From the IMG/VR virus record IMGVR_UViG_3300014720_000036, positions 1-62,450 of that record: 62,450 bases of DNA, one strand, 5' to 3'. The notes beneath the pieces are model-generated. The model ran no database searches. It had not been told where the DNA came from and was given only the letters and a program-made list of their open reading frames with translations. This stretch comes from a virus (lineage: Duplodnaviria; Caudoviricetes). Both the position numbers and the translations under genes were made by a program. This document shows, one piece after another, positions 1 to 62,450 of the stretch; positions within the stretch are counted from its first letter, which is position 1, and every line of letters starts with the position of its first letter.

Positions 1-1323
1 AGCAAGGGTCACATGACCTGTGCTACCGACTGAGAAGTAAGTCGAGTTGAACGAGGCGACACCCGTGAGGGTAGCCGAAGCGTTCCTTACTGTGATACAA
101 GAGTTGTCAGATCCCCTAACCGCACCACCACATCCTGTGAGAGATACCGATCCCGTCAGTCCGTTGAACCCTGTCACACCGATGTTGAAGATCGTCTTGT
201 TCGCCGAGATGGCGATGCCATGTCCTGCTTGGACGCTGTCACCCGTGGCTTGGTAGGCAGATGCAAGGCTCACCGCACCCGAGGAAACGCTGAAGTAGGA
301 AGGGAGGAACGAGGCGACACCGAGGGTCGATGTCGTTGCTGTGGTTCCTTGTACTGCGAATGTGTCCGTTTCCGTTTTGCGAACCGAGATGCCAGGCCCA
401 CCCGTAAGATTCAGGGTATTGCCTAGAGAAATCGTATCCGACCCCTGCACCGAGTCACGGAATGTGAATGAGGAATTTGCGAGTTGTGAGTTACCAATAC
501 CCCCACTCTTGACGGTCACATGTCCCGTTGCGCTGACATCGAAATCTCCCGAGTCAAATGATGCAACACCTGAGATGCCCGTGCTTGAGAACCGTGCGGC
601 GATAGCAACGCCATCTCCACGAAGGGAACCACCATCTCCCGTGACTACCGTTGCTGAAGCAAGAACAAAGTTGCCGTTCCCATCGGGGGATGTACTGTTG
701 ATAGTGATGACACCCTTACTACTCACATGACCCGTACTGCTTACGGTGAAGTGATCGGAAAGAAAGGATGCCACGCCCGAACGAGCAGTACTCGCCGTGA
801 TTCCCGTGAAGGAGAATGTGTTGGAGACGGCGTTGGACTTGTGTACCTCTACGCCGTTTCCTCCCGTGAGGGTGAAGGTGCTTTCCCATTTCGGGCTACT
901 GATGTTCCCGAACGCATCACGGAATACGACAGGAGTCGCACTTGATGTGGATATCGAAACCTCTCCCGTGGGGGAAACCGAGAAGTCGTTGCTGTAGAAA
1001 CTCGCCACTCCCGTCAGCGATGTCGATGCGATCCTGTTGCTGATCACGAAAGTGGTCGTTTCTTCTCCTGGTGCGGGAGCCCCACTAGGAACCACTTGCA
1101 TCGATGCGGAGTCGCCCGTGATGACTATGTTCTGCGACTGTCCATTCACCGAGAAGACGGTGGACAGTTCGTCTCTAAAGGTAATCCTGTCCGAGGTTCC
1201 GCCCGTTCCACCGACGAAGAACTTGCGGTCGGCGATGTTGACCGCAAGTTCTCCCGAAGTCAGGGAAGGAGTCGCACTCGCAGTCTCCGACCTGTGGATT
1301 CTGATGATTTCTTGTTTTGCCAT
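1..1323 (-). CDS. Tail fibre / receptor-binding-type protein (partial, runs off the window; absent from the ORF track)
   Basis: Open frame read by hand from ATG at 1323: MAKQEIIRIHRSETASATPSLTSGELAVNIADRKFFVG. This N-terminus resembles Mtd/hyaluronidase-type fibre anchors. G/S/T-rich, with at least 5 copies of GVASFxxxxFxVSxTGHV. Confidence 0.8.
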   Translation of the reverse strand, partial: MAKQEIIRIHRSETASATPSLTSGELAVNIADRKFFVGGTGGTSDRITFRDELSTVFSVNGQSQNIVITGDSASMQVVPSGAPAPGEETTTFVISNRIASTSLTGVASFYSNDFSVSPTGEVSISTSSATPVVFRDAFGNISSPKWESTFTLTGGNGVEVHKSNAVSNTFSFTGITASTARSGVASFLSDHFTVSSTGHVSSKGVITINSTSPDGNGNFVLASATVVTGDGGSLRGDGVAIAARFSSTGISGVASFDSGDFDVSATGHVTVKSGGIGNSQLANSSFTFRDSVQGSDTISLGNTLNLTGGPGISVRKTETDTFAVQGTTATTSTLGVASFLPSYFSVSSGAVSLASAYQATGDSVQAGHGIAISANKTIFNIGVTGFNGLTGSVSLTGCGGAVRGSDNSCITVRNASATLTGVASFNSTYFSVGSTGHVTLA

Positions 1324-1341
1324 AATCATCTCTAGCGTTCG

Positions 1342-2844
1342 CTAGAATGTCCCCCCGAATACACTAGTTATGGACACATGACCCGTGACGGATACTAAAA
1401 AGTTCCTAGAGTCAAAGGAGGCGACCCCTGTCACACCCGTCGTGGCGATTGGAATCGGGCAGCAAGCCGCTGCCGTATCCTGAGTCGTGCCATCGGGAAA
1501 CTCCAAATACGACCCCGCCACGGTCGTGCCGAACTTGATCGATCCAGGTGCCTCAAACGAGGAGTCGGTCAAATAATTATACCTAAGTGAATTGTCTCCA
1601 CCGAGGTCCGAGCCGTCACCATCGAATGGAATGGTTTGATCCGTGAACGCAATTGCACCCGTGCTTGCCTTCGCCGTGGCGGGAGGCTTGACATATAGAC
1701 GGAATGTCTTGTTGTCTGCACCCGTCATCGTGAGGGTGATGTTGCCGCCGACCGTGAGACCTAGCGCACCCGTGATGCCGTTGATGCCCGAGACATAGTC
1801 AGAAGGAATCGCACCTGTTGCGCCCCGTTCGCCTGTTGCACCTGTTGCACCTGTTGCACCCGTCGAACCTGTGGCACCCGTGGCTCCATCTCCACTACCT
1901 CCACCGCCTGAACTGCTGATCGTGATGGAGTTGCTGTCGGGATCGGTGGTCAATGTGACATTCGACCCTGCTATGAAAGTCAGGGTTTCCTTGTCATACT
2001 GAACAGCAGTCAGCCCCGACTGACCCGACACGGAGATGAACTTGAACGCCTCGCCAAGACCACCGCCACCGTCATAGAGGATCGGTGTCGTTGGCTTGAT
2101 CTTGGACAGGTCGATGCTGAGATGCTTGCGGACGGAATCCAACTTGAGGGGATACTGCACCGATAGGAGACCCGAGTCTCCCGTGCTTCCTCGCTCACCC
2201 TGCTCTCCACGGGGACCTACAAGCCCAATCGGTCCTGCAACTCCTTGAATGCCTTGAGAGCCTCGCTCTCCCTGATCGCCTTGCTCTCCCTGATCGCCTT
2301 GCTCTCCACGGGGACCTTGAGGACCTTCGGCTCCTTGTTGACCTTGCGGTCCTTGGATCCCTTGCGGACCTTGTTCCCCTCGTTCGCCTCTCTCTCCTCG
2401 CTCTCCAACAGGTCCCTGCGGACCCTCGGGTCCCTGCGCCCCGAGATCTCCCCTCTCACCCGTCTCTCCCTTTTCCCCTGCAAGTCCTTGAACTCCTCTT
2501 TCGCCTTGGACTCCTTGGGGACCCGTGGCTCCCTCTTGACCTTGCGGACCTTGGGGACCTTGCTTTCCATTTTCACCTCGCTCACCTCGGAGTCCGTGGA
2601 GACCCTGTAGACCTCTTTCCCCACGGTCACCTCGTTCCCCTTTCTCACCTCGGGCACCTCGGTCTCCCCTGTCGCCCTTGTCGCCCTTCGGACCACGGGG
2701 ACCACGGATACCTGGAACGCCATCCTCTCCCTTGTCGGATGGGGACGGCGGTGACGGGACAACAGGCTCCTCGTTGATCGGGGCCTTCTTCTGAGGATCG
2801 TCATCCTCTCGGTAGTCTTTGATGTAGCGAAAGCGACCCGACAT
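1342..2844 (-). CDS. Collagen-like tail/head fibre protein
   Basis: About 60 contiguous G-X-Y triplets, a GAT repeat tract and a C-terminal GVASFDSRNFLVSVTGHV motif. Late promoter just upstream. Confidence 0.85.
   Translation of the reverse strand: MSGRFRYIKDYREDDDPQKKAPINEEPVVPSPPSPSDKGEDGVPGIRGPRGPKGDKGDRGDRGARGEKGERGDRGERGLQGLHGLRGERGENGKQGPQGPQGQEGATGPQGVQGERGVQGLAGEKGETGERGDLGAQGPEGPQGPVGERGERGERGEQGPQGIQGPQGQQGAEGPQGPRGEQGDQGEQGDQGERGSQGIQGVAGPIGLVGPRGEQGERGSTGDSGLLSVQYPLKLDSVRKHLSIDLSKIKPTTPILYDGGGGLGEAFKFISVSGQSGLTAVQYDKETLTFIAGSNVTLTTDPDSNSITISSSGGGGSGDGATGATGSTGATGATGATGERGATGAIPSDYVSGINGITGALGLTVGGNITLTMTGADNKTFRLYVKPPATAKASTGAIAFTDQTIPFDGDGSDLGGDNSLRYNYLTDSSFEAPGSIKFGTTVAGSYLEFPDGTTQDTAAACCPIPIATTGVTGVASFDSRNFLVSVTGHVSITSVFGGTF
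2170..2730 (-). repeat. Collagen G-X-Y coding repeat
   Basis: 9-nt periodicity, e.g. ctctccctgatcgccttg tandem copies near 2266-2302. Confidence 0.85.
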
Positions 2845-2853
2845 CCGTTTGGA

Positions 2854-2860
2854 TATTTAG
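2854..2860 (-). promoter_or_regulatory. T4-type late promoter CTAAATA
   Basis: About 10 nt upstream of the collagen gene ATG; the motif recurs before many genes. Confidence 0.6.
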
Positions 2861-3579
2861 GGCAAGGTCAGGGCGTTCCATGAGACGGGGAACAAAGGAG
2901 AAACGATCCGATTGATCGCATCTGCGTACTGTTGAACCTCCCATTGGGCATGGGAATCAGACCGCTGCGAGTAGACCCGTGCGTAGGCTGATAGGGATCC
3001 CGTCCACCACCATTCGGTGTAGGTGCCTTGTGGTAGAACGAACCTCGCCTGTTCGGGGGCGATGCCGATGCTGAGAAGGGATTTGTATGTTTCCAACGCC
3101 TGTTTCGTGGCGGCTGCATAGCCTTCATCCGAAAGCGTCCGCTTCTCGTCATCCCCCGAAACGAAGTCAGACGATCCCTGCTTTGCTCCGTTCGTGGGAG
3201 CCGTCCGCCACATCGGGTCGTAGACCTCGGGATCGTCATCGACATACCGACGAGACACTTCGTTCTCCACGAAGCCCACCTTATGCTTGAAGAGTTGGGT
3301 GCGGATGGAGATCGGTGCCTTGATCCGAAGGGTGATCTGCGGATGGGCGAACGGTGTCCAATGCCTGTGCTTGGCGAGGTAGTGGATCAGTTTGCGGTCA
3401 CCCTCAAGAAGCGATTGCTCCAAGACAACGCCCCGCCAATCACGCTCGTAGTCCCACTCGCTCTCCTTGGCGAACGAAACTCGGGCTGCGTTCACGACAG
3501 TCAGGTCATCCCCCATGTGCATGACATACTCCACGAATCCCTTGTCGAGGACAGGGATTGTCTCGGGATGTTTGTCCAT
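2857..3579 (-). CDS. thyX: FAD-dependent thymidylate synthase ThyX
   Basis: VVNAARVSF, HWTPFAH, RTQLFKHK..NEVSRRY, EQARFVLPQ and HAQWEV motifs. Confidence 0.95.
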   Translation of the reverse strand: MDKHPETIPVLDKGFVEYVMHMGDDLTVVNAARVSFAKESEWDYERDWRGVVLEQSLLEGDRKLIHYLAKHRHWTPFAHPQITLRIKAPISIRTQLFKHKVGFVENEVSRRYVDDDPEVYDPMWRTAPTNGAKQGSSDFVSGDDEKRTLSDEGYAAATKQALETYKSLLSIGIAPEQARFVLPQGTYTEWWWTGSLSAYARVYSQRSDSHAQWEVQQYADAINRIVSPLFPVSWNALTLP

Positions 3580-3585
3580 GTTGTA

Positions 3586-3948
3586 TCACTCCTCTTCGTT
3601 GGAGGTGGGGAGATCGTCCATGTCACCAATGTCGAGGTCGAGTTCCTCGTCGCCGTCCTCGCCAACGGTCGTGTCATCGACCTCGGAGGCGGCTAGCGGG
3701 ACATCGCCGCCGACAGCGTCGTTCCTCAACTCGGATCGAAGGGAGTCGATCCGTTCACCGACTTTGCCGTAGAGTGCGGCGTAGATGGCGTTCTTGGCAT
3801 CGCTTGCCTCGCCACCGAGAACATTGTCGATGATGTCGGCTGTGGGATTCGTGCCCGAATCCTCCCAGAACTCGGGGTAGTCCGTGGGATCGTCGCTCTG
3901 TGTCCACTCGGTCTCGTCGAAGTCTTCGGGGGTTTCATCGGGGCTCAT
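3586..3948 (-). CDS. Acidic hypothetical protein, possibly prohead core (gp67-like)
   Basis: Very acidic with a central helix IIDNVLGGEASDAKNAIYAALYGKVGERIDSLR. ATAGATA at 3967-3973 and a ribosome binding site upstream. Confidence 0.5.
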   Translation of the reverse strand: MSPDETPEDFDETEWTQSDDPTDYPEFWEDSGTNPTADIIDNVLGGEASDAKNAIYAALYGKVGERIDSLRSELRNDAVGGDVPLAASEVDDTTVGEDGDEELDLDIGDMDDLPTSNEEE

Positions 3949-3965
3949 GGTGCAGTCCTCCGCTG

Positions 3966-4994
3966 CTATCTATGCCACTTCTTGATCGCAACATGGGCTG
4001 CGATGCCACGGTGGGAATTTCTTGCGATCTCCGCCTCGACCATCGATCTCGTCAGCCCCGAGAGGATCATGTCGTTGATGTCCTTGAAGCCCGCCACCCT
4101 ATCGCTCCACACGCAGATGGCGTGTGGGCTCTCTGCGATCCTGTCCATGGCATCCACGACCTGACGGTTCCTCGGCTCGTTGTCGAGCGCATATCGGAGT
4201 TCCGAGTCCTTGAGTTTCTCGGGGATGTTGAGGGCGTTCGACAGACCGATCATGGCGACTGCGTTGTCGAGGAACAGGCTGTCGATGGGACCCTCCACGA
4301 CCGTCACGGACTTTCTCGGATCGACCCTGTCTAGCCCATACCACATCTTGTCGGAGTCCTTGTCAGCCTTGACGGTGATGTACCTGATGCCACCCTTGGC
4401 GAGGAGCCGACCCTGCGCACCGACCAATCTCCCATCCCCGTCGATGATGGGTATCACGACCCTCGCCTCGGAGGGGATCCTCACCTCGGAATCGATTCCC
4501 TTCGCCCATTCCGAGTAGTCATCGGTGTAGTACAGGCGGCACAGGGCATCGCTCGGGATGCGTCTCTTCCGAGCCCATGCCACCGCCTCATGGCTGTCGG
4601 ACATATCGCAGAGCCTAGGTATCTGCCTGAGGAGGCTGTCCTCGCCCGTGCGGGTGTGCGGGTGTGCGGGTCCGTGCGTGAGCGTGGGTGCGCCCGTGCG
4701 CCCGTGCGAGGGTCCCATCTCCTTCAAGACCTCAAAGGTGTACTGCCTGTGGAGGTTGCCATCGAAGCCCTTGAGGAACCAGCCGAGGCTCGCTCCGTAG
4801 TCGCAGTTGTGGCACTTGACCGAGAACGAGCCCTTCTTCTCGTAGAAGTAGAAGCGACAGATGTTGGCGTTCTTCTTACTGTCACCGCAGATCGGGCACC
4901 TGCACACGGCGAGGTGGTTTGCCTTCTTCCATGCGAAGCGGTCCAACTTGGGGGACAGCATGTTGATGTACTTGGTGTCGAGGAACAGGGGCAT
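3966..4994 (-). CDS. gp61: DNA primase (T4 gp61-like)
   Basis: Zn finger RCPICGDS..KCHNC; TOPRIM motifs VEGPIDSLF, DNEPRN and KDINDM. Confidence 0.95.
   Translation of the reverse strand: MPLFLDTKYINMLSPKLDRFAWKKANHLAVCRCPICGDSKKNANICRFYFYEKKGSFSVKCHNCDYGASLGWFLKGFDGNLHRQYTFEVLKEMGPSHGRTGAPTLTHGPAHPHTRTGEDSLLRQIPRLCDMSDSHEAVAWARKRRIPSDALCRLYYTDDYSEWAKGIDSEVRIPSEARVVIPIIDGDGRLVGAQGRLLAKGGIRYITVKADKDSDKMWYGLDRVDPRKSVTVVEGPIDSLFLDNAVAMIGLSNALNIPEKLKDSELRYALDNEPRNRQVVDAMDRIAESPHAICVWSDRVAGFKDINDMILSGLTRSMVEAEIARNSHRGIAAHVAIKKWHR
4643..4710 (+). repeat. Dispersed TGCGCCCGTG-family repeat cluster (inside primase linker)
   Basis: cgcccgtgcgggtgtgcgggtgtgcggg...cgtgggtgcgcccgtgcgcccgtgcg. Confidence 0.75.
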
Positions 4995-5122
4995 AGTTAT
5001 GAGACCAAACCATAAGTTTATGACAACTAAGCCTCACGGAGACTTGTTGAATACAATCTTATGAGATTCTACTTTCTATAACTTTTTGGGCTAAATGTCC
5101 GCATACATAGCGGTTTGACCCA

Positions 5123-5791
5123 TCAGACGGCAGGTGGATTCCGCCGCCGAAACTTGCGCTTGGACAACAGACCACGCCGACCTGGAGGCTCCTGCCCAGG
5201 TGACACACCTGCGATGTTGCCATGTCCGACCGCATTGACGGGAGCGTCCTCTTGGACATCGTGGATCGTGAAGACCATGCTCCCGACCTTGTAGATCGGG
5301 AATCCGAAAAACTCGTTCGTAGGCAGGAGTTGGCTGTCGAGGGAGACCCTTCGACCACGAATCAGGTATGACCCTGCTTCGATTGCCACGGGCTGCGTTT
5401 CCTCGTTCATCGTCCAATGCAGCAGACCTTTTCGGTCTAGTTGCTCGGAAACGATCCTTTCGATCAAATTGGAATCGGCTCCCTCACCCTCGCAGTACTC
5501 CTTGAGGAGGATCGTCCTCACGGCGAACTCGCTGCGATTGGCGAGGTTGATGCCCTTGCCGAGGAGGCAGGGCGAGTTCACCTCAATGAGCCTCTTGATG
5601 TTCCATGCAAGAGTATAGAACAGCGAGGGGTATGCTCTCTTTTCCTCCGCCGTCTTGAGGCTCGCCCGAGGCTTGAGGATCTTGCCGTCCGCATTGATGA
5701 TGCCCAACTTGTAGGCTTCCATCTGATTCCATGGGGTGGCGATGATCTGTGCGAACTTGTAAGAGATCAGCAGGTCTACGACGGATGCCAT
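5123..5791 (-). CDS. Conserved hypothetical protein of aquatic T4-like phages
   Basis: N-terminus DLLISYKF..IATPW..EAYKLGIINADGK and C-terminal EDAPVNAVG motif resemble cyanophage-type core hypotheticals. Confidence 0.75.
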   Translation of the reverse strand: MASVVDLLISYKFAQIIATPWNQMEAYKLGIINADGKILKPRASLKTAEEKRAYPSLFYTLAWNIKRLIEVNSPCLLGKGINLANRSEFAVRTILLKEYCEGEGADSNLIERIVSEQLDRKGLLHWTMNEETQPVAIEAGSYLIRGRRVSLDSQLLPTNEFFGFPIYKVGSMVFTIHDVQEDAPVNAVGHGNIAGVSPGQEPPGRRGLLSKRKFRRRNPPAV

Positions 5792-6177
5792 TAGATTCCC
5801 CTCAGCCTTTCGATGATTTCCGTGTCCATGACTATGGGTACGACATCGACCTCAAGCCTGAACTTGGGCTGTCCCTCGGGCAGATATCCGAGGAAGACGA
5901 GGAAGGTCTTGAGTATGTAGTGGAGGTCAGGATCCGTGCGATGGAACAGGAGACGGCATCCCGCCTCGACCCCGAACACATTGCAGAACACGATCATGTG
6001 GTTGAGGATCAATCGCTCCCGCAGGACACCCGACTTCCTGTAACGCCTGAACAGGCGTTTCAGATAGACGAGCCTCGCCATGTCATCCTCAAACTCCGCC
6101 ACCCCCGTGCAATGGGGATTGTCGTAGTGCTTCATGGCGAAACGGATGTAGTTGGCTTCCGTCAGCGGTTCATACAT
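5791..6177 (-). CDS. Conserved hypothetical protein of aquatic T4-like phages
   Basis: FAMKHYDNPHC..EFEDDM..YLKRLFRRY..LRERLILNH motif. Confidence 0.85.
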   Translation of the reverse strand: MYEPLTEANYIRFAMKHYDNPHCTGVAEFEDDMARLVYLKRLFRRYRKSGVLRERLILNHMIVFCNVFGVEAGCRLLFHRTDPDLHYILKTFLVFLGYLPEGQPKFRLEVDVVPIVMDTEIIERLRGI

Positions 6178-6195
6178 CCCATGCTCATGGGTTCA

Positions 6196-6687
6196 TCATT
6201 CCGATGGGACGATCATGGCTTGCACTTGGATGAGACCATTGGTGAGCCTTTGGGTCTCGACCTGCATCACCAATCCATGCCCGAGAACAGGAGTGATGCC
6301 GTCATCCATGGTGTAGCCGTAGGTGGATCCGTCCGACCTGAGGGTGCCGCCGAAGCGGGTCAGGGGGAAGGTGGCGTTGGTCTCGGATTCCTCGACCGTG
6401 GTGCAGAAGGTCTTGGGAATCTGAAAGTCGAGCCCAATCATCTGAAGGCGACCTTGCGCTTGCTTGAGAGCCTCCATCGGATTGATGTACGGCTTCGCAC
6501 CGAGCGCACCGAGATAGGTGTTGATCCGAGCGATGGACTGCCTCGACAGGTCAGAGAGGTTCTGACCGAAGTCGAGCGAGTTGTCGCTATCCTGAGGACC
6601 GACACGACCCCTCGTACCGATGGCATCGAACGCCGAGTTCCCGTGGCTTTCCGTGATGGTCTTGCGGAGTTGCTTGAACGACTTCAT
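6196..6687 (-). CDS. Putative internal head protein
   Basis: Leader MKSFKQLRKTITE resembles the T4 capsid-targeting sequence; AGGAG ribosome binding site. Confidence 0.65.
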   Translation of the reverse strand: MKSFKQLRKTITESHGNSAFDAIGTRGRVGPQDSDNSLDFGQNLSDLSRQSIARINTYLGALGAKPYINPMEALKQAQGRLQMIGLDFQIPKTFCTTVEESETNATFPLTRFGGTLRSDGSTYGYTMDDGITPVLGHGLVMQVETQRLTNGLIQVQAMIVPSE

Positions 6688-6697
6688 GGTTCTCCTA

Positions 6698-7468
6698 TCA
6701 GACGAACGACACCTTGAAGGTGGTGTCGGCGGTCAGACTGCCCGAGCCCGCATCGGTCACACGGAGGGTGACGGTGCGACCTGCGGCGGTAGCACCTGCT
6801 TTGTTGACCTTGAAGACAGCGACATTGTTGTTGAACGCCGAGGTGGGACCAAAGAAGGTCTCGTAGACCGTGGTCGGCACATTGTTGGCGACCAATAGGG
6901 CGGCACCTTGGACGATCTGTCCCTGCGCACCGAACGGATCGGTGATCTCGCTGAAGGTCAGGTTATGCGTGAAGTTCACATCGTTGGCGACGATCTTGAT
7001 GTACGCCGTGGCAGAGGCGGGGAAGTTGAGGGTCGAGACACCATAGCCGTTGACGGCATAGTTTCCTGCACCCGTAGTTCCCGAACCCGCCACCGAGGTA
7101 GCGAACGAGAGACCCGTGCCATCCCAACCACCCTCGGTCGGTCCATCGCCGCTGAAGGGGCAGGTGAAGTACGGTCGGTAGTTCGGGACATCCGTGCCGA
7201 AGGTGGCACCACCCGCCGTAATGTCACGGCTAGCGTAGTAGGTGTCCGTCACGCCCGTAGTCGAGGGGTCGAGCGGAAGGGCAACGAGGAGTTCCGTGAA
7301 CGGAACCGAAGCCGTGGTGCCCAACTTGCCGTGGAGTTGTCCGCCAAGCGAGGTTCCGTCGAGCGGAAGTTCCCATCCCTTGATGGTGCGGACACAGTTG
7401 ATCTTCTGTGCGGCGTTCAGCCAAGTGGGCTTGGATTCTTCCCTGTCGAACTCGTTCCAAAGTGCCAT
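6698..7468 (-). CDS. Putative virion structural protein (Ig-like C-terminus)
   Basis: MALW start, G/T/A-rich beta-strand composition, ATAAATA at 7487-7493 and GGAG ribosome binding site. Confidence 0.65.
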   Translation of the reverse strand: MALWNEFDREESKPTWLNAAQKINCVRTIKGWELPLDGTSLGGQLHGKLGTTASVPFTELLVALPLDPSTTGVTDTYYASRDITAGGATFGTDVPNYRPYFTCPFSGDGPTEGGWDGTGLSFATSVAGSGTTGAGNYAVNGYGVSTLNFPASATAYIKIVANDVNFTHNLTFSEITDPFGAQGQIVQGAALLVANNVPTTVYETFFGPTSAFNNNVAVFKVNKAGATAAGRTVTLRVTDAGSGSLTADTTFKVSFV

Positions 7469-7486
7469 CTGTTTCTCCCTTTGTCC

Positions 7487-7493
7487 TATTTAT
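7487..7493 (-). promoter_or_regulatory. T4-type late promoter ATAAATA
   Basis: Intergenic, upstream of the 6698-7468 gene. Confidence 0.65.
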
Positions 7494-7518
7494 GTGATAC
7501 GGCTTCGGTGTTTTGAGA

Positions 7519-8685
7519 TCAGGGCTTGATCTTCGATCCGTGAGCCTTGCCGAAGGACAGCATGTCCTTGGCGGCTGCGAGGTTGTCCTCTGCATCTTCA
7601 CGGCTCAAGCCGCTGTCCTTCAGTTTCTTGGGATCCTTGGAGATCGACTCAAGCCACTTGACGGACGCACGAAGTTCCTTTTCGGTCGGCTGTGCAAAGC
7701 CTTCCTCGACCGCTTCGGTCTTCAACCCGATCACGAACCTCTTCGCTTCTGCCACCGTCTTGAACAACTTTGACCACTTACCCTGACCCGTTGCACCGCC
7801 ATCAGGCGGGTAGACCGTGTAGCCCGTGACCTTCTTGGGATTCTTGTAGTTCTCCCTCTCTTGCCAAATCTCAGCGATCTTCACGCCGTTTCGGTAGCAG
7901 CCGAGGATCTTTTCGTCGGGAAGCCCTTGATACGGAGGAGTCTTCTCCTTGAAGAACTCGACTCCACCCATGCTACTGTCACCGAAGTCCTCGGTCAGCG
8001 CATCGGCGGACTCGAAGGTCAACTTGTAGTTGCCCCGATTGTCCACGGGTGTCTTCCAATAGTCGATCAACGGATGCTTCAGCCTCGACACAAACTGCTT
8101 TGCCGCCTCGAAGCCCTTCGCATCGGAACCAAACACGGCGACAGGAAATCCTCCCATATCGTCGTAGTTCGTGTGCCAAACACCCCAACCTCTCTTGGTT
8201 GCCTCGGGATTCGTGGAGTTCGGGCGTAGGAGGGCGAACATCTTTCCGTTCTTTTGCACGACGAATTCCCCGCCGCCAACCTCCTTGGCGATCACGGCTT
8301 CGGTGAGCGCATCGGCGGACTCGACTTCTTCCTTCCTGTGATATCCCTTCTTGGCGGCAGCGTCCTTCTTCTTCTGGATGTTCTTCAGGAAGGCAGGGGG
8401 AAGATCCTTCTTGCCCTTACCCTCTTCAATGTGCATCTCGACAGCCTTGGTGAATGCGTTGGCTTCCTTAGTGGTGCCACGACATCCGCAGTCGGAGACA
8501 GCCTCGTTGAAGTGGTCTCGCAGGAGAGAGCGACGATCCTCAAGGATCATCTCATCTCCGATCTGTGCAGCAGTCTTCTCAGCCGCCTCGTTGAGGCAAG
8601 GATCGATGTCGATGTCGTTCCTATGTTCCGAGAGGAACTTGGTGATGTCGGCGACGATCTTGGAATCGAAAGGATTGCTGAACAT
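7519..8685 (-). CDS. Modular internal-head-type protein with ESADALTE linkers
   Basis: Start moved to MFSNPF (AGGAG site; CTAAATA at 8708-8714). Two ESADALTE linkers plus TEAVEE separate small modules. Confidence 0.75.
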   Translation of the reverse strand: MFSNPFDSKIVADITKFLSEHRNDIDIDPCLNEAAEKTAAQIGDEMILEDRRSLLRDHFNEAVSDCGCRGTTKEANAFTKAVEMHIEEGKGKKDLPPAFLKNIQKKKDAAAKKGYHRKEEVESADALTEAVIAKEVGGGEFVVQKNGKMFALLRPNSTNPEATKRGWGVWHTNYDDMGGFPVAVFGSDAKGFEAAKQFVSRLKHPLIDYWKTPVDNRGNYKLTFESADALTEDFGDSSMGGVEFFKEKTPPYQGLPDEKILGCYRNGVKIAEIWQERENYKNPKKVTGYTVYPPDGGATGQGKWSKLFKTVAEAKRFVIGLKTEAVEEGFAQPTEKELRASVKWLESISKDPKKLKDSGLSREDAEDNLAAAKDMLSFGKAHGSKIKP

Positions 8686-8707
8686 GCTGTCTCCTAGTGA
8701 TACTCGG

Positions 8708-8714
8708 TATTTAG
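8708..8714 (-). promoter_or_regulatory. T4-type late promoter CTAAATA
   Basis: Intergenic, upstream of the ribosome binding site and ATG at 8685. Confidence 0.65.
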
Positions 8715-8717
8715 CGA

Positions 8718-8978
8718 TCAGCCGCCCTTGGCTTTCTTCCACAGGTCGGCATCAGCCGTCTTTCGGGTCTTGCCGCCCACGATGAACGAGTTCACCCGTG
8801 CGAAAGCCCATTGGTGGGAGGTTGCACCTGGTCGGTGACCGCCCTTCCATGCCGCCATGCCCCTGTCATAGACCTTCTTGAGGATTCCATATGGAATGCC
8901 GCTTTTCTTCGCCTTCTTCTCCAAGGCGGTGATGCGAGCCTCCATGATGTTCTTCTTCAGTCCCCCAAAATCCTTCAT
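8718..8978 (-). CDS. Small basic protein, DUF5824-like
   Basis: SGIPYGILKKVYDRGMAAWKGGHRPGATSHQWAFARVNSF motif; leader MKDF..IME. Confidence 0.75.
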   Translation of the reverse strand: MKDFGGLKKNIMEARITALEKKAKKSGIPYGILKKVYDRGMAAWKGGHRPGATSHQWAFARVNSFIVGGKTRKTADADLWKKAKGG

Positions 8979-8981
8979 CGG

Positions 8982-11900
8982 TCAGCCTTTCTTCTCGGGG
9001 TTGTGACCCCAAACTTTGAGTGCTAGCAACTTGCGGGTCGGGCGACCCTTCTCGTCCCTCATGCCGCCCTTGGCTCCCTTCATGCGGGAGATGAAGTTGA
9101 CCTGCTTACCCGCCCACTTCCAATCGTTGGCGGTCCACTTCCCCATGGGGGTGTCGAGCATTCGGATGATCGCTCGGGCGGAGTCACGACCGCTAGTGAT
9201 CTTCTTGCCACCTGTGCCCGCCTTCCCTGCCTCCTTGCGTGAGAGACCCGCCTCCTCGCCCCCCTCGGAGTCAAGGAAGGATTGGATCTCCTTGCCCGAC
9301 ATGTTTACGAGTTTTTGCCACTCTTTGTAGAGGCTGCGCTTCTCGTCATCGATCTCCTTGCCGTCCTCTTCTTTGAGCCGTTCACGCTCTCCAGGAGTAT
9401 CACGCTTGTAGGTCTTGACGATCTCGTCGCTGCCGATCTCAAGGGGACCACGCTTCGTGAGGGCGGTCCATTGCATCACGCTGTGGATCTTGTCGGCTTC
9501 CATGAGCCATTCGTCGGTCACGACGAGCGACTCGGACTTGCCGTGCATCTTCCATGCCGTGGCGTAGAAGACATCCTTCCACTTCTTACCGTACCGCTTC
9601 TTGAACTCCGCCTTGACCTTCTCCTTCTTGGAGAATCGTCGGGCGGGTCCGCTAGGAGGACTCACCTCCATGAGCAGGTAGTCGAAGTCCTCGTTGATGT
9701 CCGTGGGTTCGTCCGTGCCCATTTCGGCTGCACGGACATCCTTCAGGTGATCGATGTATGCCCTGACGAGTTCGGTCGCCTCGGACATCTCACGCTCACG
9801 ACAGCGATCCTCGTAGGCGATGGCGAGACGCAACTTGGATGCCGTCCCTTCCTGCGACTCATCGATTGACCACAGCCTTTCCAAAGCCTCGTCATGTTCG
9901 TACCCACTCTTGAGTGCCTTGACCTTGCCCTTCTTCTCCAACTTCTTGAAGAGGGCGGTGTACTTGGACGGCTTCGTCTTCATTTTCTTCTCCCTTGGGT
10001 TCACGAACTCCCATGTCTTGGGATCGTCATCGGACATCCTCTTGCGCTTGGCGAGTTCCCTGCTTCGGGTCTTCGCCTCGCCCTTGGAGAGCCCTGAGAC
10101 ATACTTCTTCGGGAGACCTGATGCCTTGTCCTCGGGAGACTTCTTCGTCTTTCCTGACTTGGTCTTGAACTTCTTGCCCTTGGTGGCATCCGCTTCCGTA
10201 ATAGGGGTGCCATCGGTCTCGTATTCCATGCCGAGGACGGGCATGAATGAGTAGAGGATTTTCCCCACGGGGGTCAGATCCACCTCTACTTGGGCGAGGA
10301 TCTTACCAAGCAACTTGACGAGAAACCTCCCCAACAGGGTCTTCTGCATGAAGGTGTTGAGGGTTGTGGTCGCACCCATGACCTTGTATGCGTGGACGAT
10401 GATCTCTGCCTTGGTGGACTCAAGTTCACGCTTGAACTGCTCGGGGGTGAGGACCTTCTTCTTGTTGGCGAGGGTGAGGATCTTGGTTGCCACCACGGGA
10501 CTCTTGATGATGTCCTTGGCGGCATCGGTGACCTCCTTGGCGGACATCTCCGTGATCTCCTCTTCCTCCTCTTCCTCCTCGCCGCTGCGCTTCTTGGAAG
10601 GGTCGGGCTGCGGGTAGATGCCCTCTGCGGGATCCACGATGCTGCCCGTCTGACCGAGGAACCGAAGACCGATGAGTACCTTGCTCGACATGTGGCTGCG
10701 GTCGCCGAGCGAGAACTTGATGTTTGGGTAGTGCTTGCCGTGGAAGTCGATGTCCATCAGGACCACAAGACGCTTCTTCTCGCCGACCCCCGACTTGACT
10801 CTGATGCGGCTAATGATCTTTTTTGTCACCTTCTTGCCGTTTGCCAAGGTGAAGGTGACAGTACTGTCACCATTGTTCTTGATGTCCGTGGCGTGGATCA
10901 TGTTGTAGCCGCTGTTACCCGTGTCGATCTTGGCTCGGTATTCGACACCATCGACCTTCACAGGCTCACGGACGGCGAGGTTGGAAAACAGTTTCCAATT
11001 CGCCTTGACGAGGATGTGGTTGAGGAAATCCTCGACCAACTCCTCGCCCTTGACATTGTCCTTGCCCTTGCCGTCCTCGTAGTAGCGGTAGTAGATGTTG
11101 CCGCTGCCAGGACTTGCGTTCATCTCAATGATGTACGGCTTGCCCTCGTTGATGACATGGTCGATGCCGACATAGTAGCACTTGCTCACCCGAGCGGCTT
11201 GCTCGACCAACTTCACCTCGTCATCGGAGAGTTGGTGCGACCCACCCTTCGATCCTCGGGCAATGTTCGTGCGGAAGTCCTTCGGTGCCTTGTCCCTCTT
11301 GGCGCATGCGAAGATCTTTCCGTTGAGGACGATGCTGCGGACATCGTTCTTGAAGTCGGGGAGGAACTCCTGAATGATGACCTCGGCACCGAACTTCCAT
11401 AGGGTCTGAAGCACCGACTTCAGGCTCTCCATGCTTTCGATCTTGGAGACACCGATCCCCTCTGCGCCCGTGAGGGTCTTGCAGATGACGGGGAACTTGC
11501 CGCCGATCTCCTTCACGGCTGCTTCGATGTTCGCCTCGCTCGACACATATGCGGTCTTCGGGTGCGGAAGTCCGTGCTTCTTGAGGGCGATGGCGGTCTC
11601 CAACTTGTTTGCGCAGAGTTCCATGCCCCCCTTCTCGTTGACCATGAACACGCCGTTGTTCTGAAGGATGGTCAGGATGGCGACACCGACCTCGCTGTTC
11701 ATCACGCCGCCACGGACAATTGCAATGGTGTCGCTCGGGATGATCGTTGCATCCTTGCCCTCACCATCGTAGTTCTTGATGACGATCTTCTTCGACACCA
11801 CGCTCGACAGGTCGATCTGCGCCTTCTTCGTCTTGACCGCATAGAAGGGGATCCTGCGCTTCTTGCAGATCGCCTCCATCTTCTCAATGGTGTCCGAGAG

Positions 11901-12584
11901 ATCCTTGTCCGAGGAAGTGAGGGCGAGGATCGTGACCTTGTCGCCGTTCTCCCGAGCCTCCTCGACATACTCCTCGTTGAGACCGAGTCCCTTGCGGACA
12001 TCGTTGTAGAGCCGCTCCTTGAGCATTCCGTCATCGGTGGGGATCAGAGCGGAGAACGCCGAGAAGTCGCCCCTGAAAGCAGCCTCACGGGCATCCGTAG
12101 ATTCGACGGTTGCGAGTCCCGTGCCATCCTTGGAGCGGTGTTCGCCCGCCACCTTGACTTGGAACGACTCAAATGCGTATGACCTGCCCTTGGGATCCTT
12201 GGGTGCTGCGGTGCCCTTGTAGTTGCCGATGCGCTCGTAGTCGGACTTCTGATCGTCGCCCGTGACGAGGACGAGGTTCTTGTAACCCTTCTCGCAGAGG
12301 TAGAGGACAGCATCGAACGGATTCGTCGCCTCGGTCGAGATGTTTGCCTCGGGGAAGAGAGCCTTCATGTACTCGACCTTCTTGTCGGTCGAGAGGGGGT
12401 TCTTCTTGGCATCCTGCGCACGGGAAACGAACACGAAGTGGTCGGCACCGAGTGCCTTCGCCTCCGTCATCACGGTGTCGATGACCAACCCGTGACCCGT
12501 TGTCGGAGGGTTCATCCTGCCGAAGGAGAACACGGCGGTGTCCTTGGGACCCTGTTCGTTGATGTGCATGGAGAAGCCCTTCAC
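8982..12584 (-). CDS. rimK: Multidomain protein: HIGH-type nucleotidyltransferase + RimK ATP-grasp ligase + retropepsin-like (RimB-type) protease + small modules including a DUF3140-like C-terminus
   Basis: FSFGRMNPPTTGH; FPVICKTLTGAEGIGV, IIQEF, DVR, DFRTNIARG, GID, IEMNASPG; AKIDTG; LVNMS..GRDSARAI..WGHNP. GTG start with leader KGFSMHINE. Confidence 0.85.
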   Translation of the reverse strand: MKGFSMHINEQGPKDTAVFSFGRMNPPTTGHGLVIDTVMTEAKALGADHFVFVSRAQDAKKNPLSTDKKVEYMKALFPEANISTEATNPFDAVLYLCEKGYKNLVLVTGDDQKSDYERIGNYKGTAAPKDPKGRSYAFESFQVKVAGEHRSKDGTGLATVESTDAREAAFRGDFSAFSALIPTDDGMLKERLYNDVRKGLGLNEEYVEEARENGDKVTILALTSSDKDLSDTIEKMEAICKKRRIPFYAVKTKKAQIDLSSVVSKKIVIKNYDGEGKDATIIPSDTIAIVRGGVMNSEVGVAILTILQNNGVFMVNEKGGMELCANKLETAIALKKHGLPHPKTAYVSSEANIEAAVKEIGGKFPVICKTLTGAEGIGVSKIESMESLKSVLQTLWKFGAEVIIQEFLPDFKNDVRSIVLNGKIFACAKRDKAPKDFRTNIARGSKGGSHQLSDDEVKLVEQAARVSKCYYVGIDHVINEGKPYIIEMNASPGSGNIYYRYYEDGKGKDNVKGEELVEDFLNHILVKANWKLFSNLAVREPVKVDGVEYRAKIDTGNSGYNMIHATDIKNNGDSTVTFTLANGKKVTKKIISRIRVKSGVGEKKRLVVLMDIDFHGKHYPNIKFSLGDRSHMSSKVLIGLRFLGQTGSIVDPAEGIYPQPDPSKKRSGEEEEEEEEITEMSAKEVTDAAKDIIKSPVVATKILTLANKKKVLTPEQFKRELESTKAEIIVHAYKVMGATTTLNTFMQKTLLGRFLVKLLGKILAQVEVDLTPVGKILYSFMPVLGMEYETDGTPITEADATKGKKFKTKSGKTKKSPEDKASGLPKKYVSGLSKGEAKTRSRELAKRKRMSDDDPKTWEFVNPREKKMKTKPSKYTALFKKLEKKGKVKALKSGYEHDEALERLWSIDESQEGTASKLRLAIAYEDRCREREMSEATELVRAYIDHLKDVRAAEMGTDEPTDINEDFDYLLMEVSPPSGPARRFSKKEKVKAEFKKRYGKKWKDVFYATAWKMHGKSESLVVTDEWLMEADKIHSVMQWTALTKRGPLEIGSDEIVKTYKRDTPGERERLKEEDGKEIDDEKRSLYKEWQKLVNMSGKEIQSFLDSEGGEEAGLSRKEAGKAGTGGKKITSGRDSARAIIRMLDTPMGKWTANDWKWAGKQVNFISRMKGAKGGMRDEKGRPTRKLLALKVWGHNPEKKG

Positions 12585-13738
12585 CCGTTTACCTTCCTGT
12601 TCTGCGCCGAGAAGCGTGACCGAGTCACGAACTTCACGGCTCTCTTGGACTCGCTCACAACGATCCCCTCGGGCTCGGTCGGACGCATGCCCTCGGCATC
12701 AACGAAGTGGTGACGGAACTCGGTGAGGGGCACCCTATGGAGGAGCGATTCCTTGACGAGAGCCATCTTCCTATGTAGGAGAAAGGCGGCATCGAACTGC
12801 TTGCCGTAGACCTCGGTGAAGTTGATCAGACGGTCGGCGAGTGCCCTCTTCTCCTGCCGACCCTTGTCAGTCTTCAACTTCAAGATCTCCTTGCCCACCT
12901 TCGATTCGATGTAGAGCCCGAGACCCCTAGCGGAGCATTCGGAGATGTTCGCCATGACCGTGGCGTTGATGTATGGGGAGATGAACGGGATGAGTTCCCT
13001 GTTCGCAAGCATGGTGACTAGGAACTGCCCGACCCTATCCGCATGCTCGTTGCAGTAGTCGATCCTCGCCTCGTTGGTTGCCGTCTCCAAGGGAGTGCTT
13101 TCCGTGAGGGTGTGGACGGAGATCGTCGGCATCCACACGAAGGGGTCGGAGGCGACCGAGGAGGGATCGAACCTGTAGGACGAGAGTGTGAGGGATGCCA
13201 TGGTGTCCCCCTCGTAGACGGTATGGAATGCGATACCCAACCTTGCGTTTTGGATTGCTTCGCCCGTGGGGCTGTTTCTCCCCACCGAGTACCTGATGGC
13301 GTTCGGTTGGAAGGCGACATCCTCCTCCGTGACCGTGACGGAGTCCGAGGTGAACAGGAGGTCGCCCTGTAGCACACCCCTGATCCCAAGGCTCGGCAGG
13401 TACCTGAGGCACTCCGTCAACTTGGAGGCGAGTTCGGGGTTGTCGATGCCCTTGGTGATCTCCTGCACCGTATGGAAGGCACGGACATCCTTGTTGAACG
13501 CCGCCTTGGTGCCGACGAAGAACTTGCCGTTCTCGGGATTGATCCCGCAGACCACGGCGGGTCTTCCGTCCCACTTCATGGAGATTGCGATCTCGTCGGA
13601 CTGACGCATGACCTCGCCGAGGATGCGAATGGACGAGCAGAGCCCCTCCCTACCTTCAAGGAACATCAGGTCCTCGACATGGGGGAGATGCTTGTTGCGG
13701 ACGATCTCGGTGGTGCCGATTTCCTTGAAAGAGAGCAT
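12581..13738 (-). CDS. Ligase-fold nucleotidyltransferase-like protein (DUF6267-like)
   Basis: KHLPHVED, KWDG (motif I), QGDLLF, EPEGIV and VKFV. Start at MLSFKE follows ATAAATA at 13750-13756. Confidence 0.75.
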   Translation of the reverse strand: MLSFKEIGTTEIVRNKHLPHVEDLMFLEGREGLCSSIRILGEVMRQSDEIAISMKWDGRPAVVCGINPENGKFFVGTKAAFNKDVRAFHTVQEITKGIDNPELASKLTECLRYLPSLGIRGVLQGDLLFTSDSVTVTEEDVAFQPNAIRYSVGRNSPTGEAIQNARLGIAFHTVYEGDTMASLTLSSYRFDPSSVASDPFVWMPTISVHTLTESTPLETATNEARIDYCNEHADRVGQFLVTMLANRELIPFISPYINATVMANISECSARGLGLYIESKVGKEILKLKTDKGRQEKRALADRLINFTEVYGKQFDAAFLLHRKMALVKESLLHRVPLTEFRHHFVDAEGMRPTEPEGIVVSESKRAVKFVTRSRFSAQNRKVNG

Positions 13739-13759
13739 GGGATTGTTCATATTTATGAG

Positions 13760-13833
13760 TAGGCGGGGTGGGGATCGAACCCACATGAGGGCCGTTATAA
13801 GCGACCACCTTTTTCCGATTCAGTCACTCGCCC
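13760..13833 (-). tRNA. trnI: tRNA-Ile (anticodon UAU)
   Basis: GGGCGAG..GGTCG-CT-TAT-AA-CGGCC..GTGGG-TTCGATC-CCCAC-CCCGCCT-A; CCA not encoded. Confidence 0.85.
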
Positions 13834-13838
13834 GAGGT

Positions 13839-15308
13839 TCATGTCCAACCGTCATCGTCATCCACAGGGGGCTTCCGTGCGCCCGTGCGCCCGTGCGCCC
13901 GTGTGGGTGCGCATGCGTTCACGCCCGTGCGTGGGTGCGCCCGTGGGCGGGAGGGTTTGTCATCGTCTTCCTCGTTGGCGGCTGCATTGACGAGGTTCGC
14001 CATGGGGTCGCTGACATCGAACAACTTCATCTTGGAGCGGTCGATCCCGACCACGAACTTTCGGTTGGTGACAACATCGTTGTAGCGGTTCTTCAGTTGC
14101 TTCACCATGACCTGACCGAGTTCGTCCAACTGCTCGGTGGCGATCAAAGCAAACATGAAGTCGGCGGTTGCGGGGAGACCGAACGACTCGGAGGTGTCGG
14201 TTAGATCGACATCGGTGTTGCCGAAGCCCGAGCGGTTGGTCTGGGTGGCGGTGAAGATCGGCACCGACATCTCGACGGCGAGACCTCGGAGTTCCTCCGC
14301 AATCGCCTTGATGTATGTGTACGAGTTGACATTCGCCCCAGGCTTGAACCGCACCGAAGCACAGATGTTGAGGTAGTCGATGAAGATGATGTCGGGCTTG
14401 AAGTCCTTCTTCAGCCGCAGTTCGTCAAGCAAGTGCCTGAAGTGCCCTGCGTTCGCAGATGCCGTGGGATACTCCTTGATGAGGAGTTTGCCCGTGATCC
14501 CCGCCGTCACCTTGGAGAGCCGCTTGGCGTAGATGTCCATCGGCAACTTCTTGAGGTCATCCAAGGTGATGTCCATGAGGTTGGCATCGATACGCTCGGC
14601 GATCCTCTCCTCAGCCATCTCACAGGTGATGTAGAGGACATTCTTGCTCTGAGAGAGGCAGTTGGCGGCGTGGTGGCACATGAACAGGGACTTGCCCACG
14701 CCCGTACCCGCAAGGATCACATTGAGGGTCTTGTCGGGTACGCCGCCGTTGGTGATCTTGTTGAACATGTCGAGGTCGAACGGGGTCTTCTTCTCGACAC
14801 GGTGGTAGAAGTCGTACCGCTTCTCAGCATCCTCAATGAAGTCGTGACCGATGTGTTCATCGAACGAGATGCTCAGGGCTTCCTTGAGGATCTCGGGGAT
14901 AGCAGCCTTGGACCTGCCCTTCGACCGCTTCTCGTCAAGGAGTTCCACGGACTCCATGAGTGCGTTGTAGACCGCCTTGTCCTTGCAGAACTTCTCGGTC
15001 TGGTCGATGAGCCATTGGAGGTCGGGATGCTCCTCGGGTTCGCCGAGGAGGGGCAGGAGTCGGACGCACTCGTCGTACTCACCCTGAGACATCCCGTCCT
15101 GCTGCCCGAGGATGATCCCGAGAGCCTCCTCGGTCGGAGGGGCGTTGTACTTGGAGGTGAACTCCGAGATCGTGAGGAACAGCCTCTTCTCGCAGGGGTC
15201 GTGGAAATACGCCTCCTTCAAAAAGGGAAGCACCCGTCGAGTGAACTCGGACAGGTGCAACAGGCTCCTGAGGATGGCGACTTCGATCTTGTCCGTGTTA
15301 GGTTGCAT
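13839..15308 (-). CDS. gp41: Replicative DNA helicase (T4 gp41-like)
   Basis: Walker A AGTGVGKS, IFIDYLNIC, IAEELRGLAV, TATQTNR, SESFGLPATAD and KQLKNRY. Confidence 0.97.
   Translation of the reverse strand: MQPNTDKIEVAILRSLLHLSEFTRRVLPFLKEAYFHDPCEKRLFLTISEFTSKYNAPPTEEALGIILGQQDGMSQGEYDECVRLLPLLGEPEEHPDLQWLIDQTEKFCKDKAVYNALMESVELLDEKRSKGRSKAAIPEILKEALSISFDEHIGHDFIEDAEKRYDFYHRVEKKTPFDLDMFNKITNGGVPDKTLNVILAGTGVGKSLFMCHHAANCLSQSKNVLYITCEMAEERIAERIDANLMDITLDDLKKLPMDIYAKRLSKVTAGITGKLLIKEYPTASANAGHFRHLLDELRLKKDFKPDIIFIDYLNICASVRFKPGANVNSYTYIKAIAEELRGLAVEMSVPIFTATQTNRSGFGNTDVDLTDTSESFGLPATADFMFALIATEQLDELGQVMVKQLKNRYNDVVTNRKFVVGIDRSKMKLFDVSDPMANLVNAAANEEDDDKPSRPRAHPRTGVNACAPTRAHGRTGARKPPVDDDDGWT
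13875..13950 (+). repeat. Dispersed TGCGCCCGTG-family repeat cluster (helicase C-terminal tail)
   Basis: Three tandem GCGCCCGT units followed by cgcccgtgcgtgggtgcgcccgtg. Confidence 0.8.
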
Positions 15309-16203
15309 TCCGAATCCAATCCATCACATCGACCGTCGCCCTCCAACCGAACAGGGACTTCGCCTTGTCGCAGTCAGCCAAGGAGTGCCTAGCCTCCCCT
15401 TGACGCTTGGGCATGAAGCATATCGACCGCTCGTCCTCGGCTATTACACGGGCGATCTCCAATACCGAGGAAGACTTCCAACTGCCGATGTTGACCGCCT
15501 CGCCACGGAGGGGGTCGGCATGGTTCGCCGCCATGAGATTTGCCTTCACCACATCGGAGACATGGACATAGTCCCTCGACTGAAGCCCATCACCATGAAT
15601 TATCAAGGGCTTACCTTCCCTGCGCATGCGTAGGAAAGCGGCGATGACGGGGCTGTATGAACCGCTGTCCGCTTGCCTCTCCCCGAAGACATTGAAGTAC
15701 CTCAGGCAAACGGTGTCGAGACCATGGAGGAGGGAGAACTGCTTGCACAACTGCTCACCTACGAACTTGCTAGTCGCATAGTTGTTTGGGCATTCGATCT
15801 GATCCGTCTCTTTGACGGGCGGAGAGAATCCGCTTCCCCTCACGCCATAGACAGCCGAGGTGGACGAGAATATCACTCGACGGACTCCCGCTTTTTGAGA
15901 GGAGTCGAGGATGTTCCATGTCCCTATGACATTCGTCCGAAAGGCTTGGTTGCGGTTGTCAAGGCACTTAGGAATGCTGACCTCAGCCGCCATGTGAAAC
16001 ACCACATCCACCCCTTTGAAGTCGCTAGAGGACAGGTGGCAGATGTCGGTGAGGATGATGTCGGAGCGAGGGTTCCAATGGAACTTGGAGTGTGACTGCG
16101 AACTCTCGTTGTCCACGGCGATGACCGAGTGTCCGTGGTTCAAGAGAAGATCGACCATGTGGGAGCCGATGAAACCCGCTGCCCCTGTGACTAGTGTGTT
16201 CAT
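15298..16203 (-). CDS. NAD-dependent nucleotide-sugar epimerase/dehydratase (extended SDR)
   Basis: TGAAGFIG, SSTSAVYG, YATSK, RYFNVFG and SRDYVHVSDV. Confidence 0.92.
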   Translation of the reverse strand: MNTLVTGAAGFIGSHMVDLLLNHGHSVIAVDNESSQSHSKFHWNPRSDIILTDICHLSSSDFKGVDVVFHMAAEVSIPKCLDNRNQAFRTNVIGTWNILDSSQKAGVRRVIFSSTSAVYGVRGSGFSPPVKETDQIECPNNYATSKFVGEQLCKQFSLLHGLDTVCLRYFNVFGERQADSGSYSPVIAAFLRMRREGKPLIIHGDGLQSRDYVHVSDVVKANLMAANHADPLRGEAVNIGSWKSSSVLEIARVIAEDERSICFMPKRQGEARHSLADCDKAKSLFGWRATVDVMDWIRNAT

Positions 16204-16769
16204 GCGTTCTTTCTGTACACCCAACAACCCTCGGTGACTTCGATTGGAGAGACACTTTCGTCCACCGCTCTCTTCACGGCATCTTCATGGCTCCAAGGGT
16301 AGTCATGTCCTGCGAGGTATCCTCCTCGCTTCACCTTCGGAAGCCATGCTGCAATGTCTTCCTTCACGCATTCATAGGTGTGGCATGCGTCGATGAACAC
16401 GACATCCAAGGACTCATCGGCATACCTCTTTGCCCCCTCGACCGAAGCGACCTTCACGGGAAACACCACGGAGGAGACGGGGGCGATGTTCGACAGGAAC
16501 AACTGATAGAGTTTTCCCGTTCGGACATAGACATCTTGCTGATGCGGGGGTTCGTTTGCGGATCCTTCCCAAGTATCGATGGCATCGACACGGATGTCCT
16601 TTCCCGAGTTGATGATCTCAACTCCGAGGTAGGCGAGGCTCTTCCCCTTCCAACAGCCTACCTCGACCATCTTCGATCCACTAGGAAGTTCCCCGACGAA
16701 GCGAGAGTAGAGGTTGGGATAGGTAAACCAATTCTCACCAAACTGTGGCTGCGTATAGATGTGATCCAT
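16200..16769 (-). CDS. Class I SAM-dependent methyltransferase (Methyltransf_24-like)
   Basis: VEVGCWKGKS, VFIDACHTYE and GGYLAGHDY. Confidence 0.88.
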   Translation of the reverse strand: MDHIYTQPQFGENWFTYPNLYSRFVGELPSGSKMVEVGCWKGKSLAYLGVEIINSGKDIRVDAIDTWEGSANEPPHQQDVYVRTGKLYQLFLSNIAPVSSVVFPVKVASVEGAKRYADESLDVVFIDACHTYECVKEDIAAWLPKVKRGGYLAGHDYPWSHEDAVKRAVDESVSPIEVTEGCWVYRKNA

Positions 16770-17942
16770 TCAGTTCTCCAAGGTGACGCTGTTGACGATG
16801 TTGGAGACCATACGGATCTCATCCTTGGTCATCGTCGGATTGTTTGGCAGGTAGATCCCATGGTCGTGGATGCGGTCAGAGAACGGGTAAGCCTTCTTCC
16901 CGTACCTCTCGTAAAAGAAGGGTTGCCTTGAGATGCTACCTGCGATCAGAGGTCGGCACTCCACATGCGCAGCCGTGAGCCGCTCGACCATGGTCGCCGA
17001 TAGCGGATGGATCACGGGATAGGCGAAGTTAGACACGAAGTCGAACTGCGAGATGTCGATCTTCCAATATGGGTTGTCGATCAGCCTGTCGTATTCGATC
17101 AGGTTCTCGTACCGCCTCTCGCAGAAGTGGTCGAGTTTCCTCAACTGATTGATCCCGATGAACGCCTGTAGGTCCGTCGAGCGGAGGTTGAATCCCGCAT
17201 GGTAGAAGGTGTACAGGTTCCTGAAGTCATCAACCCCGTACTTCAGTTGGAGGTTCCTGCGAGTGACTTCGTCAAGGTCTCTCGACCACCCGTGGGATCG
17301 GATGCTCTTGACGATGTTGTAGAACTCATAATCATCCGTACAGACGAACCCGCCTTCGATTGTCGAGAAGTGGTGACCGTAGTAGGTGGAGAACGAGGAG
17401 GCGAGACCGAGGGTGCCCGTCTTCTTCCCGCTCACGGGACAGAGGGTGCCGACGCTCTCGCATGAATCCTCTAGGAGCATGACATCGTGCTTGTCGCAGA
17501 CCCTCTTGATCCCCTCCATGTCGTTGGGGAACGCCAAAGCGTGGACAATCATCACGGCTGCGGGCTTCTCACGCTCACAGATCCGTTCAAACTCCGCCAC
17601 ATCGATGCCGAGGTTGCGCTCGTCGGTGTCGCAGAGGATCGGCTCAAGCCCCAACTGCATGGCAGGTGCCACGGTCGTGACCCAAGAAAGACAGGGAAAG
17701 ACCACCTTCTTGTTCCTGAGCCTACCCGACACGATGAGGGCGTAGAGGATCGCTAGGTTGGCGGAGGAGCCCGAGTTGACGAACACGGAGTACCTGCACC
17801 CGAGCCATCCGCTCCAAGCCTGTTCAAACTCGACGGTCTTGACTCCCTTGGTGAGTCGGGGATTGGTTTGGAGCCACCCGATAAGGGAGTCGATGTCATC
17901 CTGACCAATGGTGTCACGCACCAAGGTGATTGGCTGCGGCAT
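16770..17942 (-). CDS. PLP-dependent DegT/DnrJ-family enzyme, ColD/RfbH-type 3-dehydratase
   Basis: VNSGSSANL, LEDSCES and FSTYYGHHFSTIEGG (His at the position of the usual Schiff-base Lys). Confidence 0.88.
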   Translation of the reverse strand: MPQPITLVRDTIGQDDIDSLIGWLQTNPRLTKGVKTVEFEQAWSGWLGCRYSVFVNSGSSANLAILYALIVSGRLRNKKVVFPCLSWVTTVAPAMQLGLEPILCDTDERNLGIDVAEFERICEREKPAAVMIVHALAFPNDMEGIKRVCDKHDVMLLEDSCESVGTLCPVSGKKTGTLGLASSFSTYYGHHFSTIEGGFVCTDDYEFYNIVKSIRSHGWSRDLDEVTRRNLQLKYGVDDFRNLYTFYHAGFNLRSTDLQAFIGINQLRKLDHFCERRYENLIEYDRLIDNPYWKIDISQFDFVSNFAYPVIHPLSATMVERLTAAHVECRPLIAGSISRQPFFYERYGKKAYPFSDRIHDHGIYLPNNPTMTKDEIRMVSNIVNSVTLEN

Positions 17943-18295
17943 CAGTTCCCCTTGTAGATCTTCACGGAATCCTCGGTGAGCCGCCTACCGTCGATGACGG
18001 CAGCGTCAACCATGCGGTTGATCGCTTGGATGTACTGTGGTCTCTTCTGCTTGAAGCAGATGTCGATCTTGCGCTTCAGGGAAGCCACCTCCTCGTCCGT
18101 CTTAGCGACACCGACCATGTCCTCAAGGAACCATGTGCGGATGTGGAGGATGCAGAGTTTCTCGACCACCTCGCCGAGGTTGTCGGTGGCGATCAGGTTG
18201 TCGGGGAGTTCGGGAGGGTTCGATGATGCGTCGAGTACTTCGTGGACCTTGCGCTTGATCGCATCTTCGATTGTGACGGCGATGTCTGTGTTCAT
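17942..18295 (-). CDS. Hypothetical helical protein (DUF4254-like)
   Basis: TDNLGEVVEKLCILHIRTWFLED; translationally coupled within the glycan cluster. Confidence 0.65.
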   Translation of the reverse strand: MNTDIAVTIEDAIKRKVHEVLDASSNPPELPDNLIATDNLGEVVEKLCILHIRTWFLEDMVGVAKTDEEVASLKRKIDICFKQKRPQYIQAINRMVDAAVIDGRRLTEDSVKIYKGN

Positions 18296-19128
18296 GTTGA
18301 AAACTCCTTGAGAGTAGATAGTTCGTACACAAGCAGGTTGGCGAGGACATCCTCGGAAAATCGAGGGTCGTGCCTGTGCGAGTGGAACAGAAACCTTCGG
18401 TATATCGACGGCGGGGACGGATTCCGTGGGTCCTGCAACGCCATTTTCTCCATCTCCATGCCGAACCGAAGGTAGAGCCTCCGAATGAAGTCACCCACAT
18501 GTACGAGCCTACCCGACCCGATGACGATGTCCGTGCCCACGGGATCCCGCTCGGCTGACTCCAATGTCGCCTCCACAACCATCGTCGGGTGCAGCATCTC
18601 CCTGTAGTAGTCCACATCCCCAATCGTGGTCGGGGAGCCGTTCAGTATCGACTTGAAGATCTTGCCGAACAGATACTCGCCCCTCCTATGGACGCTGTTG
18701 AAGTTGAATGGGTAGGCAATCGACACCTTCGGATACGAACTCTTGTTCCGAAGGACGAGGGATGCCTCGCTCTTCGACCCCGTATAGTGGTTGGCGTGAA
18801 ACGAGTACGGATCCGATGGACCAACGGGACCCGACGATGCGTTCCATAGTTCCGCCGTCGAGTAGTAGAAGATCTTGCGGCACACGGGGTGCAGGGCATC
18901 GATCAGTTCCAGCGTCTTCGTCACATTCGTGTCGTAGAACATCGACCTGACCGAGGGCGAGTCGCTGTTTGCAAGGTATGTCCTCTGCTCGGCGAAGCAG
19001 ATGTACGCCGCATCCCACTCATGCTCGGTCAGGGATCGAATGTAGATGTCCCTAGAGGGCACACGGACGAAGTCCTGAGGAAAGTACTGTGCGAGTTGGG
19101 AGGTGCTACCGACTACCAAACTTGGCAT
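18292..19128 (-). CDS. Divergent NAD(P)-dependent epimerase/reductase
   Basis: VVGSTSQL, YSTAELW, YTGSK (YxxxK) and YREMLH. Confidence 0.7.
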   Translation of the reverse strand: MPSLVVGSTSQLAQYFPQDFVRVPSRDIYIRSLTEHEWDAAYICFAEQRTYLANSDSPSVRSMFYDTNVTKTLELIDALHPVCRKIFYYSTAELWNASSGPVGPSDPYSFHANHYTGSKSEASLVLRNKSSYPKVSIAYPFNFNSVHRRGEYLFGKIFKSILNGSPTTIGDVDYYREMLHPTMVVEATLESAERDPVGTDIVIGSGRLVHVGDFIRRLYLRFGMEMEKMALQDPRNPSPPSIYRRFLFHSHRHDPRFSEDVLANLLVYELSTLKEFST

Positions 19129-20005
19129 TGATCTCTCCGTCGATCATGTCGAATGCGAGGGAGAAGTGGTCTCCCGTTCCGTACACATGGCATTCGCCCC
19201 ACAACTGCTTGGCATGTTCGGGAAGCCCGTAGTCGGACATCGTCGCCCAATGCCCCTCGGGGGCACCGTTGCCGAACACGATGAAGGTCTTGTTGGGATC
19301 CATCAGGTTCTCACGGACATGGGCGAAGCAGAATGGACCGCTGCCCCTGCCGACGATGATCGGGCAGGAGAGGGAGAGATGGGACAGTTCGATGAGGTTG
19401 GACTTGCCAAGGGGCGGGACAGCCTCCTTGTTCGCATCCAAGATGTTCCCCTTGGTGGTGGGAAACGGATCCGTGACGAGGAACTGACACGATGGGTGCT
19501 TCTCGGCGAGTGCCTCGACAACGGGACCCATGTCGAAGTTGTAAGCCTGTCCCGATGCGCAGGGTCCGTTCGATACGAGGACACGATTCATCATCGGAAG
19601 TGCGGTACCGAGCCCGAGCCTCTTGTAATCGATGGTCGGGATGCAGTCCACCTCGGAGGGTAGGGATACACCAATCGACCGACAGGTCTCGCTGAACATC
19701 CTGTAGTTGTTGTGCAGAGTGCATCCGTTCGGAGAGAACCACTTGAAGTTCTGATGTCCCACCCAAGTGTTCACAAAGAGGGTGCCGTCACCGTTGAGGT
19801 GGAAGGATTCCTGATGGAGGGGTCGGGTGTCAACCCTGACGAGCCGCATCGGAAGGTCAGCGAGTATTCGGTCGCATCTGAAGTGTGAGTATGCGCAGTC
19901 CACCCCCACCGAGGACGAGATGTGCCGCAAGAACTGTCGGCTGTAGTGGTTGTCGCCGTTGTTGCAGTTGTTGAAGAAGAGGATCCTGCTGTAGGACCGA
20001 TTCAT
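19106..20005 (-). CDS. Putative glycosyltransferase-like protein
   Basis: NNGDNH N-terminal motif, IIVGRGSGP, glycan cluster context. Confidence 0.55.
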   Translation of the reverse strand: MNRSYSRILFFNNCNNGDNHYSRQFLRHISSSVGVDCAYSHFRCDRILADLPMRLVRVDTRPLHQESFHLNGDGTLFVNTWVGHQNFKWFSPNGCTLHNNYRMFSETCRSIGVSLPSEVDCIPTIDYKRLGLGTALPMMNRVLVSNGPCASGQAYNFDMGPVVEALAEKHPSCQFLVTDPFPTTKGNILDANKEAVPPLGKSNLIELSHLSLSCPIIVGRGSGPFCFAHVRENLMDPNKTFIVFGNGAPEGHWATMSDYGLPEHAKQLWGECHVYGTGDHFSLAFDMIDGEINAKFGSR

Positions 20006-20739
20006 ACCTCGACCCACCGCTTCCTTCCCAACAACAAAGCGGGATTGGGTTGGTTGGCGAACCTCACCATCTTGTGGAGGAACAGGGGGCATGTGATGGA
20101 GGGGATGCTTTCAATCAGGCATCGGAATGAACTCTCCATGCAATGGATCTCGGTGGCATTCTCAAGGACACCGATCATGCTGAAGATGTCCTCGGTGGGA
20201 TCGTTCCTGATGATCTTGAGACCCCTGCTGTTCGGGGGATCGAATGAGAATCCCCTAGATGGATCGTCATGGACGAACATGTAGGGCTCTCTTGTGGGGT
20301 TCAACTTGGAGAGTACCCTCTGCTCTTCCGTGTGGTCTCTCCTGATGTAGAACTTCGTCCACCTATTGTCGAAGGGAACACCTGCGAAGATGTAGAACAC
20401 CTCATCGAAATTCAGTTGGGCTGCTTTGTTCATCTGGTCAAACCCTAGACGGAGCAGTTCTCCTCTGTGAGTTTGCATATGAGTGTTCACAAACTGAAGA
20501 TTGGATACATCCGTCACACACGCATCGGATGGGATGGGAATGAGTTGTATCCTCGGTTCATTGTCGAACATCCTAGCGACACGGGGGAGATTGCCATCCC
20601 TCACAAAGACAGATACGGTATCCGCCCTTACGCCAACAAGACTGCGAATCAATCCGTTGCAGATGATGTGGTCGCCTAGACCGAGATGGTGATGCACATG
20701 GAGGACGGGTTTCTTCACCTTGAGGATCCTTTGATCCAA
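20002..20739 (-). CDS. Putative glycosyltransferase-like protein
   Basis: HHHLGLGDHIICNG and EIHCMESSF (GT-B/GT9-like); visibly more AT-rich. Confidence 0.6.
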   Translation of the reverse strand: MDQRILKVKKPVLHVHHHLGLGDHIICNGLIRSLVGVRADTVSVFVRDGNLPRVARMFDNEPRIQLIPIPSDACVTDVSNLQFVNTHMQTHRGELLRLGFDQMNKAAQLNFDEVFYIFAGVPFDNRWTKFYIRRDHTEEQRVLSKLNPTREPYMFVHDDPSRGFSFDPPNSRGLKIIRNDPTEDIFSMIGVLENATEIHCMESSFRCLIESIPSITCPLFLHKMVRFANQPNPALLLGRKRWVEV

Positions 20740-21596
20740 GACAGGATCTCATGTGCCCTATGGTCGTAGGTATGCCTTGACAGGAAGAGCCGCCTTCCCT
20801 CCTCGGCAATAGCGGCGATCTTCTCTTGCGACAGGTTTGTTGCGGTTGTGGCATGACTCATCACAGAGCGAATATCCCCCGCATATTCACCTTTGTCGTA
20901 CATCAAACAGTTGACCCCATCCTCAAAACCGAGTTCCCTGTACTGCGGGTTCCTGTCCGTGAACAACACCGTGCTACAGGCAAGGGTCTCAAACGATCTG
21001 TAGTTGACATCGTTGGAGATGTTCATGTTGAAGTGGATCTGATACGAGTTGAGCATGCGCACCATGTCTTTACCGATGACGAAGATGTGCTGCTTGAGAC
21101 CGAAGATAGAGGTCAGAGTGTCCACCGCTCTCTTGCGCTCGGGCGTGACATGGTTGCCACAGAACCCGAAGCGGATGCTCTTGGGAACATCGGGCATCGG
21201 GAAGATCATCCTGTGGTCGGTGCAGTTCGGAAGCCACCGATGGTGAGGAAGCCTGACGAAGTCCTTCGTCGCATGTGCGAGGATGTGGTATCTGCCGTCC
21301 GAGAAGGTCTTCTCATAGGGAGCCGATCCACGGACATGGGCATCGATGCACCACACCATCTTGAAAGGCTTCTTCGTCCAAGAGAGGTCGGGCATCCACT
21401 CGTCCCCGTAATTCTCAAGGTTCACGATGAGGTCGAACGAGTCGAAGTCGGGAGAGTTCGGGAATCCTTCGTGACCCTTGCCCCAAATGAGACACTCATG
21501 TCCCATAGAGTCAAATGACCTCTTCAGGCAGCAAGACTCCCTGAAGTCACGGTTCGCATCGTGATGACCACGCTCTTGGATGATGAGGATATTCAT
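20715..21596 (-). CDS. Glycosyltransferase (CgeB / Glyco_trans_1_2-like)
   Basis: FGFCG, IHFN..DVNYRSFETLAC and HTYDHRA. Confidence 0.8.
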   Translation of the reverse strand: MNILIIQERGHHDANRDFRESCCLKRSFDSMGHECLIWGKGHEGFPNSPDFDSFDLIVNLENYGDEWMPDLSWTKKPFKMVWCIDAHVRGSAPYEKTFSDGRYHILAHATKDFVRLPHHRWLPNCTDHRMIFPMPDVPKSIRFGFCGNHVTPERKRAVDTLTSIFGLKQHIFVIGKDMVRMLNSYQIHFNMNISNDVNYRSFETLACSTVLFTDRNPQYRELGFEDGVNCLMYDKGEYAGDIRSVMSHATTATNLSQEKIAAIAEEGRRLFLSRHTYDHRAHEILSWIKGSSR

Positions 21597-21598
21597 GT

Positions 21599-22243
21599 TC
21601 AGTACTGTGGATTGTCATTCTCGTCGTACACCTGTCCGACGAAATGTTTGGAATCCCGAGGAAGAGAAAACGGCTGCTTTGCAAAGAACTCATCGTGCTG
21701 AACGACATCGTCTTTTGCCAACGACCAAACGCTATGGGTGAGAAAGTCCTGATCGATGCCGAACAAGGCGGTCTTGGTCAGCCCTAGTGCGTAGTAGTTC
21801 GATATGAGTGAGCGGATGTTCCTGAGTTTCCCGCCACGGACACCCCACATACCCCCACATAAAGGCGTTCCGTGCTGCGGATGATCTCTCATCGCATGGA
21901 ATCCCTTTCCCGACCTGACCCACTCCCCGACAGCCAACGCCTCACGCTGCCCGATCCTAGAGTCCGTGTCACGGAAAACCACATGGTCAACAGACGGATC
22001 TTCGGCTGCGTAGAAACGCCAAAACATAGACCAATGCGGCTCGACGGAGGCACCCATCCTCACTACCTCGCAGTTGGGCATGGTCTCTAGGGTGTCGAGG
22101 ATATGCTGAGGCACGGTCTCCTCATCGCAATAGAAGCGGCACTTCCAACCGAGGTACCACTTGACGGCGAGTTCAGCGTTTCGGATCGCACCAACCGTGT
22201 ACTTGGGCTTGTCACCCCACAGACTGAAGGAAATGATTCCCAT
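21599..22243 (-). CDS. Putative glycan-modifying protein with DxD motif
   Basis: ISFSLWG..KYTVGA, MFWRF, RDTDSR, MRDHPQH, GGMWG and DQDFL. Confidence 0.65.
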   Translation of the reverse strand: MGIISFSLWGDKPKYTVGAIRNAELAVKWYLGWKCRFYCDEETVPQHILDTLETMPNCEVVRMGASVEPHWSMFWRFYAAEDPSVDHVVFRDTDSRIGQREALAVGEWVRSGKGFHAMRDHPQHGTPLCGGMWGVRGGKLRNIRSLISNYYALGLTKTALFGIDQDFLTHSVWSLAKDDVVQHDEFFAKQPFSLPRDSKHFVGQVYDENDNPQY

Positions 22244-22246
22244 TGA

Positions 22247-22918
22247 TCAAGATCCCGTCTTGCGCATAATGGCGATTCGGGAGTAGAAGTGGATCCACTC
22301 CACCCCGCTCGGATTTGCGCCCGTGTGTGGTGCCGTGTCGAAGTCACGGATGATCCCGTTGAACAGATTGTCGATCATCCGCCTATCGTTGTTCCACTCT
22401 ACTCCCGTGTTGTACTTCATTCCAGGCCATTGCCCACGCACGATGTGGTCGCCAAGGTTCTTGCCGAGATAAGAGCATCCAAGGTCTTCGATGATGTACA
22501 ACCCCCCCGCACGGAGGCAGGGAAACAGAAGATCGAAAGACTTGACCGTCAGTTCATTGACATGAGAACCATCGTCAAGGATGACATCGAACTGACCACC
22601 TGCGTCCTTGACGGCTGCATTCGTGATCTCGGGATCGGATTGGCTTCCGATGAAAACCTTGATCCTGTCGGACTGATACTGCTTGCACCTCGGATCGATG
22701 TCGATTCCATAGATCATGGCTTTGGGAAAGTACTCACGCCACATCCTGTGGGAGCATCCATCACGAACACCGATCTCAAGCAGTTTGATCGGTTGCTCAC
22801 GGAGACCGTTCAGATACTTGTCGTAGATGTCGAGGTAAGTAGAACCGCCAAACTTATGGTTGGCATCGTGCTTGTCGGTCTGATGCTTGCGACCGATCTC
22901 TTGTAGGGTCTCGTTCAT
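22247..22918 (-). CDS. Sugar O-methyltransferase (MycE/TylE-like, class I SAM)
   Basis: TDK..H..Y, LLEIGV, YGIDID, DVILDDGSH and GGLYIIEDL. Confidence 0.82.
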   Translation of the reverse strand: MNETLQEIGRKHQTDKHDANHKFGGSTYLDIYDKYLNGLREQPIKLLEIGVRDGCSHRMWREYFPKAMIYGIDIDPRCKQYQSDRIKVFIGSQSDPEITNAAVKDAGGQFDVILDDGSHVNELTVKSFDLLFPCLRAGGLYIIEDLGCSYLGKNLGDHIVRGQWPGMKYNTGVEWNNDRRMIDNLFNGIIRDFDTAPHTGANPSGVEWIHFYSRIAIMRKTGS

Positions 22919-23511
22919 CGTGTCACCTGATGATTGTGGGTCTCTTCAAAGGTCTTGCGGCACTTGTAGTTGTAGATCACGCCGTCGATCCACTCTTCGG
23001 TCTTGAGGTGATGTCGGAGCCCCATGCTGAAGGAGCGGTCCTCGCCGCTGTTCCACGGGGGAAATCCCACCCGCACGGCGATGCTGCGCCTCACGGCATT
23101 GAGGTGGTTCGGCGGTCGGTAGTAGACCTTGCCTTCGTGGTCATCGATCCATTGCGTGTAGCGCAGGGAATGGATGAACGGGCGGCTGTAGCCATCCGAG
23201 AAGACGATCTCGCCCGTGAGGGAGGTGCAGTCGGGGCTCTTGACGAGACCGTTCAGAACCTTCTCGACATAGTCGGGGCTCGGGAGGTCATCGTCATCGA
23301 TGAAGGCGACATACTCGCCCGAGGACTGCGTGAGCAGCATGTTCCTCTTCTGACCGATGCTCATCTGTCGATTGTCGGCGCAATCGATCACCTCGACATT
23401 GCGCTTCCCGATCTGACGGTCGAGTTCCTCACGGAGAGATTGGAGCGAGTCCTTCCGCTCTATCAGCGTGGGGATGAGGATCGACAACTTGTGGCGGGGC
23501 GACCAAGACAT
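22915..23511 (-). CDS. Glycosyltransferase family 2
   Basis: LSILIPT, IGQKRN, GEYVAFIDDDD and GED. Confidence 0.85.
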   Translation of the reverse strand: MSWSPRHKLSILIPTLIERKDSLQSLREELDRQIGKRNVEVIDCADNRQMSIGQKRNMLLTQSSGEYVAFIDDDDLPSPDYVEKVLNGLVKSPDCTSLTGEIVFSDGYSRPFIHSLRYTQWIDDHEGKVYYRPPNHLNAVRRSIAVRVGFPPWNSGEDRSFSMGLRHHLKTEEWIDGVIYNYKCRKTFEETHNHQVTR

Positions 23512-24220
23512 TCACTATCTCCTCGGGCTTCAGGTTGAAGTTGTTGGCGAGGCGGTCAAGGTAGATCGCCTTGTCATGCTCATACATCTCGACGGACTCG
23601 TTGCGGCGGTGCAGGGGATCGTTCGGATTGACCGCACCCACCCATTGGTGTTGGATGATGACATGGTCGATGTACACGATCTTGCCGAGCATCCTCGCAA
23701 CATCCGTGAACTCGTTGTCACAGAAGACGGACTTGTAGCCTGGGTAGTACAGGTAGCCGAAGCGGTCGAAATACTTCCGACCGAGGATCGACAGCGTGAT
23801 GAGCCTGTCCTGACCCGAGAAGCCGTCGTTGAAGTGCAGGACCCCGTCCGTGTCGGGGAAGAACTTCGCCATCGCCTTGGCGATCACCTCGTCGTAGCCT
23901 CCGAGGACGGGGATCATGTCATCCGATGCGAGGAGGATCACATCGGGTCGGAACGAGACCACCCTGTCGAGGTCGGCGTTGATCGCCGAGATCTTGCCCG
24001 TGGACTTGCCGCAGACGGGCACGATCTTCCCCTCCAACTGTGCGTTCAGTCGGTTGAACAGCGACCACATGTTGTCGTTGTTCATGGTCGGATCGTCGTG
24101 GTCGAAGGATACCACGAACTTGACTTCGTGCATCCCCGAGAGGAAGTTGATGTACCTGTTCAGCACCGAGACGAACTTCTCGGGGCGACCCCTAGTGGGG
24201 AACTTGATGACCATCCTCAT
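23429..24220 (-). CDS. GT-A fold glycosyltransferase
   Basis: KFPTRGRP, KISAIN, LASDDM and FCDNEFT. Confidence 0.75.
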   Translation of the reverse strand: MRMVIKFPTRGRPEKFVSVLNRYINFLSGMHEVKFVVSFDHDDPTMNNDNMWSLFNRLNAQLEGKIVPVCGKSTGKISAINADLDRVVSFRPDVILLASDDMIPVLGGYDEVIAKAMAKFFPDTDGVLHFNDGFSGQDRLITLSILGRKYFDRFGYLYYPGYKSVFCDNEFTDVARMLGKIVYIDHVIIQHQWVGAVNPNDPLHRRNESVEMYEHDKAIYLDRLANNFNLKPEEIVNVLVAPPQVVDPHPHADRAEGLAPISP

Positions 24221-24753
24221 GGCTTCTTCTTGTCCTCCTCGTCATCTTCCTCAATGTCAACGAACTCGACCACGGAGTTGCCCGAGTAGTCCTTGGCGTA
24301 GTCCTTGGCGAGGGAGTAGACCTTGGGGTTCGTCTCCTTCACATAGCGGATGAAGTTCAAGCAGAAGTCGTTGATCGCCTGACGGTAGAGCGTCCGCTCC
24401 CTGTCCGTCATGTCATCCTCGTCGGGATAGGCGTTCGGGTCCTCGTCCCCGTAGTCACGCTCTGCGACGGATGAATCCATGTCCTCCCCGCACTCCATCA
24501 CGAACTCACGAAGGGAGCATGGGAAAATCATGCAGGGCGTTCCCTCGCCGAGGTGCGCCCCGAGGATATTGAACTCAATGTACTCGGCGGCATCGTCCTC
24601 ATCGGCACATCCGCCATCCATGACGATCTCCATCACCTTGTCGTAGTCGTAGACGGCGATAGGGATGGTCTGACCGTACTTGCGGAGTCCACCGAGGAAC
24701 GCCTTGTCGAATCCGTCGAGGAGGAGGGTCTTTGGTTCCTTGTCACTCGGCAT
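24217..24753 (-). CDS. Conserved phage hypothetical protein (acidic)
   Basis: DGFDKAFLG..AVYDYDK..AAEYIEFNILGAHLGEGTP; start MPSDKE preferred. Confidence 0.7.
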   Translation of the reverse strand: MPSDKEPKTLLLDGFDKAFLGGLRKYGQTIPIAVYDYDKVMEIVMDGGCADEDDAAEYIEFNILGAHLGEGTPCMIFPCSLREFVMECGEDMDSSVAERDYGDEDPNAYPDEDDMTDRERTLYRQAINDFCLNFIRYVKETNPKVYSLAKDYAKDYSGNSVVEFVDIEEDDEEDKKKP

Positions 24754-25276
24754 CTTCCCCCGCTTCCTGTTGACCGTACTTGAACTCTTTGGCTGCGGCT
24801 GCATCCAACGCCTTGAGGACATCCGCCGTGAACCACTTCTCGGGATCCTTGTTGACCCTCGACTCAAAGTCAGACCTGCCATCGGGGAACTGGATCTTGT
24901 TCGACACCTTCTTGAGGATGCCGTGACCGATCCCGAGGTCGATCAGACCGTAGTAGCGGTCGAGACCGCTGTCGTAGTTGAGCAGGACATCGATGGAGCG
25001 GTTCTCCTTCGTCAGTCGGCTCTTCTGGGTCTTGCAATGGATGATGTTGCCCACGACCTCGTCATCGACCTTGTGCTTCTTCTTGCTGAGGTAGACGATG
25101 GTGGTGGCGGCGTACTTGAGACCGCTGCCGCCGCCCATCTCTTTGGTCGGGACATATGAGTTGTGGGAGATCAAGCCGTTCCCGAGGATGTAGTGGTGGT
25201 CACCCTCGACCGTGAAGTCGTAGACCTCCACAGGGGTTGCGGTCGGGGTCTTGCGGACGATTTTCAGGGTCTTCAT
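24743..25276 (-). CDS. uvsX: UvsX C-terminal part fused to split C-intein (39 aa)
   Basis: MKTLKIVRK..VYDFTVEGDHHYILGNGLISHN (intein blocks F/G), then Ser+1 and SYVPTKEMGGGSGLKYAA..KSRLTKE. Confidence 0.92.
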   Translation of the reverse strand: MKTLKIVRKTPTATPVEVYDFTVEGDHHYILGNGLISHNSYVPTKEMGGGSGLKYAATTIVYLSKKKHKVDDEVVGNIIHCKTQKSRLTKENRSIDVLLNYDSGLDRYYGLIDLGIGHGILKKVSNKIQFPDGRSDFESRVNKDPEKWFTADVLKALDAAAAKEFKYGQQEAGEDAE

Positions 25277-25292
25277 GCTCAATACTCCATAA

Positions 25293-25304
25293 CCATATAT
25301 ATGG
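25293..25304. promoter_or_regulatory. Palindrome CCATATATATGG, candidate bidirectional late promoter
   Basis: Perfect 12-bp palindrome between divergent starts at 25276 (-) and 25309 (+); ATATATA resembles the ATAnATA late motif. Confidence 0.4.
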
Positions 25305-25308
25305 ACTG

Positions 25309-25941
25309 ATGGGAAGGGTCACTCACAAACATCACATCGTGCCAAGACATGCAGGGGGATCGGACTCCGAGGACAACATCATCGAACTTACCGTGGAGGA
25401 ACATGCCGAAGCCCACAGACTTCTGTACGAAAAGAACGGTGATCCACGAGACTTCGTTGCTTGGAAGATGTTGAGCGGCAAGACCGAGGAAGCGGAGATC
25501 GCAAGGATGGAATTGTCGAAGCAAGGCTTCGTGAAGTTCCTTGCCTCGGATCGAAAGGGCGAGTGGCAGCGCAAAATATCTCGCAGCCTCACGGGCAGGA
25601 GTCCATCCCAAGAAAGCAATGACAAGAGATCGGAATCCTTGCGAAAGGCGTATGCCGAGGGAAGGATGTCTTGTTGGTTCAGCACGGCAGACAAGGAATT
25701 CTTCAGGGGAAACTACGACCCAATTAGGTTAGCGGAGGGCAGACGGGTATCTTCCCGATGGAGAGACTCGGTCACTTCGGACGAATACCGAATGAAACGG
25801 TGCATCAAGAATGCCAAGTCACGGAAAGTGATCGTCAATGACATCGAATATCCGAGCATCCGCAATGCCGCAAAATCGCTAGGCATCCCATACAGTCGAT
25901 TGAGATCGCTACTCGACGGCAAGGATTTCCTCACCCTCTGA
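25309..25941 (+). mobile_element. Free-standing HNH homing endonuclease (with NUMOD/HTH-like C-terminus)
   Basis: HKHHIVPRHAGGSDSEDNIIELTVEEHAEAH; C-terminal EYPSIRNAAKSLGI. Lies antisense between the uvsX halves. Confidence 0.88.
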
Positions 25942-26796
25942 GATTTCCGAGATCGGCTTCCACTCCCCGTCACGACACATGAACTTGTGGTTCGGTGTGG
26001 CATGAAACACCGATCCGTCACTCAACTCGACTTCCACGGTGGAATCTGATTCGTAACGGAAGAGTTCCGTGACCTTGGACGATCCTGCCATCGTCCTAAC
26101 CTCATCACCGACAACGATATCGGTGATGGGGACCACGGAACCGTTAGCGAGAGTAACGGACGCATGAGAAGATAGACAACCCACGACATCGTAAGTGTGG
26201 TTGGTCACGATCAGGGGCATGTTGTACTTGCCCAACTTCAGGGTGACCGTGCGGAAGACGGACTTGATGACCTGACTGCGGGTCATGTCCCTGACCTCCT
26301 TGCCCTCGGCGGAGTCGTTCATCTCCTTGGAGGTCGAGAGCATCCCGAGGCTGTCGAGGACGATCATGGTCGCCCTTTGCTCGGACTTCTCCAACTTGCC
26401 GTAGTTGTCGATGATCTGAATGACCTGATGACGGAACTGCTCGACCGTGGCGATGGGGAACACCGCAACACGGTTCTTGTCGAGCCCACGGCTGACGATC
26501 ATCTCGCTCGTCACCGCCTGTTCGCTGTCGAAGTACAGGATCACCCCCTCGGGGTTGTCCTTGAGGAACTGCGCTGCGATTCCGAGGGCGAAGTATGTCT
26601 TGCCCGTGGCGGACTCACCTGCGATGCCGAGGATCTTGTTGTTCGGGATGCCGCCGTTGAGGGAGCCCGAGACGAGTGCATTGAAGGCGTAGGAGCCCGT
26701 GTCGATGAAGCCCGAGACATCGGCTTCAAGACCGTCGTTGGCGATGGCTGCGTACTCGTTGCCGCTGCTCTTGACGAGAGACTTCAGGAAGTTCAT
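25909..26796 (-). CDS. uvsX: UvsX (RecA-like recombinase) N-terminal part fused to split N-intein (89 aa)
   Basis: GESATGKT, FDSE, VLDSLG, DMTRSQ, NHTYDVVG; then Cys1 (codon 26176-26178) CLSSHASV..ATPNHKF (block B TxxH). Confidence 0.93.
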   Translation of the reverse strand: MNFLKSLVKSSGNEYAAIANDGLEADVSGFIDTGSYAFNALVSGSLNGGIPNNKILGIAGESATGKTYFALGIAAQFLKDNPEGVILYFDSEQAVTSEMIVSRGLDKNRVAVFPIATVEQFRHQVIQIIDNYGKLEKSEQRATMIVLDSLGMLSTSKEMNDSAEGKEVRDMTRSQVIKSVFRTVTLKLGKYNMPLIVTNHTYDVVGCLSSHASVTLANGSVVPITDIVVGDEVRTMAGSSKVTELFRYESDSTVEVELSDGSVFHATPNHKFMCRDGEWKPISEISEGEEILAVE

Positions 26797-26826
26797 AGGG
26801 TGGATCTCGCAGAATGATTTAGGTGT

Positions 26827-27576
26827 TCAATCGTCCGTATCGGGTGGAGCCTCGCAGAAACCGTCGAAGGTCTCGTATGAGTAGCCCGAGTCCGTGATCG
26901 CTCCAAGCACGGTGTCCAACTCATCGGGGGTCACATGCGCCCGTGCGTGGGTACCCGTGTGCGCAGGTGCGCCCACGGGTCGTATATCGTGGAAGATGAT
27001 GACGGGGCTCACCCCCTCTTCGACCCCTGCCCTGATCTTTTCAACCACCCTGAGGAGATCTCCCCCACGAATCTTGGATTCGGTCGGAACTCCCTGTGTG
27101 TCCATCGTGGATTGCAGGGGAATCGTCCTTCCGCCCGAAAGCATCGTTCCTGAGTTGGCCGAGCGGACGAAGCAGAACAGACGCTCCACCTCGGAGAACA
27201 GGGCATCATCGAACTTGGTGTGTGGGAATGCGAAATGGGTCGGATCGAATCCCGCCTCGACCATCTCCTCCATGGCGGGGATCACCTCGTCATCGATGTA
27301 CTTGTCGATCCCGTATCTCTTGCTGTATGCAAGGGCATCACGGTGCTTCTTTCCATGGCAACCTATGACATGACCATCCGAGCGGAGGTCGTGGAGCATG
27401 TCGATCTCTTCGTCGCCGAGGAGGAAAAACGAGTCCACATAGAACACAGCCTTCGCTCTGTGATTCTTCAGGATCGCCCTCGCACCGTGCCAATGGGAGA
27501 CCGAGTGGTCATCGAAGCACAGATGGACATGCGGATGGCGCACATCCTTGTCGAGGAACCTGCCGATGGGCTGCAT
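26827..27576 (-). CDS. Polysaccharide deacetylase (NodB/CE4)
   Basis: LCFDD, IGCHGKKH, FAFP and IIFH; CTAAATA at 27582-27588. Confidence 0.8.
   Translation of the reverse strand: MQPIGRFLDKDVRHPHVHLCFDDHSVSHWHGARAILKNHRAKAVFYVDSFFLLGDEEIDMLHDLRSDGHVIGCHGKKHRDALAYSKRYGIDKYIDDEVIPAMEEMVEAGFDPTHFAFPHTKFDDALFSEVERLFCFVRSANSGTMLSGGRTIPLQSTMDTQGVPTESKIRGGDLLRVVEKIRAGVEEGVSPVIIFHDIRPVGAPAHTGTHARAHVTPDELDTVLGAITDSGYSYETFDGFCEAPPDTDD
26936..26980 (+). repeat. Dispersed TGCGCCCGTG-family repeat cluster
   Basis: tgcgcccgtgcgtgggtacccgtgtgcgcaggtgcgcccacggg. Confidence 0.7.
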
Positions 27577-27594
27577 GGACCTATTTAGGGTCGA

Positions 27595-30129
27595 TCAGGC
27601 GAACAGGGTGTCGAGGCTAGCCTCGTCCTCGACCTTCCAGCCGACGATGTCGAGCAGTTTCTTGAGGGGCTCAAGGAAAGCCTTGTCGAACTGCATCTCC
27701 CTGTCGATGTAGCGATCCAAGCCGAACTCTTCGGGAAGCACGGTCACGAACGAGATGACATGCTCACGGATCGGGTTCGGCTCCTTGAGATAGCAGAACT
27801 TGATCTTGTCCCCCTCCCTGATGAGGGGGTACGACTTCGTGAGTTTCTTCGTCTTGACGAGATGGTTGTATATGAGTCCACCCTTGACGGCGATGGGTGT
27901 GGACTTCTTGTAGATCGACGCTGCGTCTGCATACTCGTCAAGGTTGTTGCACCCACGGGGGAACGAGATCTGCTGCACCGAGAGCCCCATGAACTCGTCG
28001 TGGAATCCATCCACGAATGACCGAAGGGCACCCTCGTCAGATGTGAGGATCAGACTGATCGCCTGATGGAGGCTGCTGCGAACGACCTGCGGAGTCGATG
28101 ACCGCACGACCTCAAGACCCGTCACCTTGATGTCGGGTTCGTCCATGTAGACATCGTCCTCGCCCATGTGTACGGCGAGGCAGTACCTCTTCTTCGCAGC
28201 CCACAGTCCACGCATTGCGATGTTCTCACGCTTCATGCTCATGCGGTTCGCATATGCGTTCATGCCGACCGAGAGTTCTTCGTACCACCTTGAAATCCTT
28301 GGGAGGATGATCTCGTTGCAAGACCTATTGAGGAACTGCACCGTCTCCTTGGTGGGTTTCTCACCGAGGACCTTGGAGACCAATGGACCGAGGTGCAGGT
28401 ACACCGAGTCCGTGTCGGAGGCGATGACATAGTCGTGACCTTCCGTGGCGCAGGTCTTGTTGAGGAAGCGGTTCAACTTCTGTTCGATCCACTTGATCGA
28501 CAACTTGCCCGACCATGTGATCGCCTCGGCGATGCGGAGGTCGTAGTATCGGAAGTACTGGTTGCCCATGGCACCGAATGCCGAGTTCAACTGCACCTTG
28601 CGGACGAGTTGGAAGTTGTGGTACTTCGATACCTCCTTCTTTTTCGCCCCTACCTCCTCGGGGGAAGCCTTGTCCGAGTTCTTTTTCAGCCAACCCTTGG
28701 CTTCGACCGAGAGCCTCTTGTATTCCTTACGCTGCTTGTACATCGTGTCCATGAGTTCGGGGAGGAACCCATGGATGTCCCTGCGGTACATGGTGCCGTT
28801 ACCCGCCACGGAGAGATTGCGCTCCCGTGCGGAGGCAAGGGCGGGGGCAAACTTCTCGGGATCGGCGAGAAGGGTGTCCGCAGTCATGTCGGGGATCCTC
28901 TCGTCGGCGATGGTCTCGGGTGAGAGGTTGTACTGCATGATGAGGTGCGGGTACAGACTGTCGAGGTCGAACGAGGCGACCCACTCATAGGGGCTCGGCT
29001 TCGGCTCCTTCACATAGGCACCCGCAAACTGCTCACGCTTCTCGACCGATGGCTTCGGAGGAATGGCGATCCTCTTGGTCCGCAGGTAGTGGTAGATGAT
29101 GCTGTCCCACATGCGCACCTGCGAGAAGACATCGTCAAGGTTCGTCCGTGCGCTGTAGGCGAGTGCCTGAGCGAGTTCGATCAGCCGCAACTTGTCCTCA
29201 AGTTGGAGGACGAGGCGGGTGTCCTTGATGTTGTACTCCATGAACCGTTGGAAGTCCTGCTTGTACAGGTTGGAGAGGGTACCGATATCGGAGTAGTCGA
29301 TCTTGCCCTCGCCGAGTTCGATCATGGCGATGTGCTGCAACTTGTACGATTCACGGGTGACGAAGGTGAACTTCTTGTACAGGTCGTAGTAGTCAAGTAC
29401 CGAGATCCCCGCAAGGTCGTAGACCTGATTGTCTCTGTCCATCACGACAACCTTGCGGCTGCGGATCTCGCCCCATGGGGATAGCCTCTTGACCGCCTTG
29501 GGACCGAGGATTCGGCTGATCCTGCCGTGGAGATAGGGGATGTCGTACAGTTGGGCGTTCCACCCCGTGACGATGTCACAGTCGAGTTCCTCCCAAATGT
29601 CGAGGAACCTGTGCAGGAGACTCGCCTCGTCTGTGAACGAGTGGCACACGGCACCCTCGACGGAAAACTCCCCGAGCCCGAGGGCGTGTACCTCGTTTCC
29701 TTGGATCATCGTGATGGCATTGACACGCTCTCGGGGGTCATCGACCAAAGCGAACCCATCCTCGCTCTCGACCTCAATGTCGATGGAAAGGACACGGATG
29801 AAGGCGGGATCATACGGGATCTCGCCGTCGCTTCCGTACCTGTCAGCGATGAACTGATACTCGGGGTCGATGTCGCCATAGACACCGAAGCCGCCTACCC
29901 CATCGTACTGACCGACGAACTGCCTCGCCTCGTACATGGTGTCGAAGTCGATGGGATCGACCATCCTGCCGTCGATGGTTCGCCACGATGTCCCCTTCGG
30001 CTTGCTCGTCGTGACGAACAGGGTCGGTCGGTAGGTGAGGGATTCGTGGAGTCGGCGACCCTTCTCGTCGTAGCCCCTGTGGAGGATGCGACTGCCCTTG
30101 GTGCTGACGGCGGTGTAAAAGGGCTTCAT
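27595..30129 (-). CDS. gp43: Family B DNA polymerase (T4 gp43-like)
   Basis: Exonuclease DIEV, GWN..YDIPY and YNIKD; polymerase SFDLDSLYP, KVQLNSAFG, DTDS and KKRY. Start MKPFY. Confidence 0.97.
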   Translation of the reverse strand: MKPFYTAVSTKGSRILHRGYDEKGRRLHESLTYRPTLFVTTSKPKGTSWRTIDGRMVDPIDFDTMYEARQFVGQYDGVGGFGVYGDIDPEYQFIADRYGSDGEIPYDPAFIRVLSIDIEVESEDGFALVDDPRERVNAITMIQGNEVHALGLGEFSVEGAVCHSFTDEASLLHRFLDIWEELDCDIVTGWNAQLYDIPYLHGRISRILGPKAVKRLSPWGEIRSRKVVVMDRDNQVYDLAGISVLDYYDLYKKFTFVTRESYKLQHIAMIELGEGKIDYSDIGTLSNLYKQDFQRFMEYNIKDTRLVLQLEDKLRLIELAQALAYSARTNLDDVFSQVRMWDSIIYHYLRTKRIAIPPKPSVEKREQFAGAYVKEPKPSPYEWVASFDLDSLYPHLIMQYNLSPETIADERIPDMTADTLLADPEKFAPALASARERNLSVAGNGTMYRRDIHGFLPELMDTMYKQRKEYKRLSVEAKGWLKKNSDKASPEEVGAKKKEVSKYHNFQLVRKVQLNSAFGAMGNQYFRYYDLRIAEAITWSGKLSIKWIEQKLNRFLNKTCATEGHDYVIASDTDSVYLHLGPLVSKVLGEKPTKETVQFLNRSCNEIILPRISRWYEELSVGMNAYANRMSMKRENIAMRGLWAAKKRYCLAVHMGEDDVYMDEPDIKVTGLEVVRSSTPQVVRSSLHQAISLILTSDEGALRSFVDGFHDEFMGLSVQQISFPRGCNNLDEYADAASIYKKSTPIAVKGGLIYNHLVKTKKLTKSYPLIREGDKIKFCYLKEPNPIREHVISFVTVLPEEFGLDRYIDREMQFDKAFLEPLKKLLDIVGWKVEDEASLDTLFA

Positions 30130-31304
30130 GCGAATAGATCGGTGAGTGGGATCGGGCACTCCTTCGTGATCCTGTCGGTTGCGATCTTGATGTATTCGGG
30201 GTTCAGTTCGGTTCCGACGAAGTTCCTGCCGTGCTTGAGGGACACGACACAGGTGGTTCCCGATCCCGTGAAGGGGTCGAGGACGATGCCACCTTCGGGA
30301 CATCCCGCTAGGACGCAAGGTTCGATGAGATCGGGAGGGAAGGTGGCGAAGTGCGCTCCCTTGAACGGCTTCGTGGTCACCGTCCACACCGAACGCTTGT
30401 TGCGAGTGCCATCGCTTTCATTCATAAGACCACGCAGCCCCCTGTTGTCACCAGCAATGTTATCTGCGTTCTTGTTGTTCTCTGCTCGTCCGCTTCCTTT
30501 CGTGTGGTATCTGTTGTGGTGATCCGAATATGTCGCCTTCTCCTTGATCGCTTCATTGTCGTAGTAGTACCTCGGGTTCTTCGTCAGGAGGAAGATGTAT
30601 TCGTGTGCCTTGGTGCAGCGGTCTTCCACGCTTTCGGGCATGGGATTGGGCTTGTGCCAGATGATGTCCTGACGGAGATACCAACCATCAGCCTGTAGTG
30701 CAAAGGCGACACGCCACGGGATGCCGATCAAGTCCTTCGTCTTCAATCCCACCTGATCCCTGCGGTTGGCGGGGACGAAGTCGGTCGGCATGCTGCGATA
30801 GTTTCCGTTCGCCACGGTCTGCGGCGGAGGGGCGCAGTTCTTCGCCGACATGTACGAGTCGCCGAGGTTCAGCCACACCGTGCCATCGTCACGGAGTACC
30901 CTGCGGACGGAACGGAAGACCTCGACCATCTTGGAGACATACCCCTCTACCGTGTCTTCCTGACCGATCTGCGAGTCCGTGCGCTTGGCTCCGCACTTTT
31001 TGCACAGGTGTCGGTGCTGTATGCCCTTGCCGATCTGCTCGTCATGTACCCGTGTGCGTGTGCTGCCGTCCATACGCTCACCCACGGCTATCATGGACTT
31101 CTTCTGCCTCATGCGTTCTTCCATAGCAGTCTCATCAATGTGATCGCAGTTGGAGTCACCTCCCTCCCATGTTCCCGTTCCGTAGTCACGGAGTCCGAAA
31201 TACGGAGGAGATGTGATGCAAGTGTGGACGCAGCCATCGGGCAGAGTCCTCATTCCTTCGATACAGTCGCCTAAGATGATGTTGTAGCGGTGGTCTTTGG
31301 TCAT
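30126..31304 (-). CDS. DNA methyltransferase (beta class, SPPY, probably N4-C)
   Basis: TSPPY, WLNLGD, IIWHKPNPMPES, HFATFP and VLDPFTGSGTT; Cys-containing insertion. Confidence 0.92.
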   Translation of the reverse strand: MTKDHRYNIILGDCIEGMRTLPDGCVHTCITSPPYFGLRDYGTGTWEGGDSNCDHIDETAMEERMRQKKSMIAVGERMDGSTRTRVHDEQIGKGIQHRHLCKKCGAKRTDSQIGQEDTVEGYVSKMVEVFRSVRRVLRDDGTVWLNLGDSYMSAKNCAPPPQTVANGNYRSMPTDFVPANRRDQVGLKTKDLIGIPWRVAFALQADGWYLRQDIIWHKPNPMPESVEDRCTKAHEYIFLLTKNPRYYYDNEAIKEKATYSDHHNRYHTKGSGRAENNKNADNIAGDNRGLRGLMNESDGTRNKRSVWTVTTKPFKGAHFATFPPDLIEPCVLAGCPEGGIVLDPFTGSGTTCVVSLKHGRNFVGTELNPEYIKIATDRITKECPIPLTDLFA

Positions 31305-32047
31305 TGCATGAGTCCGTGCAGACCCATGCACCTCTCCGCACGATCCTTGGCGATGAGGACGGCATTCGGATTGCTGTCCACGCCGACCACATTCCTGCCG
31401 AGGCGCAACGCCGCCTCAACGGTCGTGCCCGAGCCACACATGGGGTCTAGGACTAGATCGCCCCTATCCGTGTACGCTTTCATCAACCTCTCAAGGAGTT
31501 CAAGAGGTTTCTGTGTTGGGTAGCCGTTCCTCTCCTTCGCCGTGGTCGAGAGGATGCCGATCTGCCACCAATCATTCATAATGCGACCATCGGGATGGAA
31601 CCCCTCCCTGCCGCCGTAGTCCCTCGGGTACGGCTCACGGATCAGGTTGAAGCGGCAGAGGTCGGCATCCTTGGCATACACGAAAAGGTTGTCGTGCTTC
31701 CGTGAGAAGTGACGCTTCGATGCCCCGCCCGAGGCGTAGCACCAAATGATCTCGTTGCGGAAGTTCCTCGGGAGGAAGATGTTCTCAAGGGACATCCTCA
31801 CACGGTGGGAGGCATGCCAATCGACATGGACGCACAGGTTCCCGTGGGGCTTGAGGATTCGCCGTGCCTGTACGAAGGTCGAGATCAGCATCCCCATGTA
31901 GTGGTCGATGCTGTTCCACTTGTCGCTGAACTCCCCGAAGTCCCTGTCGCAGTAGTACGGGGGGTCGAGGTAGATGAAGTCGTACTTGTCGGAAGGCTCA
32001 CCGACCATGAAGTCGATGGCATCGGAGTTGAAGACCTCGTAGTTCAC
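31301..32047 (-). CDS. DNA methyltransferase (beta class, DPPY, probably N6-A)
   Basis: YLDPPY, NEIIW, YPTQKP and VLDPMCGSGTT. Confidence 0.92.
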   Translation of the reverse strand: MNYEVFNSDAIDFMVGEPSDKYDFIYLDPPYYCDRDFGEFSDKWNSIDHYMGMLISTFVQARRILKPHGNLCVHVDWHASHRVRMSLENIFLPRNFRNEIIWCYASGGASKRHFSRKHDNLFVYAKDADLCRFNLIREPYPRDYGGREGFHPDGRIMNDWWQIGILSTTAKERNGYPTQKPLELLERLMKAYTDRGDLVLDPMCGSGTTVEAALRLGRNVVGVDSNPNAVLIAKDRAERCMGLHGLMQ

Positions 32048-33525
32048 TCAAAGAGTCCCTTCAGGTCGTTGTTCACCATGCTCGACGCAGCGTGGTCGAT
32101 GCGGTGTTTGGCGATCTCCGCATACTCGGGGTTCATTTCGATCCCCACGAATCGGAAGCCTTCAAGCATCGCCGCCTTCCCTGTCGATCCGCTGCCCATG
32201 AACGGGTCGAGGACGATCCCGTTTGGTTGAGTCACTAGACGGCAGAGATAGCGCATAAGGGCGGTGGGCTTGACGGTTGGGTGGTAGTTACGGGGCGAAA
32301 TAACGCGGTTCAGCCCGATGTCTTGTCCCTTGTCGTATCCCTCTCCGTTCAACTGTGCGCCGTTTGACATCCCAGACTTGCGCTCCTCCAACCCCTCGCA
32401 CCCCTCGTCCCGATCCGCCTTGCTCGCCTTGGCGCAGTAGAAGAAGCGGGCGGCGGAGCCTCTGTCGCCGTAGCCTATGTCGCCCTGTGGACTCCCCGCT
32501 GTGCCGAAATGAGAGACTGTTTGGTTGCCACGAACAGCCACGCCAGCCTTGACGCTTGGAAACAGCCCCACCACCTCGTCGCTTCCGTCGTGGATGAGGT
32601 TGGCGGGGAAGCGACCGACCTCGCTGTGTTGGTTCGCTTTGGTCGAATCGTAGTTGTCACCCAAACCTGTTTGGGAAGGTCTGCCGTTCGCACCGCATTT
32701 ATAGTCCCCGTTCAACTCCACCCTGCAACCATCCACATTGATCGCCCCCGTCCCATGCCGCAATACATTCTTCGCAACCGTGCCACACAGCGGCTTGCGG
32801 GCGACGATGATCGGTTCCCATGCGGGCTTCAGGGCTGTTCCCCAACCTTGCCATTGCTTTGCCGCTTCGGTGGCAGGAGCGGTGATGTCCACGACTCTGC
32901 TTGACGAAACGGAGTTGGGGCGTTTTGCAAAGTCATCGCCGCCGCTACGAGCGTGCTTCACATGACCAAGTTTTTCCCCGATGGCTTCATACATATCCTC
33001 CGCCCAATCAGGAACCTTGCCAAATTTCTCACAGAGCATGACGAACTTATCTTCTGGCAGGGTTTGCGGACACGGCGTATTTTCACCGAGGTAGTGGTCG
33101 ATTTGGCGTGTCGTGACACCACACGCAGAAGCAAGAGCCTCCCTAGTGCCAAGCGATTTCAGCCACGGGCGGATCACTTCGTTGCTGGCTCGTCGCTTGT
33201 CAATCGCCTTGCTCACATCATGGCTCTTGGGGAACCCCGATCCGTAGACCCACATGATGCAGTCCCGAATCTCCCATCCTGCATCCTCAATGGCACAGGC
33301 AAGGCGGTGGTAAGTGCGGGTTCCTCCGAAAGCGAGAAGATGCGCACCTGGCTTGGCGACACGGATGGCTTCGATCCAAAAGTCCTTCGCAGGGATTCCA
33401 TGATCCCATTCCTTCCCCATGAACTCAAGTCCATAGGGAGGATCGGTCACGATGGAGTCGATGGAGTCGGGGTCGAGTTCCCGCATCTTGTCGAGGCAGT
33501 TTCCGATGAGGATTTCGTAGTTCAC
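32044..33525 (-). CDS. DNA methyltransferase (beta class, DPPY) with inserted HTH
   Basis: TDPPYGL, GSGFPKS, HPTVKP and LDPFMGSGST; insert REALASACGVTTRQIDHY. Confidence 0.92.
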   Translation of the reverse strand: MNYEILIGNCLDKMRELDPDSIDSIVTDPPYGLEFMGKEWDHGIPAKDFWIEAIRVAKPGAHLLAFGGTRTYHRLACAIEDAGWEIRDCIMWVYGSGFPKSHDVSKAIDKRRASNEVIRPWLKSLGTREALASACGVTTRQIDHYLGENTPCPQTLPEDKFVMLCEKFGKVPDWAEDMYEAIGEKLGHVKHARSGGDDFAKRPNSVSSSRVVDITAPATEAAKQWQGWGTALKPAWEPIIVARKPLCGTVAKNVLRHGTGAINVDGCRVELNGDYKCGANGRPSQTGLGDNYDSTKANQHSEVGRFPANLIHDGSDEVVGLFPSVKAGVAVRGNQTVSHFGTAGSPQGDIGYGDRGSAARFFYCAKASKADRDEGCEGLEERKSGMSNGAQLNGEGYDKGQDIGLNRVISPRNYHPTVKPTALMRYLCRLVTQPNGIVLDPFMGSGSTGKAAMLEGFRFVGIEMNPEYAEIAKHRIDHAASSMVNNDLKGLFE

Positions 33526-34022
33526 TCAAAGAGTTCCTTCTTGATCTTGTTCCAATAAGCGGTGGTGTTCGCCCACGCCTTCTTGTCCTTCTCCTTGGTC
33601 GAGTGCTGCTTTTTGAGGATCCCGCCGCCGCCGTTGTGAATTCGGGCGAGTTGCTCAAGGGTGGCACCCTTGGGTGCGTACCGTGCGAGGTATGCACGGA
33701 CGATCCGCTCGGCGTAGACGGGGTCGAAGCAGTCCCGATACGACCCGCCGATGGACTTGTCGTGGTCGGTTGCGTCCTTCCAATATCCCCAATGGATCTG
33801 ATAGATCCCGATTGCCTTTCCCTTGTCGCCAACGGCGTTGGGGTTGTTGCTCGACTCGACGGTCGCCAAGGCGGGGAGAATCAGATCGACATTCGTGTCA
33901 ATCTGCGCCGAGGCTGCGGTCTGAATCGGAGACCCCGATGCAGAGGGTCCGTGGAGCCCTGCCGTTCCGATGATGATCGTGGAGATGAACACCGTTGCGA
34001 TGAGTGTCGATGGGATTCTCAT
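33522..34022 (-). CDS. Lysozyme-fold muralytic enzyme with N-terminal signal/anchor (candidate endolysin)
   Basis: Hydrophobic N-terminus; VES (catalytic Glu), GIYQI..YW.DA and ARIHNGG. Confidence 0.75.
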   Translation of the reverse strand: MRIPSTLIATVFISTIIIGTAGLHGPSASGSPIQTAASAQIDTNVDLILPALATVESSNNPNAVGDKGKAIGIYQIHWGYWKDATDHDKSIGGSYRDCFDPVYAERIVRAYLARYAPKGATLEQLARIHNGGGGILKKQHSTKEKDKKAWANTTAYWNKIKKELFE

Positions 34023-34344
34023 GGTTCTGCTCCTTCTTCTCTTGGAGGTAGGATTGAAACAACACGGCGTAGTTGATGATGTCGAGGATGGTGTCCTCGA
34101 CGGACTCGTCCTTCACTTGTAGTGTGCCCGCTTCGATGAACGAGGACAGTCGGCTCATCTTGTCCGTGAGTCGGACGAGGAATCCCTGCTCGGTCGAGCA
34201 GATGCCCATCGCCTCGCAGCGGGTGAAGTTGGCGAAGGGGCTCTCGCCACCACGACCTGCGTAGTCGTGGTTTTTCCTCTTCATCAGGTTGATCGCCAAC
34301 CCGCAGAGTCGCTCATGGTTCTTGAGGAGTTCTTCCCTGTTCAT
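33898..34344 (-). CDS. Nucleotide-modification-associated domain protein (DUF1599-like all-alpha NTP pyrophosphatase)
   Basis: KNHDYAG..FANF..DKMSRL..ESVEDTILDIINY; its tail overlaps the next gene. Confidence 0.75.
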   Translation of the reverse strand: MNREELLKNHERLCGLAINLMKRKNHDYAGRGGESPFANFTRCEAMGICSTEQGFLVRLTDKMSRLSSFIEAGTLQVKDESVEDTILDIINYAVLFQSYLQEKKEQNHENPIDTHRNGVHLHDHHRNGRAPRTLCIGVSDSDRSLGAD

Positions 34345-34345
34345 C

Positions 34346-34885
34346 TCATGCCTTTCCTGTCGAGCCGAAGCCCCCGTTGCGGGTTGTCCCTCTGTCCATC
34401 ACATCGTCCACTTGGAGAAAGATCGATGAGATCTTCTCCACGATTTCGCCTTGGCAGATGCGATCCCCGTGGCGAAGCGCAAGAACTGCGCTGCTTGTGT
34501 TCGTTACGGGAACCATCAGTTGTTCGATGTAGTCGGAGTCGATCACACCCTCGCAGTTGGCGAGCATGAGACCGCTCTTGACGGCGAGTCCCGAGCGCAT
34601 GTGGAGGCGCACGGAGTAGCCCCTCGGGATGTCGAGGATCAGTTGGGTAGGCAGGAGGGCTCGTTCGCCCTGCCTGAGTTCCAACACGACATCCTTGCTA
34701 CCGCTCATGTGGTCGGGAAAAGCCATCCCATGCGAATATGTGTTGTTCGCCGTCCACACATCGACCTTCCTGTGTCCCACGGGGAGACACAGTTTGATGT
34801 CGAAGCATGCGGAGTCCTCCGTCGCATAGGCGGGAGGGAAGGCTTCGGGGTGAAGACGCTTGTAGCCGAGGATCACGGAGTTCAT
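34346..34885 (-). CDS. dut: dUTPase (trimeric)
   Basis: SACFDI, RSGLA, GVIDSDY, GDRICQ and RNGGFGSTG. Confidence 0.95.
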   Translation of the reverse strand: MNSVILGYKRLHPEAFPPAYATEDSACFDIKLCLPVGHRKVDVWTANNTYSHGMAFPDHMSGSKDVVLELRQGERALLPTQLILDIPRGYSVRLHMRSGLAVKSGLMLANCEGVIDSDYIEQLMVPVTNTSSAVLALRHGDRICQGEIVEKISSIFLQVDDVMDRGTTRNGGFGSTGKA

Positions 34886-34903
34886 GGTGAAGAGTTGGTT
34901 GGC

Positions 34904-35353
34904 TCACTCGGACGGAGGCTCGGGGGGTTTCGACCCCTCGGGTTCCTCGGGTCGCCGCTTGCGGAGACCTATCCTGTACTTCGGTATGAGTTCCCACTCG
35001 GCTTTCTGCGAGTGGGGAAGGATCTTGAAGTGCCCGATGGAGCAGGTCGGCTCCTTGATTCGGGTCGGATCCACGACCTTGACGAGCCCCCATTCTTCTA
35101 GGAGACCCGTGATCGTGTTGCGACGAGCCTTGTCCGACTCGGAGAAGTCGGTGGGTAGCCCGTCCAACAAGAAGAGTTCCTTGAAGTGGACGATGTAGTA
35201 TCGACCCCTCTTATGCAAAATATGGCAGGACTGCCACAGTTTCTTCTCGGCCTTCGCCGAGATTCCGATCCTCGTCAGGGTCTCTTTGACCTTGAGGAAG
35301 GCATCGGGAGAGGGAAGAGTAACCTCCACTAGGTTGTCCACGATCTCGTTCAC
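34904..35353 (-). CDS. regA: Translational repressor RegA
   Basis: FLKVKETLTRIGI..QSCHILHKRGRYYIVHFKELF.LDG. Start uncertain (GTG). CTAAATA at 35377-35383. Confidence 0.93.
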   Translation of the reverse strand: MNEIVDNLVEVTLPSPDAFLKVKETLTRIGISAKAEKKLWQSCHILHKRGRYYIVHFKELFLLDGLPTDFSESDKARRNTITGLLEEWGLVKVVDPTRIKEPTCSIGHFKILPHSQKAEWELIPKYRIGLRKRRPEEPEGSKPPEPPSE

Positions 35354-35379
35354 GACTTCGTAACTCGGTTTGGAGTTAT

Positions 35380-35772
35380 TTAGGGTGACCCGCCCTTCGC
35401 CTTGAGGATCCTGTCCCGAGCCTCGACATCCATGAGGGAGATGTACTCGTCGGCTCGTTTCCTCCCGATCCCATACCGCTGCATGACAGCCTGTACGAGT
35501 TCCTCGTTGCCCTCCTCGGGCTTGATCCACTTGTCGAACCTCTTCCTCCGCCTGACCGAGGCGTAGAGATAGTCGTACTGCATCCGCCTCTCCGTGAACG
35601 GGAGGCAGTTCATCTCGTTGGCATAGAGGATCGTGTCGGGGCTGAAAGACAGCCCACGGTTGACCACGAAGGGGGTGTAGTCCTTCTCGGTGTCGGGGGA
35701 GACCTCCATGAGGTTGCCCGTCTTCTCGTTGATGCTCTTGATGAAGTCGAAGGGGGAGAGTCTTTGGCTCAT
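35380..35772 (-). CDS. gp62: Clamp loader small subunit (gp62)
   Basis: PFDFIKSIN..YTPFVVNRGLS..ANEMN..QYDYL..RRRKRF. Confidence 0.9.
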   Translation of the reverse strand: MSQRLSPFDFIKSINEKTGNLMEVSPDTEKDYTPFVVNRGLSFSPDTILYANEMNCLPFTERRMQYDYLYASVRRRKRFDKWIKPEEGNEELVQAVMQRYGIGRKRADEYISLMDVEARDRILKAKGGSP

Positions 35773-36500
35773 GGGATGTTCACACCGTCGAGGTCGATGT
35801 CCTCGGATTTCAGGCTCACGATCAGCCTCATCGGGACATAGACCCACTTGTTCTTCTTGATGTCGTAGACGCTGTGCAGTAGGAATTGGTCGTAGGCGTT
35901 CGACCCATGGTAGCGGTCGATCAGGGGTGCCTCGACATACTCACGCCCGACCACGCATACTCGGTGGGCGATTTTCGTCTTTACCTTCTTGCCGCCCATG
36001 TCCTCGTATTCGATGTCGATGTGGTTTGGGTAGACGGCAGAGAGTGCAGCGTCCAACCATTCGGCAAGCATGACATCGGTCATGCCCGTGACATCGAAGT
36101 ACGAGCCGAGACCGCCGTTGCCGCTGTCATCGGAATGCTTCTTGGCTACCTTCATTGCGAAGTAGTTGTTCCGCTCCCGCAGGAAGGTCTGTCGGGCGTT
36201 GCTGCACTCTTTGATGAAGTCGGTGTAGGAGTACTTCCTGTCGAGCCGTTGGTTGATCTTGGAGACCTTCTCCAACTGATCGTCGTTGATCATGCTCGAC
36301 AGCAGCATGATCTTCTCCAATGGATTGACCACCTCCCCGACCGATACGGTCCTGACCGTGGAGTCAAAGTCATCCCAAAACCTGTCGCTGACCTCTTCGC
36401 CGAGCGACTGTCGGAACTCTTCGATGTAGGATTGGATCTGATACCGCTGACCGATCTCATGGATCGATATGGACAGATCGTTGAGGCTTTTCACGACCAT
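35769..36500 (-). CDS. Hypothetical protein inserted between gp44 and gp62
   Basis: Long ORF with phage codon style; CTAAATA at 36524-36530 and a GGGGG ribosome binding site. Confidence 0.65.
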   Translation of the reverse strand: MVVKSLNDLSISIHEIGQRYQIQSYIEEFRQSLGEEVSDRFWDDFDSTVRTVSVGEVVNPLEKIMLLSSMINDDQLEKVSKINQRLDRKYSYTDFIKECSNARQTFLRERNNYFAMKVAKKHSDDSGNGGLGSYFDVTGMTDVMLAEWLDAALSAVYPNHIDIEYEDMGGKKVKTKIAHRVCVVGREYVEAPLIDRYHGSNAYDQFLLHSVYDIKKNKWVYVPMRLIVSLKSEDIDLDGVNIP

Positions 36501-36526
36501 CGGATGCCCCCCTTCGTCGCCCGTAT

Positions 36527-37459
36527 TTAGGCTTTGAAGGTGCATTCCGATGCGAGGACCACGCAACAGGCGGCGAGGTTGAGTTCCTGATCGGCGGCGA
36601 AGGCAGACTTATACTGATAGTCCGACAGGGTGATGACCGCCTGAGGAACCGAAGAGGGCTGCAACGAGTCGAGCAGGGTCTCGTAGATCCTGCGGAACAC
36701 ATGAGCGGTGTCCTTGTCGGCGTTCTCCACGACCCACTTGCGTATGTCACCGAAAGACTTCGCCTTGAGTGCTTTGATGAGAGAGTCCATGGCGATGTCG
36801 GAGGTGACGAGGATTCCCGCATCGATTGAGCCCGACACCGAGTACCGCTGCACCTCGTTGAGGACACGGCGGAAGTCGGGGAAGTGCTTGATGATCAGTT
36901 CGGCGAGGACACGATCCTCATGCACGACACCCTCGGCATCAAGGATTCCCTTGAGTCTGCCGTGGAAGTCTTTCGCCATCCTCGCCTTCTCCTTGGCGGG
37001 GATCTTGAAGTCGATCACCGTGCAGCGGGAGTGGAGGGGATCGATGACCCTGTTCTTGAAGTTGCAGGTGAGGATGAACCGACAGTTCGACCCGAACTCC
37101 TCCATGAAGCCACGGAGAGCGGGCTGTGTCGATTGGGGGTTCAGGTAGTCCGCCTCGTCAAGGATGACCACCTTGGTGCCACCACCAAGTGAGACGGCGG
37201 AGGCGAACTGCCTGATGCGGGTGCGCAGGGTGTCGATGCCGCCGTCCTCGGATGCGTTGATGAACAGCACATCACGACCGAGTTCGTCGCACACCGCTCG
37301 GGCGACCGTGGTCTTGCCGCAACCTGCGCCCCCGCAGAGGATCATGTTCGGGATGTCGCCCGACTTGACGATGTCCGAGAAGGTCTCGGACAGTCCCTTG
37401 GGTAGGACGCAGTCCGAGACCTTCTTTGGACGGTACTTCTCTACGAGTAGGTCGTTCAT
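36527..37459 (-). CDS. gp44: Clamp loader large subunit (gp44, AAA+)
   Basis: EKYRP, GAGCGKTT, INAS, ILDEAD, LHSRC and FPDFR. Confidence 0.96.
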   Translation of the reverse strand: MNDLLVEKYRPKKVSDCVLPKGLSETFSDIVKSGDIPNMILCGGAGCGKTTVARAVCDELGRDVLFINASEDGGIDTLRTRIRQFASAVSLGGGTKVVILDEADYLNPQSTQPALRGFMEEFGSNCRFILTCNFKNRVIDPLHSRCTVIDFKIPAKEKARMAKDFHGRLKGILDAEGVVHEDRVLAELIIKHFPDFRRVLNEVQRYSVSGSIDAGILVTSDIAMDSLIKALKAKSFGDIRKWVVENADKDTAHVFRRIYETLLDSLQPSSVPQAVITLSDYQYKSAFAADQELNLAACCVVLASECTFKA

Positions 37460-37460
37460 A

Positions 37461-38147
37461 TCAAGCCTTGTTGGTGCTGTCCGATTCCATGGCGACCCAA
37501 TACGAGACCGATGCGCCCGTGAACCGAGCGACACGCTTCTCACCGATGTCCACCGTGTAGTCGGCGGGGATCATCTTGAGGTTCTCGATTTTGAACCAAT
37601 AGCGGAACGAGCGGCTGTATTCCTGCGTGTCGATGGAGACCGACCAACTGTGGGCGGTCGGATCCTTCTTGTCGCAGACACGGATGCAGATGCCCTCACC
37701 GCAAGCCTCGACGCACATGTCGGGAGCCTGAAGGACGGACGCAGCCTTGAGAAGGGAGCCGAGGCTGTCCTTCGTCAGTTGGAACGAGACCGAGATGTTC
37801 GGCATCACGATCTTCCTGTCCTCCTTGGTGAGGAGAGTCGGATCACTAAAGAAGTACTTGACCGAGGTCTTTCCTCCCCCCGCCTCGCCGATGAGGACAT
37901 GGGTTGAATCAAACTCAAACTCGGGTTCCTTGAAAAGGCTCACCACCGAGAGGAACTTGCCCATGTCCCAAATGCCGAACTCCGTGTCGAATGTCTCCTT
38001 GACCTGCGCCTCGGCGAGGACGGTCTTGGACGGCGACACGGTGTTGATCGTGCTTCCCGCCCTGACATGGAGGTTGCTGTTGATGGTGGCGAAGTTCTTG
38101 AGGATGTTCAGCGTATCGGGGCTGATCTTGGTAATCGTCTTGGTCAT
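37461..38147 (-). CDS. gp45: Sliding clamp (gp45)
   Basis: TLNILKNFATINSN, FGIWDMGKFL, FKIENLKMIPADY and YWVAME. Confidence 0.93.
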   Translation of the reverse strand: MTKTITKISPDTLNILKNFATINSNLHVRAGSTINTVSPSKTVLAEAQVKETFDTEFGIWDMGKFLSVVSLFKEPEFEFDSTHVLIGEAGGGKTSVKYFFSDPTLLTKEDRKIVMPNISVSFQLTKDSLGSLLKAASVLQAPDMCVEACGEGICIRVCDKKDPTAHSWSVSIDTQEYSRSFRYWFKIENLKMIPADYTVDIGEKRVARFTGASVSYWVAMESDSTNKA

Positions 38148-38395
38148 GGCTTGCGCTCCTTCGTTGTGTTCTTTCGCCCCGAGAGGGACTTCTTTTGTCT
38201 CATCCGTGCGATATCGGATATATCCGTGTGTGCGAGTATCTCCGCCTCCAAGTCCCACGGGTAGTGCTTCAATAGCCGCCGTGCCTCCTTGCGGATTCCG
38301 CTAGGAACCCTCGGAGTAAGGGATGGAGTGAGGAGCGAAACTAAGAACCGCCTAGTGTTGCAGACGGCGTTGAATCTCTCGTATGGCAAGGTCAT
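38144..38395 (-). CDS. Small conserved hypothetical protein (BPSL0761-like)
   Basis: MTLPYER..TRRFL..TPRVP..IRKEARRLLKHYP. Confidence 0.75.
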   Translation of the reverse strand: MTLPYERFNAVCNTRRFLVSLLTPSLTPRVPSGIRKEARRLLKHYPWDLEAEILAHTDISDIARMRQKKSLSGRKNTTKERKP

Positions 38396-38411
38396 GTCAT
38401 TCTCCAAATGA

Positions 38412-38443
38412 AAGGGCGGAAGAGGCTTGCGCCCCCTCCGCCC
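38412..38443 (-). terminator. Hairpin, probable intrinsic terminator
   Basis: agggcgga..tccgccct inverted repeat with a short T run on the minus strand. Confidence 0.45.
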
Positions 38444-38465
38444 TACACGCAGCGGCTCTCGCCGA

Positions 38466-38945
38466 TTACCTCTTGCGCTCGGGCAAGCGCACCTCGACAT
38501 CATCGAACTTGCGCCACACCGACTCGTAGTTGCGATCTATGTGTTCCGTGAGGTCACGCCGAAGGTCGTTGAACCTGCGGTCCACGGACTCCTCAAGACC
38601 GTCGAACCTGTCGCTGATCTCGTCGTTCTCTTCACGGGCACGGTCTTCGATCCTGTTCATTTTGTCCATGTAGTCCGCATCCTTGGCATCCTCATCGTCC
38701 TTGGCGACCTTCGCAGAGACAGCCTTGGCGAGATTGTTGATGAGGTACGAGCAGAGGAGGAGTAGGAGACCGACACCACCGATGGCAACGGGCTTGCCCA
38801 ACTCGTCGGTCGTAAGCATCATCCACAGGGAGTAGCCTACGGCGGTGAACGAGACTAGGGCGAAGTACAGGCTCACGATGGAGCAGGACTTCACGGTGCC
38901 GATGGTGTTGCTGCGGACGGACTTGTCGGTGAAGGTGATGTTCAT
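38466..38945 (-). CDS. Membrane protein, 2 TM helices plus coiled coil
   Basis: Two hydrophobic segments followed by a charged helical tail. Confidence 0.65.
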   Translation of the reverse strand: MNITFTDKSVRSNTIGTVKSCSIVSLYFALVSFTAVGYSLWMMLTTDELGKPVAIGGVGLLLLLCSYLINNLAKAVSAKVAKDDEDAKDADYMDKMNRIEDRAREENDEISDRFDGLEESVDRRFNDLRRDLTEHIDRNYESVWRKFDDVEVRLPERKR

Positions 38946-38955
38946 GTCGGGGACC

Positions 38956-39372
38956 TCAGATGATGGTGAGAGAGCAGTACGCCTTGCCCGTCATCCCCTT
39001 CTCTCGGTACCGACCGAAGATCAGGAGATGCCGTTTGTTCAGTTTCCCACCTCGGACGATGATCCCGTACTTGATGATCCGCCGTCCGAGGGTGATCTGC
39101 CACCCGTTCGACACAGCGAACGAGGTGATCGCACTTTTCATGCTTGTGCTGATATCGCCCCTGAACAGGTAGCCCTTTAGTCCCGCACCCCACACATTGG
39201 ATTCTTTCATCAGCCCGACCAACTGCATGATCTCGGCGTATCCCTTGCTATTTGACTTGCCCCTTGCACCCAACTTGGACGATAGGAGTGCCTTCGCCTC
39301 GGACGAGGGTGCGCAGGTGCGTGTGCGGCAGCGGAACTGCCTTGCCGTGTTGACGATCTGCCGCTTCGCCAT
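38956..39372 (-). CDS. Basic hypothetical protein
   Basis: Fills the gap between genes; ATAAATA just upstream (about 39379-39386). Confidence 0.55.
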   Translation of the reverse strand: MAKRQIVNTARQFRCRTRTCAPSSEAKALLSSKLGARGKSNSKGYAEIMQLVGLMKESNVWGAGLKGYLFRGDISTSMKSAITSFAVSNGWQITLGRRIIKYGIIVRGGKLNKRHLLIFGRYREKGMTGKAYCSLTII

Positions 39373-39378
39373 ATCGGA

Positions 39379-39830
39379 TTATTTATCCGACGAGTCAGAC
39401 TGCAACGGCTCGTACTTGTGCAGGAGGGCACACTCGCCGCAGAGGGTCTTCAGCCACCGTCCCGATGTATGGGAATGACCCACGCTTCCACAGATCTCGC
39501 ACACGCCCGAGGAGAGTTGCTCGGTCACGGCGATGGCTCCGAGGATCCTCTCGTTTCCACCGTGGCAGTAGATGCGGAGTTGTGCGAACTTCTCCTTCAT
39601 CTGCACGATTGCGAAGGGGGTGTCCCCTTCGGCGAGGGAGGGCTGTCGGTCGATCTCCCGTTCGATCATCTGTATGAGATTCTCTACGAGTTCGTCCCAT
39701 CCATAACCAAACTCCCAACAAACAGTTCCGACAGATCCGTTGGGATCGTCGGACTTGGTGCCTCGCCCGAAGACTCGGGGGTGGGCGGCTTCGATCTCCT
39801 CACGCCGCCTCTCCTTGCCTCGGACGATGT
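39379..39830 (-). CDS. Conserved phage hypothetical protein with C-terminal Zn ribbon (start unresolved)
   Basis: GYGWDELV..QMKEKFAQLRIY..SGVCEICG..WLKTLC. Confidence 0.65.
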
Positions 39831-40088
39831 CTTGATGGAGTTGTACGACTCGGTCTCGGAGGTCGGACTCTGAAGCGATGTCCTGTACCCCGCCTCCTCC
39901 TTCCACCGTGTCGGGCTGTACTCCGTCCCCGATCCGATCCTCCGATGGAAGTCGTTCAGCCACTTCGCCTCCTTGACGGCATCCTTCTCGCTTGCATACA
40001 CCGCCACAACACCGTGGCTCACCACTAGGTAGCCCCTGTCCGTGGAGTTGCTCTTGACTGTGATCACCCATAGTTTTCCTTTTGCCAT
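39684..40088 (-). CDS. Hypothetical protein
   Basis: MAKGKLWVIT start coupled to the upstream gene; 3' part overlaps the next ORF. Confidence 0.45.
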   Translation of the reverse strand: MAKGKLWVITVKSNSTDRGYLVVSHGVVAVYASEKDAVKEAKWLNDFHRRIGSGTEYSPTRWKEEAGYRTSLQSPTSETESYNSIKTSSEARRGGVRRSKPPTPESSGEAPSPTIPTDLSELFVGSLVMDGTNS

Positions 40089-40381
40089 TGCTTGATCGCT
40101 TTCTTGCCCTTCGCAGAGAGTTTCACCGTGACCAATGCTGTGGGTTCGTGAAAGTCATGCTGCTCTTCTTGGCACGGGACCGTGACCGAGGTGACCTTTC
40201 CGAGACCGTGGAAGTCGGTGTCCACCGCATAGAAAGGTCCTCCCTCAAAGTCGATCATGTTGTCGCCACCACGGCAGAACTCCGAGGGACCCGAGACCTT
40301 GAACAGCATCCGCTCCTCGTCAAGGAGGGTGATCGTCCTCAGTTGCCCGTAGCGACTGCGTATGGTGAATGAGTAGTTCAT
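40064..40381 (-). CDS. Hypothetical protein
   Basis: MNYSFTIRSRYG..IDFEGGPF; starts immediately after tRNA-Tyr. Confidence 0.65.
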   Translation of the reverse strand: MNYSFTIRSRYGQLRTITLLDEERMLFKVSGPSEFCRGGDNMIDFEGGPFYAVDTDFHGLGKVTSVTVPCQEEQHDFHEPTALVTVKLSAKGKKAIKQWQKENYG

Positions 40382-40386
40382 CTGAA

Positions 40387-40468
40387 TGGGTGGTGAAGGA
40401 CTTGCACCTACGGAGTCGTATGACGGCAGATTTACAGTCTGCTCCCTTTGCTGCTCGGGCAACCACCC
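40387..40468 (-). tRNA. trnY: tRNA-Tyr (GUA)
   Basis: GGGTGGT..GCAGA-CT-GTA-AA-TCTGC, long variable arm, ..ACCACCC-A. Confidence 0.9.
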
Positions 40469-40470
40469 AA

Positions 40471-40541
40471 CTCGCCCGCTTGGGATCGAACCAAGACTAG
40501 AAGAATCAAAGTCTTCTGTGCTACCTTTACACAACAGGCGA
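40471..40541 (-). tRNA. trnQ: tRNA-Gln (UUG)
   Basis: TCGCCTG..GAAGA-CT-TTG-AT-TCTTC..CTTGG-TTCGATC-CCAAG-CGGGCGA-G. Confidence 0.92.
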
Positions 40542-40543
40542 AA

Positions 40544-40637
40544 TCGCAGCGAGGGCCTTGCACCCTTTCTCAATCTCGGGCACTAGTAGCCCTGATCCAT
40601 ATGAGCCTGACGGTTTATCTTCCGTTGCTCGACTGCA
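40544..40637 (-). ncRNA. tRNA-like structured RNA of unknown identity
   Basis: Acceptor-like GCAG/CTGC ends, ACGG..CCGT hairpin, long irregular central stem and T-arm-like AGGG-TGCAAGG-CCCT. Sits between tmRNA and tRNA-Gln. Confidence 0.4.
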
Positions 40638-40647
40638 CATCACTAAA

Positions 40648-41005
40648 TGGAGTCGGGGGGAATCGAACCCCCGTGATCTCACGCTCACCGTGGTGCCTAC
40701 TACGCCAATAGCCCTTGCTTGTCCTGACCCGCCGCCGAGGGCAACTGAGCGGGTTCAGTTTCGGGATCTTTGCTCTCGGTCGCAGTCGGCTTCCCGACTC
40801 CCTGCGACCCATCTCTTGGTTTGATCGTCCGCCTCAAGAGAATCGGGAGGACGATTCGTCGGGATCAGGCCGCAAGGGCGAGACGCTGACGGGGCTGCAC
40901 ATTGAACTTGGCAGTTATGGTTTCCATACACTTTTACGGGACTAGCATGGTTTCCCGTGGCGCATCACTCATCGGTCTTCGTGGATTCGATACCTGATCG
41001 ACCCC
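40648..41005 (-). ncRNA. ssrA: tmRNA
   Basis: 5' GGGGTCG pairs with 3' CGACTCC-A including G3.U70; T arm GGGGG-TTCGATT-CCCCC; tag frame 40912-40865 after ATAACT encodes AKFNVQPRQRLALAA*. Confidence 0.95.
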
Positions 41006-41011
41006 GATGTT

Positions 41012-41377
41012 TCACTTCAGACGGAGAAGGTACTTCGTCTTGTTGATCGCCCCGATCATCTCGTCCCTGATGTTGAGGAGATCCGTGTCCTCGGGTTTGA
41101 GAAGGGCGGGGACTTCGTTTGTCATGTACAAGATCGCTTGGTCGAGAGCCTCGACCACGGCGGCGTTGTCCTTGTAGTTGACGAGGGTCAGCCTGTACGA
41201 GTCCTTGGCTGCGGGAACACCGTAGCGTCCCGAGAAGGTCTCCACGAACTCATCGATCTGTCCGTCGAGAGCCTCGTAGAGACCTCCGAGTGCCTGATGT
41301 TCGGCATACGACTTGGTTTGCCAATGGAAAACCCGAAGTTGCGATTGCAGGGTGAGGAGACTGGTGATGAGAGTCAT
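41012..41377 (-). CDS. Ferritin/Dps-like four-helix protein (DUF5856-like)
   Basis: FHWQTKSYAEHQAL..IDEFVE..LLNIRDEM..KYLL; ATAGATA at 41383-41389. Confidence 0.8.
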   Translation of the reverse strand: MTLITSLLTLQSQLRVFHWQTKSYAEHQALGGLYEALDGQIDEFVETFSGRYGVPAAKDSYRLTLVNYKDNAAVVEALDQAILYMTNEVPALLKPEDTDLLNIRDEMIGAINKTKYLLRLK

Positions 41378-41385
41378 GGTGATAT

Positions 41386-41610
41386 CTATTCGATGAGGTA
41401 GCGACCCATGCTGCCGTGGATCTCGTTGACGCTGCTTCGGGCATCCCGTAGGACCTTCGTGTGCGCCTCGGCATAACCCGTGGCGTACTCCTCCCAATAC
41501 ACCTTCTTGTCGGAGGTGGCGGAGGTCATTCCGAGCGGACACCTGCTCGGCTGACCTGACATTCGGTCGTTGTACCCGTCCTTGTAGCCTTGACCTGCGA
41601 TGTATTCCAT
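41386..41610 (-). CDS. Small hypothetical protein
   Basis: MEYIAGQGYKDGY with AGGAG ribosome binding site, directly after tRNA-Leu. Confidence 0.65.
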   Translation of the reverse strand: MEYIAGQGYKDGYNDRMSGQPSRCPLGMTSATSDKKVYWEEYATGYAEAHTKVLRDARSSVNEIHGSMGRYLIE

Positions 41611-41624
41611 GATTTCACTCCTAG

Positions 41625-41697
41625 TAGCGGAGGTGGGAGTCGAACCCACACTAAGCGGATTTTGAGACCGCCGCCTCTGCCATTGGGCTACTCCGCC
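41625..41697 (-). tRNA. trnL: tRNA-Leu (CAA), short variable loop
   Basis: GGCGGAG..GCGGT-CT-CAA-AA-TCCGC-TTAGT-GTGGG-TTCGACT-CCCAC-CTCCGCT-A. Confidence 0.85.
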
Positions 41698-42320
41698 GAT
41701 GGCTCTCTTCCCGCCATCAGATGACGCAGCCATGCGCTTTGAAATGTGTCGGCTTCCTGATAGGACTCAAACACGAAGGGCTTCCCCTTCATCTTGGAGT
41801 AGAACTGAGAAACCTTCATGGGCTTGAACTCGCCCACAGAGAACTCCTTACCGAGACCTGGAAACTCGACGGCGTTGCCATCCTCATCCTTGCCTTGGGT
41901 GCCGATCAGGACCGCCTTGCCGTCGAACGACTTGTACAGGACGGAGTCTTGGTTGTATCTCGCCCCTGCCTTGCGGAGGAATCCCTTGAGGCGACCCTTA
42001 TCGTCTCCCTTGTCGCCGATGACAAGGAACGCCTGTTCCCTGACATCCTTGGAGACCTCGGAGCCGTATCCTTCGATGTAGTGACCATCGACACGGTAGA
42101 AGCCGAATCCCGCAGCACGGATCTCCGCCTGTAGTTTAGCGTTCCGTGCCTTGTTCTCGGCGACAGGGTATCGACCACGGAAAGCCGTGATGATGCCGAT
42201 GTTCCGCTCAAGGGTGTGTTGATAGAGTCGTGACAGAGATGCCTCGTCAAGCACACGCATCGTGCTGACTTCGTTGGCGGTCTCCGTGAGGTTCTTGAGA
42301 GTCTCAGTCTCGTTGTTCAT
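41688..42320 (-). CDS. Conserved T4-like hypothetical protein, probably head-associated
   Basis: LDEASLSRL..ITAFRG..NKARN..GHYIE..YNQDSVL; N-terminal L-x-E sites. Confidence 0.7.
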   Translation of the reverse strand: MNNETETLKNLTETANEVSTMRVLDEASLSRLYQHTLERNIGIITAFRGRYPVAENKARNAKLQAEIRAAGFGFYRVDGHYIEGYGSEVSKDVREQAFLVIGDKGDDKGRLKGFLRKAGARYNQDSVLYKSFDGKAVLIGTQGKDEDGNAVEFPGLGKEFSVGEFKPMKVSQFYSKMKGKPFVFESYQEADTFQSAWLRHLMAGREPSAE

Positions 42321-42877
42321 GCCGTCACCATTGCCTTTCTCCCCGTGAATCCAAACCTTTTGAGCGTTGCGATTGTGGTCGCAGCGTTCTTGTGATGAAT
42401 ACCTACGCCACCCGCAGCATTCCACTCATCGATGTTCTGCTTGAGATCATCGATGAGGATGTTCTTCGTGCCATCCTTTTGCACAGCATACTCACGCTTC
42501 TCCGAGCGAAGACCGATGTGGATCCTGACGGGAAGCGGACGCATCTCCCGCTTGATCCATGTCATCTTGTCTTCCTTGCTCGTCGGTTGCCATGATGTAG
42601 TGTGAGCCGAGAGGATGTGTGCCCCGTACTGCGAGATGTAGTTCCACAGGATCTTGCCGTCAGCCATCCATGGGAAGTTGAGGAATAGCCTCGGATGATC
42701 TCTGTCGAATCGCTTCCTGCGGGTTCGGATGTACGCATCAAATTCCCTCTCCGAGCAAGAAGCGTTTCCGTCGAGGGCACAGATGCCGCCGACGAAGTCA
42801 ACGAGGACACCGTCCATGTCGCAGTAGATCTGCGCCTTGGGATTCTCGCTGAGTATGGATTCAATGAGGGTGAGCAT
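42317..42877 (-). CDS. HAD-family 5'(3')-deoxyribonucleotidase-like protein
   Basis: YCDMDGVLVDF, ILS, K, ILIDD and GGVGIHH; CTAAATA at 42883-42889. Confidence 0.85.
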   Translation of the reverse strand: MLTLIESILSENPKAQIYCDMDGVLVDFVGGICALDGNASCSEREFDAYIRTRRKRFDRDHPRLFLNFPWMADGKILWNYISQYGAHILSAHTTSWQPTSKEDKMTWIKREMRPLPVRIHIGLRSEKREYAVQKDGTKNILIDDLKQNIDEWNAAGGVGIHHKNAATTIATLKRFGFTGRKAMVTA

Positions 42878-42885
42878 GAGATTAT

Positions 42886-43887
42886 TTAGAGAGACCCGAC
42901 CTTGTGGGGTTTGATCCATAGGGTCTTACGCTCCGACCTGCCAACTCCACACACCTGACGGCGGAAGTGACCTCGTCGCCAATGGAGCCTTACGCCCGTG
43001 CCCCCCACACCCGACTCTCCTTCGGTTTGAATCCGTTCCACAAGGTCGAGCATGGTCGGGTTCCACAGGGCAGGACGATTTTTTCCCTTCTTGACCCGAG
43101 CCTCACGGGCGATGCCTCCGCCGACTTTCACGATGTCATTCGTGGCGTTCATGGCGCAGAGAATCTTCCAAGCGAGACGAACCACCTCGCCGTTCTGCCA
43201 CTTGTCCCGCTCAAGTTGGTTGGGCGTGAACTCCACGCCAAACTCTTCAAAGAACGACTTGGCGGGATCATCCCGATTGAAGTATTGACCATGCTCCGCC
43301 AACTGTTCGCCGTAGGTACCCCGACACGGGTAGTGTGCATGGGATGTCACGCTCTCGGAGTCGAGGAAGGTCACGATGTACGACTTCCCATACTGCACAT
43401 GATCGACTCGGACGATGCTGAACATCGTGATGTACGAGGTGGTGCCGAACACGCCCGAGATCTCGGCGAACTTCCGTGCGGTCGGCAGGACGAACAGGAT
43501 ACCCTCATGCGGCCATTGGAGGTCCTCCATCGGCATGCTGTTCTCGACATCGGTGCGGTCGAGCGCATCGATGAGATCGTCGGACACGAAGAATGTCGGA
43601 CCATCTGCCTTACGGAGGACCGTGCCCGAGTACTTGAACATCTCGGCATCCCTCTGCCGCTCGGGGGTCTCGTATTCCTGCCCCATCAGAATGGGGTATG
43701 CGATCTTGAGGCCGTAGTGCCCCCACCAATGCTTGGGACTTAGGTACCCGCTCGGGGGTGCGATCCTTCGGGGCATGGTGGCATCCTCCCATCCGTCACC
43801 GAGGATCTCGCCGAACATCATGTCGTTCATGCGCACGGGGGAAAGGTTCTTCATCATTTCGATGATTTCTTTTCTTTGCATTGCCAT
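42886..43887 (-). CDS. Hypothetical protein with HWRRGHFR C-terminal motif
   Basis: 333-aa ORF; RLHWRRGHFRRQ..WIKPHKVG. Confidence 0.75.
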   Translation of the reverse strand: MAMQRKEIIEMMKNLSPVRMNDMMFGEILGDGWEDATMPRRIAPPSGYLSPKHWWGHYGLKIAYPILMGQEYETPERQRDAEMFKYSGTVLRKADGPTFFVSDDLIDALDRTDVENSMPMEDLQWPHEGILFVLPTARKFAEISGVFGTTSYITMFSIVRVDHVQYGKSYIVTFLDSESVTSHAHYPCRGTYGEQLAEHGQYFNRDDPAKSFFEEFGVEFTPNQLERDKWQNGEVVRLAWKILCAMNATNDIVKVGGGIAREARVKKGKNRPALWNPTMLDLVERIQTEGESGVGGTGVRLHWRRGHFRRQVCGVGRSERKTLWIKPHKVGSL

Positions 43888-43889
43888 AA

Positions 43890-43963
43890 CGCCCCCCGCA
43901 GGACTTGAACCTGCGACCTGCGGTTTAGGAAACCGCTGTTCTATCCAACTGAACTAGGAGGGC
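43890..43963 (-). tRNA. trnR: tRNA-Arg (CCU)
   Basis: GCCCTCC..GCGGT-TT-CCT-AA-ACCGC..GCAGG-TTCAAGT-CCTGC-GGGGGGC-G. Confidence 0.93.
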
Positions 43964-43970
43964 TTTTATA

Positions 43971-44267
43971 TCAGTTCTCGGACTGCCACGCCGTCACGCT
44001 GCCGAGATTGAAGGATCGCCATTCGCCCTTCTCAACATCCCACACCACGATGTTCGTGGCGGGACGCTTCGGTTTCGACGGCAGCGGTGTGGTCGGGTCG
44101 GGCTCGGGCTTGGGAGGCAGGTGCGCCTCGTTGAGGGAGCAGCGCATCGTGCGCTGTGTCCCATCGACCTTGGTGAACATGACAGTCACGATACCCGCCT
44201 TGAGGGCATCGATGATCTGCTTGCGGATGACCTGCTGTTCCTCGGTGAGAGTCTTGGTATCGCTCAT
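43971..44267 (-). CDS. WYL_2 / SH3-like beta-barrel protein (DUF2693-like)
   Basis: VTVMFTKVDGTQRTMRCSL..VWDVEKGEWRSF. Confidence 0.8.
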   Translation of the reverse strand: MSDTKTLTEEQQVIRKQIIDALKAGIVTVMFTKVDGTQRTMRCSLNEAHLPPKPEPDPTTPLPSKPKRPATNIVVWDVEKGEWRSFNLGSVTAWQSEN

Positions 44268-44274
44268 ATACGAT

Positions 44275-44303
44275 ACGATACTCTACGATTCACTTCTCGT
44301 CAA
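44275..44303 (-). promoter_or_regulatory. Sigma70-like early promoter TTGACG-N17-TATCGT
   Basis: ATG lies 7 nt downstream of the -10 box (leaderless geometry). Confidence 0.6.
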
Positions 44304-44835
44304 GGGGATCGTCGGGATTTTCTTCGTCCTGATAATCCTGCCACTCACCCTCAAGGTCGCCCCCGAAGTTCTTCCCCCAATTGATCGACTTGAAAAAGTA
44401 CACGGCACCGTCGTAGGTGGACGGAGGCGGCGGTGGATCCTGCTTCTTTGGCGGCTCGTTGATTGGCGGCTCGTTGAACATGTCGTTCAACATCTTTTCC
44501 AACATCTTGTCGTATTTTACGGGATCGATGTGGGTGTGGTACGAGTTGATCTTCTCGTCTTGCTGAACCGCCTTGGTGAGGTCGCCGAGGGTGGGTGGGT
44601 TCTTGAGCCCCGTCTGTGCGATACGGCGATCCTCGTTGGCATGGACGATGGACCGCAACTGCCTACGGACCTCAGCCAACCGCTGCAACTCGACCGTGCC
44701 CGTGGACTTGCCATGGGCTTCAATCGCCTTGAGGGTCTGCTCCAACGAGGTCAGGTAGTCCACCATCGCCGAGTTCTCTCGGCAGAGCGACAGGTTTGCT
44801 TCAAGGAGATGTCGGGATAGGGGTTGTCTTTTCAT
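44290..44835 (-). CDS. Hypothetical coiled-coil / Pro-rich protein
   Basis: Start MKRQ preferred (GAGGT upstream). Confidence 0.55.
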   Translation of the reverse strand: MKRQPLSRHLLEANLSLCRENSAMVDYLTSLEQTLKAIEAHGKSTGTVELQRLAEVRRQLRSIVHANEDRRIAQTGLKNPPTLGDLTKAVQQDEKINSYHTHIDPVKYDKMLEKMLNDMFNEPPINEPPKKQDPPPPPSTYDGAVYFFKSINWGKNFGGDLEGEWQDYQDEENPDDPLDEK

Positions 44836-44884
44836 GGTCACCTCATCGGGATAATCGCCCGACAGCATGAAATTTTCATGCTTT

Positions 44885-45115
44885 CTATCGTGGGTCATCG
44901 ACATTGAATACCTTGTACTTCCCGAGCATGAAGTTGTTGACGGCGAACGATTTGCCCGATCCTGCGCCACCCGCAAGGATGACAGCCTGACCCTCGGTCC
45001 TACCCTTGCCGATGACCACAGCCCTCTCCTCAAGGGTGCGCAGAATGTCCGTGTGATCTAATGTTTCTCCTCGGAGAATCATCTCTTCCTGTAGAGAGAA
45101 GTAAGTCTTCGTCAT
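44885..45115 (-). pseudogene. Truncated P-loop kinase (zeta/AAA_33-like) fragment
   Basis: AVILAGGAGSGKS..KVFNVDD, then TAG and TGA in quick succession. Confidence 0.55.
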
Positions 45116-45294
45116 AGTCTGTTCCTCGTCGTGATCTTTGTGCATGAGTGGGGTGCTAGCCTAGTGTCATTGACAACACCGCTCGTCTTGGGATCACCCC
45201 TCTTCTTCCTCGGGATCGGCTTGACCATGTAGTCAGCCATCCCCTTTGTGAAGGCGAACCAATCCTTACCACGGTTGATGATTCGGTCTTCCAT
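45112..45294 (-). CDS. Small hypothetical protein
   Basis: 60-aa ORF coupled to both neighbours. Confidence 0.45.
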   Translation of the reverse strand: MEDRIINRGKDWFAFTKGMADYMVKPIPRKKRGDPKTSGVVNDTRLAPHSCTKITTRNRL

Positions 45295-45295
45295 G

Positions 45296-46279
45296 TCAGA
45301 CGGGGAGTTTGGGCTCGGAAGCCATGAAGTTGCGCTTCTTCATCGCCGTGAGTGCGACGATGCTCATCTCCTTGTCCTGTGGGCTCCAGTTCAGGACGAA
45401 GGGCATGTTGAGGTGATCCTTGCCGATGTCGAGAATGATCGCCTTCCAGTTGACCGACTTGCCCTTGATTTGTTGGGCGTACTTCGTGAAGGTCTTTCGG
45501 AAAGCGTCCTGCAACTCAGGGATGCTCACGGTTCCGCCGTATCCACGGCTACCGTTGATCCGCTCCCAGAAGTGCTTGGTGAATGCGATGTCGAGACCCG
45601 CCTGAGCGAACAGAGCGTCGAGCATCGACTCAAGCCGCTTGAGATCGTTCCATGTCACGAAGTTGTGTTCTTGCGCCTGTGCGGGCGCAAGCGAGCGCAC
45701 ACCCCCGCCCGTGCGTACACCTGCGCCCGTGGTCGGGCGACCCGTGATGATCGCCTCGCTGATGCCTCCCTTGAGACGGGCGAGGATTGCCTGAGGGATG
45801 CGGACCTTCTTGCGACCGATCTGTCGGCTGTCGCTGATGGAGTTCTCCTCAAGGGTCTCGTCAAGATCCCAAGGACCGTAGTGACCCGCCGAGAGCATCT
45901 TCTTCCGCATCTGCTCAAAGGTGTAGCGGAAGTAAGTGCCCACCTCGTTCGTTTTGATATTGCCGATGGCGTAGTAGACAGACTTCGGGATCTCAATTCG
46001 CTTGCCGTTGCTGTGGTCGTAGACGGTCTCTGCGTCCTCGACCCACGCATGGGCGAACCGCTGTCCCTTGACGGGTCCCTGACCGTAGACCAAGGCATGG
46101 ACCATGACGATCTTCCCCGCCTTGGCATCCTTGCTCTCTAGGTTCGTCCCCGTAGCCGCCTTGCCGAACTGCGCCGTCATCATCAGGAGGTTCGCCGCTG
46201 CGACCATGCAGTCGCCCGTACCCTTCTTGTAGTTCTTGCGCTTCGTAGCCTCGGCTATGTGTTCGTTGAACGACTTCAT
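45296..46279 (-). CDS. Putative internal head polyprotein (Cys-His transglutaminase-like module + alpha/beta module)
   Basis: Leader MKSFNEHIAE; GDC..HAWVE..VYD; LEE and ISE linkers; FTKHFWERIN module. Confidence 0.75.
   Translation of the reverse strand: MKSFNEHIAEATKRKNYKKGTGDCMVAAANLLMMTAQFGKAATGTNLESKDAKAGKIVMVHALVYGQGPVKGQRFAHAWVEDAETVYDHSNGKRIEIPKSVYYAIGNIKTNEVGTYFRYTFEQMRKKMLSAGHYGPWDLDETLEENSISDSRQIGRKKVRIPQAILARLKGGISEAIITGRPTTGAGVRTGGGVRSLAPAQAQEHNFVTWNDLKRLESMLDALFAQAGLDIAFTKHFWERINGSRGYGGTVSIPELQDAFRKTFTKYAQQIKGKSVNWKAIILDIGKDHLNMPFVLNWSPQDKEMSIVALTAMKKRNFMASEPKLPV
45672..45746 (+). repeat. Dispersed TGCGCCCGTG-family repeat cluster
   Basis: tgcgcctgtgcgggcgc..cgcccgtgcgtacacctgcgcccgtgg. 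Confidence 0.65.
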
Positions 46280-46569
46280 CGGGTCCTTGACTGCCACTCG
46301 GGCGTAAGGGGCAGACTCCTGTCGGTGACCGCCTTGGTTTGGTTTGCTCCCGCCGCCTTGAGCCACCTGAGGATGTGATCCCTGCGACTATTCGCTTCCT
46401 CGGCGTTCCGTATCTCCCACGGCTTCATCCGCTTCTTCTCTTCTTGGGATGGCTCATAGTCCTCGACATCGAACTCTCCCCTCACTTCATCCACGGCGAA
46501 GTCCCTCGTTGAATAGACCATGTTCGCCGTGCTGTTCGTTTCCATGATGTGTTGGAGGAAGGTTTTCAC
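46276..46569 (-). CDS. Putative internal head protein
   Basis: GTG start KTFLQHIME; CTAAATA at 46576-46582. Confidence 0.7.
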   Translation of the reverse strand: MKTFLQHIMETNSTANMVYSTRDFAVDEVRGEFDVEDYEPSQEEKKRMKPWEIRNAEEANSRRDHILRWLKAAGANQTKAVTDRSLPLTPEWQSRTR

Positions 46570-46596
46570 ATGCCGTATTTAGGGTTTCCAAAAGAT

Positions 46597-46630
46597 AAGG
46601 GAGGGAACCCCGAGGGCTCCCTCCCTGTTT
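46597..46630 (-). terminator. Intrinsic terminator
   Basis: agggaggga..tccctccct stem followed by TATCTTTT on the minus strand. Confidence 0.6.
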
Positions 46631-46647
46631 CCTTGCCAAGGCGGCGG

Positions 46648-46806
46648 TCACTTCGTCATCGTGGTGATGGCGGTGTGGAGGGCGGTCCACACGGTGTTCA
46701 GCCCGTTGAGGGCGAACGGAATGACGGCGAGGAAGAGAACCACATGGATCGGGTTCCTCCAACAGAAGCCGCCCTTGGTCGGGCAGCATTCGGTGCTGTT
46801 CTTCAT
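46648..46806 (-). CDS. Small membrane protein
   Basis: MKNSTECCPTKGGFCWRNP + hydrophobic helix; AAGGAG ribosome binding site. Confidence 0.65.
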   Translation of the reverse strand: MKNSTECCPTKGGFCWRNPIHVVLFLAVIPFALNGLNTVWTALHTAITTMTK

Positions 46807-46851
46807 TTCTGACTCCTTCTTCTTGAGATTGTTGGTGTTGATGTACATGAT

Positions 46852-47622
46852 TTAGAACTTGATGCCGACACCAAGGCCGACGATCAGGTCAGTCTCGGGG
46901 ACGGAGATGCTCTGCGTGATGGGGAAGTCCACCTTCGCTTCGATGGACACGGTGCTGCTTGGGGTCCAACTCACGACAGGACCGAGGAAGATCTGATCTT
47001 CGCTGACATCGATGTAGTAGATCTGAGTCAGTTCGGCTGCGAGACCGAGGTCGCCCCACTTGTAGCCGAGGTTGCTGCCGAGGGTGAGGATGTCCGAGTC
47101 GGTCTTCGCACCGAGCCACGGGGTGTAGGCACCGCCTCCAACGAAACGGAACTCTGCGGTCTGCGTGAAGTCGAACACCCAAACCTTACAGCCGAGGTCG
47201 CCCGTGAAGAACGGATCGACATTGGACGAATCGAATGCCTCCGAACCAACAGGAAGGTACACACCGCCACCAAGAGCCAGATTCCACTCACCGAGGAATT
47301 CATTGGTTCCTTCTGCGGCGACGAACTGACCACCGACAGCGAGGTTTGCGATGCTTGTCTCATCGCCCTGATTGTACACGGGCACAGAGACGAAGACCTC
47401 GGTTCCCTCGTTGAGCGAGAGGGTGAAGGTCGTGTCGAAGGCGAGAAGATCCTCGCCACCGTCGAAGGTGTGGTAGCCGAAGTCCTCATGGATCGACCAC
47501 TTGATGTCCGAGACAGCCGCCTTGATCGACGGCTCGTCCTGCGGATTGCTGCCCTGTGCGAGGGCAGTCGTTGCGAGGAGGGCTGCGATGCCCATCCCCA
47601 CCATGTTCTGCTTGCTGATCAT
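46852..47622 (-). CDS. Outer-membrane beta-barrel protein with signal peptide
   Basis: Signal peptide ..LLATTALA; amphipathic strands; C-terminal beta-signal VGLGVGIKF. Confidence 0.8.
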   Translation of the reverse strand: MISKQNMVGMGIAALLATTALAQGSNPQDEPSIKAAVSDIKWSIHEDFGYHTFDGGEDLLAFDTTFTLSLNEGTEVFVSVPVYNQGDETSIANLAVGGQFVAAEGTNEFLGEWNLALGGGVYLPVGSEAFDSSNVDPFFTGDLGCKVWVFDFTQTAEFRFVGGGAYTPWLGAKTDSDILTLGSNLGYKWGDLGLAAELTQIYYIDVSEDQIFLGPVVSWTPSSTVSIEAKVDFPITQSISVPETDLIVGLGVGIKF

Positions 47623-47723
47623 TCATACTCCTTTGTTGCCCCCCCTTGACGAGGGGGTGCGGTTACTTATGCGTGAAGTCGCTCTTGGGAATGCGATCTT
47701 TACGCTCGTAAAAGATTGGAAAC

Positions 47724-47758
47724 GAAAACCCCCCGCTATTGCGTAGCAAGGGGTTTTC
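47724..47758. terminator. Hairpin terminator
   Basis: gaaaacccc..ggggttttc inverted repeat downstream of the large polyprotein. Confidence 0.6.
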
Positions 47759-47781
47759 AATCTTATTGAACTTTGGCTCTG

Positions 47782-50700
47782 TTACGAAGCGTAGGGCATT
47801 CCCATTTCATCGCCCTTGGCGGAGAGGAACTCTCGCCACATCTTTTCCGCCTCAGGTCCCGAGTAGATCTTCTTCCCGTTCGGGTAGTACAGGACTTCCT
47901 CGCCCTTCTTGAAAGCCCTGCCCTTGGCATCGACTCCCGCATACTTCGCCGTGATCCATCGGGGGTCGCCCGAGTATGAGGACGAACGGAAACCCGAACG
48001 GCGGTAGTACTCGTTGACCTCGACCGATTCCTTCTTCACCCCGCCACGCTTCCACTTGGAGGGCGGGTTGATCGCCTTCCTGAACGCCGCACCCGCATCG
48101 AACGGCTGCGACAGGTCGAGTACCTGCACCCTGAACGAGTGGAAACCCTTCGCCGCCGCCAATTTCTTCACCCGCTCGACATCCTGCGGGGACTTGCCCT
48201 GCGTGTAGATCGGCTGCGAGTGCAGTTCGTCGGTTTCGCCGCTCGGGATCGCCCAAAGGATGTATTCCTTCGCCTCGGTCAGCGCATCCGCTTCCTCTCC
48301 GATCCGACCGATGCCGATGCCGTGGTTGAGGAACCAATCGTATTCGGAAGTCTTCTGCGCTTGCCCGAATCCGCCCGACTCGGCTCGGATGATCGTTATG
48401 GCACCCACATTGAGACGGAAGCCGCCGTTCGGAGCCATGCTCAAGTAGCCCTTGATGATGCTTCGGGCGTTGCGGGGATGCGGGAACTCGACATCGTATG
48501 ACACCCCGTAGTGCGAGTAGTCGCCGCTGCGGTAGAGTTCCCCACCCGACTTGACCGTTACGAGGATGTCTGCCAACTTGTACTTCTTGCCCTTGTTCAA
48601 CTTCATCGGGGCAACTTCGCCCTTGAAGAAGGTGGCATACTTGTCCGACTCGGTCAGCGGATCGGTATCCTCCTCGACGCTCTCGGTCGTGACCCGCAAT
48701 CCCATCATTCCGAACACGCCCTTGATGTGATCCCTGACCGTGGGGTTTCCCTTGCGTGACGAGTTGATGTACGCATCGCTCCCATCAAACTCAATCGTGA
48801 ACTGATGGTCTAGTGGTCTGTCATGCTCAAACGACCATTGCTTCATCCCACCCGAAGACTTGGGTGCGCCGAAGATCGACCTGAGTTCGTTCTCCTTCAC
48901 ACCATGAAGCACGAACTCGGTGTTGTCGCCCGAGACAGTCTTGCTCGACTTCTTGTATTGGAAATTTCCGAAACGCCTCTTAGCCGTTTGGACATCAATG
49001 CTCTCCGTGACCTCGACCTTCTCCGTGACCTCGACACTCTCGGTCGTGTGCTTCTTGACGGTCACTTTCGATCCACCGAGCGTCTTCTTGTAGATGGCGA
49101 CGATGGCTTGCATGTCCGATTCGTTCTTGCACTCAAACCCATGGTCACGCATCTTGCTGCCCATGTTGAATCCCGAACCCGACATCATATTCGCAAGACG
49201 CTTGGGGAGTGCTTGGTATGCAGCCTCCATGCCGTCATAGTCCTTCGACATGATGCTGAACTCGACTGTCTTCGCCTCGGTCAGCGGATCGAAGGACTCG
49301 ACCTTCTCCGTGGAGTCCTCAAGGAGGTACTGATACGGCTTGAGCCACGCTCCCCATCGGAACTCGTCCTTATGGGTTCGGCTCTCCGTGACAGGCTCGG
49401 CAACGACCTCGACGCTCTCTGCCTTCACCCCAAGTGAGCGGAGTTGCTGCTTGAGCCTCTTGATCTCGTCTTCAGCCCGCTTCATCCGTACTGCGCCTCC
49501 CGCCATCGAAGGTCGGTTGCCGATCCCGACGATCTCGTTTTCGAGTTCTTGGATGCGCTTCCGAACCTGCGGGGCGGTCACATACTTGGCGACCTCTTTC
49601 TGATGGTCACGCTTCGCCTTGTCCAACGCCGCTTTCGCCTTCTGCTCGGTGTCATACCGACCGCCGAATGTCGTGCCGTTCACGGTGTCGTAGAAGACGA
49701 AGTAGGCGATCTCCTCCCATTCGGACTTCTCCGCAGGGGTGCGCCACGGCACGGCACCACCGCTTGAAACGGAACGACCCGTTTCCTTGTGCCTCCATGA
49801 GGAGGTGCGTATGACCTTGGTGTGATCCGTCCAATGGGAGTAGCCACCCATGCGAACGCCTTCGGAGACCTCGACGCTCTCTGCCTTCACCCGCTTCCTC
49901 GGGACATCGTATGCGGCAATGCTGTTCACGACCTTGCCGTCCTTGTCGAGGATGTTGACCCTGTGCCACCCGAAGACGGTGTTCTTGCCCTTCATGTCCT
50001 TGAATATGCCATCCATGTGTGCGGGAAGGGCTTGGATTGAGTTGATCTCCTTCGGGTGCTTGTATAGAACCTCTCCCTTGTAATTTACAAACTGAATCGT
50101 GAAGGGGGATGCCGCATCCCGCAGACCCTTGATGATCATGGGGTAGGGGATCACCGTGTATGGGCCTTCGGTGAGTTCTGCTTCGGCAACCTCGACCTCT
50201 TCCTTCACAGGACCGATGTAGCGGACATGTACGGACTTCTTATTTGAAGCCTTGAGAGCCTCTACGCCCTTGGTTTCTGCTTCCTTCGTGCTGCTTGCCT
50301 GAACCGTGATCTGTTGACCTGTCTTTGCGTGGAATGCAAGGTAGTTACTCAACTGCTCGTTGACCTCAAACGACTCTCCGTGGAATGTGTTGAAATAAGC
50401 GTTTATCACATCGGCAGCGTATGATCCGAGCAACTTCATCTGATTGATCGCAACACCGTGCTTCGTGAGGGTCTTGTTTATCATGGCGAATCGCTTCTGA
50501 AGACTTTTGATCTTCATCACCGTCTTGAGTTCGGTGATCGCTTCCTTCGGCAAAGAATACATGAAGTCTTCAATCGCAGTCTTCACGCCACCCTCGGTCA
50601 GCGGATCGGCGGACTCGACCACGGCATCCTTCTTGAACTTGTGCTTCACGAAGTCCTTGATGGCGTAATCGTGATCCACCATCTTCCTCTCGCTCCAAAG

Positions 50701-51339
50701 GGACTCGTAACTCTTGGGCTTCCCCGACGAGTCCTCCCTGAAGATCGCCGTCTCACCCCCCATAGAGGAGGACGAGACGATGTAGTACTCGGAGCCGTAC
50801 CGATAGAGGGTCTGACTTCCCATCTCCTTGACCAGTTTGATGCTGTCAACTGCCTCTTCGATCTGCTCTCCTTCGCCGACAAACCACTCGTAGAGGTCGG
50901 TGCCGTCGAGGTCGAGCGACTCGCCACGGACCATCGTGAGGTCGAGGCTGACGATGGCGTTGGTTCCCGTTGGGGACTTGATCTTGTTGAACTGCGTGGC
51001 GACCGATGCGACCGATCCCATGCTCTTGCGACGGGCGAGACCGTTGAAGGCGATGGTGAAGTCCCTTGCCTTCGCAGCATTGGCGAAGTACAACTTCATC
51101 TCCTGACCCTCGGTCTTCATGTGGATGATGCCACGCTCAAAGCCCATCCTCGTCAGGAGTTCACGGAACTTCGCCTCAAACTGATGCTTGCCCCAACCGA
51201 AGAGGGTCGGTGCAGCCTCGCCACCCGTGAGGACGGGTTCCTCGCCGATCATCCTTGTGATCTGATCGATCTTGGAGATGTTGGTTCCGCCATACTTTGC
51301 GGCTTCGGCAAGGATCTTGCGCTGATAGTGGTTCATCAT
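47782..51339 (-). CDS. 1185-aa modular polyprotein with repeated acidic protease-site-like linkers (putative virion cargo)
   Basis: Start MMNHYQRKILAE (AGGAG site; CTAAATA at 51369-51375); about 11 linkers such as VESADPLTE, ESVEVSE, ESFDPLTE and EEADALTE. Confidence 0.85.
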   Translation of the reverse strand: MMNHYQRKILAEAAKYGGTNISKIDQITRMIGEEPVLTGGEAAPTLFGWGKHQFEAKFRELLTRMGFERGIIHMKTEGQEMKLYFANAAKARDFTIAFNGLARRKSMGSVASVATQFNKIKSPTGTNAIVSLDLTMVRGESLDLDGTDLYEWFVGEGEQIEEAVDSIKLVKEMGSQTLYRYGSEYYIVSSSSMGGETAIFREDSSGKPKSYESLWSERKMVDHDYAIKDFVKHKFKKDAVVESADPLTEGGVKTAIEDFMYSLPKEAITELKTVMKIKSLQKRFAMINKTLTKHGVAINQMKLLGSYAADVINAYFNTFHGESFEVNEQLSNYLAFHAKTGQQITVQASSTKEAETKGVEALKASNKKSVHVRYIGPVKEEVEVAEAELTEGPYTVIPYPMIIKGLRDAASPFTIQFVNYKGEVLYKHPKEINSIQALPAHMDGIFKDMKGKNTVFGWHRVNILDKDGKVVNSIAAYDVPRKRVKAESVEVSEGVRMGGYSHWTDHTKVIRTSSWRHKETGRSVSSGGAVPWRTPAEKSEWEEIAYFVFYDTVNGTTFGGRYDTEQKAKAALDKAKRDHQKEVAKYVTAPQVRKRIQELENEIVGIGNRPSMAGGAVRMKRAEDEIKRLKQQLRSLGVKAESVEVVAEPVTESRTHKDEFRWGAWLKPYQYLLEDSTEKVESFDPLTEAKTVEFSIMSKDYDGMEAAYQALPKRLANMMSGSGFNMGSKMRDHGFECKNESDMQAIVAIYKKTLGGSKVTVKKHTTESVEVTEKVEVTESIDVQTAKRRFGNFQYKKSSKTVSGDNTEFVLHGVKENELRSIFGAPKSSGGMKQWSFEHDRPLDHQFTIEFDGSDAYINSSRKGNPTVRDHIKGVFGMMGLRVTTESVEEDTDPLTESDKYATFFKGEVAPMKLNKGKKYKLADILVTVKSGGELYRSGDYSHYGVSYDVEFPHPRNARSIIKGYLSMAPNGGFRLNVGAITIIRAESGGFGQAQKTSEYDWFLNHGIGIGRIGEEADALTEAKEYILWAIPSGETDELHSQPIYTQGKSPQDVERVKKLAAAKGFHSFRVQVLDLSQPFDAGAAFRKAINPPSKWKRGGVKKESVEVNEYYRRSGFRSSSYSGDPRWITAKYAGVDAKGRAFKKGEEVLYYPNGKKIYSGPEAEKMWREFLSAKGDEMGMPYAS

Positions 51340-51368
51340 GGTCGGTCGAACTCCTGATTGGATAGGAG

Positions 51369-51375
51369 TATTTAG
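51369..51375 (-). promoter_or_regulatory. T4-type late promoter CTAAATA
   Basis: Between a terminator and the polyprotein ribosome binding site. Confidence 0.7.
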
Positions 51376-51380
51376 CGATG

Positions 51381-51410
51381 AAGAAACCCCCCTCGGTACC
51401 GAGGGGGGTC
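51381..51410 (-). terminator. Intrinsic terminator
   Basis: ACCCCCCTCGGTACCGAGGGGGGT followed by TTCTT. Confidence 0.75.
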
Positions 51411-51590
51411 GGACGGGAGATGCTATCTCCCGTGGGGGCTTCAGCGAAAGAGTGGGGAACCGCTTCCAACCACCCACGGCACCATATTGACTTCCTCGTC
51501 GCCACGATGCCTTGCCCGTGAACATAGCCCCGCTAGCGAGGCATCACGGTGGTTTGCTATATCTATCGACCTCGGGATCTCTCCCGTTAG
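51411..51590 (-). ncRNA. Candidate structured RNA
   Basis: 180-nt intergenic region with stems GATGCCT/AGGCATC, CCGTGGG/CCCACGG and ACGGGAGA/TCTCCCGT, ending in a terminator. Confidence 0.45.
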
Positions 51591-51950
51591 TCAGAGCAGA
51601 ACCTCGATCTCGATTTTCGATGGCTTGAACGCCCGCCTCAGGTCGGCGATGACGGTCTCGGGCTTTGCATCGTTGGGGAGGTGGGTCATAGACCGACCCT
51701 TGATCTCTCCAGCGACATATGCGTAGTGTTCGGGACTGACGAGGGACTTCTTGTTCTTGGAGAAGTACACCTGTAGGAGTCCCCCTGCCGTGAGGAGGGC
51801 GACCATCCACATCCCCGCCACCTTGTTCGGCATGCCGAACATCTCGTTGACCTCGGAGGTCTTCCCAAGCGACTCGGTGAGGAGGTCGAGCGACTTGTTA
51901 CGGTAGCCGTACTTTGATGCCTCTCTCATGCGGTTCCAGTATGCGTCCAT
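51591..51950 (-). CDS. Hypothetical protein with LTE/VNE sites
   Basis: Start MDAYWNR with GGAG site; LLTESLGKTSEVNE. Confidence 0.65.
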   Translation of the reverse strand: MDAYWNRMREASKYGYRNKSLDLLTESLGKTSEVNEMFGMPNKVAGMWMVALLTAGGLLQVYFSKNKKSLVSPEHYAYVAGEIKGRSMTHLPNDAKPETVIADLRRAFKPSKIEIEVLL

Positions 51951-51960
51951 GTCTTCTCCC

Positions 51961-52314
51961 TTACTTGACCGTGATCTTTGCGATGCGAAGCGTGTCCTCA
52001 AGTCGGCTCTCGACAAGGGCATGACTCTCCCCCTGCTCCATGCGCTGCCTGATCTCAAGGATCTGAGCATGGAGTGCGGCGAACCTTGCGAGTTCTGCCA
52101 CGACCTTGCGCTCGACGCTCGTCATGCGGTCACGCACCTGCGCAGGGTTGCGCCCGTGCGTGGGCGTAGGCGTGGGCGTAGGCGTGGGCGTGGGTGCGCC
52201 CGTGCGCACGGGAGACTGCTCGGTCAGCGGATGCTGTTGGGTCGGCTGCACCTGTGTCGCCGAGTTCTTCCTACCGCCGAGGATTCCCATCGCATCCGAG
52301 ATGATGTCAGACAT
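51961..52314 (-). CDS. Hypothetical protein with PT tract and coiled coil
   Basis: Start MSDIISD with AGGAG site; HPLTE linker-like site. Confidence 0.6.
   Translation of the reverse strand: MSDIISDAMGILGGRKNSATQVQPTQQHPLTEQSPVRTGAPTPTPTPTPTPTHGRNPAQVRDRMTSVERKVVAELARFAALHAQILEIRQRMEQGESHALVESRLEDTLRIAKITVK
52149..52211 (+). repeat. Dispersed TGCGCCCGTG-family repeat cluster with 6-mer tandem
   Basis: tgcgcccgtgcgtgggcgtaggcgtgggcgtaggcgtgggcgtgggtgcgcccgtgcgcacgg. Confidence 0.8.
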
Positions 52315-52432
52315 GCTTGCTCCTCTCGCAACTCTCATGGTTGCGCTTGCGGTTGATCGTCTTGGTGCGGAGGTCAGCCTTGCGCTGACGCATCGACCTC
52401 CGCTTGAATCCACTCTTTCCACTCCGTGCCAT
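52307..52432 (-). CDS. 41-aa highly basic protein (below the ORF-track cutoff)
   Basis: MARSGKSGFKRRSMRQRKADLRTKTINRKRNHESCERSKHV*; GAGGT upstream; fills the gap exactly. Confidence 0.55.
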   Translation of the reverse strand: MARSGKSGFKRRSMRQRKADLRTKTINRKRNHESCERSKHV

Positions 52433-52439
52433 CACGACC

Positions 52440-53267
52440 TCACTTTCCGTAGGGTTTCATCACATCAATCTTTCCCGTGCCGATGGCGGTAGCCGCCTTG
52501 ATATGTTGGTTCTTCTCGGCATCGATGACAGGCATATTGATCCTGTTCGGGGCTCCGCTCGGTGGGCGAGTCGCCTTGAGTGCGGCGAACCTCTTGACAA
52601 GGAACGCCTCGCCCCCGATGCTCTTCAGCCAAGTCTCCGCCTTGTCCTTGTTGTAGAACCTTGGATCTATACCCTTGCCATTCACGACGGCATCGATCAC
52701 ATCTTTGTCGCTTGCGTCGTAGATGCTGATGTCCCCGCTCGGGGCTCCACGCCGTTGATTTCCATAGGCATCGCCTACGGAACGGAGTACGGGTATGAGA
52801 TCTCCGATGGGGAGACCGATCCTGATGCCCGTCACGCTAGCCGATGGATCGGAGAACATCGTCGCAGCCCACCTGTGGTGACCGTCGAGGATGTGGTTGT
52901 CGAGGCTGATGATGGCGGCGAGGTTGCCACCCTTCACGCCGCCGATTGCCATCCCGAGAGCCTTGCTCAAATAGATGTCCGTCTGTGAGGGCTTGAGATC
53001 CTTCGCAGGGATCGTATCGTTCTTCGCCTTGACTCGGTCATCGTTGGGCTGACCGTCACGCAGACCCTTGGTGAGGAACTCAAACCCCTTCTCTCTCGGC
53101 AGGGGATTCGGGAACTGCTTGGGGTCCACAAACCTCGTCGCCAAGTCCTCCACCAACTGCCCCTCCCACCCGTCCGAGATTGGATCGAACTTGGTGGTGG
53201 TGGACTTCGCAATTTCGTCGGCGATGCGCTTCGCCTCGGCGATTCGTACTCGTTGGTAGTGGTACAT
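52440..53267 (-). CDS. ParB/Srx-fold domain protein
   Basis: LKPSQ..ILDGHHRWAA; start MYHYQRVRIAE; CTAAATA at 53276-53282. Confidence 0.75.
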   Translation of the reverse strand: MYHYQRVRIAEAKRIADEIAKSTTTKFDPISDGWEGQLVEDLATRFVDPKQFPNPLPREKGFEFLTKGLRDGQPNDDRVKAKNDTIPAKDLKPSQTDIYLSKALGMAIGGVKGGNLAAIISLDNHILDGHHRWAATMFSDPSASVTGIRIGLPIGDLIPVLRSVGDAYGNQRRGAPSGDISIYDASDKDVIDAVVNGKGIDPRFYNKDKAETWLKSIGGEAFLVKRFAALKATRPPSGAPNRINMPVIDAEKNQHIKAATAIGTGKIDVMKPYGK

Positions 53268-53288
53268 GATCCACATATTTAGCCAAAG

Positions 53289-53327
53289 AGAAACCCCCTG
53301 TGAACCGAGGCTCACGGAGGGTCGGGG
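53289..53327 (-). terminator. Probable intrinsic terminator
   Basis: ccc-tgtga..tcacg-gaggg stem with TTTCTCTTT on the minus strand. Confidence 0.5.
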
Positions 53328-53355
53328 AAAGGATCTCGTTGTTGTCAGTCGTTCG

Positions 53356-54195
53356 TCACGCTCGGGCGGCACCGAAGATCGCAGCGAGGTGTCCCTCGGT
53401 GTAGATCTTCTTCGCCTCGGCGAGGGCAGCAGCGGTCACCTCGGCATCGTCGTAGACCGCATTCACATTCGTGAGGGCAGTCCACACGACCTCGTCCGTG
53501 TTCGGATCGGGCTTGAGACCGACTCGCCAACCGTATGCTCCCTTACCCTTCCAGATCACCTTACCCGTAGTCCCGAGCGGAACCTTGCGCCCTGCCACGA
53601 CCTTCACCGTGCTGTTTTTTTCGACATTTCGCACGGCTTTCTCTCGGGCGGCGTTCGTGGTGTCAGCGACGAGTCGGTTGATCACCGTCGTGCGGATCTC
53701 CTCAAGGCGATTGGGATTCGTCACGACCCGAGCCTTCGCAGCGTTGACGATGGTCTCCAACTTGAGGCGCAGGTTCGGCTGCGAGGCGAGAACCAAGTCG
53801 ATAGTCGCCTTGGTCTCGTCGTGCAGTTGACGGTAGCGGACTTCGCCGACCCGCCCGACCCCTCGCACATCAAGGAGTCCGTGGAACCGAATCTCAACCG
53901 ATTCGGTAGTCGGGTTGTAGGTGTAGATCCGCAACCCGTAGGTCGCCTCGGTGCTATCAGGCACATCCATATCCGTGTGCGCCCTTGCGTAGTGCGAGAC
54001 CTTGTCGGTCTCGACTCGGAGAACCTCGGAGGCGACGGTCTGCGTGATCGCATTCTCGACCTCAGCGAGATCCGTTCGGAGGTAGAAGTGGATCTCGGGG
54101 TAGGTCAGGTTGGACACCGTGACCTTCACGGGAGAGGTCGGGTCGAGGGCGAGGTCGGCGGGGGTCGGGAGGGTAGTGGTCGGGAGGGTGGTCAT
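53356..54195 (-). CDS. Early hypothetical protein with C-terminal SH3/KOW-like module
   Basis: VKVVAGRKVPLGTTGKVIW..RVG; AAGGA site; own promoter and terminator. Confidence 0.75.
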   Translation of the reverse strand: MTTLPTTTLPTPADLALDPTSPVKVTVSNLTYPEIHFYLRTDLAEVENAITQTVASEVLRVETDKVSHYARAHTDMDVPDSTEATYGLRIYTYNPTTESVEIRFHGLLDVRGVGRVGEVRYRQLHDETKATIDLVLASQPNLRLKLETIVNAAKARVVTNPNRLEEIRTTVINRLVADTTNAAREKAVRNVEKNSTVKVVAGRKVPLGTTGKVIWKGKGAYGWRVGLKPDPNTDEVVWTALTNVNAVYDDAEVTAAALAEAKKIYTEGHLAAIFGAARA

Positions 54196-54219
54196 GGTGT
54201 GTGCCTTTCCTTCACCCAA

Positions 54220-54247
54220 AAGATAGCAAACCCCTTGGACTTGTCAA
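54220..54247 (-). promoter_or_regulatory. Sigma70-like early promoter TTGACA-N16-TATCTT (extended -10)
   Basis: Perfect -35 box, TG extension, A/T-rich upstream sequence. Confidence 0.7.
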
Positions 54248-54269
54248 CCCATGCCGAGGAAAATGTTGC

Positions 54270-54303
54270 AAAAAGAACAGACCCCCCGAGTGGAGGGTCT
54301 GTC
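54270..54303 (-). terminator. Intrinsic terminator
   Basis: ACAGACCCTCCACTCGGGGGGTCTGT followed by TCTTTTT. Confidence 0.75.
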
Positions 54304-54326
54304 TGCCGAGATCCTTGGTGGGAGGG

Positions 54327-54737
54327 TCAGCGGCGGGTGGTGCGCTTGCTCTTCGGCTTGCGCTTGGGGGTCGGGGTCGGCGAGGCGGCGACAGCACGGA
54401 CCTTGCAGACGGTCAGGTAGTTCCGATAACCGTTGCGACGGAGCGAGTTGCGGCGATAGCGATTACGCTCGGGAGTCTCGGCGATGCTGACACGCTCGTT
54501 CCACTCGTACCGCTGCTTGGTGCCGTTATCGAACGACACCGTGACGGTGCCACCACCGTAGATGTACTCGTCACGCACGATGCGGGTGACACGCACCGAG
54601 GGCTCGCCTCGGCGGAGGCACTCGTCGCCTTCCATGAGGTTCTGTGCAGCGATGCGGCTGCGGTTCTTGATCCTGACATTCCGTCCGTTGGTTGCCATGG
54701 TTGCCATGGGCTTCCTCTCTGAGCGTTCCTTGCTCAT
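54327..54737 (-). CDS. Arg-rich basic hypothetical protein
   Basis: ORF ending before a terminator; start may be MATMAT. Confidence 0.6.
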   Translation of the reverse strand: MSKERSERKPMATMATNGRNVRIKNRSRIAAQNLMEGDECLRRGEPSVRVTRIVRDEYIYGGGTVTVSFDNGTKQRYEWNERVSIAETPERNRYRRNSLRRNGYRNYLTVCKVRAVAASPTPTPKRKPKSKRTTRR

Positions 54738-55111
54738 GGGGTATGAGTCTCCTCCACGGGAGTACTCGCTTGATTACCCGATTGCTCGGGGTCGTGGACA
54801 ACAGATTCCTCGCCGCATGAGGCAGGAGAGTCTGCACTCGGAGTCGCAACATTTCGTTGGCTCCTCCATGCGTTGTACTCTGCCCATGCCGCCGTCATAC
54901 GGAACTGACCCCTGCGAAGGGACTTGTATGGACGGTCGGTGCCTTGGTTGTAGGTCAGCCAAGCGGGCCATCGGAGGGTTTGTCCGAATGGTCCACTCGT
55001 CCCCTTATGCTTATCGCAGAACTCCAAGAGAGTCTGACGAGAGACATAGTCTGGTTGACCATGAACCGCCTCAAATGCGGCGAGGAAATTGAACTGTCGG
55101 GTGCGGAGCAT
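54734..55111 (-). CDS. Hypothetical protein
   Basis: VSRQTLLEF..WPAWLT..RRGQF, possible winged helix. Confidence 0.6.
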   Translation of the reverse strand: MLRTRQFNFLAAFEAVHGQPDYVSRQTLLEFCDKHKGTSGPFGQTLRWPAWLTYNQGTDRPYKSLRRGQFRMTAAWAEYNAWRSQRNVATPSADSPASCGEESVVHDPEQSGNQASTPVEETHTP

Positions 55112-55126
55112 CAGGTAAACATCACG

Positions 55127-55429
55127 CTAGAAGTATGCACTCGACAGGTGCGGGGATTGCGGGGGATGGTTGATCGGGGTGTACCCGATCCATGATTTTT
55201 GCTTTGCCTTGAGCCATGCGGGAGCGGAGTCGCTCCGCTTGATCCCCCCTCCACGACCGTAGATGAACGATACGGAATCTCCGTAGTGTTCCTCCAACAG
55301 TCGCTTGATGACGGGAGAGCAGGTTCCATGGGCTCGGGCAAGGTCCTTCAACTTCAGCGTCTCACCTCGGTCTAGTGCCTCGGTGATCGTGGCGAAGTCG
55401 AGTATGACCTTCTTACGGGGTCGTGGCAT
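55127..55429 (-). CDS. Putative HTH DNA-binding protein
   Basis: MPRPRKK..LKDLARAHGTCSPVIKRLL..GRGGGI. Confidence 0.6.
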   Translation of the reverse strand: MPRPRKKVILDFATITEALDRGETLKLKDLARAHGTCSPVIKRLLEEHYGDSVSFIYGRGGGIKRSDSAPAWLKAKQKSWIGYTPINHPPQSPHLSSAYF

Positions 55430-55508
55430 TGTGCGATCTTCCAAGCGGCTGATCGTGATGTTCTTATCGACCTCAGTCACCGCATTTGAAGCCGATATAC
55501 GAAAAAAT

Positions 55509-55718
55509 TCAGAACCCGAACAGATGACCAATCAGCCCCACTATGAGGATGAGCGGCGAGAGGGCGATGGTGACGATGATCGTCATCAGGATGGACACGA
55601 TGATCCATCCGAAGAACCCCCCACATGAGAAGATGCTGCCGCTCAACACGAAGTAGAGACCACAGCAGATGAATGATCCGAAGAGGATCAACTGTAAAAG
55701 GAATGCGGCTGCTTTCAT
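55509..55718 (-). CDS. Small membrane protein
   Basis: Almost entirely hydrophobic, 2 TM helices; directly after an early promoter. Confidence 0.6.
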   Translation of the reverse strand: MKAAAFLLQLILFGSFICCGLYFVLSGSIFSCGGFFGWIIVSILMTIIVTIALSPLILIVGLIGHLFGF

Positions 55719-55725
55719 TTCGGAA

Positions 55726-55753
55726 AGGATACGATACCAAACCCCACAGTCAA
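55726..55753 (-). promoter_or_regulatory. Sigma70-like early promoter TTGACT-N16-TATCCT
   Basis: ATG 7 nt downstream of the -10 box; shares GGGGTTTGnTATC with the 54220 promoter. Confidence 0.55.
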
Positions 55754-55784
55754 GGGGGTTCGCAATCTTTCCGCCGAAACTCCT

Positions 55785-56846
55785 TCAGGAGCGTGGCTTG
55801 CTGTTGTTCTCGTCAGGCGGGGGGAAGGTCGGGAGAGTCGGAGTCTGCGTGTTGCTCGGGATCGTGTACGAGCCCCACGCACTCATCAGGATGCTGATGT
55901 CGATGCCGTCCACCTTGCCGTCACCGTCCATGTCCGAGAACGGATCCTTCGTCTGTCCCCAGTTGGCGAGGACACGGGCGAGGTCCGCTGCATCGACGCT
56001 GCCGTCCTGATTGATGTCCTCGGGCTTCGCCGAGAGTTTGATATGCTCCAACGGATAGTTGAATGCTGCGATGATGTCACGCATGCGGGCGAAGGTCTGC
56101 CTGTTGACGCATTGACCTCCATACTGAAGTCCTACAAGTACGGTTTCCCCATACGAGTCACGCACCAGTACTGGTGATCCAGAGTCTCCCACGAAGATGG
56201 CGAGTTGACCATTCGTATACGCACCGTCGTTCACGCCGTCGAGGCTCGGGCGGAAGTTGTACCCCGTGGTATCCGTGCCGTTGTAGTGGGCGTTCGTGTA
56301 GACCGTCTTGTAGACCTTGCCGTTGCTGTCCTTTGTCCACAGGTTCGTACCTGCGGGGATGTACTGCGGGTCTGCGATCCTGTTGTAGATCTTGAGGTCG
56401 GCATCGGGGAACGGCTGTAAAAACTCAAGGAGTGTGAGGTCGGGTCCGACATTCAGGTAGACCCTCGTCACGGTGTTCTCGTACCATGCACCACCTTTGC
56501 CGAGGAACCTGATTCCTCCCGTGTTGATCGTCGGATCGCTGTGCGCACCACGGAAGTGCTGACACACCAAGGCATGCCTCGGGCTGACAAGCACGGCGGG
56601 ATATGTGCATTGGTTCCAGAAGTTGATGCTCGTCGGGTCGTGCGGAATCGTGAGGAACATGCTCGGGGAAAGCATCCTACAGAAGTACCTCTGTAGCGCA
56701 CGGGTACCCGACCAATCGACCACCCCGTAGGTCTGACAGTCTGCGCTGTAGCCATCGGGTGCGATCCCACCGCTAGTCTGCGTGGCGGGGGTCGGGTAGT
56801 GGTAGATGTCGTGGACGAGGGGGTTGTAGTGTTTGAGGACTGCCAT
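55785..56846 (-). CDS. Trypsin-like serine protease with C-terminal dockerin-like EF-hand repeat
   Basis: ALVCQHF (His), PDLTLL (Asp), GDSGSP (Ser); DINQDGSVDAADLARVLANWG / DMDGDGKVDGIDISILMSAWG; CTAGATA at 56852-56858. Confidence 0.85.
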   Translation of the reverse strand: MAVLKHYNPLVHDIYHYPTPATQTSGGIAPDGYSADCQTYGVVDWSGTRALQRYFCRMLSPSMFLTIPHDPTSINFWNQCTYPAVLVSPRHALVCQHFRGAHSDPTINTGGIRFLGKGGAWYENTVTRVYLNVGPDLTLLEFLQPFPDADLKIYNRIADPQYIPAGTNLWTKDSNGKVYKTVYTNAHYNGTDTTGYNFRPSLDGVNDGAYTNGQLAIFVGDSGSPVLVRDSYGETVLVGLQYGGQCVNRQTFARMRDIIAAFNYPLEHIKLSAKPEDINQDGSVDAADLARVLANWGQTKDPFSDMDGDGKVDGIDISILMSAWGSYTIPSNTQTPTLPTFPPPDENNSKPRS

Positions 56847-56854
56847 GCAGGTAT

Positions 56855-57277
56855 CTAGCGACCCTGCGGTACTTCCTCGACCACTCCCGTGAGCCTCACA
56901 GGGCTCGGCATCGGCCTCCACTTGGAGTGAAGGTTGCTGTCCTTTGGCTTCGCCCCCGCAGCAGCGTTGACCGCCACGGTGATGTGTGCATGGGCATTGG
57001 CTGATGCGTACCCACCGACCCTGACCGCCACGGTGCGCTCGTCAACCGCCCATCCGATGACAGTCAGGGTGATCTGCTTGCCGACATCTGCGGATCGCTT
57101 CGCAGGACCCATGTTGATCGTCATGTGATGTCCTATGACACGCCAACCATCGGGTATGTGTTTGCGCATGGCGGCGAGGAGTGCATCACGGCTCCGCCCG
57201 TCGAGTACCACGCCCGTGTACGAGATCGACTCGCCGATGGTGTACCTGACGAGAGTGTAATCCTTGAAGTTCCTCAT
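56855..57277 (-). CDS. 2H phosphoesterase (cyclic phosphodiesterase-like)
   Basis: Two HxT motifs (HMT, HIT); leader MRNFKDY; ATAGATA at 57283-57289. Confidence 0.75.
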   Translation of the reverse strand: MRNFKDYTLVRYTIGESISYTGVVLDGRSRDALLAAMRKHIPDGWRVIGHHMTINMGPAKRSADVGKQITLTVIGWAVDERTVAVRVGGYASANAHAHITVAVNAAAGAKPKDSNLHSKWRPMPSPVRLTGVVEEVPQGR

Positions 57278-57302
57278 CGCCTTATCTATGGGGACATACA
57301 TA

Positions 57303-57450
57303 GAGGTAAGGGAACAGACCCACCCGCTCGTCGGGTGTGGAGACCTCCACCTAGACGGAGGTCCGTGAGGCGAAAGCCCCACACAACAAGCCTCGGCTCC
57401 GAGGTCGAGGCAATCGGAACAGACTCCTTCTAGAGGGGGTCTGTTCTTTT
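57303..57450 (+). ncRNA. Candidate plus-strand structured RNA with its own terminator
   Basis: Four hairpins including a GGC-GAAA-GCC tetraloop, then GAACAGAC..GTCTGTTC-TTTT; ATACATA at 57295-57301. Confidence 0.5.
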
Positions 57451-57760
57451 ATGGAAGGTCGAGCGGCTTGCGGGTGACCGCTTGGATCTTTGCGATCTGC
57501 GCCGTGATTGCGGGAGTCCTGTTCTCCCACTTGATGTACGGCTTGTCGGGGTTCTTCATCAGGTTGTTGAGGAGCGGCAGGATCAGTTTCTCGACCTGCG
57601 CCATCGTCTCCCCGTGCAGCCTGACCGCAGCCTCACGCTGCGTCTCCATGCGCCCCTCGACCGTGCGCACGATCTCCTCGGGATTGTCCACCGCCTCAAA
57701 GGCGAAGTTTTCGGCGAACGGGTCGTTCACATCGAAGGTGTCCTTCGGGCTCGGAGTCAT
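57449..57760 (-). CDS. Conserved T4-like hypothetical protein
   Basis: LILPLLNNLMKNPDKPYIKWENR motif. Confidence 0.75.
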   Translation of the reverse strand: MTPSPKDTFDVNDPFAENFAFEAVDNPEEIVRTVEGRMETQREAAVRLHGETMAQVEKLILPLLNNLMKNPDKPYIKWENRTPAITAQIAKIQAVTRKPLDLP

Positions 57761-58455
57761 TGCTTTCCCCCGATGATCCTTTGTGCGAACAGGGCAGCGT
57801 TGCGACCCGCCGTGATGTCGCTCGGATAGTGGACTCCGCCGATGACCCTCGTCACCCCCACCTGCTCGGCGAGGTCGATGAGATCCGCTTGGTGTTCGGG
57901 ATGCTCGTCACCGAGGATGAAGGCGAAGAGATACGCCTCAAACGAGTGCCCCGATGGATACGAGGGTGTCCTCGGATCCGACAGGAGCATGTGGATGTTC
58001 TTCCCGAGGACAGGTCCGAGTTGATATGGTCTAGCCCTGTCGAAATGCCCCTTCAGGTGCATGAGGAATCCCTCGGCATTCACAGCGATCATGCCGAACT
58101 TCTCAGGGGAGTGAAACCTTCCCGTGATCGACTTGACCTCCCTGCTCCACCATGCGTAGTGATTCTTTGGTTTGTCGATGGACAGCCCGAAGGCGATGTC
58201 CTCCTTGTCGGCGAGGTGTTGCGCCTCCACGATGTAGTTGAGTTCGATCACCGTCTCCGCACTTGCGTTCGGATGTGGTGGCGGAAGCAAGGGCTTCCGA
58301 TCCCAACGACCGAGAACCGTGGTCGGATCCGACTCCTGTCGGTCCACGATGACCTGATGCTTCGGCAGCAGACCTCCGTAGCACAGGGTGTTGAGGTGGA
58401 GGTTCTCGGAGAGGCTCCGCATGAGGATCTTGTTCATGGGTCGTGAAGGTATCAT
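57757..58455 (-). CDS. PAP2-family acid phosphatase
   Basis: K..FDRARPYQ, PSYPSGH and RVIGGVHYPSD. Confidence 0.9.
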   Translation of the reverse strand: MIPSRPMNKILMRSLSENLHLNTLCYGGLLPKHQVIVDRQESDPTTVLGRWDRKPLLPPPHPNASAETVIELNYIVEAQHLADKEDIAFGLSIDKPKNHYAWWSREVKSITGRFHSPEKFGMIAVNAEGFLMHLKGHFDRARPYQLGPVLGKNIHMLLSDPRTPSYPSGHSFEAYLFAFILGDEHPEHQADLIDLAEQVGVTRVIGGVHYPSDITAGRNAALFAQRIIGGKQ

Positions 58456-59915
58456 GTTTGACCTATAAGTGGAGAGGCATCCGCCAACAAGTATTGCTTC
58501 TTGGGTGAGTACGCATCCGTGGCGAACATGAATGCGCCGTCATACATGATGTGGTACTCGTTCGTGCGAACCCGTGTGAACGCAGATGTCCACTCTCCCT
58601 TCGTCGGGACATTACCCGCCTTTAGCCCTGAGATGTAGTCTGCCGTCAACTTCTCCAAATCCTGTGCCGCCGAGTAGAGGCGGGTGGCGAACTTCCGTCG
58701 CATCTTCGGGTCGTTGAACCATGAACCCATGGGTCGGGATCCCGTCTGGTTACTGAAGACATGGAACATGAGCGGCGACCACCTCGACTTGCCGAACAAA
58801 TGACCGCCCTCGACCTTGGTGTAGTCGCCCATCTCCTTGGCGACTCGGGTCAACTTTGCGCTCAGGTAACTTGACAGGGCGTTGGCTGCGAATCCGTTCT
58901 TGAGTTGGGGGTTGCCGTTGAACGCCTTCTCCACGACAGAGTTCTCGGCGTTCGGCACCTGCTTGCCGAGGTCGAGCAGGGCACGGTGCGCCAATCCATT
59001 GCTCGTCATCGCTACGAGATATGTCCTCACGATGTCACGGACGAGACCGACAGACATCTGAAAGTATGCGTTCCATTCGATGTCCGACTTGAAGTAGAGG
59101 TTTATGTCGGCGGGCTTGTCTCCGACCGAGTCCCAATACGCCCGTGTGCCTCGGGTGATGTTGATCGCCTCGTAGTTGCCCCTGTACCTCACATCGTCAA
59201 GGAGATGGATGTACTCATGGATGTAGACGGTGCGGTTCCTGTTGAGGTCGAACTCGACATGGTTGAGAAACTTCTTGATCTCGGCATGTGCCTTGTTCCG
59301 TCCCGTGGTCGGCATCAGCAGGAACCTCGACAGACCGACGAACTTGTCGATGGACATCGAACGCTTCATGTTGCCGATGGTGATCCGTGGCTGTTCGTGC
59401 GATGGTTCTTTCCGCAGGTAGCGATATGACGAGGGGGACATGTCCTTCTCTCCACGGAGAGGCACCCTTTGCAACACCTTGGATGTCCCGTATGTCCCAC
59501 CTGCGCCCTTGATCTCCCCCGCAAGGGTAACCTTGAGACTGTTCGTGTGGGTGATCCGCTTGAACATCTCCCTCGTCACCTGCGGCGGGAGGATGAGGAA
59601 CGATGGACTCGTATCCGCCGAGAGGACGGAGAACGAGGGCATGTCGTTCACGAAGTAGATGTCATCGAAGCCCTTGAGCAGGTTGCGGAACTCGATGACG
59701 AGGAGCCGTGCGTTCGTCTCGGGGTCGGAGGATGCCGTGTAGGAGTTGCGGATCGCAGAGCCGACCTTGATGTTGTCGTAAAGCCTCTTCCATGCCTCGG
59801 AGATGTTGCCGAGGACATGGTCCTTGAAGATCTCGTATGACTTCGTGGCGGCATCGACCATGTCCGCATCCATGGTTCGCTCGTAGATGAGCAGATGTTG
59901 CCTGAACGACTTCAT
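58452..59915 (-). CDS. Putative internal head protein with HExxH zincin-like motif
   Basis: Leader MKSFRQHLLIYE; YIHEYIHLLD..Y....EWNAY. Confidence 0.75.
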   Translation of the reverse strand: MKSFRQHLLIYERTMDADMVDAATKSYEIFKDHVLGNISEAWKRLYDNIKVGSAIRNSYTASSDPETNARLLVIEFRNLLKGFDDIYFVNDMPSFSVLSADTSPSFLILPPQVTREMFKRITHTNSLKVTLAGEIKGAGGTYGTSKVLQRVPLRGEKDMSPSSYRYLRKEPSHEQPRITIGNMKRSMSIDKFVGLSRFLLMPTTGRNKAHAEIKKFLNHVEFDLNRNRTVYIHEYIHLLDDVRYRGNYEAINITRGTRAYWDSVGDKPADINLYFKSDIEWNAYFQMSVGLVRDIVRTYLVAMTSNGLAHRALLDLGKQVPNAENSVVEKAFNGNPQLKNGFAANALSSYLSAKLTRVAKEMGDYTKVEGGHLFGKSRWSPLMFHVFSNQTGSRPMGSWFNDPKMRRKFATRLYSAAQDLEKLTADYISGLKAGNVPTKGEWTSAFTRVRTNEYHIMYDGAFMFATDAYSPKKQYLLADASPLIGQT

Positions 59916-60832
59916 GGAGATCGAATCCATTCTCGCAGTCTGTCGAGTTCTTGCGGCTTGGATCTTATGTACCCCTCACGGTCACGCCATCCAAAAATGA
60001 ACTCTACCCATGGACTCTGTCCTCCACGAAGAGATCTATTGTGTTGACGCTCCGCAGTCAACGGCACCTCATGGTCGGAGATCCTGACTCTGATATCTCC
60101 CTTGGAGTAGTACCTAGACTGACTCCCTCCCTGCGCTTTACGGTCGGACTTGAATCCCGCCGATCTAAGGAGTGCCTGTGCGGTCGAAATGAGACGGGCT
60201 ACCGTGGCTTTCGCAACCACTTCTTGCGCCTCTGACTGTGCCTGTGATGCAGAAGCGTCACGGTCTCTATCTCGTTCAAACTGCGAGTGTAGAGTCCTAC
60301 CCTCTGCTTTCTTCCATCGGTCTATCTCTGCCTTGGCTTTCTTGTTTGCCTGAGTGTTCGATAGTCCCTCTGCCTTGGCGGCGGCAACAATCATCTTTGT
60401 GATGCGGTCTCGCTCCAACTCATATGGATGCCAGCCGACACTCTCAAACCGCATGTCGTACCTGCCCTGTAGTTCCGATGACAGCCTCGCTGCGATTTCG
60501 GCACCGCTCTGACCGAGTTCATCGAACTTCCTCTTCACCGCTGCGGCGGTGCTGCCGAGGGAGAGGAGCCTCTTGGCGACGGAGACCGTCTTGGGATCCG
60601 TGCCCTTCGGCACGGTGTTCACGATGCGGGTGATGTGTGCGATGAGTTGCCCGAGGACGGCGGCGATGTGGACATCCTGCATCCGTGCGAAGTCGCCGCT
60701 CCTCGACTGTGCGTCCTTGAGGATCCGCTCTGCCGTCTTGAGGTAGGCGGAGAGACCACGCTCGGTGTACACCTTCGTGTCGGCGGTGGGTGCCCCCATC
60801 ACCTCGGTCAGGTAGTTAGCGAATGTCCTCAT
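59912..60832 (-). CDS. Putative internal head protein (helical + SxSRY/RISDH module)
   Basis: Leader MRTFANYLTE. Confidence 0.75.
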   Translation of the reverse strand: MRTFANYLTEVMGAPTADTKVYTERGLSAYLKTAERILKDAQSRSGDFARMQDVHIAAVLGQLIAHITRIVNTVPKGTDPKTVSVAKRLLSLGSTAAAVKRKFDELGQSGAEIAARLSSELQGRYDMRFESVGWHPYELERDRITKMIVAAAKAEGLSNTQANKKAKAEIDRWKKAEGRTLHSQFERDRDRDASASQAQSEAQEVVAKATVARLISTAQALLRSAGFKSDRKAQGGSQSRYYSKGDIRVRISDHEVPLTAERQHNRSLRGGQSPWVEFIFGWRDREGYIRSKPQELDRLREWIRSP

Positions 60833-61206
60833 CGGAACCCTCCGCCCACGACCCTCGCCATCAGGGGACCGATATCACGCAGGGCTGCGGACTTCGCCAC
60901 CGACTTGCCGTCTGCGTCGATGCCGACTGTGCCGTTCGGATTGAAGATGATGACGAGTCGCCTCGGTCCCGACCTCGGTCTGAACTCGACCGAGTCGAGG
61001 CTCATCCGAGAGAACGGCGGTCCAAGATCATTCTGCACACCCGTGCGCCCCTGTGCGTGTACACGGGATAGTGCCGCCATCAACTCATCTGTCCTGCGGT
61101 TCAGTTCGTTCGCCTTCGTCTGTACGAAGGGCATGACCGAAGAGCCAAGGTAGTTGGCGAAGGTGCCGTAGGCGGACTCGGCTACGAAAGACAGGAACGA
61201 CCTCAC
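60829..61206 (-). CDS. Putative internal head protein
   Basis: GTG start RSFLSFVAE; GAGGTG ribosome binding site. Confidence 0.7.
   Translation of the reverse strand: MRSFLSFVAESAYGTFANYLGSSVMPFVQTKANELNRRTDELMAALSRVHAQGRTGVQNDLGPPFSRMSLDSVEFRPRSGPRRLVIIFNPNGTVGIDADGKSVAKSAALRDIGPLMARVVGGGFR
61035..61067 (+). repeat. Weak TGCGCCCGTG-family repeat cluster
   Basis: gcacacccgtgcgcccctgtgcgtgtacacggg. Confidence 0.5.
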
Positions 61207-61214
61207 GGCTCACC

Positions 61215-61616
61215 TCACTTCTTGAGTTCCAACCTCGGTTCGGGGACGAGGGGTCCGCCGTAGTGTTGGATGAGACCCGACACCATGACGAGTTCTCTCT
61301 CAACATAGAGTCCCATGCTGTTCGTCCATTGGTTGCCCCGCCTTGCGAGGTATTCGTCCTCGCCGAGGATCTTGAGCATCGCCTCGGCGGAGCGGATCCT
61401 CTTCATCAGTTCGGCGGTGGGGGCGTTCGCATGGCTGCGCTGCATCTGTCCACCCATGATCGCCTTCTTTAGTTCTTCGATGAACTTGGCGTTCCGCTTG
61501 AGGACGGCGAGTCGGTACCCCCGCTCCTTCGACACGGTCGCCTCGCTGATTCCGTTCGCCGACTCAACAAGATTGCGGAAGGTGCCGCTGCCGATGTGTT
61601 CGTTTCCATGTTCCAT
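61215..61616 (-). CDS. Hypothetical protein, probably head-associated
   Basis: TFRNLVESANGISE processing-like sites; ATAGATA upstream (about 61623-61629). Confidence 0.65.
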   Translation of the reverse strand: MEHGNEHIGSGTFRNLVESANGISEATVSKERGYRLAVLKRNAKFIEELKKAIMGGQMQRSHANAPTAELMKRIRSAEAMLKILGEDEYLARRGNQWTNSMGLYVERELVMVSGLIQHYGGPLVPEPRLELKK

Positions 61617-61765
61617 ATCTCTATCTATGGATTACGGCGACAGGACTCCCCTGACGGTGACTCCGTTCTGTGCGCCCAGCACACTCGACCCCGAGATGGT
61701 GCTGCCGAGCGGCATGGAATCATCGGACACCCACAGCCCGATGAATGTGGCTGTGGTTGGGAGAA

Positions 61766-62116
61766 TCAGCGGTTGTGCAGCGGTTCGCTGCGGTAATTGT
61801 CGTACTCCACCGACCCGTAGTCGATGGTGTAGTCCCCGCCGATCCCCGAGTAGCGAACCTTCAGCCCCCGCCGTGCAGCAGCCCTGACGAGAGTATCCCA
61901 CGCAACCTCGTTTTTCTTGATCGCCTCACGCTCGGCTCGGCTCACATTCCATGAGTCGGTCGCCGCTGCGGAGACGCTTTGCAAGTCGATCCGCTGCAAC
62001 GCCCGCACGATCCCCTCGTCCTTGGAGATGTCGTACTGCCAATAGACACGCTCCCCATACACACGGACGGTCATCTCGGTCGGGTTCTCTTCGGATTTGT
62101 TCATGGTGTTCTCCAT
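61766..62116 (-). CDS. Early hypothetical protein
   Basis: Start MENTMNK directly after a sigma70-like promoter. Confidence 0.65.
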   Translation of the reverse strand: MENTMNKSEENPTEMTVRVYGERVYWQYDISKDEGIVRALQRIDLQSVSAAATDSWNVSRAEREAIKKNEVAWDTLVRAAARRGLKVRYSGIGGDYTIDYGSVEYDNYRSEPLHNR

Positions 62117-62122
62117 GCCCAA

Positions 62123-62151
62123 ATCATACCTTATCTTTCTCCGCAAAGCAA
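62123..62151 (-). promoter_or_regulatory. Sigma70-like early promoter TTGCTT-N17-TATGAT
   Basis: ATG 6 nt downstream of the -10 box. Confidence 0.55.
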
Positions 62152-62173
62152 CCCCATCGGGAGGATTTTCCGA

Positions 62174-62428
62174 CTACCCCTTGGCGGCGAACCGTTCCTT
62201 CTCTTGTGCCAGTTTCTCCAATCGCTTGGTCAGGTTGCTCTCGGCATGACGCTTGACGGCATCGAAGGTGTCTCCTCGGAAACTGCCCATGCCGCTCTGC
62301 CACCTGCCCCAATAGCCCTTGGAGATGTAGGTGTCCTCCACAACATGGTGGAGATACATGCCATCGGTCGTGACGAGGTAAACCTCGCTTGCCCTGCACC
62401 GCCTGTCGTAACTACTCATTTTACACAT
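62174..62428 (-). CDS. Hypothetical protein (start may lie beyond the window)
   Basis: Minus-strand ORF at the window edge. Confidence 0.5.
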   Translation of the reverse strand: MCKMSSYDRRCRASEVYLVTTDGMYLHHVVEDTYISKGYWGRWQSGMGSFRGDTFDAVKRHAESNLTKRLEKLAQEKERFAAKG

Positions 62429-62450
62429 CGGCTTGCTGCCGACGAAGTAC

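Follow-up and report, generated by a model that had tools for sequence, protein, structure and literature searches.

Why should a primase, a helicase, a deacetylase and several otherwise unrelated proteins of one phage carry the same short DNA word in the same orientation? The question is raised by a stretch of 62,450 nt (hereafter the window), a fragment of a T4-like myovirus from lake water or freshwater in which all genes lie on the minus strand. An earlier note on this DNA had claimed strand-biased clusters of a repeat motif, dispersed inside protein linkers, and the clusters are real. The motif TGCGCCCGTG has 13 exact matches on the plus strand and none on the minus strand of the window, where 100 dinucleotide shuffles give a mean of 0.20 and a maximum of 2. 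As all genes share one strand, this strand bias is inseparable from gene orientation in the window. The sense-strand unit, CACGGGCG, has an 8-nt period, is nearly free of T and contains no stop codon in any frame; with a period of 8 nt, all three frames are forced.

Other measures recover the same family. The most frequent 8-mer of the window is CGCCCGTG, present 24 times as against four for its complement, and the cluster family (D1, D5, D7 and D11) ranks first among its direct repeats. TRF detects period-8 arrays of 2.6 to 3.6 perfect tandem units at 4648-4671, 4688-4708 and 13875-13903. The 18-mer reported earlier was also borne out: it occurs without mismatch at 4683 and 52189 and with one mismatch at 13930, where 0.02 occurrences are expected. 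It stands in three genes and two reading frames.

A trivial origin of these matches, by chance or as an effect of codon usage or GC content, would predict that they disappear into an appropriate null. In part they do. Two isolated matches, at 11463 and 37512, lie within folded domains and simply encode Thr-Gly-Ala, and the weak sites at 22316, 39307, 42991, 44691, 53973, 57646 and 59137 are short and occur at about the null count (∼4); the two weaker clusters that had been listed at ∼22316 and ∼39307 therefore exist as sites but lie close to null level. The main signal persists. A null that leaves all proteins and their codon usage intact gives a count of 1.25 for TGCGCCCGTG, with a maximum of 3 in 200 replicates, and a second codon-level null gives 1.07, against 13 observed. 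We also scanned for clusters of at least six 8-mers lying within one mismatch of any rotation of the unit, which yielded 13 sense-strand loci, where one codon null gives 3.95 (at most 7) and the other 2.28 (at most 4); the two antisense loci are both palindromic portions of sense clusters. Together with the shuffles, the recurrence of the 18-mer and the GC islands of two relatives (L159 and G013, described below), these results leave the trivial reading with next to no probability. For the six main clusters it is already ruled out.

Table 1. Repeat clusters, weaker sites and exact motif matches in the 62,450-nt window
Feature	Position	Strand	Gene or protein context	Translation
Primase cluster	4643..4710	-	gp61-like primase 3966-4994, linker between Zn-finger and TOPRIM part	SHGRTGAPTLTHGPAHPHTRTG
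Helicase cluster	13875..13950	-	C-terminal tail of gp41-type (DnaB-type) helicase 13839-15308	RPRAHPRTGVNACAPTRAHGRTGARKPP
Deacetylase cluster	26930..26990	-	CE4 polysaccharide deacetylase 26827-27576	GAPAHTGTHARAH
Cluster in ORF 45296-46366	45672..45735	-	PHROG 23027, function not known	TTGAGVRTGGGVRSLAPAQAQ
Cluster in ORF 51961-52422	52149..52212	-	protein of no known function	RTGAPTPTPTPTPTPTHGR
Degenerate cluster in ORF 60829-61206	61035..61067	-	protein of no known function	HAQGRTGV
Weak cluster	39296..39325	-	N-terminus of ORF 38956-39372	RTRTCAPSSEA
Single unit, about null level	22315..22327	-	near C-terminus, methyltransferase gene 22247-22918	HTGAN
PolB loop site, degenerate in window	28805..28855	-	family-B DNA polymerase 27595-30387	
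TGCGCCCGTG exact matches	4689, 4697, 11463, 13878, 13886, 13894, 13936, 22316, 26936, 37512, 45722, 52149, 52195	+		

The six main clusters are translated in frame as linkers rich in H, R, T, G, A and P, in the primase, the helicase, the deacetylase and three proteins of no known function (Table 1). The assignments to primase (PHROG 47), DnaB-type helicase and polysaccharide deacetylase hold, whereas the proteins that had been called cargo proteins have no family match. As claimed, the DNA is read in different frames, giving RTGAPT in the primase and in ORF 51961-52422, RAHPRTG in the helicase and HARAH in the deacetylase. The primase cluster consists of three GTGCGGGT units and 2.6 GTGCGCCC units on the plus strand, and orthologous clusters are present in the related contigs G001, G005, G009 and G013. 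In the helicase, the conserved acidic and aromatic tip DDDDGWT* follows the cluster directly, and in the deacetylase the cluster directly follows IIFHD, the last catalytic motif. The cluster in ORF 45296-46366 could form a long hairpin (fold z -2.06), and that in ORF 51961-52422 encodes a Pro-Thr repeat between two motif copies and includes a 14-nt palindrome. Of the weaker sites, 39296..39325 corresponds to an exact CACGGGCG at the orthologous site of G013, and the methyltransferase gene carrying the single unit is absent from G001.

The idea that the peptides are insertions into these proteins is correct only in part. The primase linker is longer by ∼6-8 residues than that of cyanophage S-8S55, where a linker already exists at the same place, and the helicase tail exceeds typical cyanophage tails by ∼18 residues, yet a tail is present in all 80 relatives compared. 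The primase structure predicted from a four-row alignment had a mean pLDDT of 42, too poor to judge the linker.

If the DNA itself is constrained, codons should be retained inside the clusters even where any synonym would serve. At identical G, A, R, T and P residues, the codon is the same in G013 at 23 of 32 cluster positions compared with 300 of 804 elsewhere, and in G009 at 14 of 25 compared with 242 of 766, both against a ten-gene background. The same-codon test of cluster versus rest gives 24/33 versus 94/307 for G013, 15/26 versus 87/307 for G009 and 48/53 versus 276/441 for G001; for G004 the difference (17/25 versus 123/242) is not significant (p = 0.14). These tests are pairwise comparisons that share the window and the phylogeny, with cluster limits set by the analyst. 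Identity to G001 is higher in the helicase cluster (95% versus 86% in its flanks) and in the deacetylase cluster (97% versus 81%). The earlier note had proposed that the constraint acts on the DNA, and named two outcomes that would speak against it: clustering no greater than in a codon-shuffled null, and peptides conserved without their DNA. Given the motif excess over the codon nulls and the excess of same codons in G013 and G009, neither describes what we find. If this constraint is real, the coding linkers of a compact virus hold either additional information written at the nucleotide level or a repeat that propagates itself, with consequences for gene annotation, for codon-based evolutionary tests and for the recoding of phage genomes.

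Selection could instead favor the peptide, a basic and flexible H/R/T/G/A/P segment suited to replisome linkers and tails, with the likeness in DNA a by-product of descent, slippage and GC-rich codons. Several observations agree with such a view. The deacetylase peptide HTGTHARAH is kept in four lineages (the window, G001, G005 and G013) despite synonymous changes at 3-4 of its nine codons, and G004 has HTGTHARGH; RTGGYGR[TM]GAREKP is conserved, again with synonymous change, in the helicase tails of low-GC relatives. Distant cyanophage helicase tails likewise combine acidic and basic stretches with an aromatic tip, the cyanophage primase has a linker at the same site, and the codons for Gly, Ala, Pro, Arg, Thr and His are necessarily GC-rich at their first two positions. 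Judged from these sequences, part of the conservation of the clusters, as in HTGTHARAH, probably does act at the peptide level. As an account of the whole family, the peptide is a doubtful candidate, and we consider it quite unlikely. The 10-mer remains ∼10 times above expectation with all proteins fixed, identical DNA words are translated in more than one frame, conservation of synonymous sites is higher than in folded domains, and like arrays occur in apparently non-coding DNA elsewhere. Moreover, the primase linker peptide differs much between the window and G001, whereas its DNA differs little. Ordinary Pro-Thr or Gly-Ser linkers resemble the clusters in their interdomain position and flexible composition, including the real Pro-Thr repeat at 52149-52212, but neither exact DNA words shared between genes nor synonymous-site constraint is expected of them. 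The clusters offer a concrete, testable case, in which the same peptide in different codons can be set against the same DNA frame-shifted into another peptide.

The history of the clusters can be followed in relatives. Five related contigs (45-57% GC) have clusters at orthologous sites, and in low-GC relatives the clusters are nearly the only GC islands: three of the four islands in G013 (48% GC, 53 kb) correspond to the clusters of the orthologous deacetylase, helicase and primase genes, and both islands in L159 (43% GC, 21 kb) are the helicase and primase clusters. Such GC islands at fixed primase, helicase and deacetylase sites could serve as a marker for this so-far uncultured freshwater T4-like lineage. 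All gaps read within clusters against relatives measure 3, 6 or 12 nt, including a 12-nt gap relative to G001 in 52149..52212 that preserves the frame. In the PolB loop, G001 and G005 have two perfect CACGGGCGCAC units within one replaced patch of equal length; the window and G004 have a different sequence there, and G009 has no motif. This loop is the only clear gain event.

The reading we favor, tentatively and with a little less than an even chance of being right, is that a family of short, stop-free DNA repeats with the unit CACGGGCG resides in DNA that encodes disordered linkers and tails in this freshwater T4-like clade, much as Rickettsia palindromic elements (RPEs) do in their hosts. 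New copies may arise by a copy-paste process such as template switching or ectopic gene conversion, for which the recombination-driven replication typical of T4-like phages would provide the setting, and replication slippage would then enlarge them. Copies would survive only where all frames are open, the encoded peptide is hydrophilic and flexible, and gaps come in threes. Because synonymous divergence would not be slowed by gene conversion without bias, an additional force that favors the sequence must be assumed, perhaps a bias in conversion or selection at the DNA or RNA level. The outcome would be repeat DNA hidden in protein linkers and partly co-opted as their basic segment. Within the material analysed, we found no termini, target duplications, transposase or nuclease tied to the repeats. 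Two observations run against a repeat element: the three oldest clusters are stably inherited instead of coming and going, and the peptides conserved through synonymous change (HTGTHARAH and RTGGYGR[TM]GAREKP) fit a role at the protein level.

RPEs are described as dispersed repeats of about 100-150 bp that lie in frame in unrelated genes, are translated and are apparently compatible with protein function, with a conserved peptide and MITE-like palindromes (PMC10969869). As so described, they share with the phage clusters the presence of one repeat family in several unrelated genes, translated in frame and free of stops. The phage blocks differ in being viral, in measuring 30-75 nt, in consisting of tandem octamers with no common hairpin where RPEs are palindromic, and in apparently overwriting pre-existing linkers instead of forming clean insertions. 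If the RPE-like reading is true, it extends the Rickettsia type of repeat DNA inside proteins to viruses. Among the papers listed by literature searches on motif strings and topic words, judged by title and the start of the abstract for the motif strings, none describes such an in-frame repeat in T4-like phages.

A different function for the same constraint is that the clusters are true cis-acting DNA or RNA sites, recognized in a single orientation by a factor of the phage or its host in packaging, the start of replication or recombination, nicking or transcription control, and placed in linker codons for want of space elsewhere in a genome so densely filled with genes. We regard this as possible, if on the unlikely side. 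It agrees with the synonymous-site conservation, with the persistence of the clusters as lone GC islands in relatives of 45-48% GC, with the de novo perfect units in the PolB loop and with the strictly uniform orientation of the motif (window 13:0, G001 14:0, G005 0:11), although orientation is confounded with gene strand. No suitable relative with a block of opposite-strand genes was found, antisense open frames being uninformative in these GC-rich contigs. An array upstream of a terminase gene in an unrelated phage contig, described below, points the same way. The clusters also lie somewhat nearer to synteny breakpoints (median 217 nt versus 679 nt at random, p ∼0.045), a post hoc comparison confounded with gene ends that gives only a hint.

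The properties expected of such a signal were largely not seen. Spacing of the 13 loci is random, with an interval CV of 0.88 versus 0.89 for random placement, and 53.5% of random placements were as regular or more so. Eight folds revealed no shared RNA structure (z = +0.46, -0.31, -0.98, -2.06, -1.56, +0.23, -0.72 and -2.15), and G4 predictions (four G3 tracts, loops of up to 12 nt) have no consistent strand, the only cases in clusters being at 13933 and 52162 on the plus strand. Unit number and make-up vary between sites. Rare-codon pausing at domain borders, a separate possibility, was not apparent from a CAI-like index, which is 0.87, 0.71, 0.67, 0.72 and 0.78 in five clusters and 0.79, 0.78, 0.74, 0.77 and 0.70 in the rest of the same genes. 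The binding partners that had been suggested, a ParB-like protein (52440-53372) and an HTH protein (55127-55531), have no Pfam match at E ≤ 0.001. In a PHROG search at E ≤ 1e-5 the first (52443-53372) matches one family of no known function and the second (55130-55531) none, which leaves both labels unconfirmed.

A comparable cis-acting site may be the stoperator of Cluster A mycobacteriophages, described as a short asymmetric motif, mostly in one orientation relative to transcription, at whose single sites the immunity repressor of these temperate phages binds (PMC9283540, PMC6550527). By that description, both motifs are short, asymmetric and scattered, mainly in one orientation, which in the window is confounded with gene strand, whereas here they form randomly spaced tandem arrays within ORFs of a T4-like and presumably lytic phage, and no repressor or other binder was found in our analysis.

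Tandem units in coding sequence, of a length not divisible by three, are also characteristic of the contingency loci in phase-variable genes of Neisseria and Haemophilus. The perfect copies of an 8-nt unit found here (2.6 to 3.6 per array) would suit on/off switches driven by slippage. Against such switching, contigs from three other runs (X3, X4 and X5; records 12, 20, 25 and 29) span the primase or helicase cluster with no gaps, a comparison in which contigs can mask rare copy-number variants. Among the 24 runs listed as containing this DNA, none is of RNA. An identical helicase array recurs in several independent viral contigs, gaps between lineages all preserve the frame, and the host genes include essential replication genes. 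We therefore consider contingency loci very improbable.

Similar arrays are found outside this lineage. Unrelated phage contigs G003, G016 and G017 carry them in apparently non-coding DNA; the array of G003 precedes an Sf6-type small terminase gene by ∼150-200 nt. A blastn search with the helicase cluster against 50,697 isolate phage records, with the low-complexity filter on, gave no match. A viral scan for two nearby units returned at least 118 loci, which are not a census and many of which are collagen-like or pentapeptide-repeat genes coding for Thr-Gly-Ala. A scan of a genome collection returned at least 120 matches, mostly single chance matches in high-GC bacteria, and among the matches listed the bacterial MAG G006 is the only clearly enriched one, with inverted octamer arrays (77 + 79 matches versus 11 + 12 in the control).

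A broader proposal, which we judge fairly unlikely, is that the octamer arrays are a cis-acting code of the freshwater T4-like clade, perhaps shared with further phages and with bacteria from these waters. They would be DNA or RNA sites that some factor reads in a given orientation, maintained by long purifying selection at synonymous sites in the linkers of replication proteins, the one part of the coding DNA that tolerates them. Polar octamers are familiar from Chi and from the FtsK-orienting KOPS, which occur as frequent single copies skewed with the direction of replication. The phage motif is likewise an 8-nt word with extreme strand bias, here confounded with gene orientation, but its loci are few and its units stand in tandem clusters, and the arrays of G006 are paired and inverted. 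The likeness between G006 and the phage lies in the same word CCCGTGNG and the 8-nt unit, sometimes within genes; the paired arrays of G006 could form long hairpins, whereas those of the phage have essentially a single arm and are much shorter.

The window has 13 copies of the 10-mer TGCGCCCGTG, all on the + strand and none on the − strand, compared with a mean of 0.20 and a maximum of 2 in dinucleotide shuffles. An 18-mer common to the primase gene, the helicase gene and ORF 51961–52422 is exact at 4683 and 52189 and carries one mismatch at 13930, TRF finds perfect period-8 arrays (table), and the clusters make up the window's largest direct-repeat families. These observations establish that the repeat clusters described in the earlier note are real. 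The most frequent 8-mer of the window is CGCCCGTG (24 copies versus 4 for its complement). The excess also holds against codon-shuffled nulls, the comparison named in that note: 1.25 copies of the 10-mer are expected when synonymous codons are permuted genome-wide with all proteins and codon usage unchanged (n = 200; maximum 3), and 1.07 when codon order is shuffled within genes, versus 13 observed. An objective cluster scan recovers 13 sense loci, versus 3.95 and 2.28 in the two codon nulls, and 2 antisense loci, both of which are palindromic portions of sense clusters. Some six clusters are robust, and the short ones at 22316, 39307, 42991, 44691, 53973, 57646 and 59137 are close to the null count; as an explanation for the whole set, chance has next to no probability. 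Hits at 11463 and 37512 were rejected as members of the phenomenon and are ordinary Thr-Gly-Ala codons within folded domains.

Related viral contigs were gathered by pattern scans and a helicase search, and five were aligned: G001 (~81% nucleotide identity to the window, GC 57%), G005 (~82%, 56%), G004 (~77%, 56%), G013 (~70%, 47.8%) and G009 (~71%, 44.7%). Strand counts are 14:0 in G001 and 0:11 in G005 for the 10-mer, and 10:2 in G013 for the 8-mer. G013 (53 kb) has only four stretches of at least 80% GC over 30 nt, and three of them coincide with the orthologous clusters of the deacetylase, the helicase tail and the primase linker; the 21-kb piece of G009 has two, one at the helicase cluster and one at the primase cluster. 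ORF 38956–39372 provides a fourth orthologous site at its N-terminus, where G013 retains an exact unit. Gaps read inside clusters are 3, 6 or 12 nt in all cases. Because contigs from three other runs span the primase or helicase cluster with 0 gaps, and an identical helicase array is present in several independent viral contigs, the arrays are stable in length over short time scales, with rare variants that may be hidden in contigs. Given this stability, and allowing for such variants, it is highly improbable that the clusters are switching loci.

Constraint at the nucleotide level was assessed at identical residues with four- or six-fold degeneracy, as the share of identical codons in the clusters and in the remainder of the three genes concerned. 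In these comparisons, which share the window and phylogeny, use cluster limits set by the analyst and may be somewhat biased toward identical codons by the alignment of low-complexity peptides, the clusters keep the codon at 24/33 positions in G013 (rest, 94/307), 15/26 in G009 (87/307) and 48/53 in G001 (276/441), with no significant difference in G004 (17/25 versus 123/242; p = 0.14). With only G, A, R, T and P and a ten-gene background, the values are 23/32 versus 300/804 in G013 (p = 1e-4) and 14/25 versus 242/766 in G009 (p = 0.015). Plain identity to G001 is higher in the cluster than in its flanks at 26930 (97% versus 81%), 13875 (95% versus 86%) and 4643 (90% versus 86%), and about equal or lower for the remaining clusters.

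The unit on the sense (−) strand is CACGGGCG. T is nearly absent from this strand of the clusters, and therefore a stop is impossible in any frame of either strand. The 8-nt period translates to the eight-residue unit HGRTGARA, pieces of which make up every cluster, and the 18-mer encodes RTGAPT in both primase and ORF 51961–52422 and RAHPR in the helicase. A motif kept purely for its peptide is contradicted by this difference in frame and by the codon nulls; we rank it third and consider it improbable. Protein function may account for some of the conservation, for example through the basic part of the helicase tail, because linkers pre-exist and certain peptides are kept. HTGTHARAH of the deacetylase is found in the window, G001, G005 and G013 with some codons synonymously changed (HTGTHARGH in G004), and RTGGYGR[TM]GAREKP recurs in low-GC helicase tails. 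In nearly all of 80 helicase relatives with a readable C-terminus, this end combines an acidic and a basic stretch with an aromatic tip, and the tail in the window is ~18 residues longer than typical tails. The proposal that the peptides are insertions stands only in part, since a cyanophage primase already has a linker at the same site, ~6–8 residues shorter than that of the window.

The DNA polymerase loop of G001 and G005 carries two perfect CACGGGCGCAC units, whereas the window and G004 have a common different sequence of equal length, and in low-GC G009 the loop is Lys-rich and unrelated. Because the change is a dense substitution patch between well-conserved flanks, this single event looks, from sequence comparison, like templated replacement and not gradual drift. 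The analyses show that the clusters form a repeat family at the level of the DNA. Its copies are translated, and disordered segments tolerate them; they have been inherited for a long time, their synonymous sites are under constraint, and patch replacement occasionally renews them. The likeliest reading, held at slightly less than even confidence, is a self-propagating or conversion-maintained repeat resembling the Rickettsia palindromic element (RPE). Such a repeat would require a biased force to maintain it, since divergence would not be slowed by conversion without bias. The phage clusters work like RPEs (PMC10969869) but lack their defining size and palindrome, and thus are not classed as members.

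A true cis-acting signal, as the earlier note had suggested, ranks second and is possible but rather unlikely. Stoperators (PMC6550527, PMC9283540) are similar to the clusters in orientation only. The spacing of the 13 loci along the window proved indistinguishable from random, and the proposed ParB-like and HTH partners have no Pfam or PHROG family backing either identity. No common RNA fold was found among the clusters, no consistent strand for G4 and no rare-codon cluster at these sites. Clusters lie somewhat closer to synteny breakpoints than random positions do (p ~0.045, in a post hoc test for which gene ends are a confounder).

Motif-string and topic literature searches found no published description of in-frame repeats of this kind in phages, and an isolate phage collection (50,697 records; blastn, low-complexity filter on) held nothing similar to the helicase cluster. 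Similar arrays occur in apparently non-coding DNA of three unrelated phage contigs: ~150–200 nt upstream of an Sf6-type small terminase gene in G003 (43% GC); within a ~1-kb simple-repeat region (~880–1830) of G016 (48% GC), where (CACACG)n is mixed with CACGGGCG units; and as three 36-nt tandem units at the contig end of G017. The G016 region is open in all frames and is probably non-coding. A bacterial MAG (G006; 5.8 Mb, ~70% GC) has 77 + 79 copies versus 11 + 12 for a reversed control, arranged as paired inverted octamer arrays, (CCCGTGNG)n, ~100 nt, (CNCACGGG)n. Many per genome and often at contig ends, these appear to represent a hitherto undescribed octamer-array repeat from a high-GC bacterium.

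The window is the entire record, a single contig of 62,450 b, with all long ORFs on the − strand. The T4-type replication module that Pfam identifies comprises a family-B DNA polymerase, a gp44-type clamp loader, a DnaB-type helicase, RegA and a RecA/UvsX-like protein that includes a Hint/intein part; PHROGs identifies the primase. Further Pfam hits include ThyX, a dUTPase-like gene, a sugar-modification block and three N6/N4 DNA methyltransferases. The nearest isolates are T4-like cyanophages (identity at most 62% for helicase, 38% for primase), and runs with the window sequence come from lake-water and freshwater metagenomes. The sister contig G001 is 25% complete (CheckV-type), and therefore the window is a fragment of a large myovirus. 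Because 25157–26178 has no counterpart in G001, the intein appears, at the sequence level, to be confined to one lineage. The second repeat family (D2, D4) probably reflects a repeated protein module.

Clusters and other features of the window
Feature	Position	Remarks
Primase cluster	~4643; arrays 4648–4671, 4688–4708	Reads SHGRTGAPTLTHGPAHPHTRTG
Helicase-tail cluster	~13875; array 13875–13903	Reads RPRAHPRTGVNACAPTRAHGRTGARKPP, then DDDDGWT*
Deacetylase cluster	~26936	Reads GAPAHTGTHARAH, directly behind IIFHD
Cluster-bearing ORF	45296–46366	
ORF with cluster	51961–52422	Reads RTGAPTPTPTPTPTPTHGR
Cluster-bearing ORF	60829–61206	
Collagen-like (G-X-Y) repeat protein	1342–2844	Several runs' contigs break or rearrange here
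Second repeat family, CCTCGGTCAGCG[GC]ATCG... (D2, D4)	7989–8339, 48273–50639	Within function-unassigned ORFs of 407 and 1247 aa
1200-residue fusion	8982–12584	RimK-type ATP-grasp, Zn-protease-like domain, DUF3140
Extra ~575 nt in G001	G001 coordinates 13245–13821	Downstream of helicase gene; missing from window; <100 nt from motif site
tRNAs Ile(TAT), Tyr, Gln, Leu(CAA), Arg(CCT)	13759–13833, 40386–40542, 41624–41697, 43890–43963	
Methyltransferase gene	22247–22918	Not in G001; <100 nt from motif site
RecA/UvsX-like gene	25157–26796	Hint/intein domains; ~1 kb absent from G001
Three DNA methyltransferases	30126–33525	Adjacent to each other, beside DNA polymerase gene
tmRNA, full-length	40645–41005, − strand	Rfam 93.7 bits; tag AKFNVQPRQRLALAA

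Follow-up and report, generated by a model that had tools for sequence, protein, structure and literature searches.

Does the gene at 47782..51339 of this contig from a T4-like lake phage encode one large protein, or a string of small proteins that are set free inside the phage head? We analyzed it within the window (the whole stretch of DNA under study, 62,450 nucleotides, which is a fragment, 28% complete by CheckV). We judge that it probably encodes a head-targeted string of internal proteins that is cut by the prohead protease.

Start of the gene and layout of its modules

The open frame on the minus strand spans 47782..51525 and encodes 1185 amino acids if translation starts at 51339. The coding sequence and the signals preceding it are:

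47782..51339, minus strand: coding sequence of the polyprotein (P0001), 1185 aa, 132.7 kDa, pI 8.9, stop codon within the range
51351..51355, minus strand: AGGAG ribosome-binding site, 8 nt 5' of the start at 51339
51369..51374, minus strand: TAAATA box, 30 nt 5' of the polyprotein start codon
51381..51408, minus strand: G+C-rich hairpin and then a T-run (terminator-like, read from the sequence), 3' of the upstream gene

The start at 51339 is favoured because the hairpin with its T-run and the TAAATA box fall within the longer open frame (to 51525). It is also supported by the position of the AGGAG sequence and by the leader, which is matched by 25 of 37 long relatives, mostly at residue 1; N-termini of the long relatives include forms such as MMN..QR.ILAE. 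The TAAATA box is similar to the -10 element of T4-type late promoters, and the boxes of this kind in the 62,450-nt window lie on the coding strand in 12 of 12 cases (2.5 expected). The gene had been described as having a late promoter, which was not borne out: the full TATAAATA occurs nowhere in the window and, although the TAAATA box is present, such boxes (placed relative to start codons) also precede some replication-module genes.

The preliminary description had proposed about 12 modules, and 12 were delimited after a leader of 33 residues that holds two candidate cut sites, E12 and E33:

51304..51339, minus strand: leader part 1, aa 1-12, MMNHYQRKILAE, resembles the T4 capsid targeting sequence (CTS) and ends L-A-E
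51241..51303, minus strand: leader part 2, aa 13-33, spacer ending I-G-E (I/V/L-N-E in relatives), pLDDT <50 over aa 17-43
50854..51240, minus strand: M1, aa 34-162, alpha/beta domain, pLDDT 88-96 over aa 51-130
50593..50853, minus strand: M2, aa 163-249, ends VESADPLTE, shallow alignment and moderate pLDDT
50356..50592, minus strand: M3, aa 250-328, helical, ends ESFEVNE, pLDDT 92-94 over aa 261-290 and 70-82 to aa 320
50167..50355, minus strand: M4, aa 329-391, beta-beta-alpha-beta, ends EEVEVAEAELTE (two sites)
49861..50166, minus strand: M5, aa 392-493, ends KAESVEVSE
49384..49860, minus strand: M6, aa 494-652, ends KAESVEVVAEPVTE (two sites)
49276..49383, minus strand: M7, aa 653-688, ends KVESFDPLTE, relic of a second leader type (..FVWGGW.KPYQYIL.E)
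49003..49275, minus strand: M8, aa 689-779, ends ESVEVTEKVEVTE (two sites)
48649..49002, minus strand: M9, aa 780-897, ends ESVEEDTDPLTE (two sites), E at P1 in 7/7 non-redundant contexts
48274..48648, minus strand: M10, aa 898-1022, ends EEADALTE, directly after leader type B in P0058 and P0059
48010..48273, minus strand: M11, aa 1023-1110, ends KESVEVNE, compact beta-beta-alpha-beta-alpha
47785..48009, minus strand: M12, aa 1111-1185, C-terminal module, C-terminal in 21/21 close relatives having M12

The modules had been called dissimilar to each other, which agrees with a best BLAST E of 0.67 among them. Their reported richness in Lys and Arg applies to nine of the predicted fragments (pI 8.0-9.7) but not to M1, M2, and M7 (pI 5.5, 5.7, and 4.9, respectively). 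As anticipated, structure prediction with AlphaFold returned separate compact domains joined by low-confidence linkers. M11 alone was modelled with a mean pLDDT of 83.5, and in the model of aa 1-391 (pTM 0.38) pLDDT was 82-96 across most of M1, M3, and M4 and fell below 50 in the leader spacer and four linkers (residues 17-43, 156-164, 218-249, 321-328, and 381-391).

Searches with P0001 gave sub-threshold matches only in Pfam (DosC_2nd, E 0.056; POTRA, E 0.1), one weak match in PHROGs to a family of unknown function (phrog_736, E 0.011, at aa 576-639, in M6), no match in NCBIfam, and one match among PDB sequences (E 0.17). Whole-protein tblastn against 50,697 phage records produced no match, and the related-locus search in viral_contigs no locus. 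The ESM Atlas held no usable match to M11 or M12. Foldseek with the models of M11 and aa 1-391 found nothing in the PDB at E<=1e-3, and the best BFVD match of M11 had an E of 0.047 (uncharacterised phage proteins). The wide VIA-align search reached Z 5.4 with aa 1-391 and 5.0 with M11, where the tool's stated noise level is 7-8; the small phage inhibitors p56 (Z 4.9) and T7 Gp2 (Z 3.6-4.5) appeared there as likenesses of M11 or aa 1-391 and were rejected as noise-level rows. In the family and fold searches made, no module could be assigned to a known family, anti-defence or other, or to a known fold, and an embedded peptidase was found in P0001 by none of Pfam, PHROGs, and NCBIfam.

The sequence rule at leaders and module boundaries

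All 11 acidic linkers previously located in the chain were recovered at the same positions, with the cut-site Glu at residues 162, 249, 328, 391, 493, 652, 688, 779, 897, 1022, and 1110. Compared with 2000 shuffles, the polyprotein is rich in ES[VF][ED] (7 vs 0.13 expected), LTE (5 vs 0.28), and EV.E (6 vs 0.63), and 0 of the 2000 shuffles reached the observed counts; the loose pattern [LI].E alone was not enriched in the same comparison (13 vs 10.6 expected). The strict linker motifs occur 14 times in the polyprotein ORF vs at most 3 times in each of 37 other window ORFs. A second window ORF (7519-8688) likewise has ESADALTE linkers and shares modules with the polyprotein family. Altogether, a hydrophobic-x-Glu motif is present at every module boundary of the polyprotein, and there are 17 candidate sites, 2 in the leader and 15 across the 11 linkers, with two sites in the linkers after M4, M6, M8, and M9 and one in others.

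Because the module boundaries of the query had initially been drawn from the motif itself, a count of boundary residues is independent only in the upstream sequences of the relatives. There, Glu stands exactly at P1 in 111 of 174 non-redundant contexts upstream of module starts, preceded at P3 by V (41), I (33), L (33), M (3), or F (1), with P2 and P4 variable; at the start of M3, [VILM]-x-E lies exactly upstream in 43 of 43 non-redundant contexts. Many of the 63 contexts without Glu exactly at P1 are register shifts of 1-3 residues, and about 29 of the 63 lack any such site, most of them upstream of M11 or M12 in lineages that use different linkers. The N-terminal leaders of the family end by the same Glu rule. 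According to excerpts of PMC9026906, T4 gp21 cleaves after L/I-X-E, and at the level of sequence the boundary rule [V/I/L]-x-E matches this specificity.

These data bear on a first alternative, that the chain is an uncut multidomain "polyvalent" protein whose acidic stretches are mere flexible linkers, its domains cooperating in one chain, either inside the virion or in the cell during infection. Multidomain phage proteins with 2-15 domains are known (PMC5512222, excerpt), one module family among the relatives is the Pfam family LPD29 (7 of 129 relatives scanned), and the low linker pLDDT suits flexible linkers as well as cleavage sites. However, a flexible linker requires no fixed residue, yet all 111 of the 111 contexts with Glu at P1 carry V, I, L, M, or F at P3; the same rule ends the leaders, the same modules stand alone behind 10-residue leaders, and neither an embedded peptidase nor another domain of the polyvalent repertoire was found in P0001. 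We therefore regard an uncut chain as unlikely.

The leader also resembles a known targeting signal. Excerpts of PMC8442874 give the T4 CTS as MKTYQEFIAE, and MMNHYQRKILAE likewise offers about 10 N-terminal residues ending in L/I-x-E, by sequence likeness alone. In the window, CTS-like peptides also open at least 8 further ORFs. Such an N-terminus is also found on a nucleotidyltransferase/ATP-grasp protein resembling an ordinary enzyme, and on a protein of a relative (G001) that looks HAD-like from its motif; the motif may thus not always signify packaging. The proposal of a single leader holds in that the chain begins with one CTS-like leader, but M7 (36 aa) aligns to the N-termini of P0058, P0059, P0063, and P0035 and is thus homologous to the leader of other family members. 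The polyprotein gene therefore appears to have arisen by fusion of two genes of this family.

Shuffled relatives and the prohead protease

It had been suggested to look for the modules alone or in other orders in related phages, and both situations were found. At E<=1e-3, the metagenomic relatives amount to 403 cluster representatives. Subsets of the modules in other orders are found in 37 long and 55 shorter relatives, such as L-M2-M1-M3-M4-M9-M12, L-M3-M9-M2-M4, and M3...M1. Module mapping was query-centred; single-linkage clustering of motif-cut segments had collapsed into one cluster. M1 is the module most often shared (27 of the 37 long relatives), M2 occurs in 6 of the 37 and precedes M1 in 5 of these 6, and M8 is found in 9 of the 55 shorter relatives, behind other leaders. 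M11 also forms stand-alone proteins of 80-95 aa behind a 10-residue CTS-like leader. One is P0172, of 82 aa and in a cluster of 64 members, in which the leader MKTFVQHIRE is followed by AKEYILWG; P0091, P0156, P0159, and P0131 have the same arrangement. A joint alignment of M11 and M12 relatives (A1) was discarded as it placed M11 relatives under M12. In other phage lineages, M11 and M12 lie between other recurring linkers (S-R-P-G-x-K-A-K-F, R-R-N-P), which tentatively suggests that linkers have been adapted, lineage by lineage, to the maturation protease of the phage.

The linkers are repeated at the DNA level as well. Of the gene's nine families of direct repeats, eight (D1-D7, D9) overlap DNA that codes for linkers, D8 lies inside modules, and one repeat pair is identical at 26 of 26 nt. 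In contigs of a relative from another freshwater study (X6), homology to the window is lost at 6 listed places. Linker DNA is no more than 5 nt away from five of these and 19 nt away from the sixth. Two X6 joints, from 48664 to 49268 and from 51570 back to 48270, are uncertain, as their sides fall in linker repeats and comprise only 32 and 36 letters. Runs X3-X5 returned mainly short contigs identical to the window (a few diverged ones in X4) and gave no clear mosaic information. Since the linkers are near-identical DNA repeats and are the sites where the module content of relatives differs, they are probably recombination points for module swapping. A tentative extension, which we consider possible without favouring it, is that the linkers are dual, serving as prohead-protease sites in the protein and as short recombination sites in the DNA, so that the gene is an integron-like array yielding combinatorial injected sets. 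If so, any small domain flanked by linkers would become head cargo without its own promoter, start codon, or targeting peptide, and lake phages would assemble combinatorial sets of injected proteins.

None of gp21, gp22, and gp23 was found in the window's own 62,450-bp record, and, this contig being a fragment, a relative is the sole source of information on the cognate protease. This relative genome (G001; 168,426 bp, 93% complete) encodes a homologous polyprotein (P0034) and a Peptidase_S77 homologue of gp21 (112.7 bits); in a second one (G002, 65% complete) gp21 was not found. The gp23 of G001 contains L-R-E near its N-terminus (..YLRE followed by S..), at what, by alignment to T4 gp23, should be the position of the maturation cut. 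The G001 contig encodes a gp22-like scaffold protein with four xLTE sites next to gp21 and gp23, at about 13.8-17 kb, and the polyprotein, at 138-162 kb in a locus syntenic with that of the window, lies about 120 kb from gp21/gp23.

These same xLTE sites in the G001 scaffold would suit a second alternative, that the polyprotein is a scaffold-like or filler core protein cut many times, like T4 gp22, gp67, and gp68, with pieces that exit before DNA packaging and are not cargo; T4 core proteins are indeed cut into multiple fragments, most of which leave the head (PMC9026906, excerpt). Against this, G001 has its own gp22-like scaffold beside gp21/gp23 and far from the polyprotein, and the modules, predicted with confidence to fold into globular domains, are conserved unit by unit and reshuffled across hundreds of relatives. 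Moreover, fragments of 9-17 kDa are within the 8-20 kDa size range of retained T4 internal proteins (IPs) in the same excerpts (PMC9026906). This makes a scaffolding role very improbable. We hold it to be very improbable that the whole chain is packaged or injected and cut later or elsewhere by a Glu-specific protease of the host or by another such protease of the phage, or that cutting is partial and multi-module pieces are active. The extent of cutting is unreadable from sequence, given that the linkers have one or two sites, and incomplete cleavage has been observed in giant phages (PMC10052503, excerpt); however, the motif coincides with the specificity of the head protease family represented in G001, where L-R-E also occurs at the presumed maturation-cut position of the major capsid protein.

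The reading of the linkers as sites of the prohead protease is thus strengthened by the boundary rule, which holds in 111 of 111 Glu-P1 contexts, by the resemblance of the leader to the T4 CTS, by the stand-alone proteins made of a CTS-like leader and one module, and by the gp21-type protease of G001 together with the L-R-E in its capsid protein. The earlier proposal of a protease-cut cargo string is partly supported, by the separate folds and the shuffling of the modules and by these candidate protease sites; its further parts, namely packaging, cleavage, ejection, and any anti-defence or takeover role of the modules, we infer.

Predicted route into the host and comparison with known systems

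In the proposed pathway, the 132.7-kDa precursor would be made from the gene with its TAAATA box and ribosome-binding site upstream, and the N-terminal 12 residues, by their likeness to a CTS, may recruit it to the scaffolding core while the prohead assembles. A gp21-type prohead serine protease would then cut after Glu in [V/I/L]-x-E, at the two leader and 15 linker sites predicted from the boundary rule. This would free 12 small folded proteins, ranging from 4.4 to 17.5 kDa, and also a few acidic peptides of 4-7 residues. By analogy with T4 IPI-III, the small proteins would be retained with the DNA and pass into the host on infection, where they may act in host takeover or counter-defence.

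If this is true, one gene with one targeting peptide is enough for T4-like phages to deliver equal amounts of about a dozen different small proteins, which extends the picture of one gene for one internal protein derived from T4. To our knowledge, a role is known for only one T4 internal protein, the restriction inhibitor IPI, and the polyprotein family is thus a good place to seek new counter-defence and takeover factors. With 403 cluster representatives and almost no named domain, the family would be a catalogue of phage-injected proteins. The linker rule would make such cargo easy to locate in metagenomes and would permit loading several foreign proteins into phage heads from one construct. 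Searches limited to articles of the open literature returned no description of such a polyprotein.

Among known systems, the T4 IPs are highly basic and cut once, next to the CTS (PMC8442874, excerpt). The polyprotein resembles them in beginning with a peptide of about 10 residues that is aromatic near position 4 and has a hydrophobic-x-Glu end, in its occurrence in a T4-like phage at a variable locus with several such genes, and in its small, mostly basic predicted products; the stand-alone relatives made of a leader and M11 have exactly the IP layout. In contrast to the small, single-cut IPs, it has 1185 aa with one leader, 12 modules, and about 15 further sites, its leader has two sites within 33 residues, Val is found at P3 as often as Ile or Leu, three fragments are acidic (M1, M2, and M7), and it has no sequence similarity to the IPs themselves. 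T4 gp22, gp67, and gp68, which excerpts of PMC9026906 describe as cut by gp21 at many L/I-x-E sites, share the multiplicity of candidate sites, but they are conserved proteins of head morphogenesis, encoded in the structural module, and their pieces mostly leave, whereas the polyprotein is a hypervariable string of globular domains at another locus. The ejection proteins of giant phages (phiKZ, SPN3US) are internal to the head, enter the host, and are cleaved after Glu at short motifs, sometimes several (PMC10052503, PMC9026906, excerpts); there, multiple cutting removes a long N-terminal propeptide and leaves a single mature fragment, whereas each interval of the polyprotein is a conserved folded module.

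Polyvalent proteins, which Iyer et al. 2017 liken to viral polyproteins, carry 2-15 unrelated domains in one polypeptide, with extensive mosaicism and predicted delivery with the DNA (PMC5512222, excerpt), and the 12 modules of the polyprotein fall within this range. In excerpts of the same source an embedded MPTase is proposed to release the domains, whereas the sites of the polyprotein fit a separate prohead protease, and the Pfam search of P0001 returned, above the cut-off, no domain of that catalogue (LPDs, MPTase, ParB-like, ART, and others). The polyprotein also parallels those of RNA viruses, as an operational analogy only, in that one product with short conserved cut sites would give several functional proteins in a fixed molar ratio; it differs from them in being the predicted cargo of a dsDNA phage, with its protease encoded elsewhere and a combinatorial module content.

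The polyprotein gene and its linkers

The window, one entire IMG/VR record of 62,450 bp, has a CheckV completeness of 28%, carries nearly all of its genes on the minus strand and has a G+C content of about 57%. PHROG matches identified a T4-type replication module (gp43 polymerase, gp44 clamp loader, gp45 clamp, RegA, UvsX, gp41 helicase and gp61 primase), the polymerase of which shares less than 50% identity with any cultured phage, T4-like cyanophages being the closest. The runs containing the polyprotein gene are lake and freshwater metagenomes. The open polyprotein frame on the minus strand reaches back to 51525, but its start codon is at 51339; the product, P0001, has 1185 aa, 132.7 kDa and a pI of 8.9. 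Its leader (L) was matched in 25 of the 37 long relatives, mostly at the first residue, and the N-termini of relatives include MMN..QR.ILAE.

Signals upstream of the polyprotein start and examples of TAAATA boxes
51381-51408, upstream of the start at 51339: hairpin with a T-run
51369-51374, minus (coding) strand, upstream of the start at 51339: TAAATA box
51351-51355, upstream of the start at 51339: AGGAG site
46576-81, minus (coding) strand: TAAATA box
42883-88, minus (coding) strand: TAAATA box
8708-13, minus (coding) strand: TAAATA box

The preliminary description had assigned the gene to a late promoter. That assignment is based on a TAAATA box, a motif that is strand-specific (12 of 12 boxes in the window lie on the coding strand, against 2.5 expected) but also stands upstream of replication-module genes, and no full TATAAATA occurs in the window. 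The boxes usually lie 5-30 nt 5' of a start codon, often too near for a normal leader.

All 11 of the Glu-ending linkers proposed earlier were found at their positions in P0001. Their candidate cut-site residues are E162, E249, E328, E391, E493, E652, E688, E779, E897, E1022 and E1110, and the 33-residue leader contributes E12 and E33. Compared with 2000 shuffles, ES[VF][ED] occurs 7 times (0.13 expected), LTE 5 times (0.28 expected) and EV.E 6 times (0.63 expected); the loose motif [LI].E is by itself not enriched (13 versus 10.6). Strict linker motifs number 14 in the polyprotein ORF and at most 3 in each of the 37 other ORFs of the window. The 12 modules between the linkers (M1-M12) are, as had been claimed, without similarity to one another (best E 0.67). 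Their description as Lys/Arg-rich holds for nine fragments, which are basic (pI 8.0-9.7), but not for M1, M2 and M7, which are acidic.

The linkers also stand out at the DNA level. Of the nine direct-repeat families in the gene, eight (D1-D7, D9) overlap DNA that codes for linkers, and D8 repeats sit inside modules. The 26-nt copies at 49405-49430 and 49867-49892 are identical, and another pair, of 29 nt, shares 93% identity. In another freshwater study, the contigs of a diverged relative stop matching at, among the ends listed, 48288, 48305, 49309, 49426, 49842 and 50189; five of these six lie at most 5 nt from linker DNA and the sixth 19 nt off.

Module shuffling and the boundary rule in relatives

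A word-indexed search retrieved 37 long (651-2074 aa) and 55 shorter (30-650 aa) relatives; an exhaustive HMMER search gave 403 cluster representatives with E<=1e-3, of which 186 reached 1e-10 and 42 reached 1e-30. Mapping the 13 query segments (L and M1-M12) onto the 37 long and 55 shorter relatives showed that modules occur both alone and in other orders, the two possibilities raised in the preliminary description. Among the long relatives we found L in 25, M1 in 27, M3 in 26, M9 in 9, M5 in 8, M2 in 6, M12 in 4, and M4, M6, M7 and M10 in 2 each; M8 and M11 were absent from these 37, and the shorter relatives contributed M8 (9), M11 (4) and M12 (17). The order is L-M2-M1-M3-M4-M9-M12 in P0003 and L-M3-M9-M2-M4 in P0009, and in P0037 M3 lies far ahead of M1. 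M12 is C-terminal in 21 of the 21 close relatives having it. BLAST segment ends cluster on the query at the linkers. In these relatives the modules thus behave as the units of evolution.

To read the upstream context, each module start was projected onto every relative, keeping matches with a module coverage of 60% or more that begin within 4 residues of the module start. After duplicate 10-residue upstream contexts were dropped, 174 remained. The motif itself had served to place the module boundaries of the query, so what this count tells independently comes from the upstream sequences of the relatives. Glu directly precedes the module (P1) in 111 of the 174, and all 111 carry a hydrophobic residue two positions earlier, at P3 (V 41, I 33, L 33, M 3, F 1). 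At P2 the residue changes from context to context (T 39, S 21, N 16, others); at P1', the first position after the boundary, G, S, A and Y predominate. All 43 M3 contexts follow the rule, even though the sequence before the site differs among them. Allowing the register to shift by up to 3 residues, and T or A as well at P3, gives a site in 145 of the 174 contexts; those without one are mostly M11 and M12 of other lineages with other recurring linkers. In sequence terms, this rule is the same as the specificity reported for T4 gp21, which is described as cutting C-terminal to the Glu of L/I-X-E, Asp in place of that Glu blocking T4 processing (PMC9026906).

These boundaries bear on whether the protein is cut at all. 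P0001 could act as an uncut polyvalent protein, its linkers serving as flexible joints, which we regard as rather unlikely: a joint that has only to be flexible would not call for an invariant Glu, with a hydrophobic residue at P3, right at the border of every fold. That cutting falls elsewhere, or takes place only in part, is to us the least probable reading. The reading we favour, with some confidence, is that P0001 is a head-cargo polyprotein cut at its linkers.

In other lineages, M11 and M12 are flanked by recurring linkers that do not end in Glu (P0105, P0178, P0181-P0191, P0199, P0204; P0150, P0152, P0197, P0203). Two or more copies of S-R-P-G-x-K-A-K-F are present in each of 13 proteins, and two or more of R-R-N-P in each of 4; both may be the linkers that go with other processing systems.

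Leaders, predicted structure and a gp21-type protease

The first 12 residues of P0001 (MMNHYQRKILAE) look like MKTYQEFIAE, T4's capsid targeting sequence (CTS). T4 internal proteins are described as being cut only once, which takes off the CTS (PMC8442874); within the CTS, residues 4 and 7 mainly govern targeting and residues 8 and 10 processing (PMC9026906). For T4 in E. coli, an expression-packaging-processing system that uses the CTS has been published. By this resemblance, the leader would target P0001 to the prohead. M11 also occurs by itself, in 80-95-aa proteins where it follows a 10-residue leader spaced exactly like the CTS, as in P0172 (MKTFVQHIRE/AKEYILWG; a cluster of 64 members), P0091, P0156, P0159 and P0131. 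M7 (36 aa) aligns to the N-terminal leader MPDGDFVWGGWRKPYQYILGE/ of P0058, P0059 and P0063, a second leader type. Because M7 aligns with the leader of other members, P0001 looks like a fusion of two leader-bearing genes. Both leader types are seen on contigs of 166,644 bp (P0072, P0063).

The expectation of compact domains joined by disordered linkers was borne out by AlphaFold2 over aa 1-391 (34 aligned sequences; mean pLDDT 72, pTM 0.38). Most of M1, M3 and M4 is predicted at pLDDT 82-96, and M2, the alignment of which is shallow, at moderate values. The stretches below 50 (aa 17-43, 156-164, 193-197, 218-249, 321-328 and 381-391) are, one short loop excepted, the leader spacer and four linkers. 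Modelled alone, M11 gave a beta-beta-alpha-beta-alpha fold (mean pLDDT 83.5). Fold searches with the M11 and aa 1-391 models returned no match above noise.

The window's record contains no head-morphogenesis module. A relative genome, G001 (168,426 bp, 93% complete), encodes a homologous polyprotein (P0034) in a syntenic locus, together with a gp21 homologue (Peptidase_S77, 112.7 bits) and a gp23 match (497 bits). Its gp23 carries L-R-E (..YLRE/SAPTNF..), which falls where alignment to T4 gp23 would place the maturation cut. The gp22-like scaffold of G001 has four xLTE sites. P0001 might itself be a scaffold-like filler, which we consider improbable. As head cargo, P0001 would be cleaved in the prohead, and by analogy its fragments would be retained in the head and then ejected, the analogy extending to their role.

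Neighbouring genes and known systems

The window holds a smaller protein of the same kind, and at least 8 further ORFs start with CTS-like peptides of the pattern M-K/R-S/T-F-...-hydrophobic-x-E, with minus-strand start codons at 61206, 60832, 59915, 53267, 51950, 46569, 46279, 8978 and 6687. Several surround the polyprotein, with homologues in the same order in G001.

Similar and neighbouring genes in the window
7519-8688, minus strand: 389 aa (ATG at 8688), with the ESADALTE linker present twice and about four modules, of which three also occur among the family members P0111, P0073 and P0206/P0108/P0102; TAAATA box and RBS upstream
46569, minus strand: start codon, N-terminus MKTFLQHIME
45296-46279, minus strand: 327 aa, N-terminus MKSFNEHIAE, GDC...H...D spacing; kept beside the polyprotein locus in G001
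52440-53267, minus strand: 275 aa, N-terminus MYHYQRVRIAE, contains LKPSQ...ILDGHHRWAA
8982-12584, minus strand: 1200 aa, N-terminus MKGFSMHINE; cytidylyltransferase-like (aa 3-208), RimK-family ATP-grasp ligase (251-493) and retropepsin-like aspartic peptidase (543-655) domains
46852-47622, minus strand, directly downstream of the polyprotein: 256 aa, signal-peptide-like N-terminus, C-terminal ...GVGIKF like an outer-membrane beta-barrel; kept at the same place in G001
44885-45145, minus strand: P-loop protein (..AGGAGSGKSF..) ending after 86 aa

The 1200-aa ORF has 10 acidic hydrophobic-x-Glu clusters and, after its three domains, a long charged tail in which eight consecutive Glu come before ITE; its first domain recurs in the family member P0121, which carries M3. 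The 275-aa protein has a motif that we take to resemble the ParB/sulfiredoxin-type nuclease motif; it had no Pfam or NCBIfam match, and only PHROG 2859, of unknown function. In the 327-aa protein the GDC...H...D spacing suggests a papain-like cysteine peptidase fold, and the only family match was PHROG 23027 at the C-terminus. The P-loop protein has a 353-aa homologue in G001, and its shortness is probably a deletion or truncation in the window phage.

Because some CTS-like motifs sit on enzyme-like proteins, the motif may not always mean packaging. With its second linker ORF and many CTS-like ORFs, the region is similar to the variable loci for internal proteins that have been described in T-even phages (PMC2839356).

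No description of CTS-led cargo strings joined by prohead-protease sites was found in open-access papers and bioRxiv, supplements aside. Polyvalent proteins, which Iyer et al. liken to viral polyproteins with release by embedded peptidases (PMC5512222), are similar to P0001, but P0001 lacks their catalogued domains and embedded peptidase; LPD29 was the only catalogued polyvalent domain seen, in 7 of 129 relatives scanned. In its working, the P0001 system is likened to the T4 internal proteins, although these are small and cut once, a defining feature that P0001 does not share.
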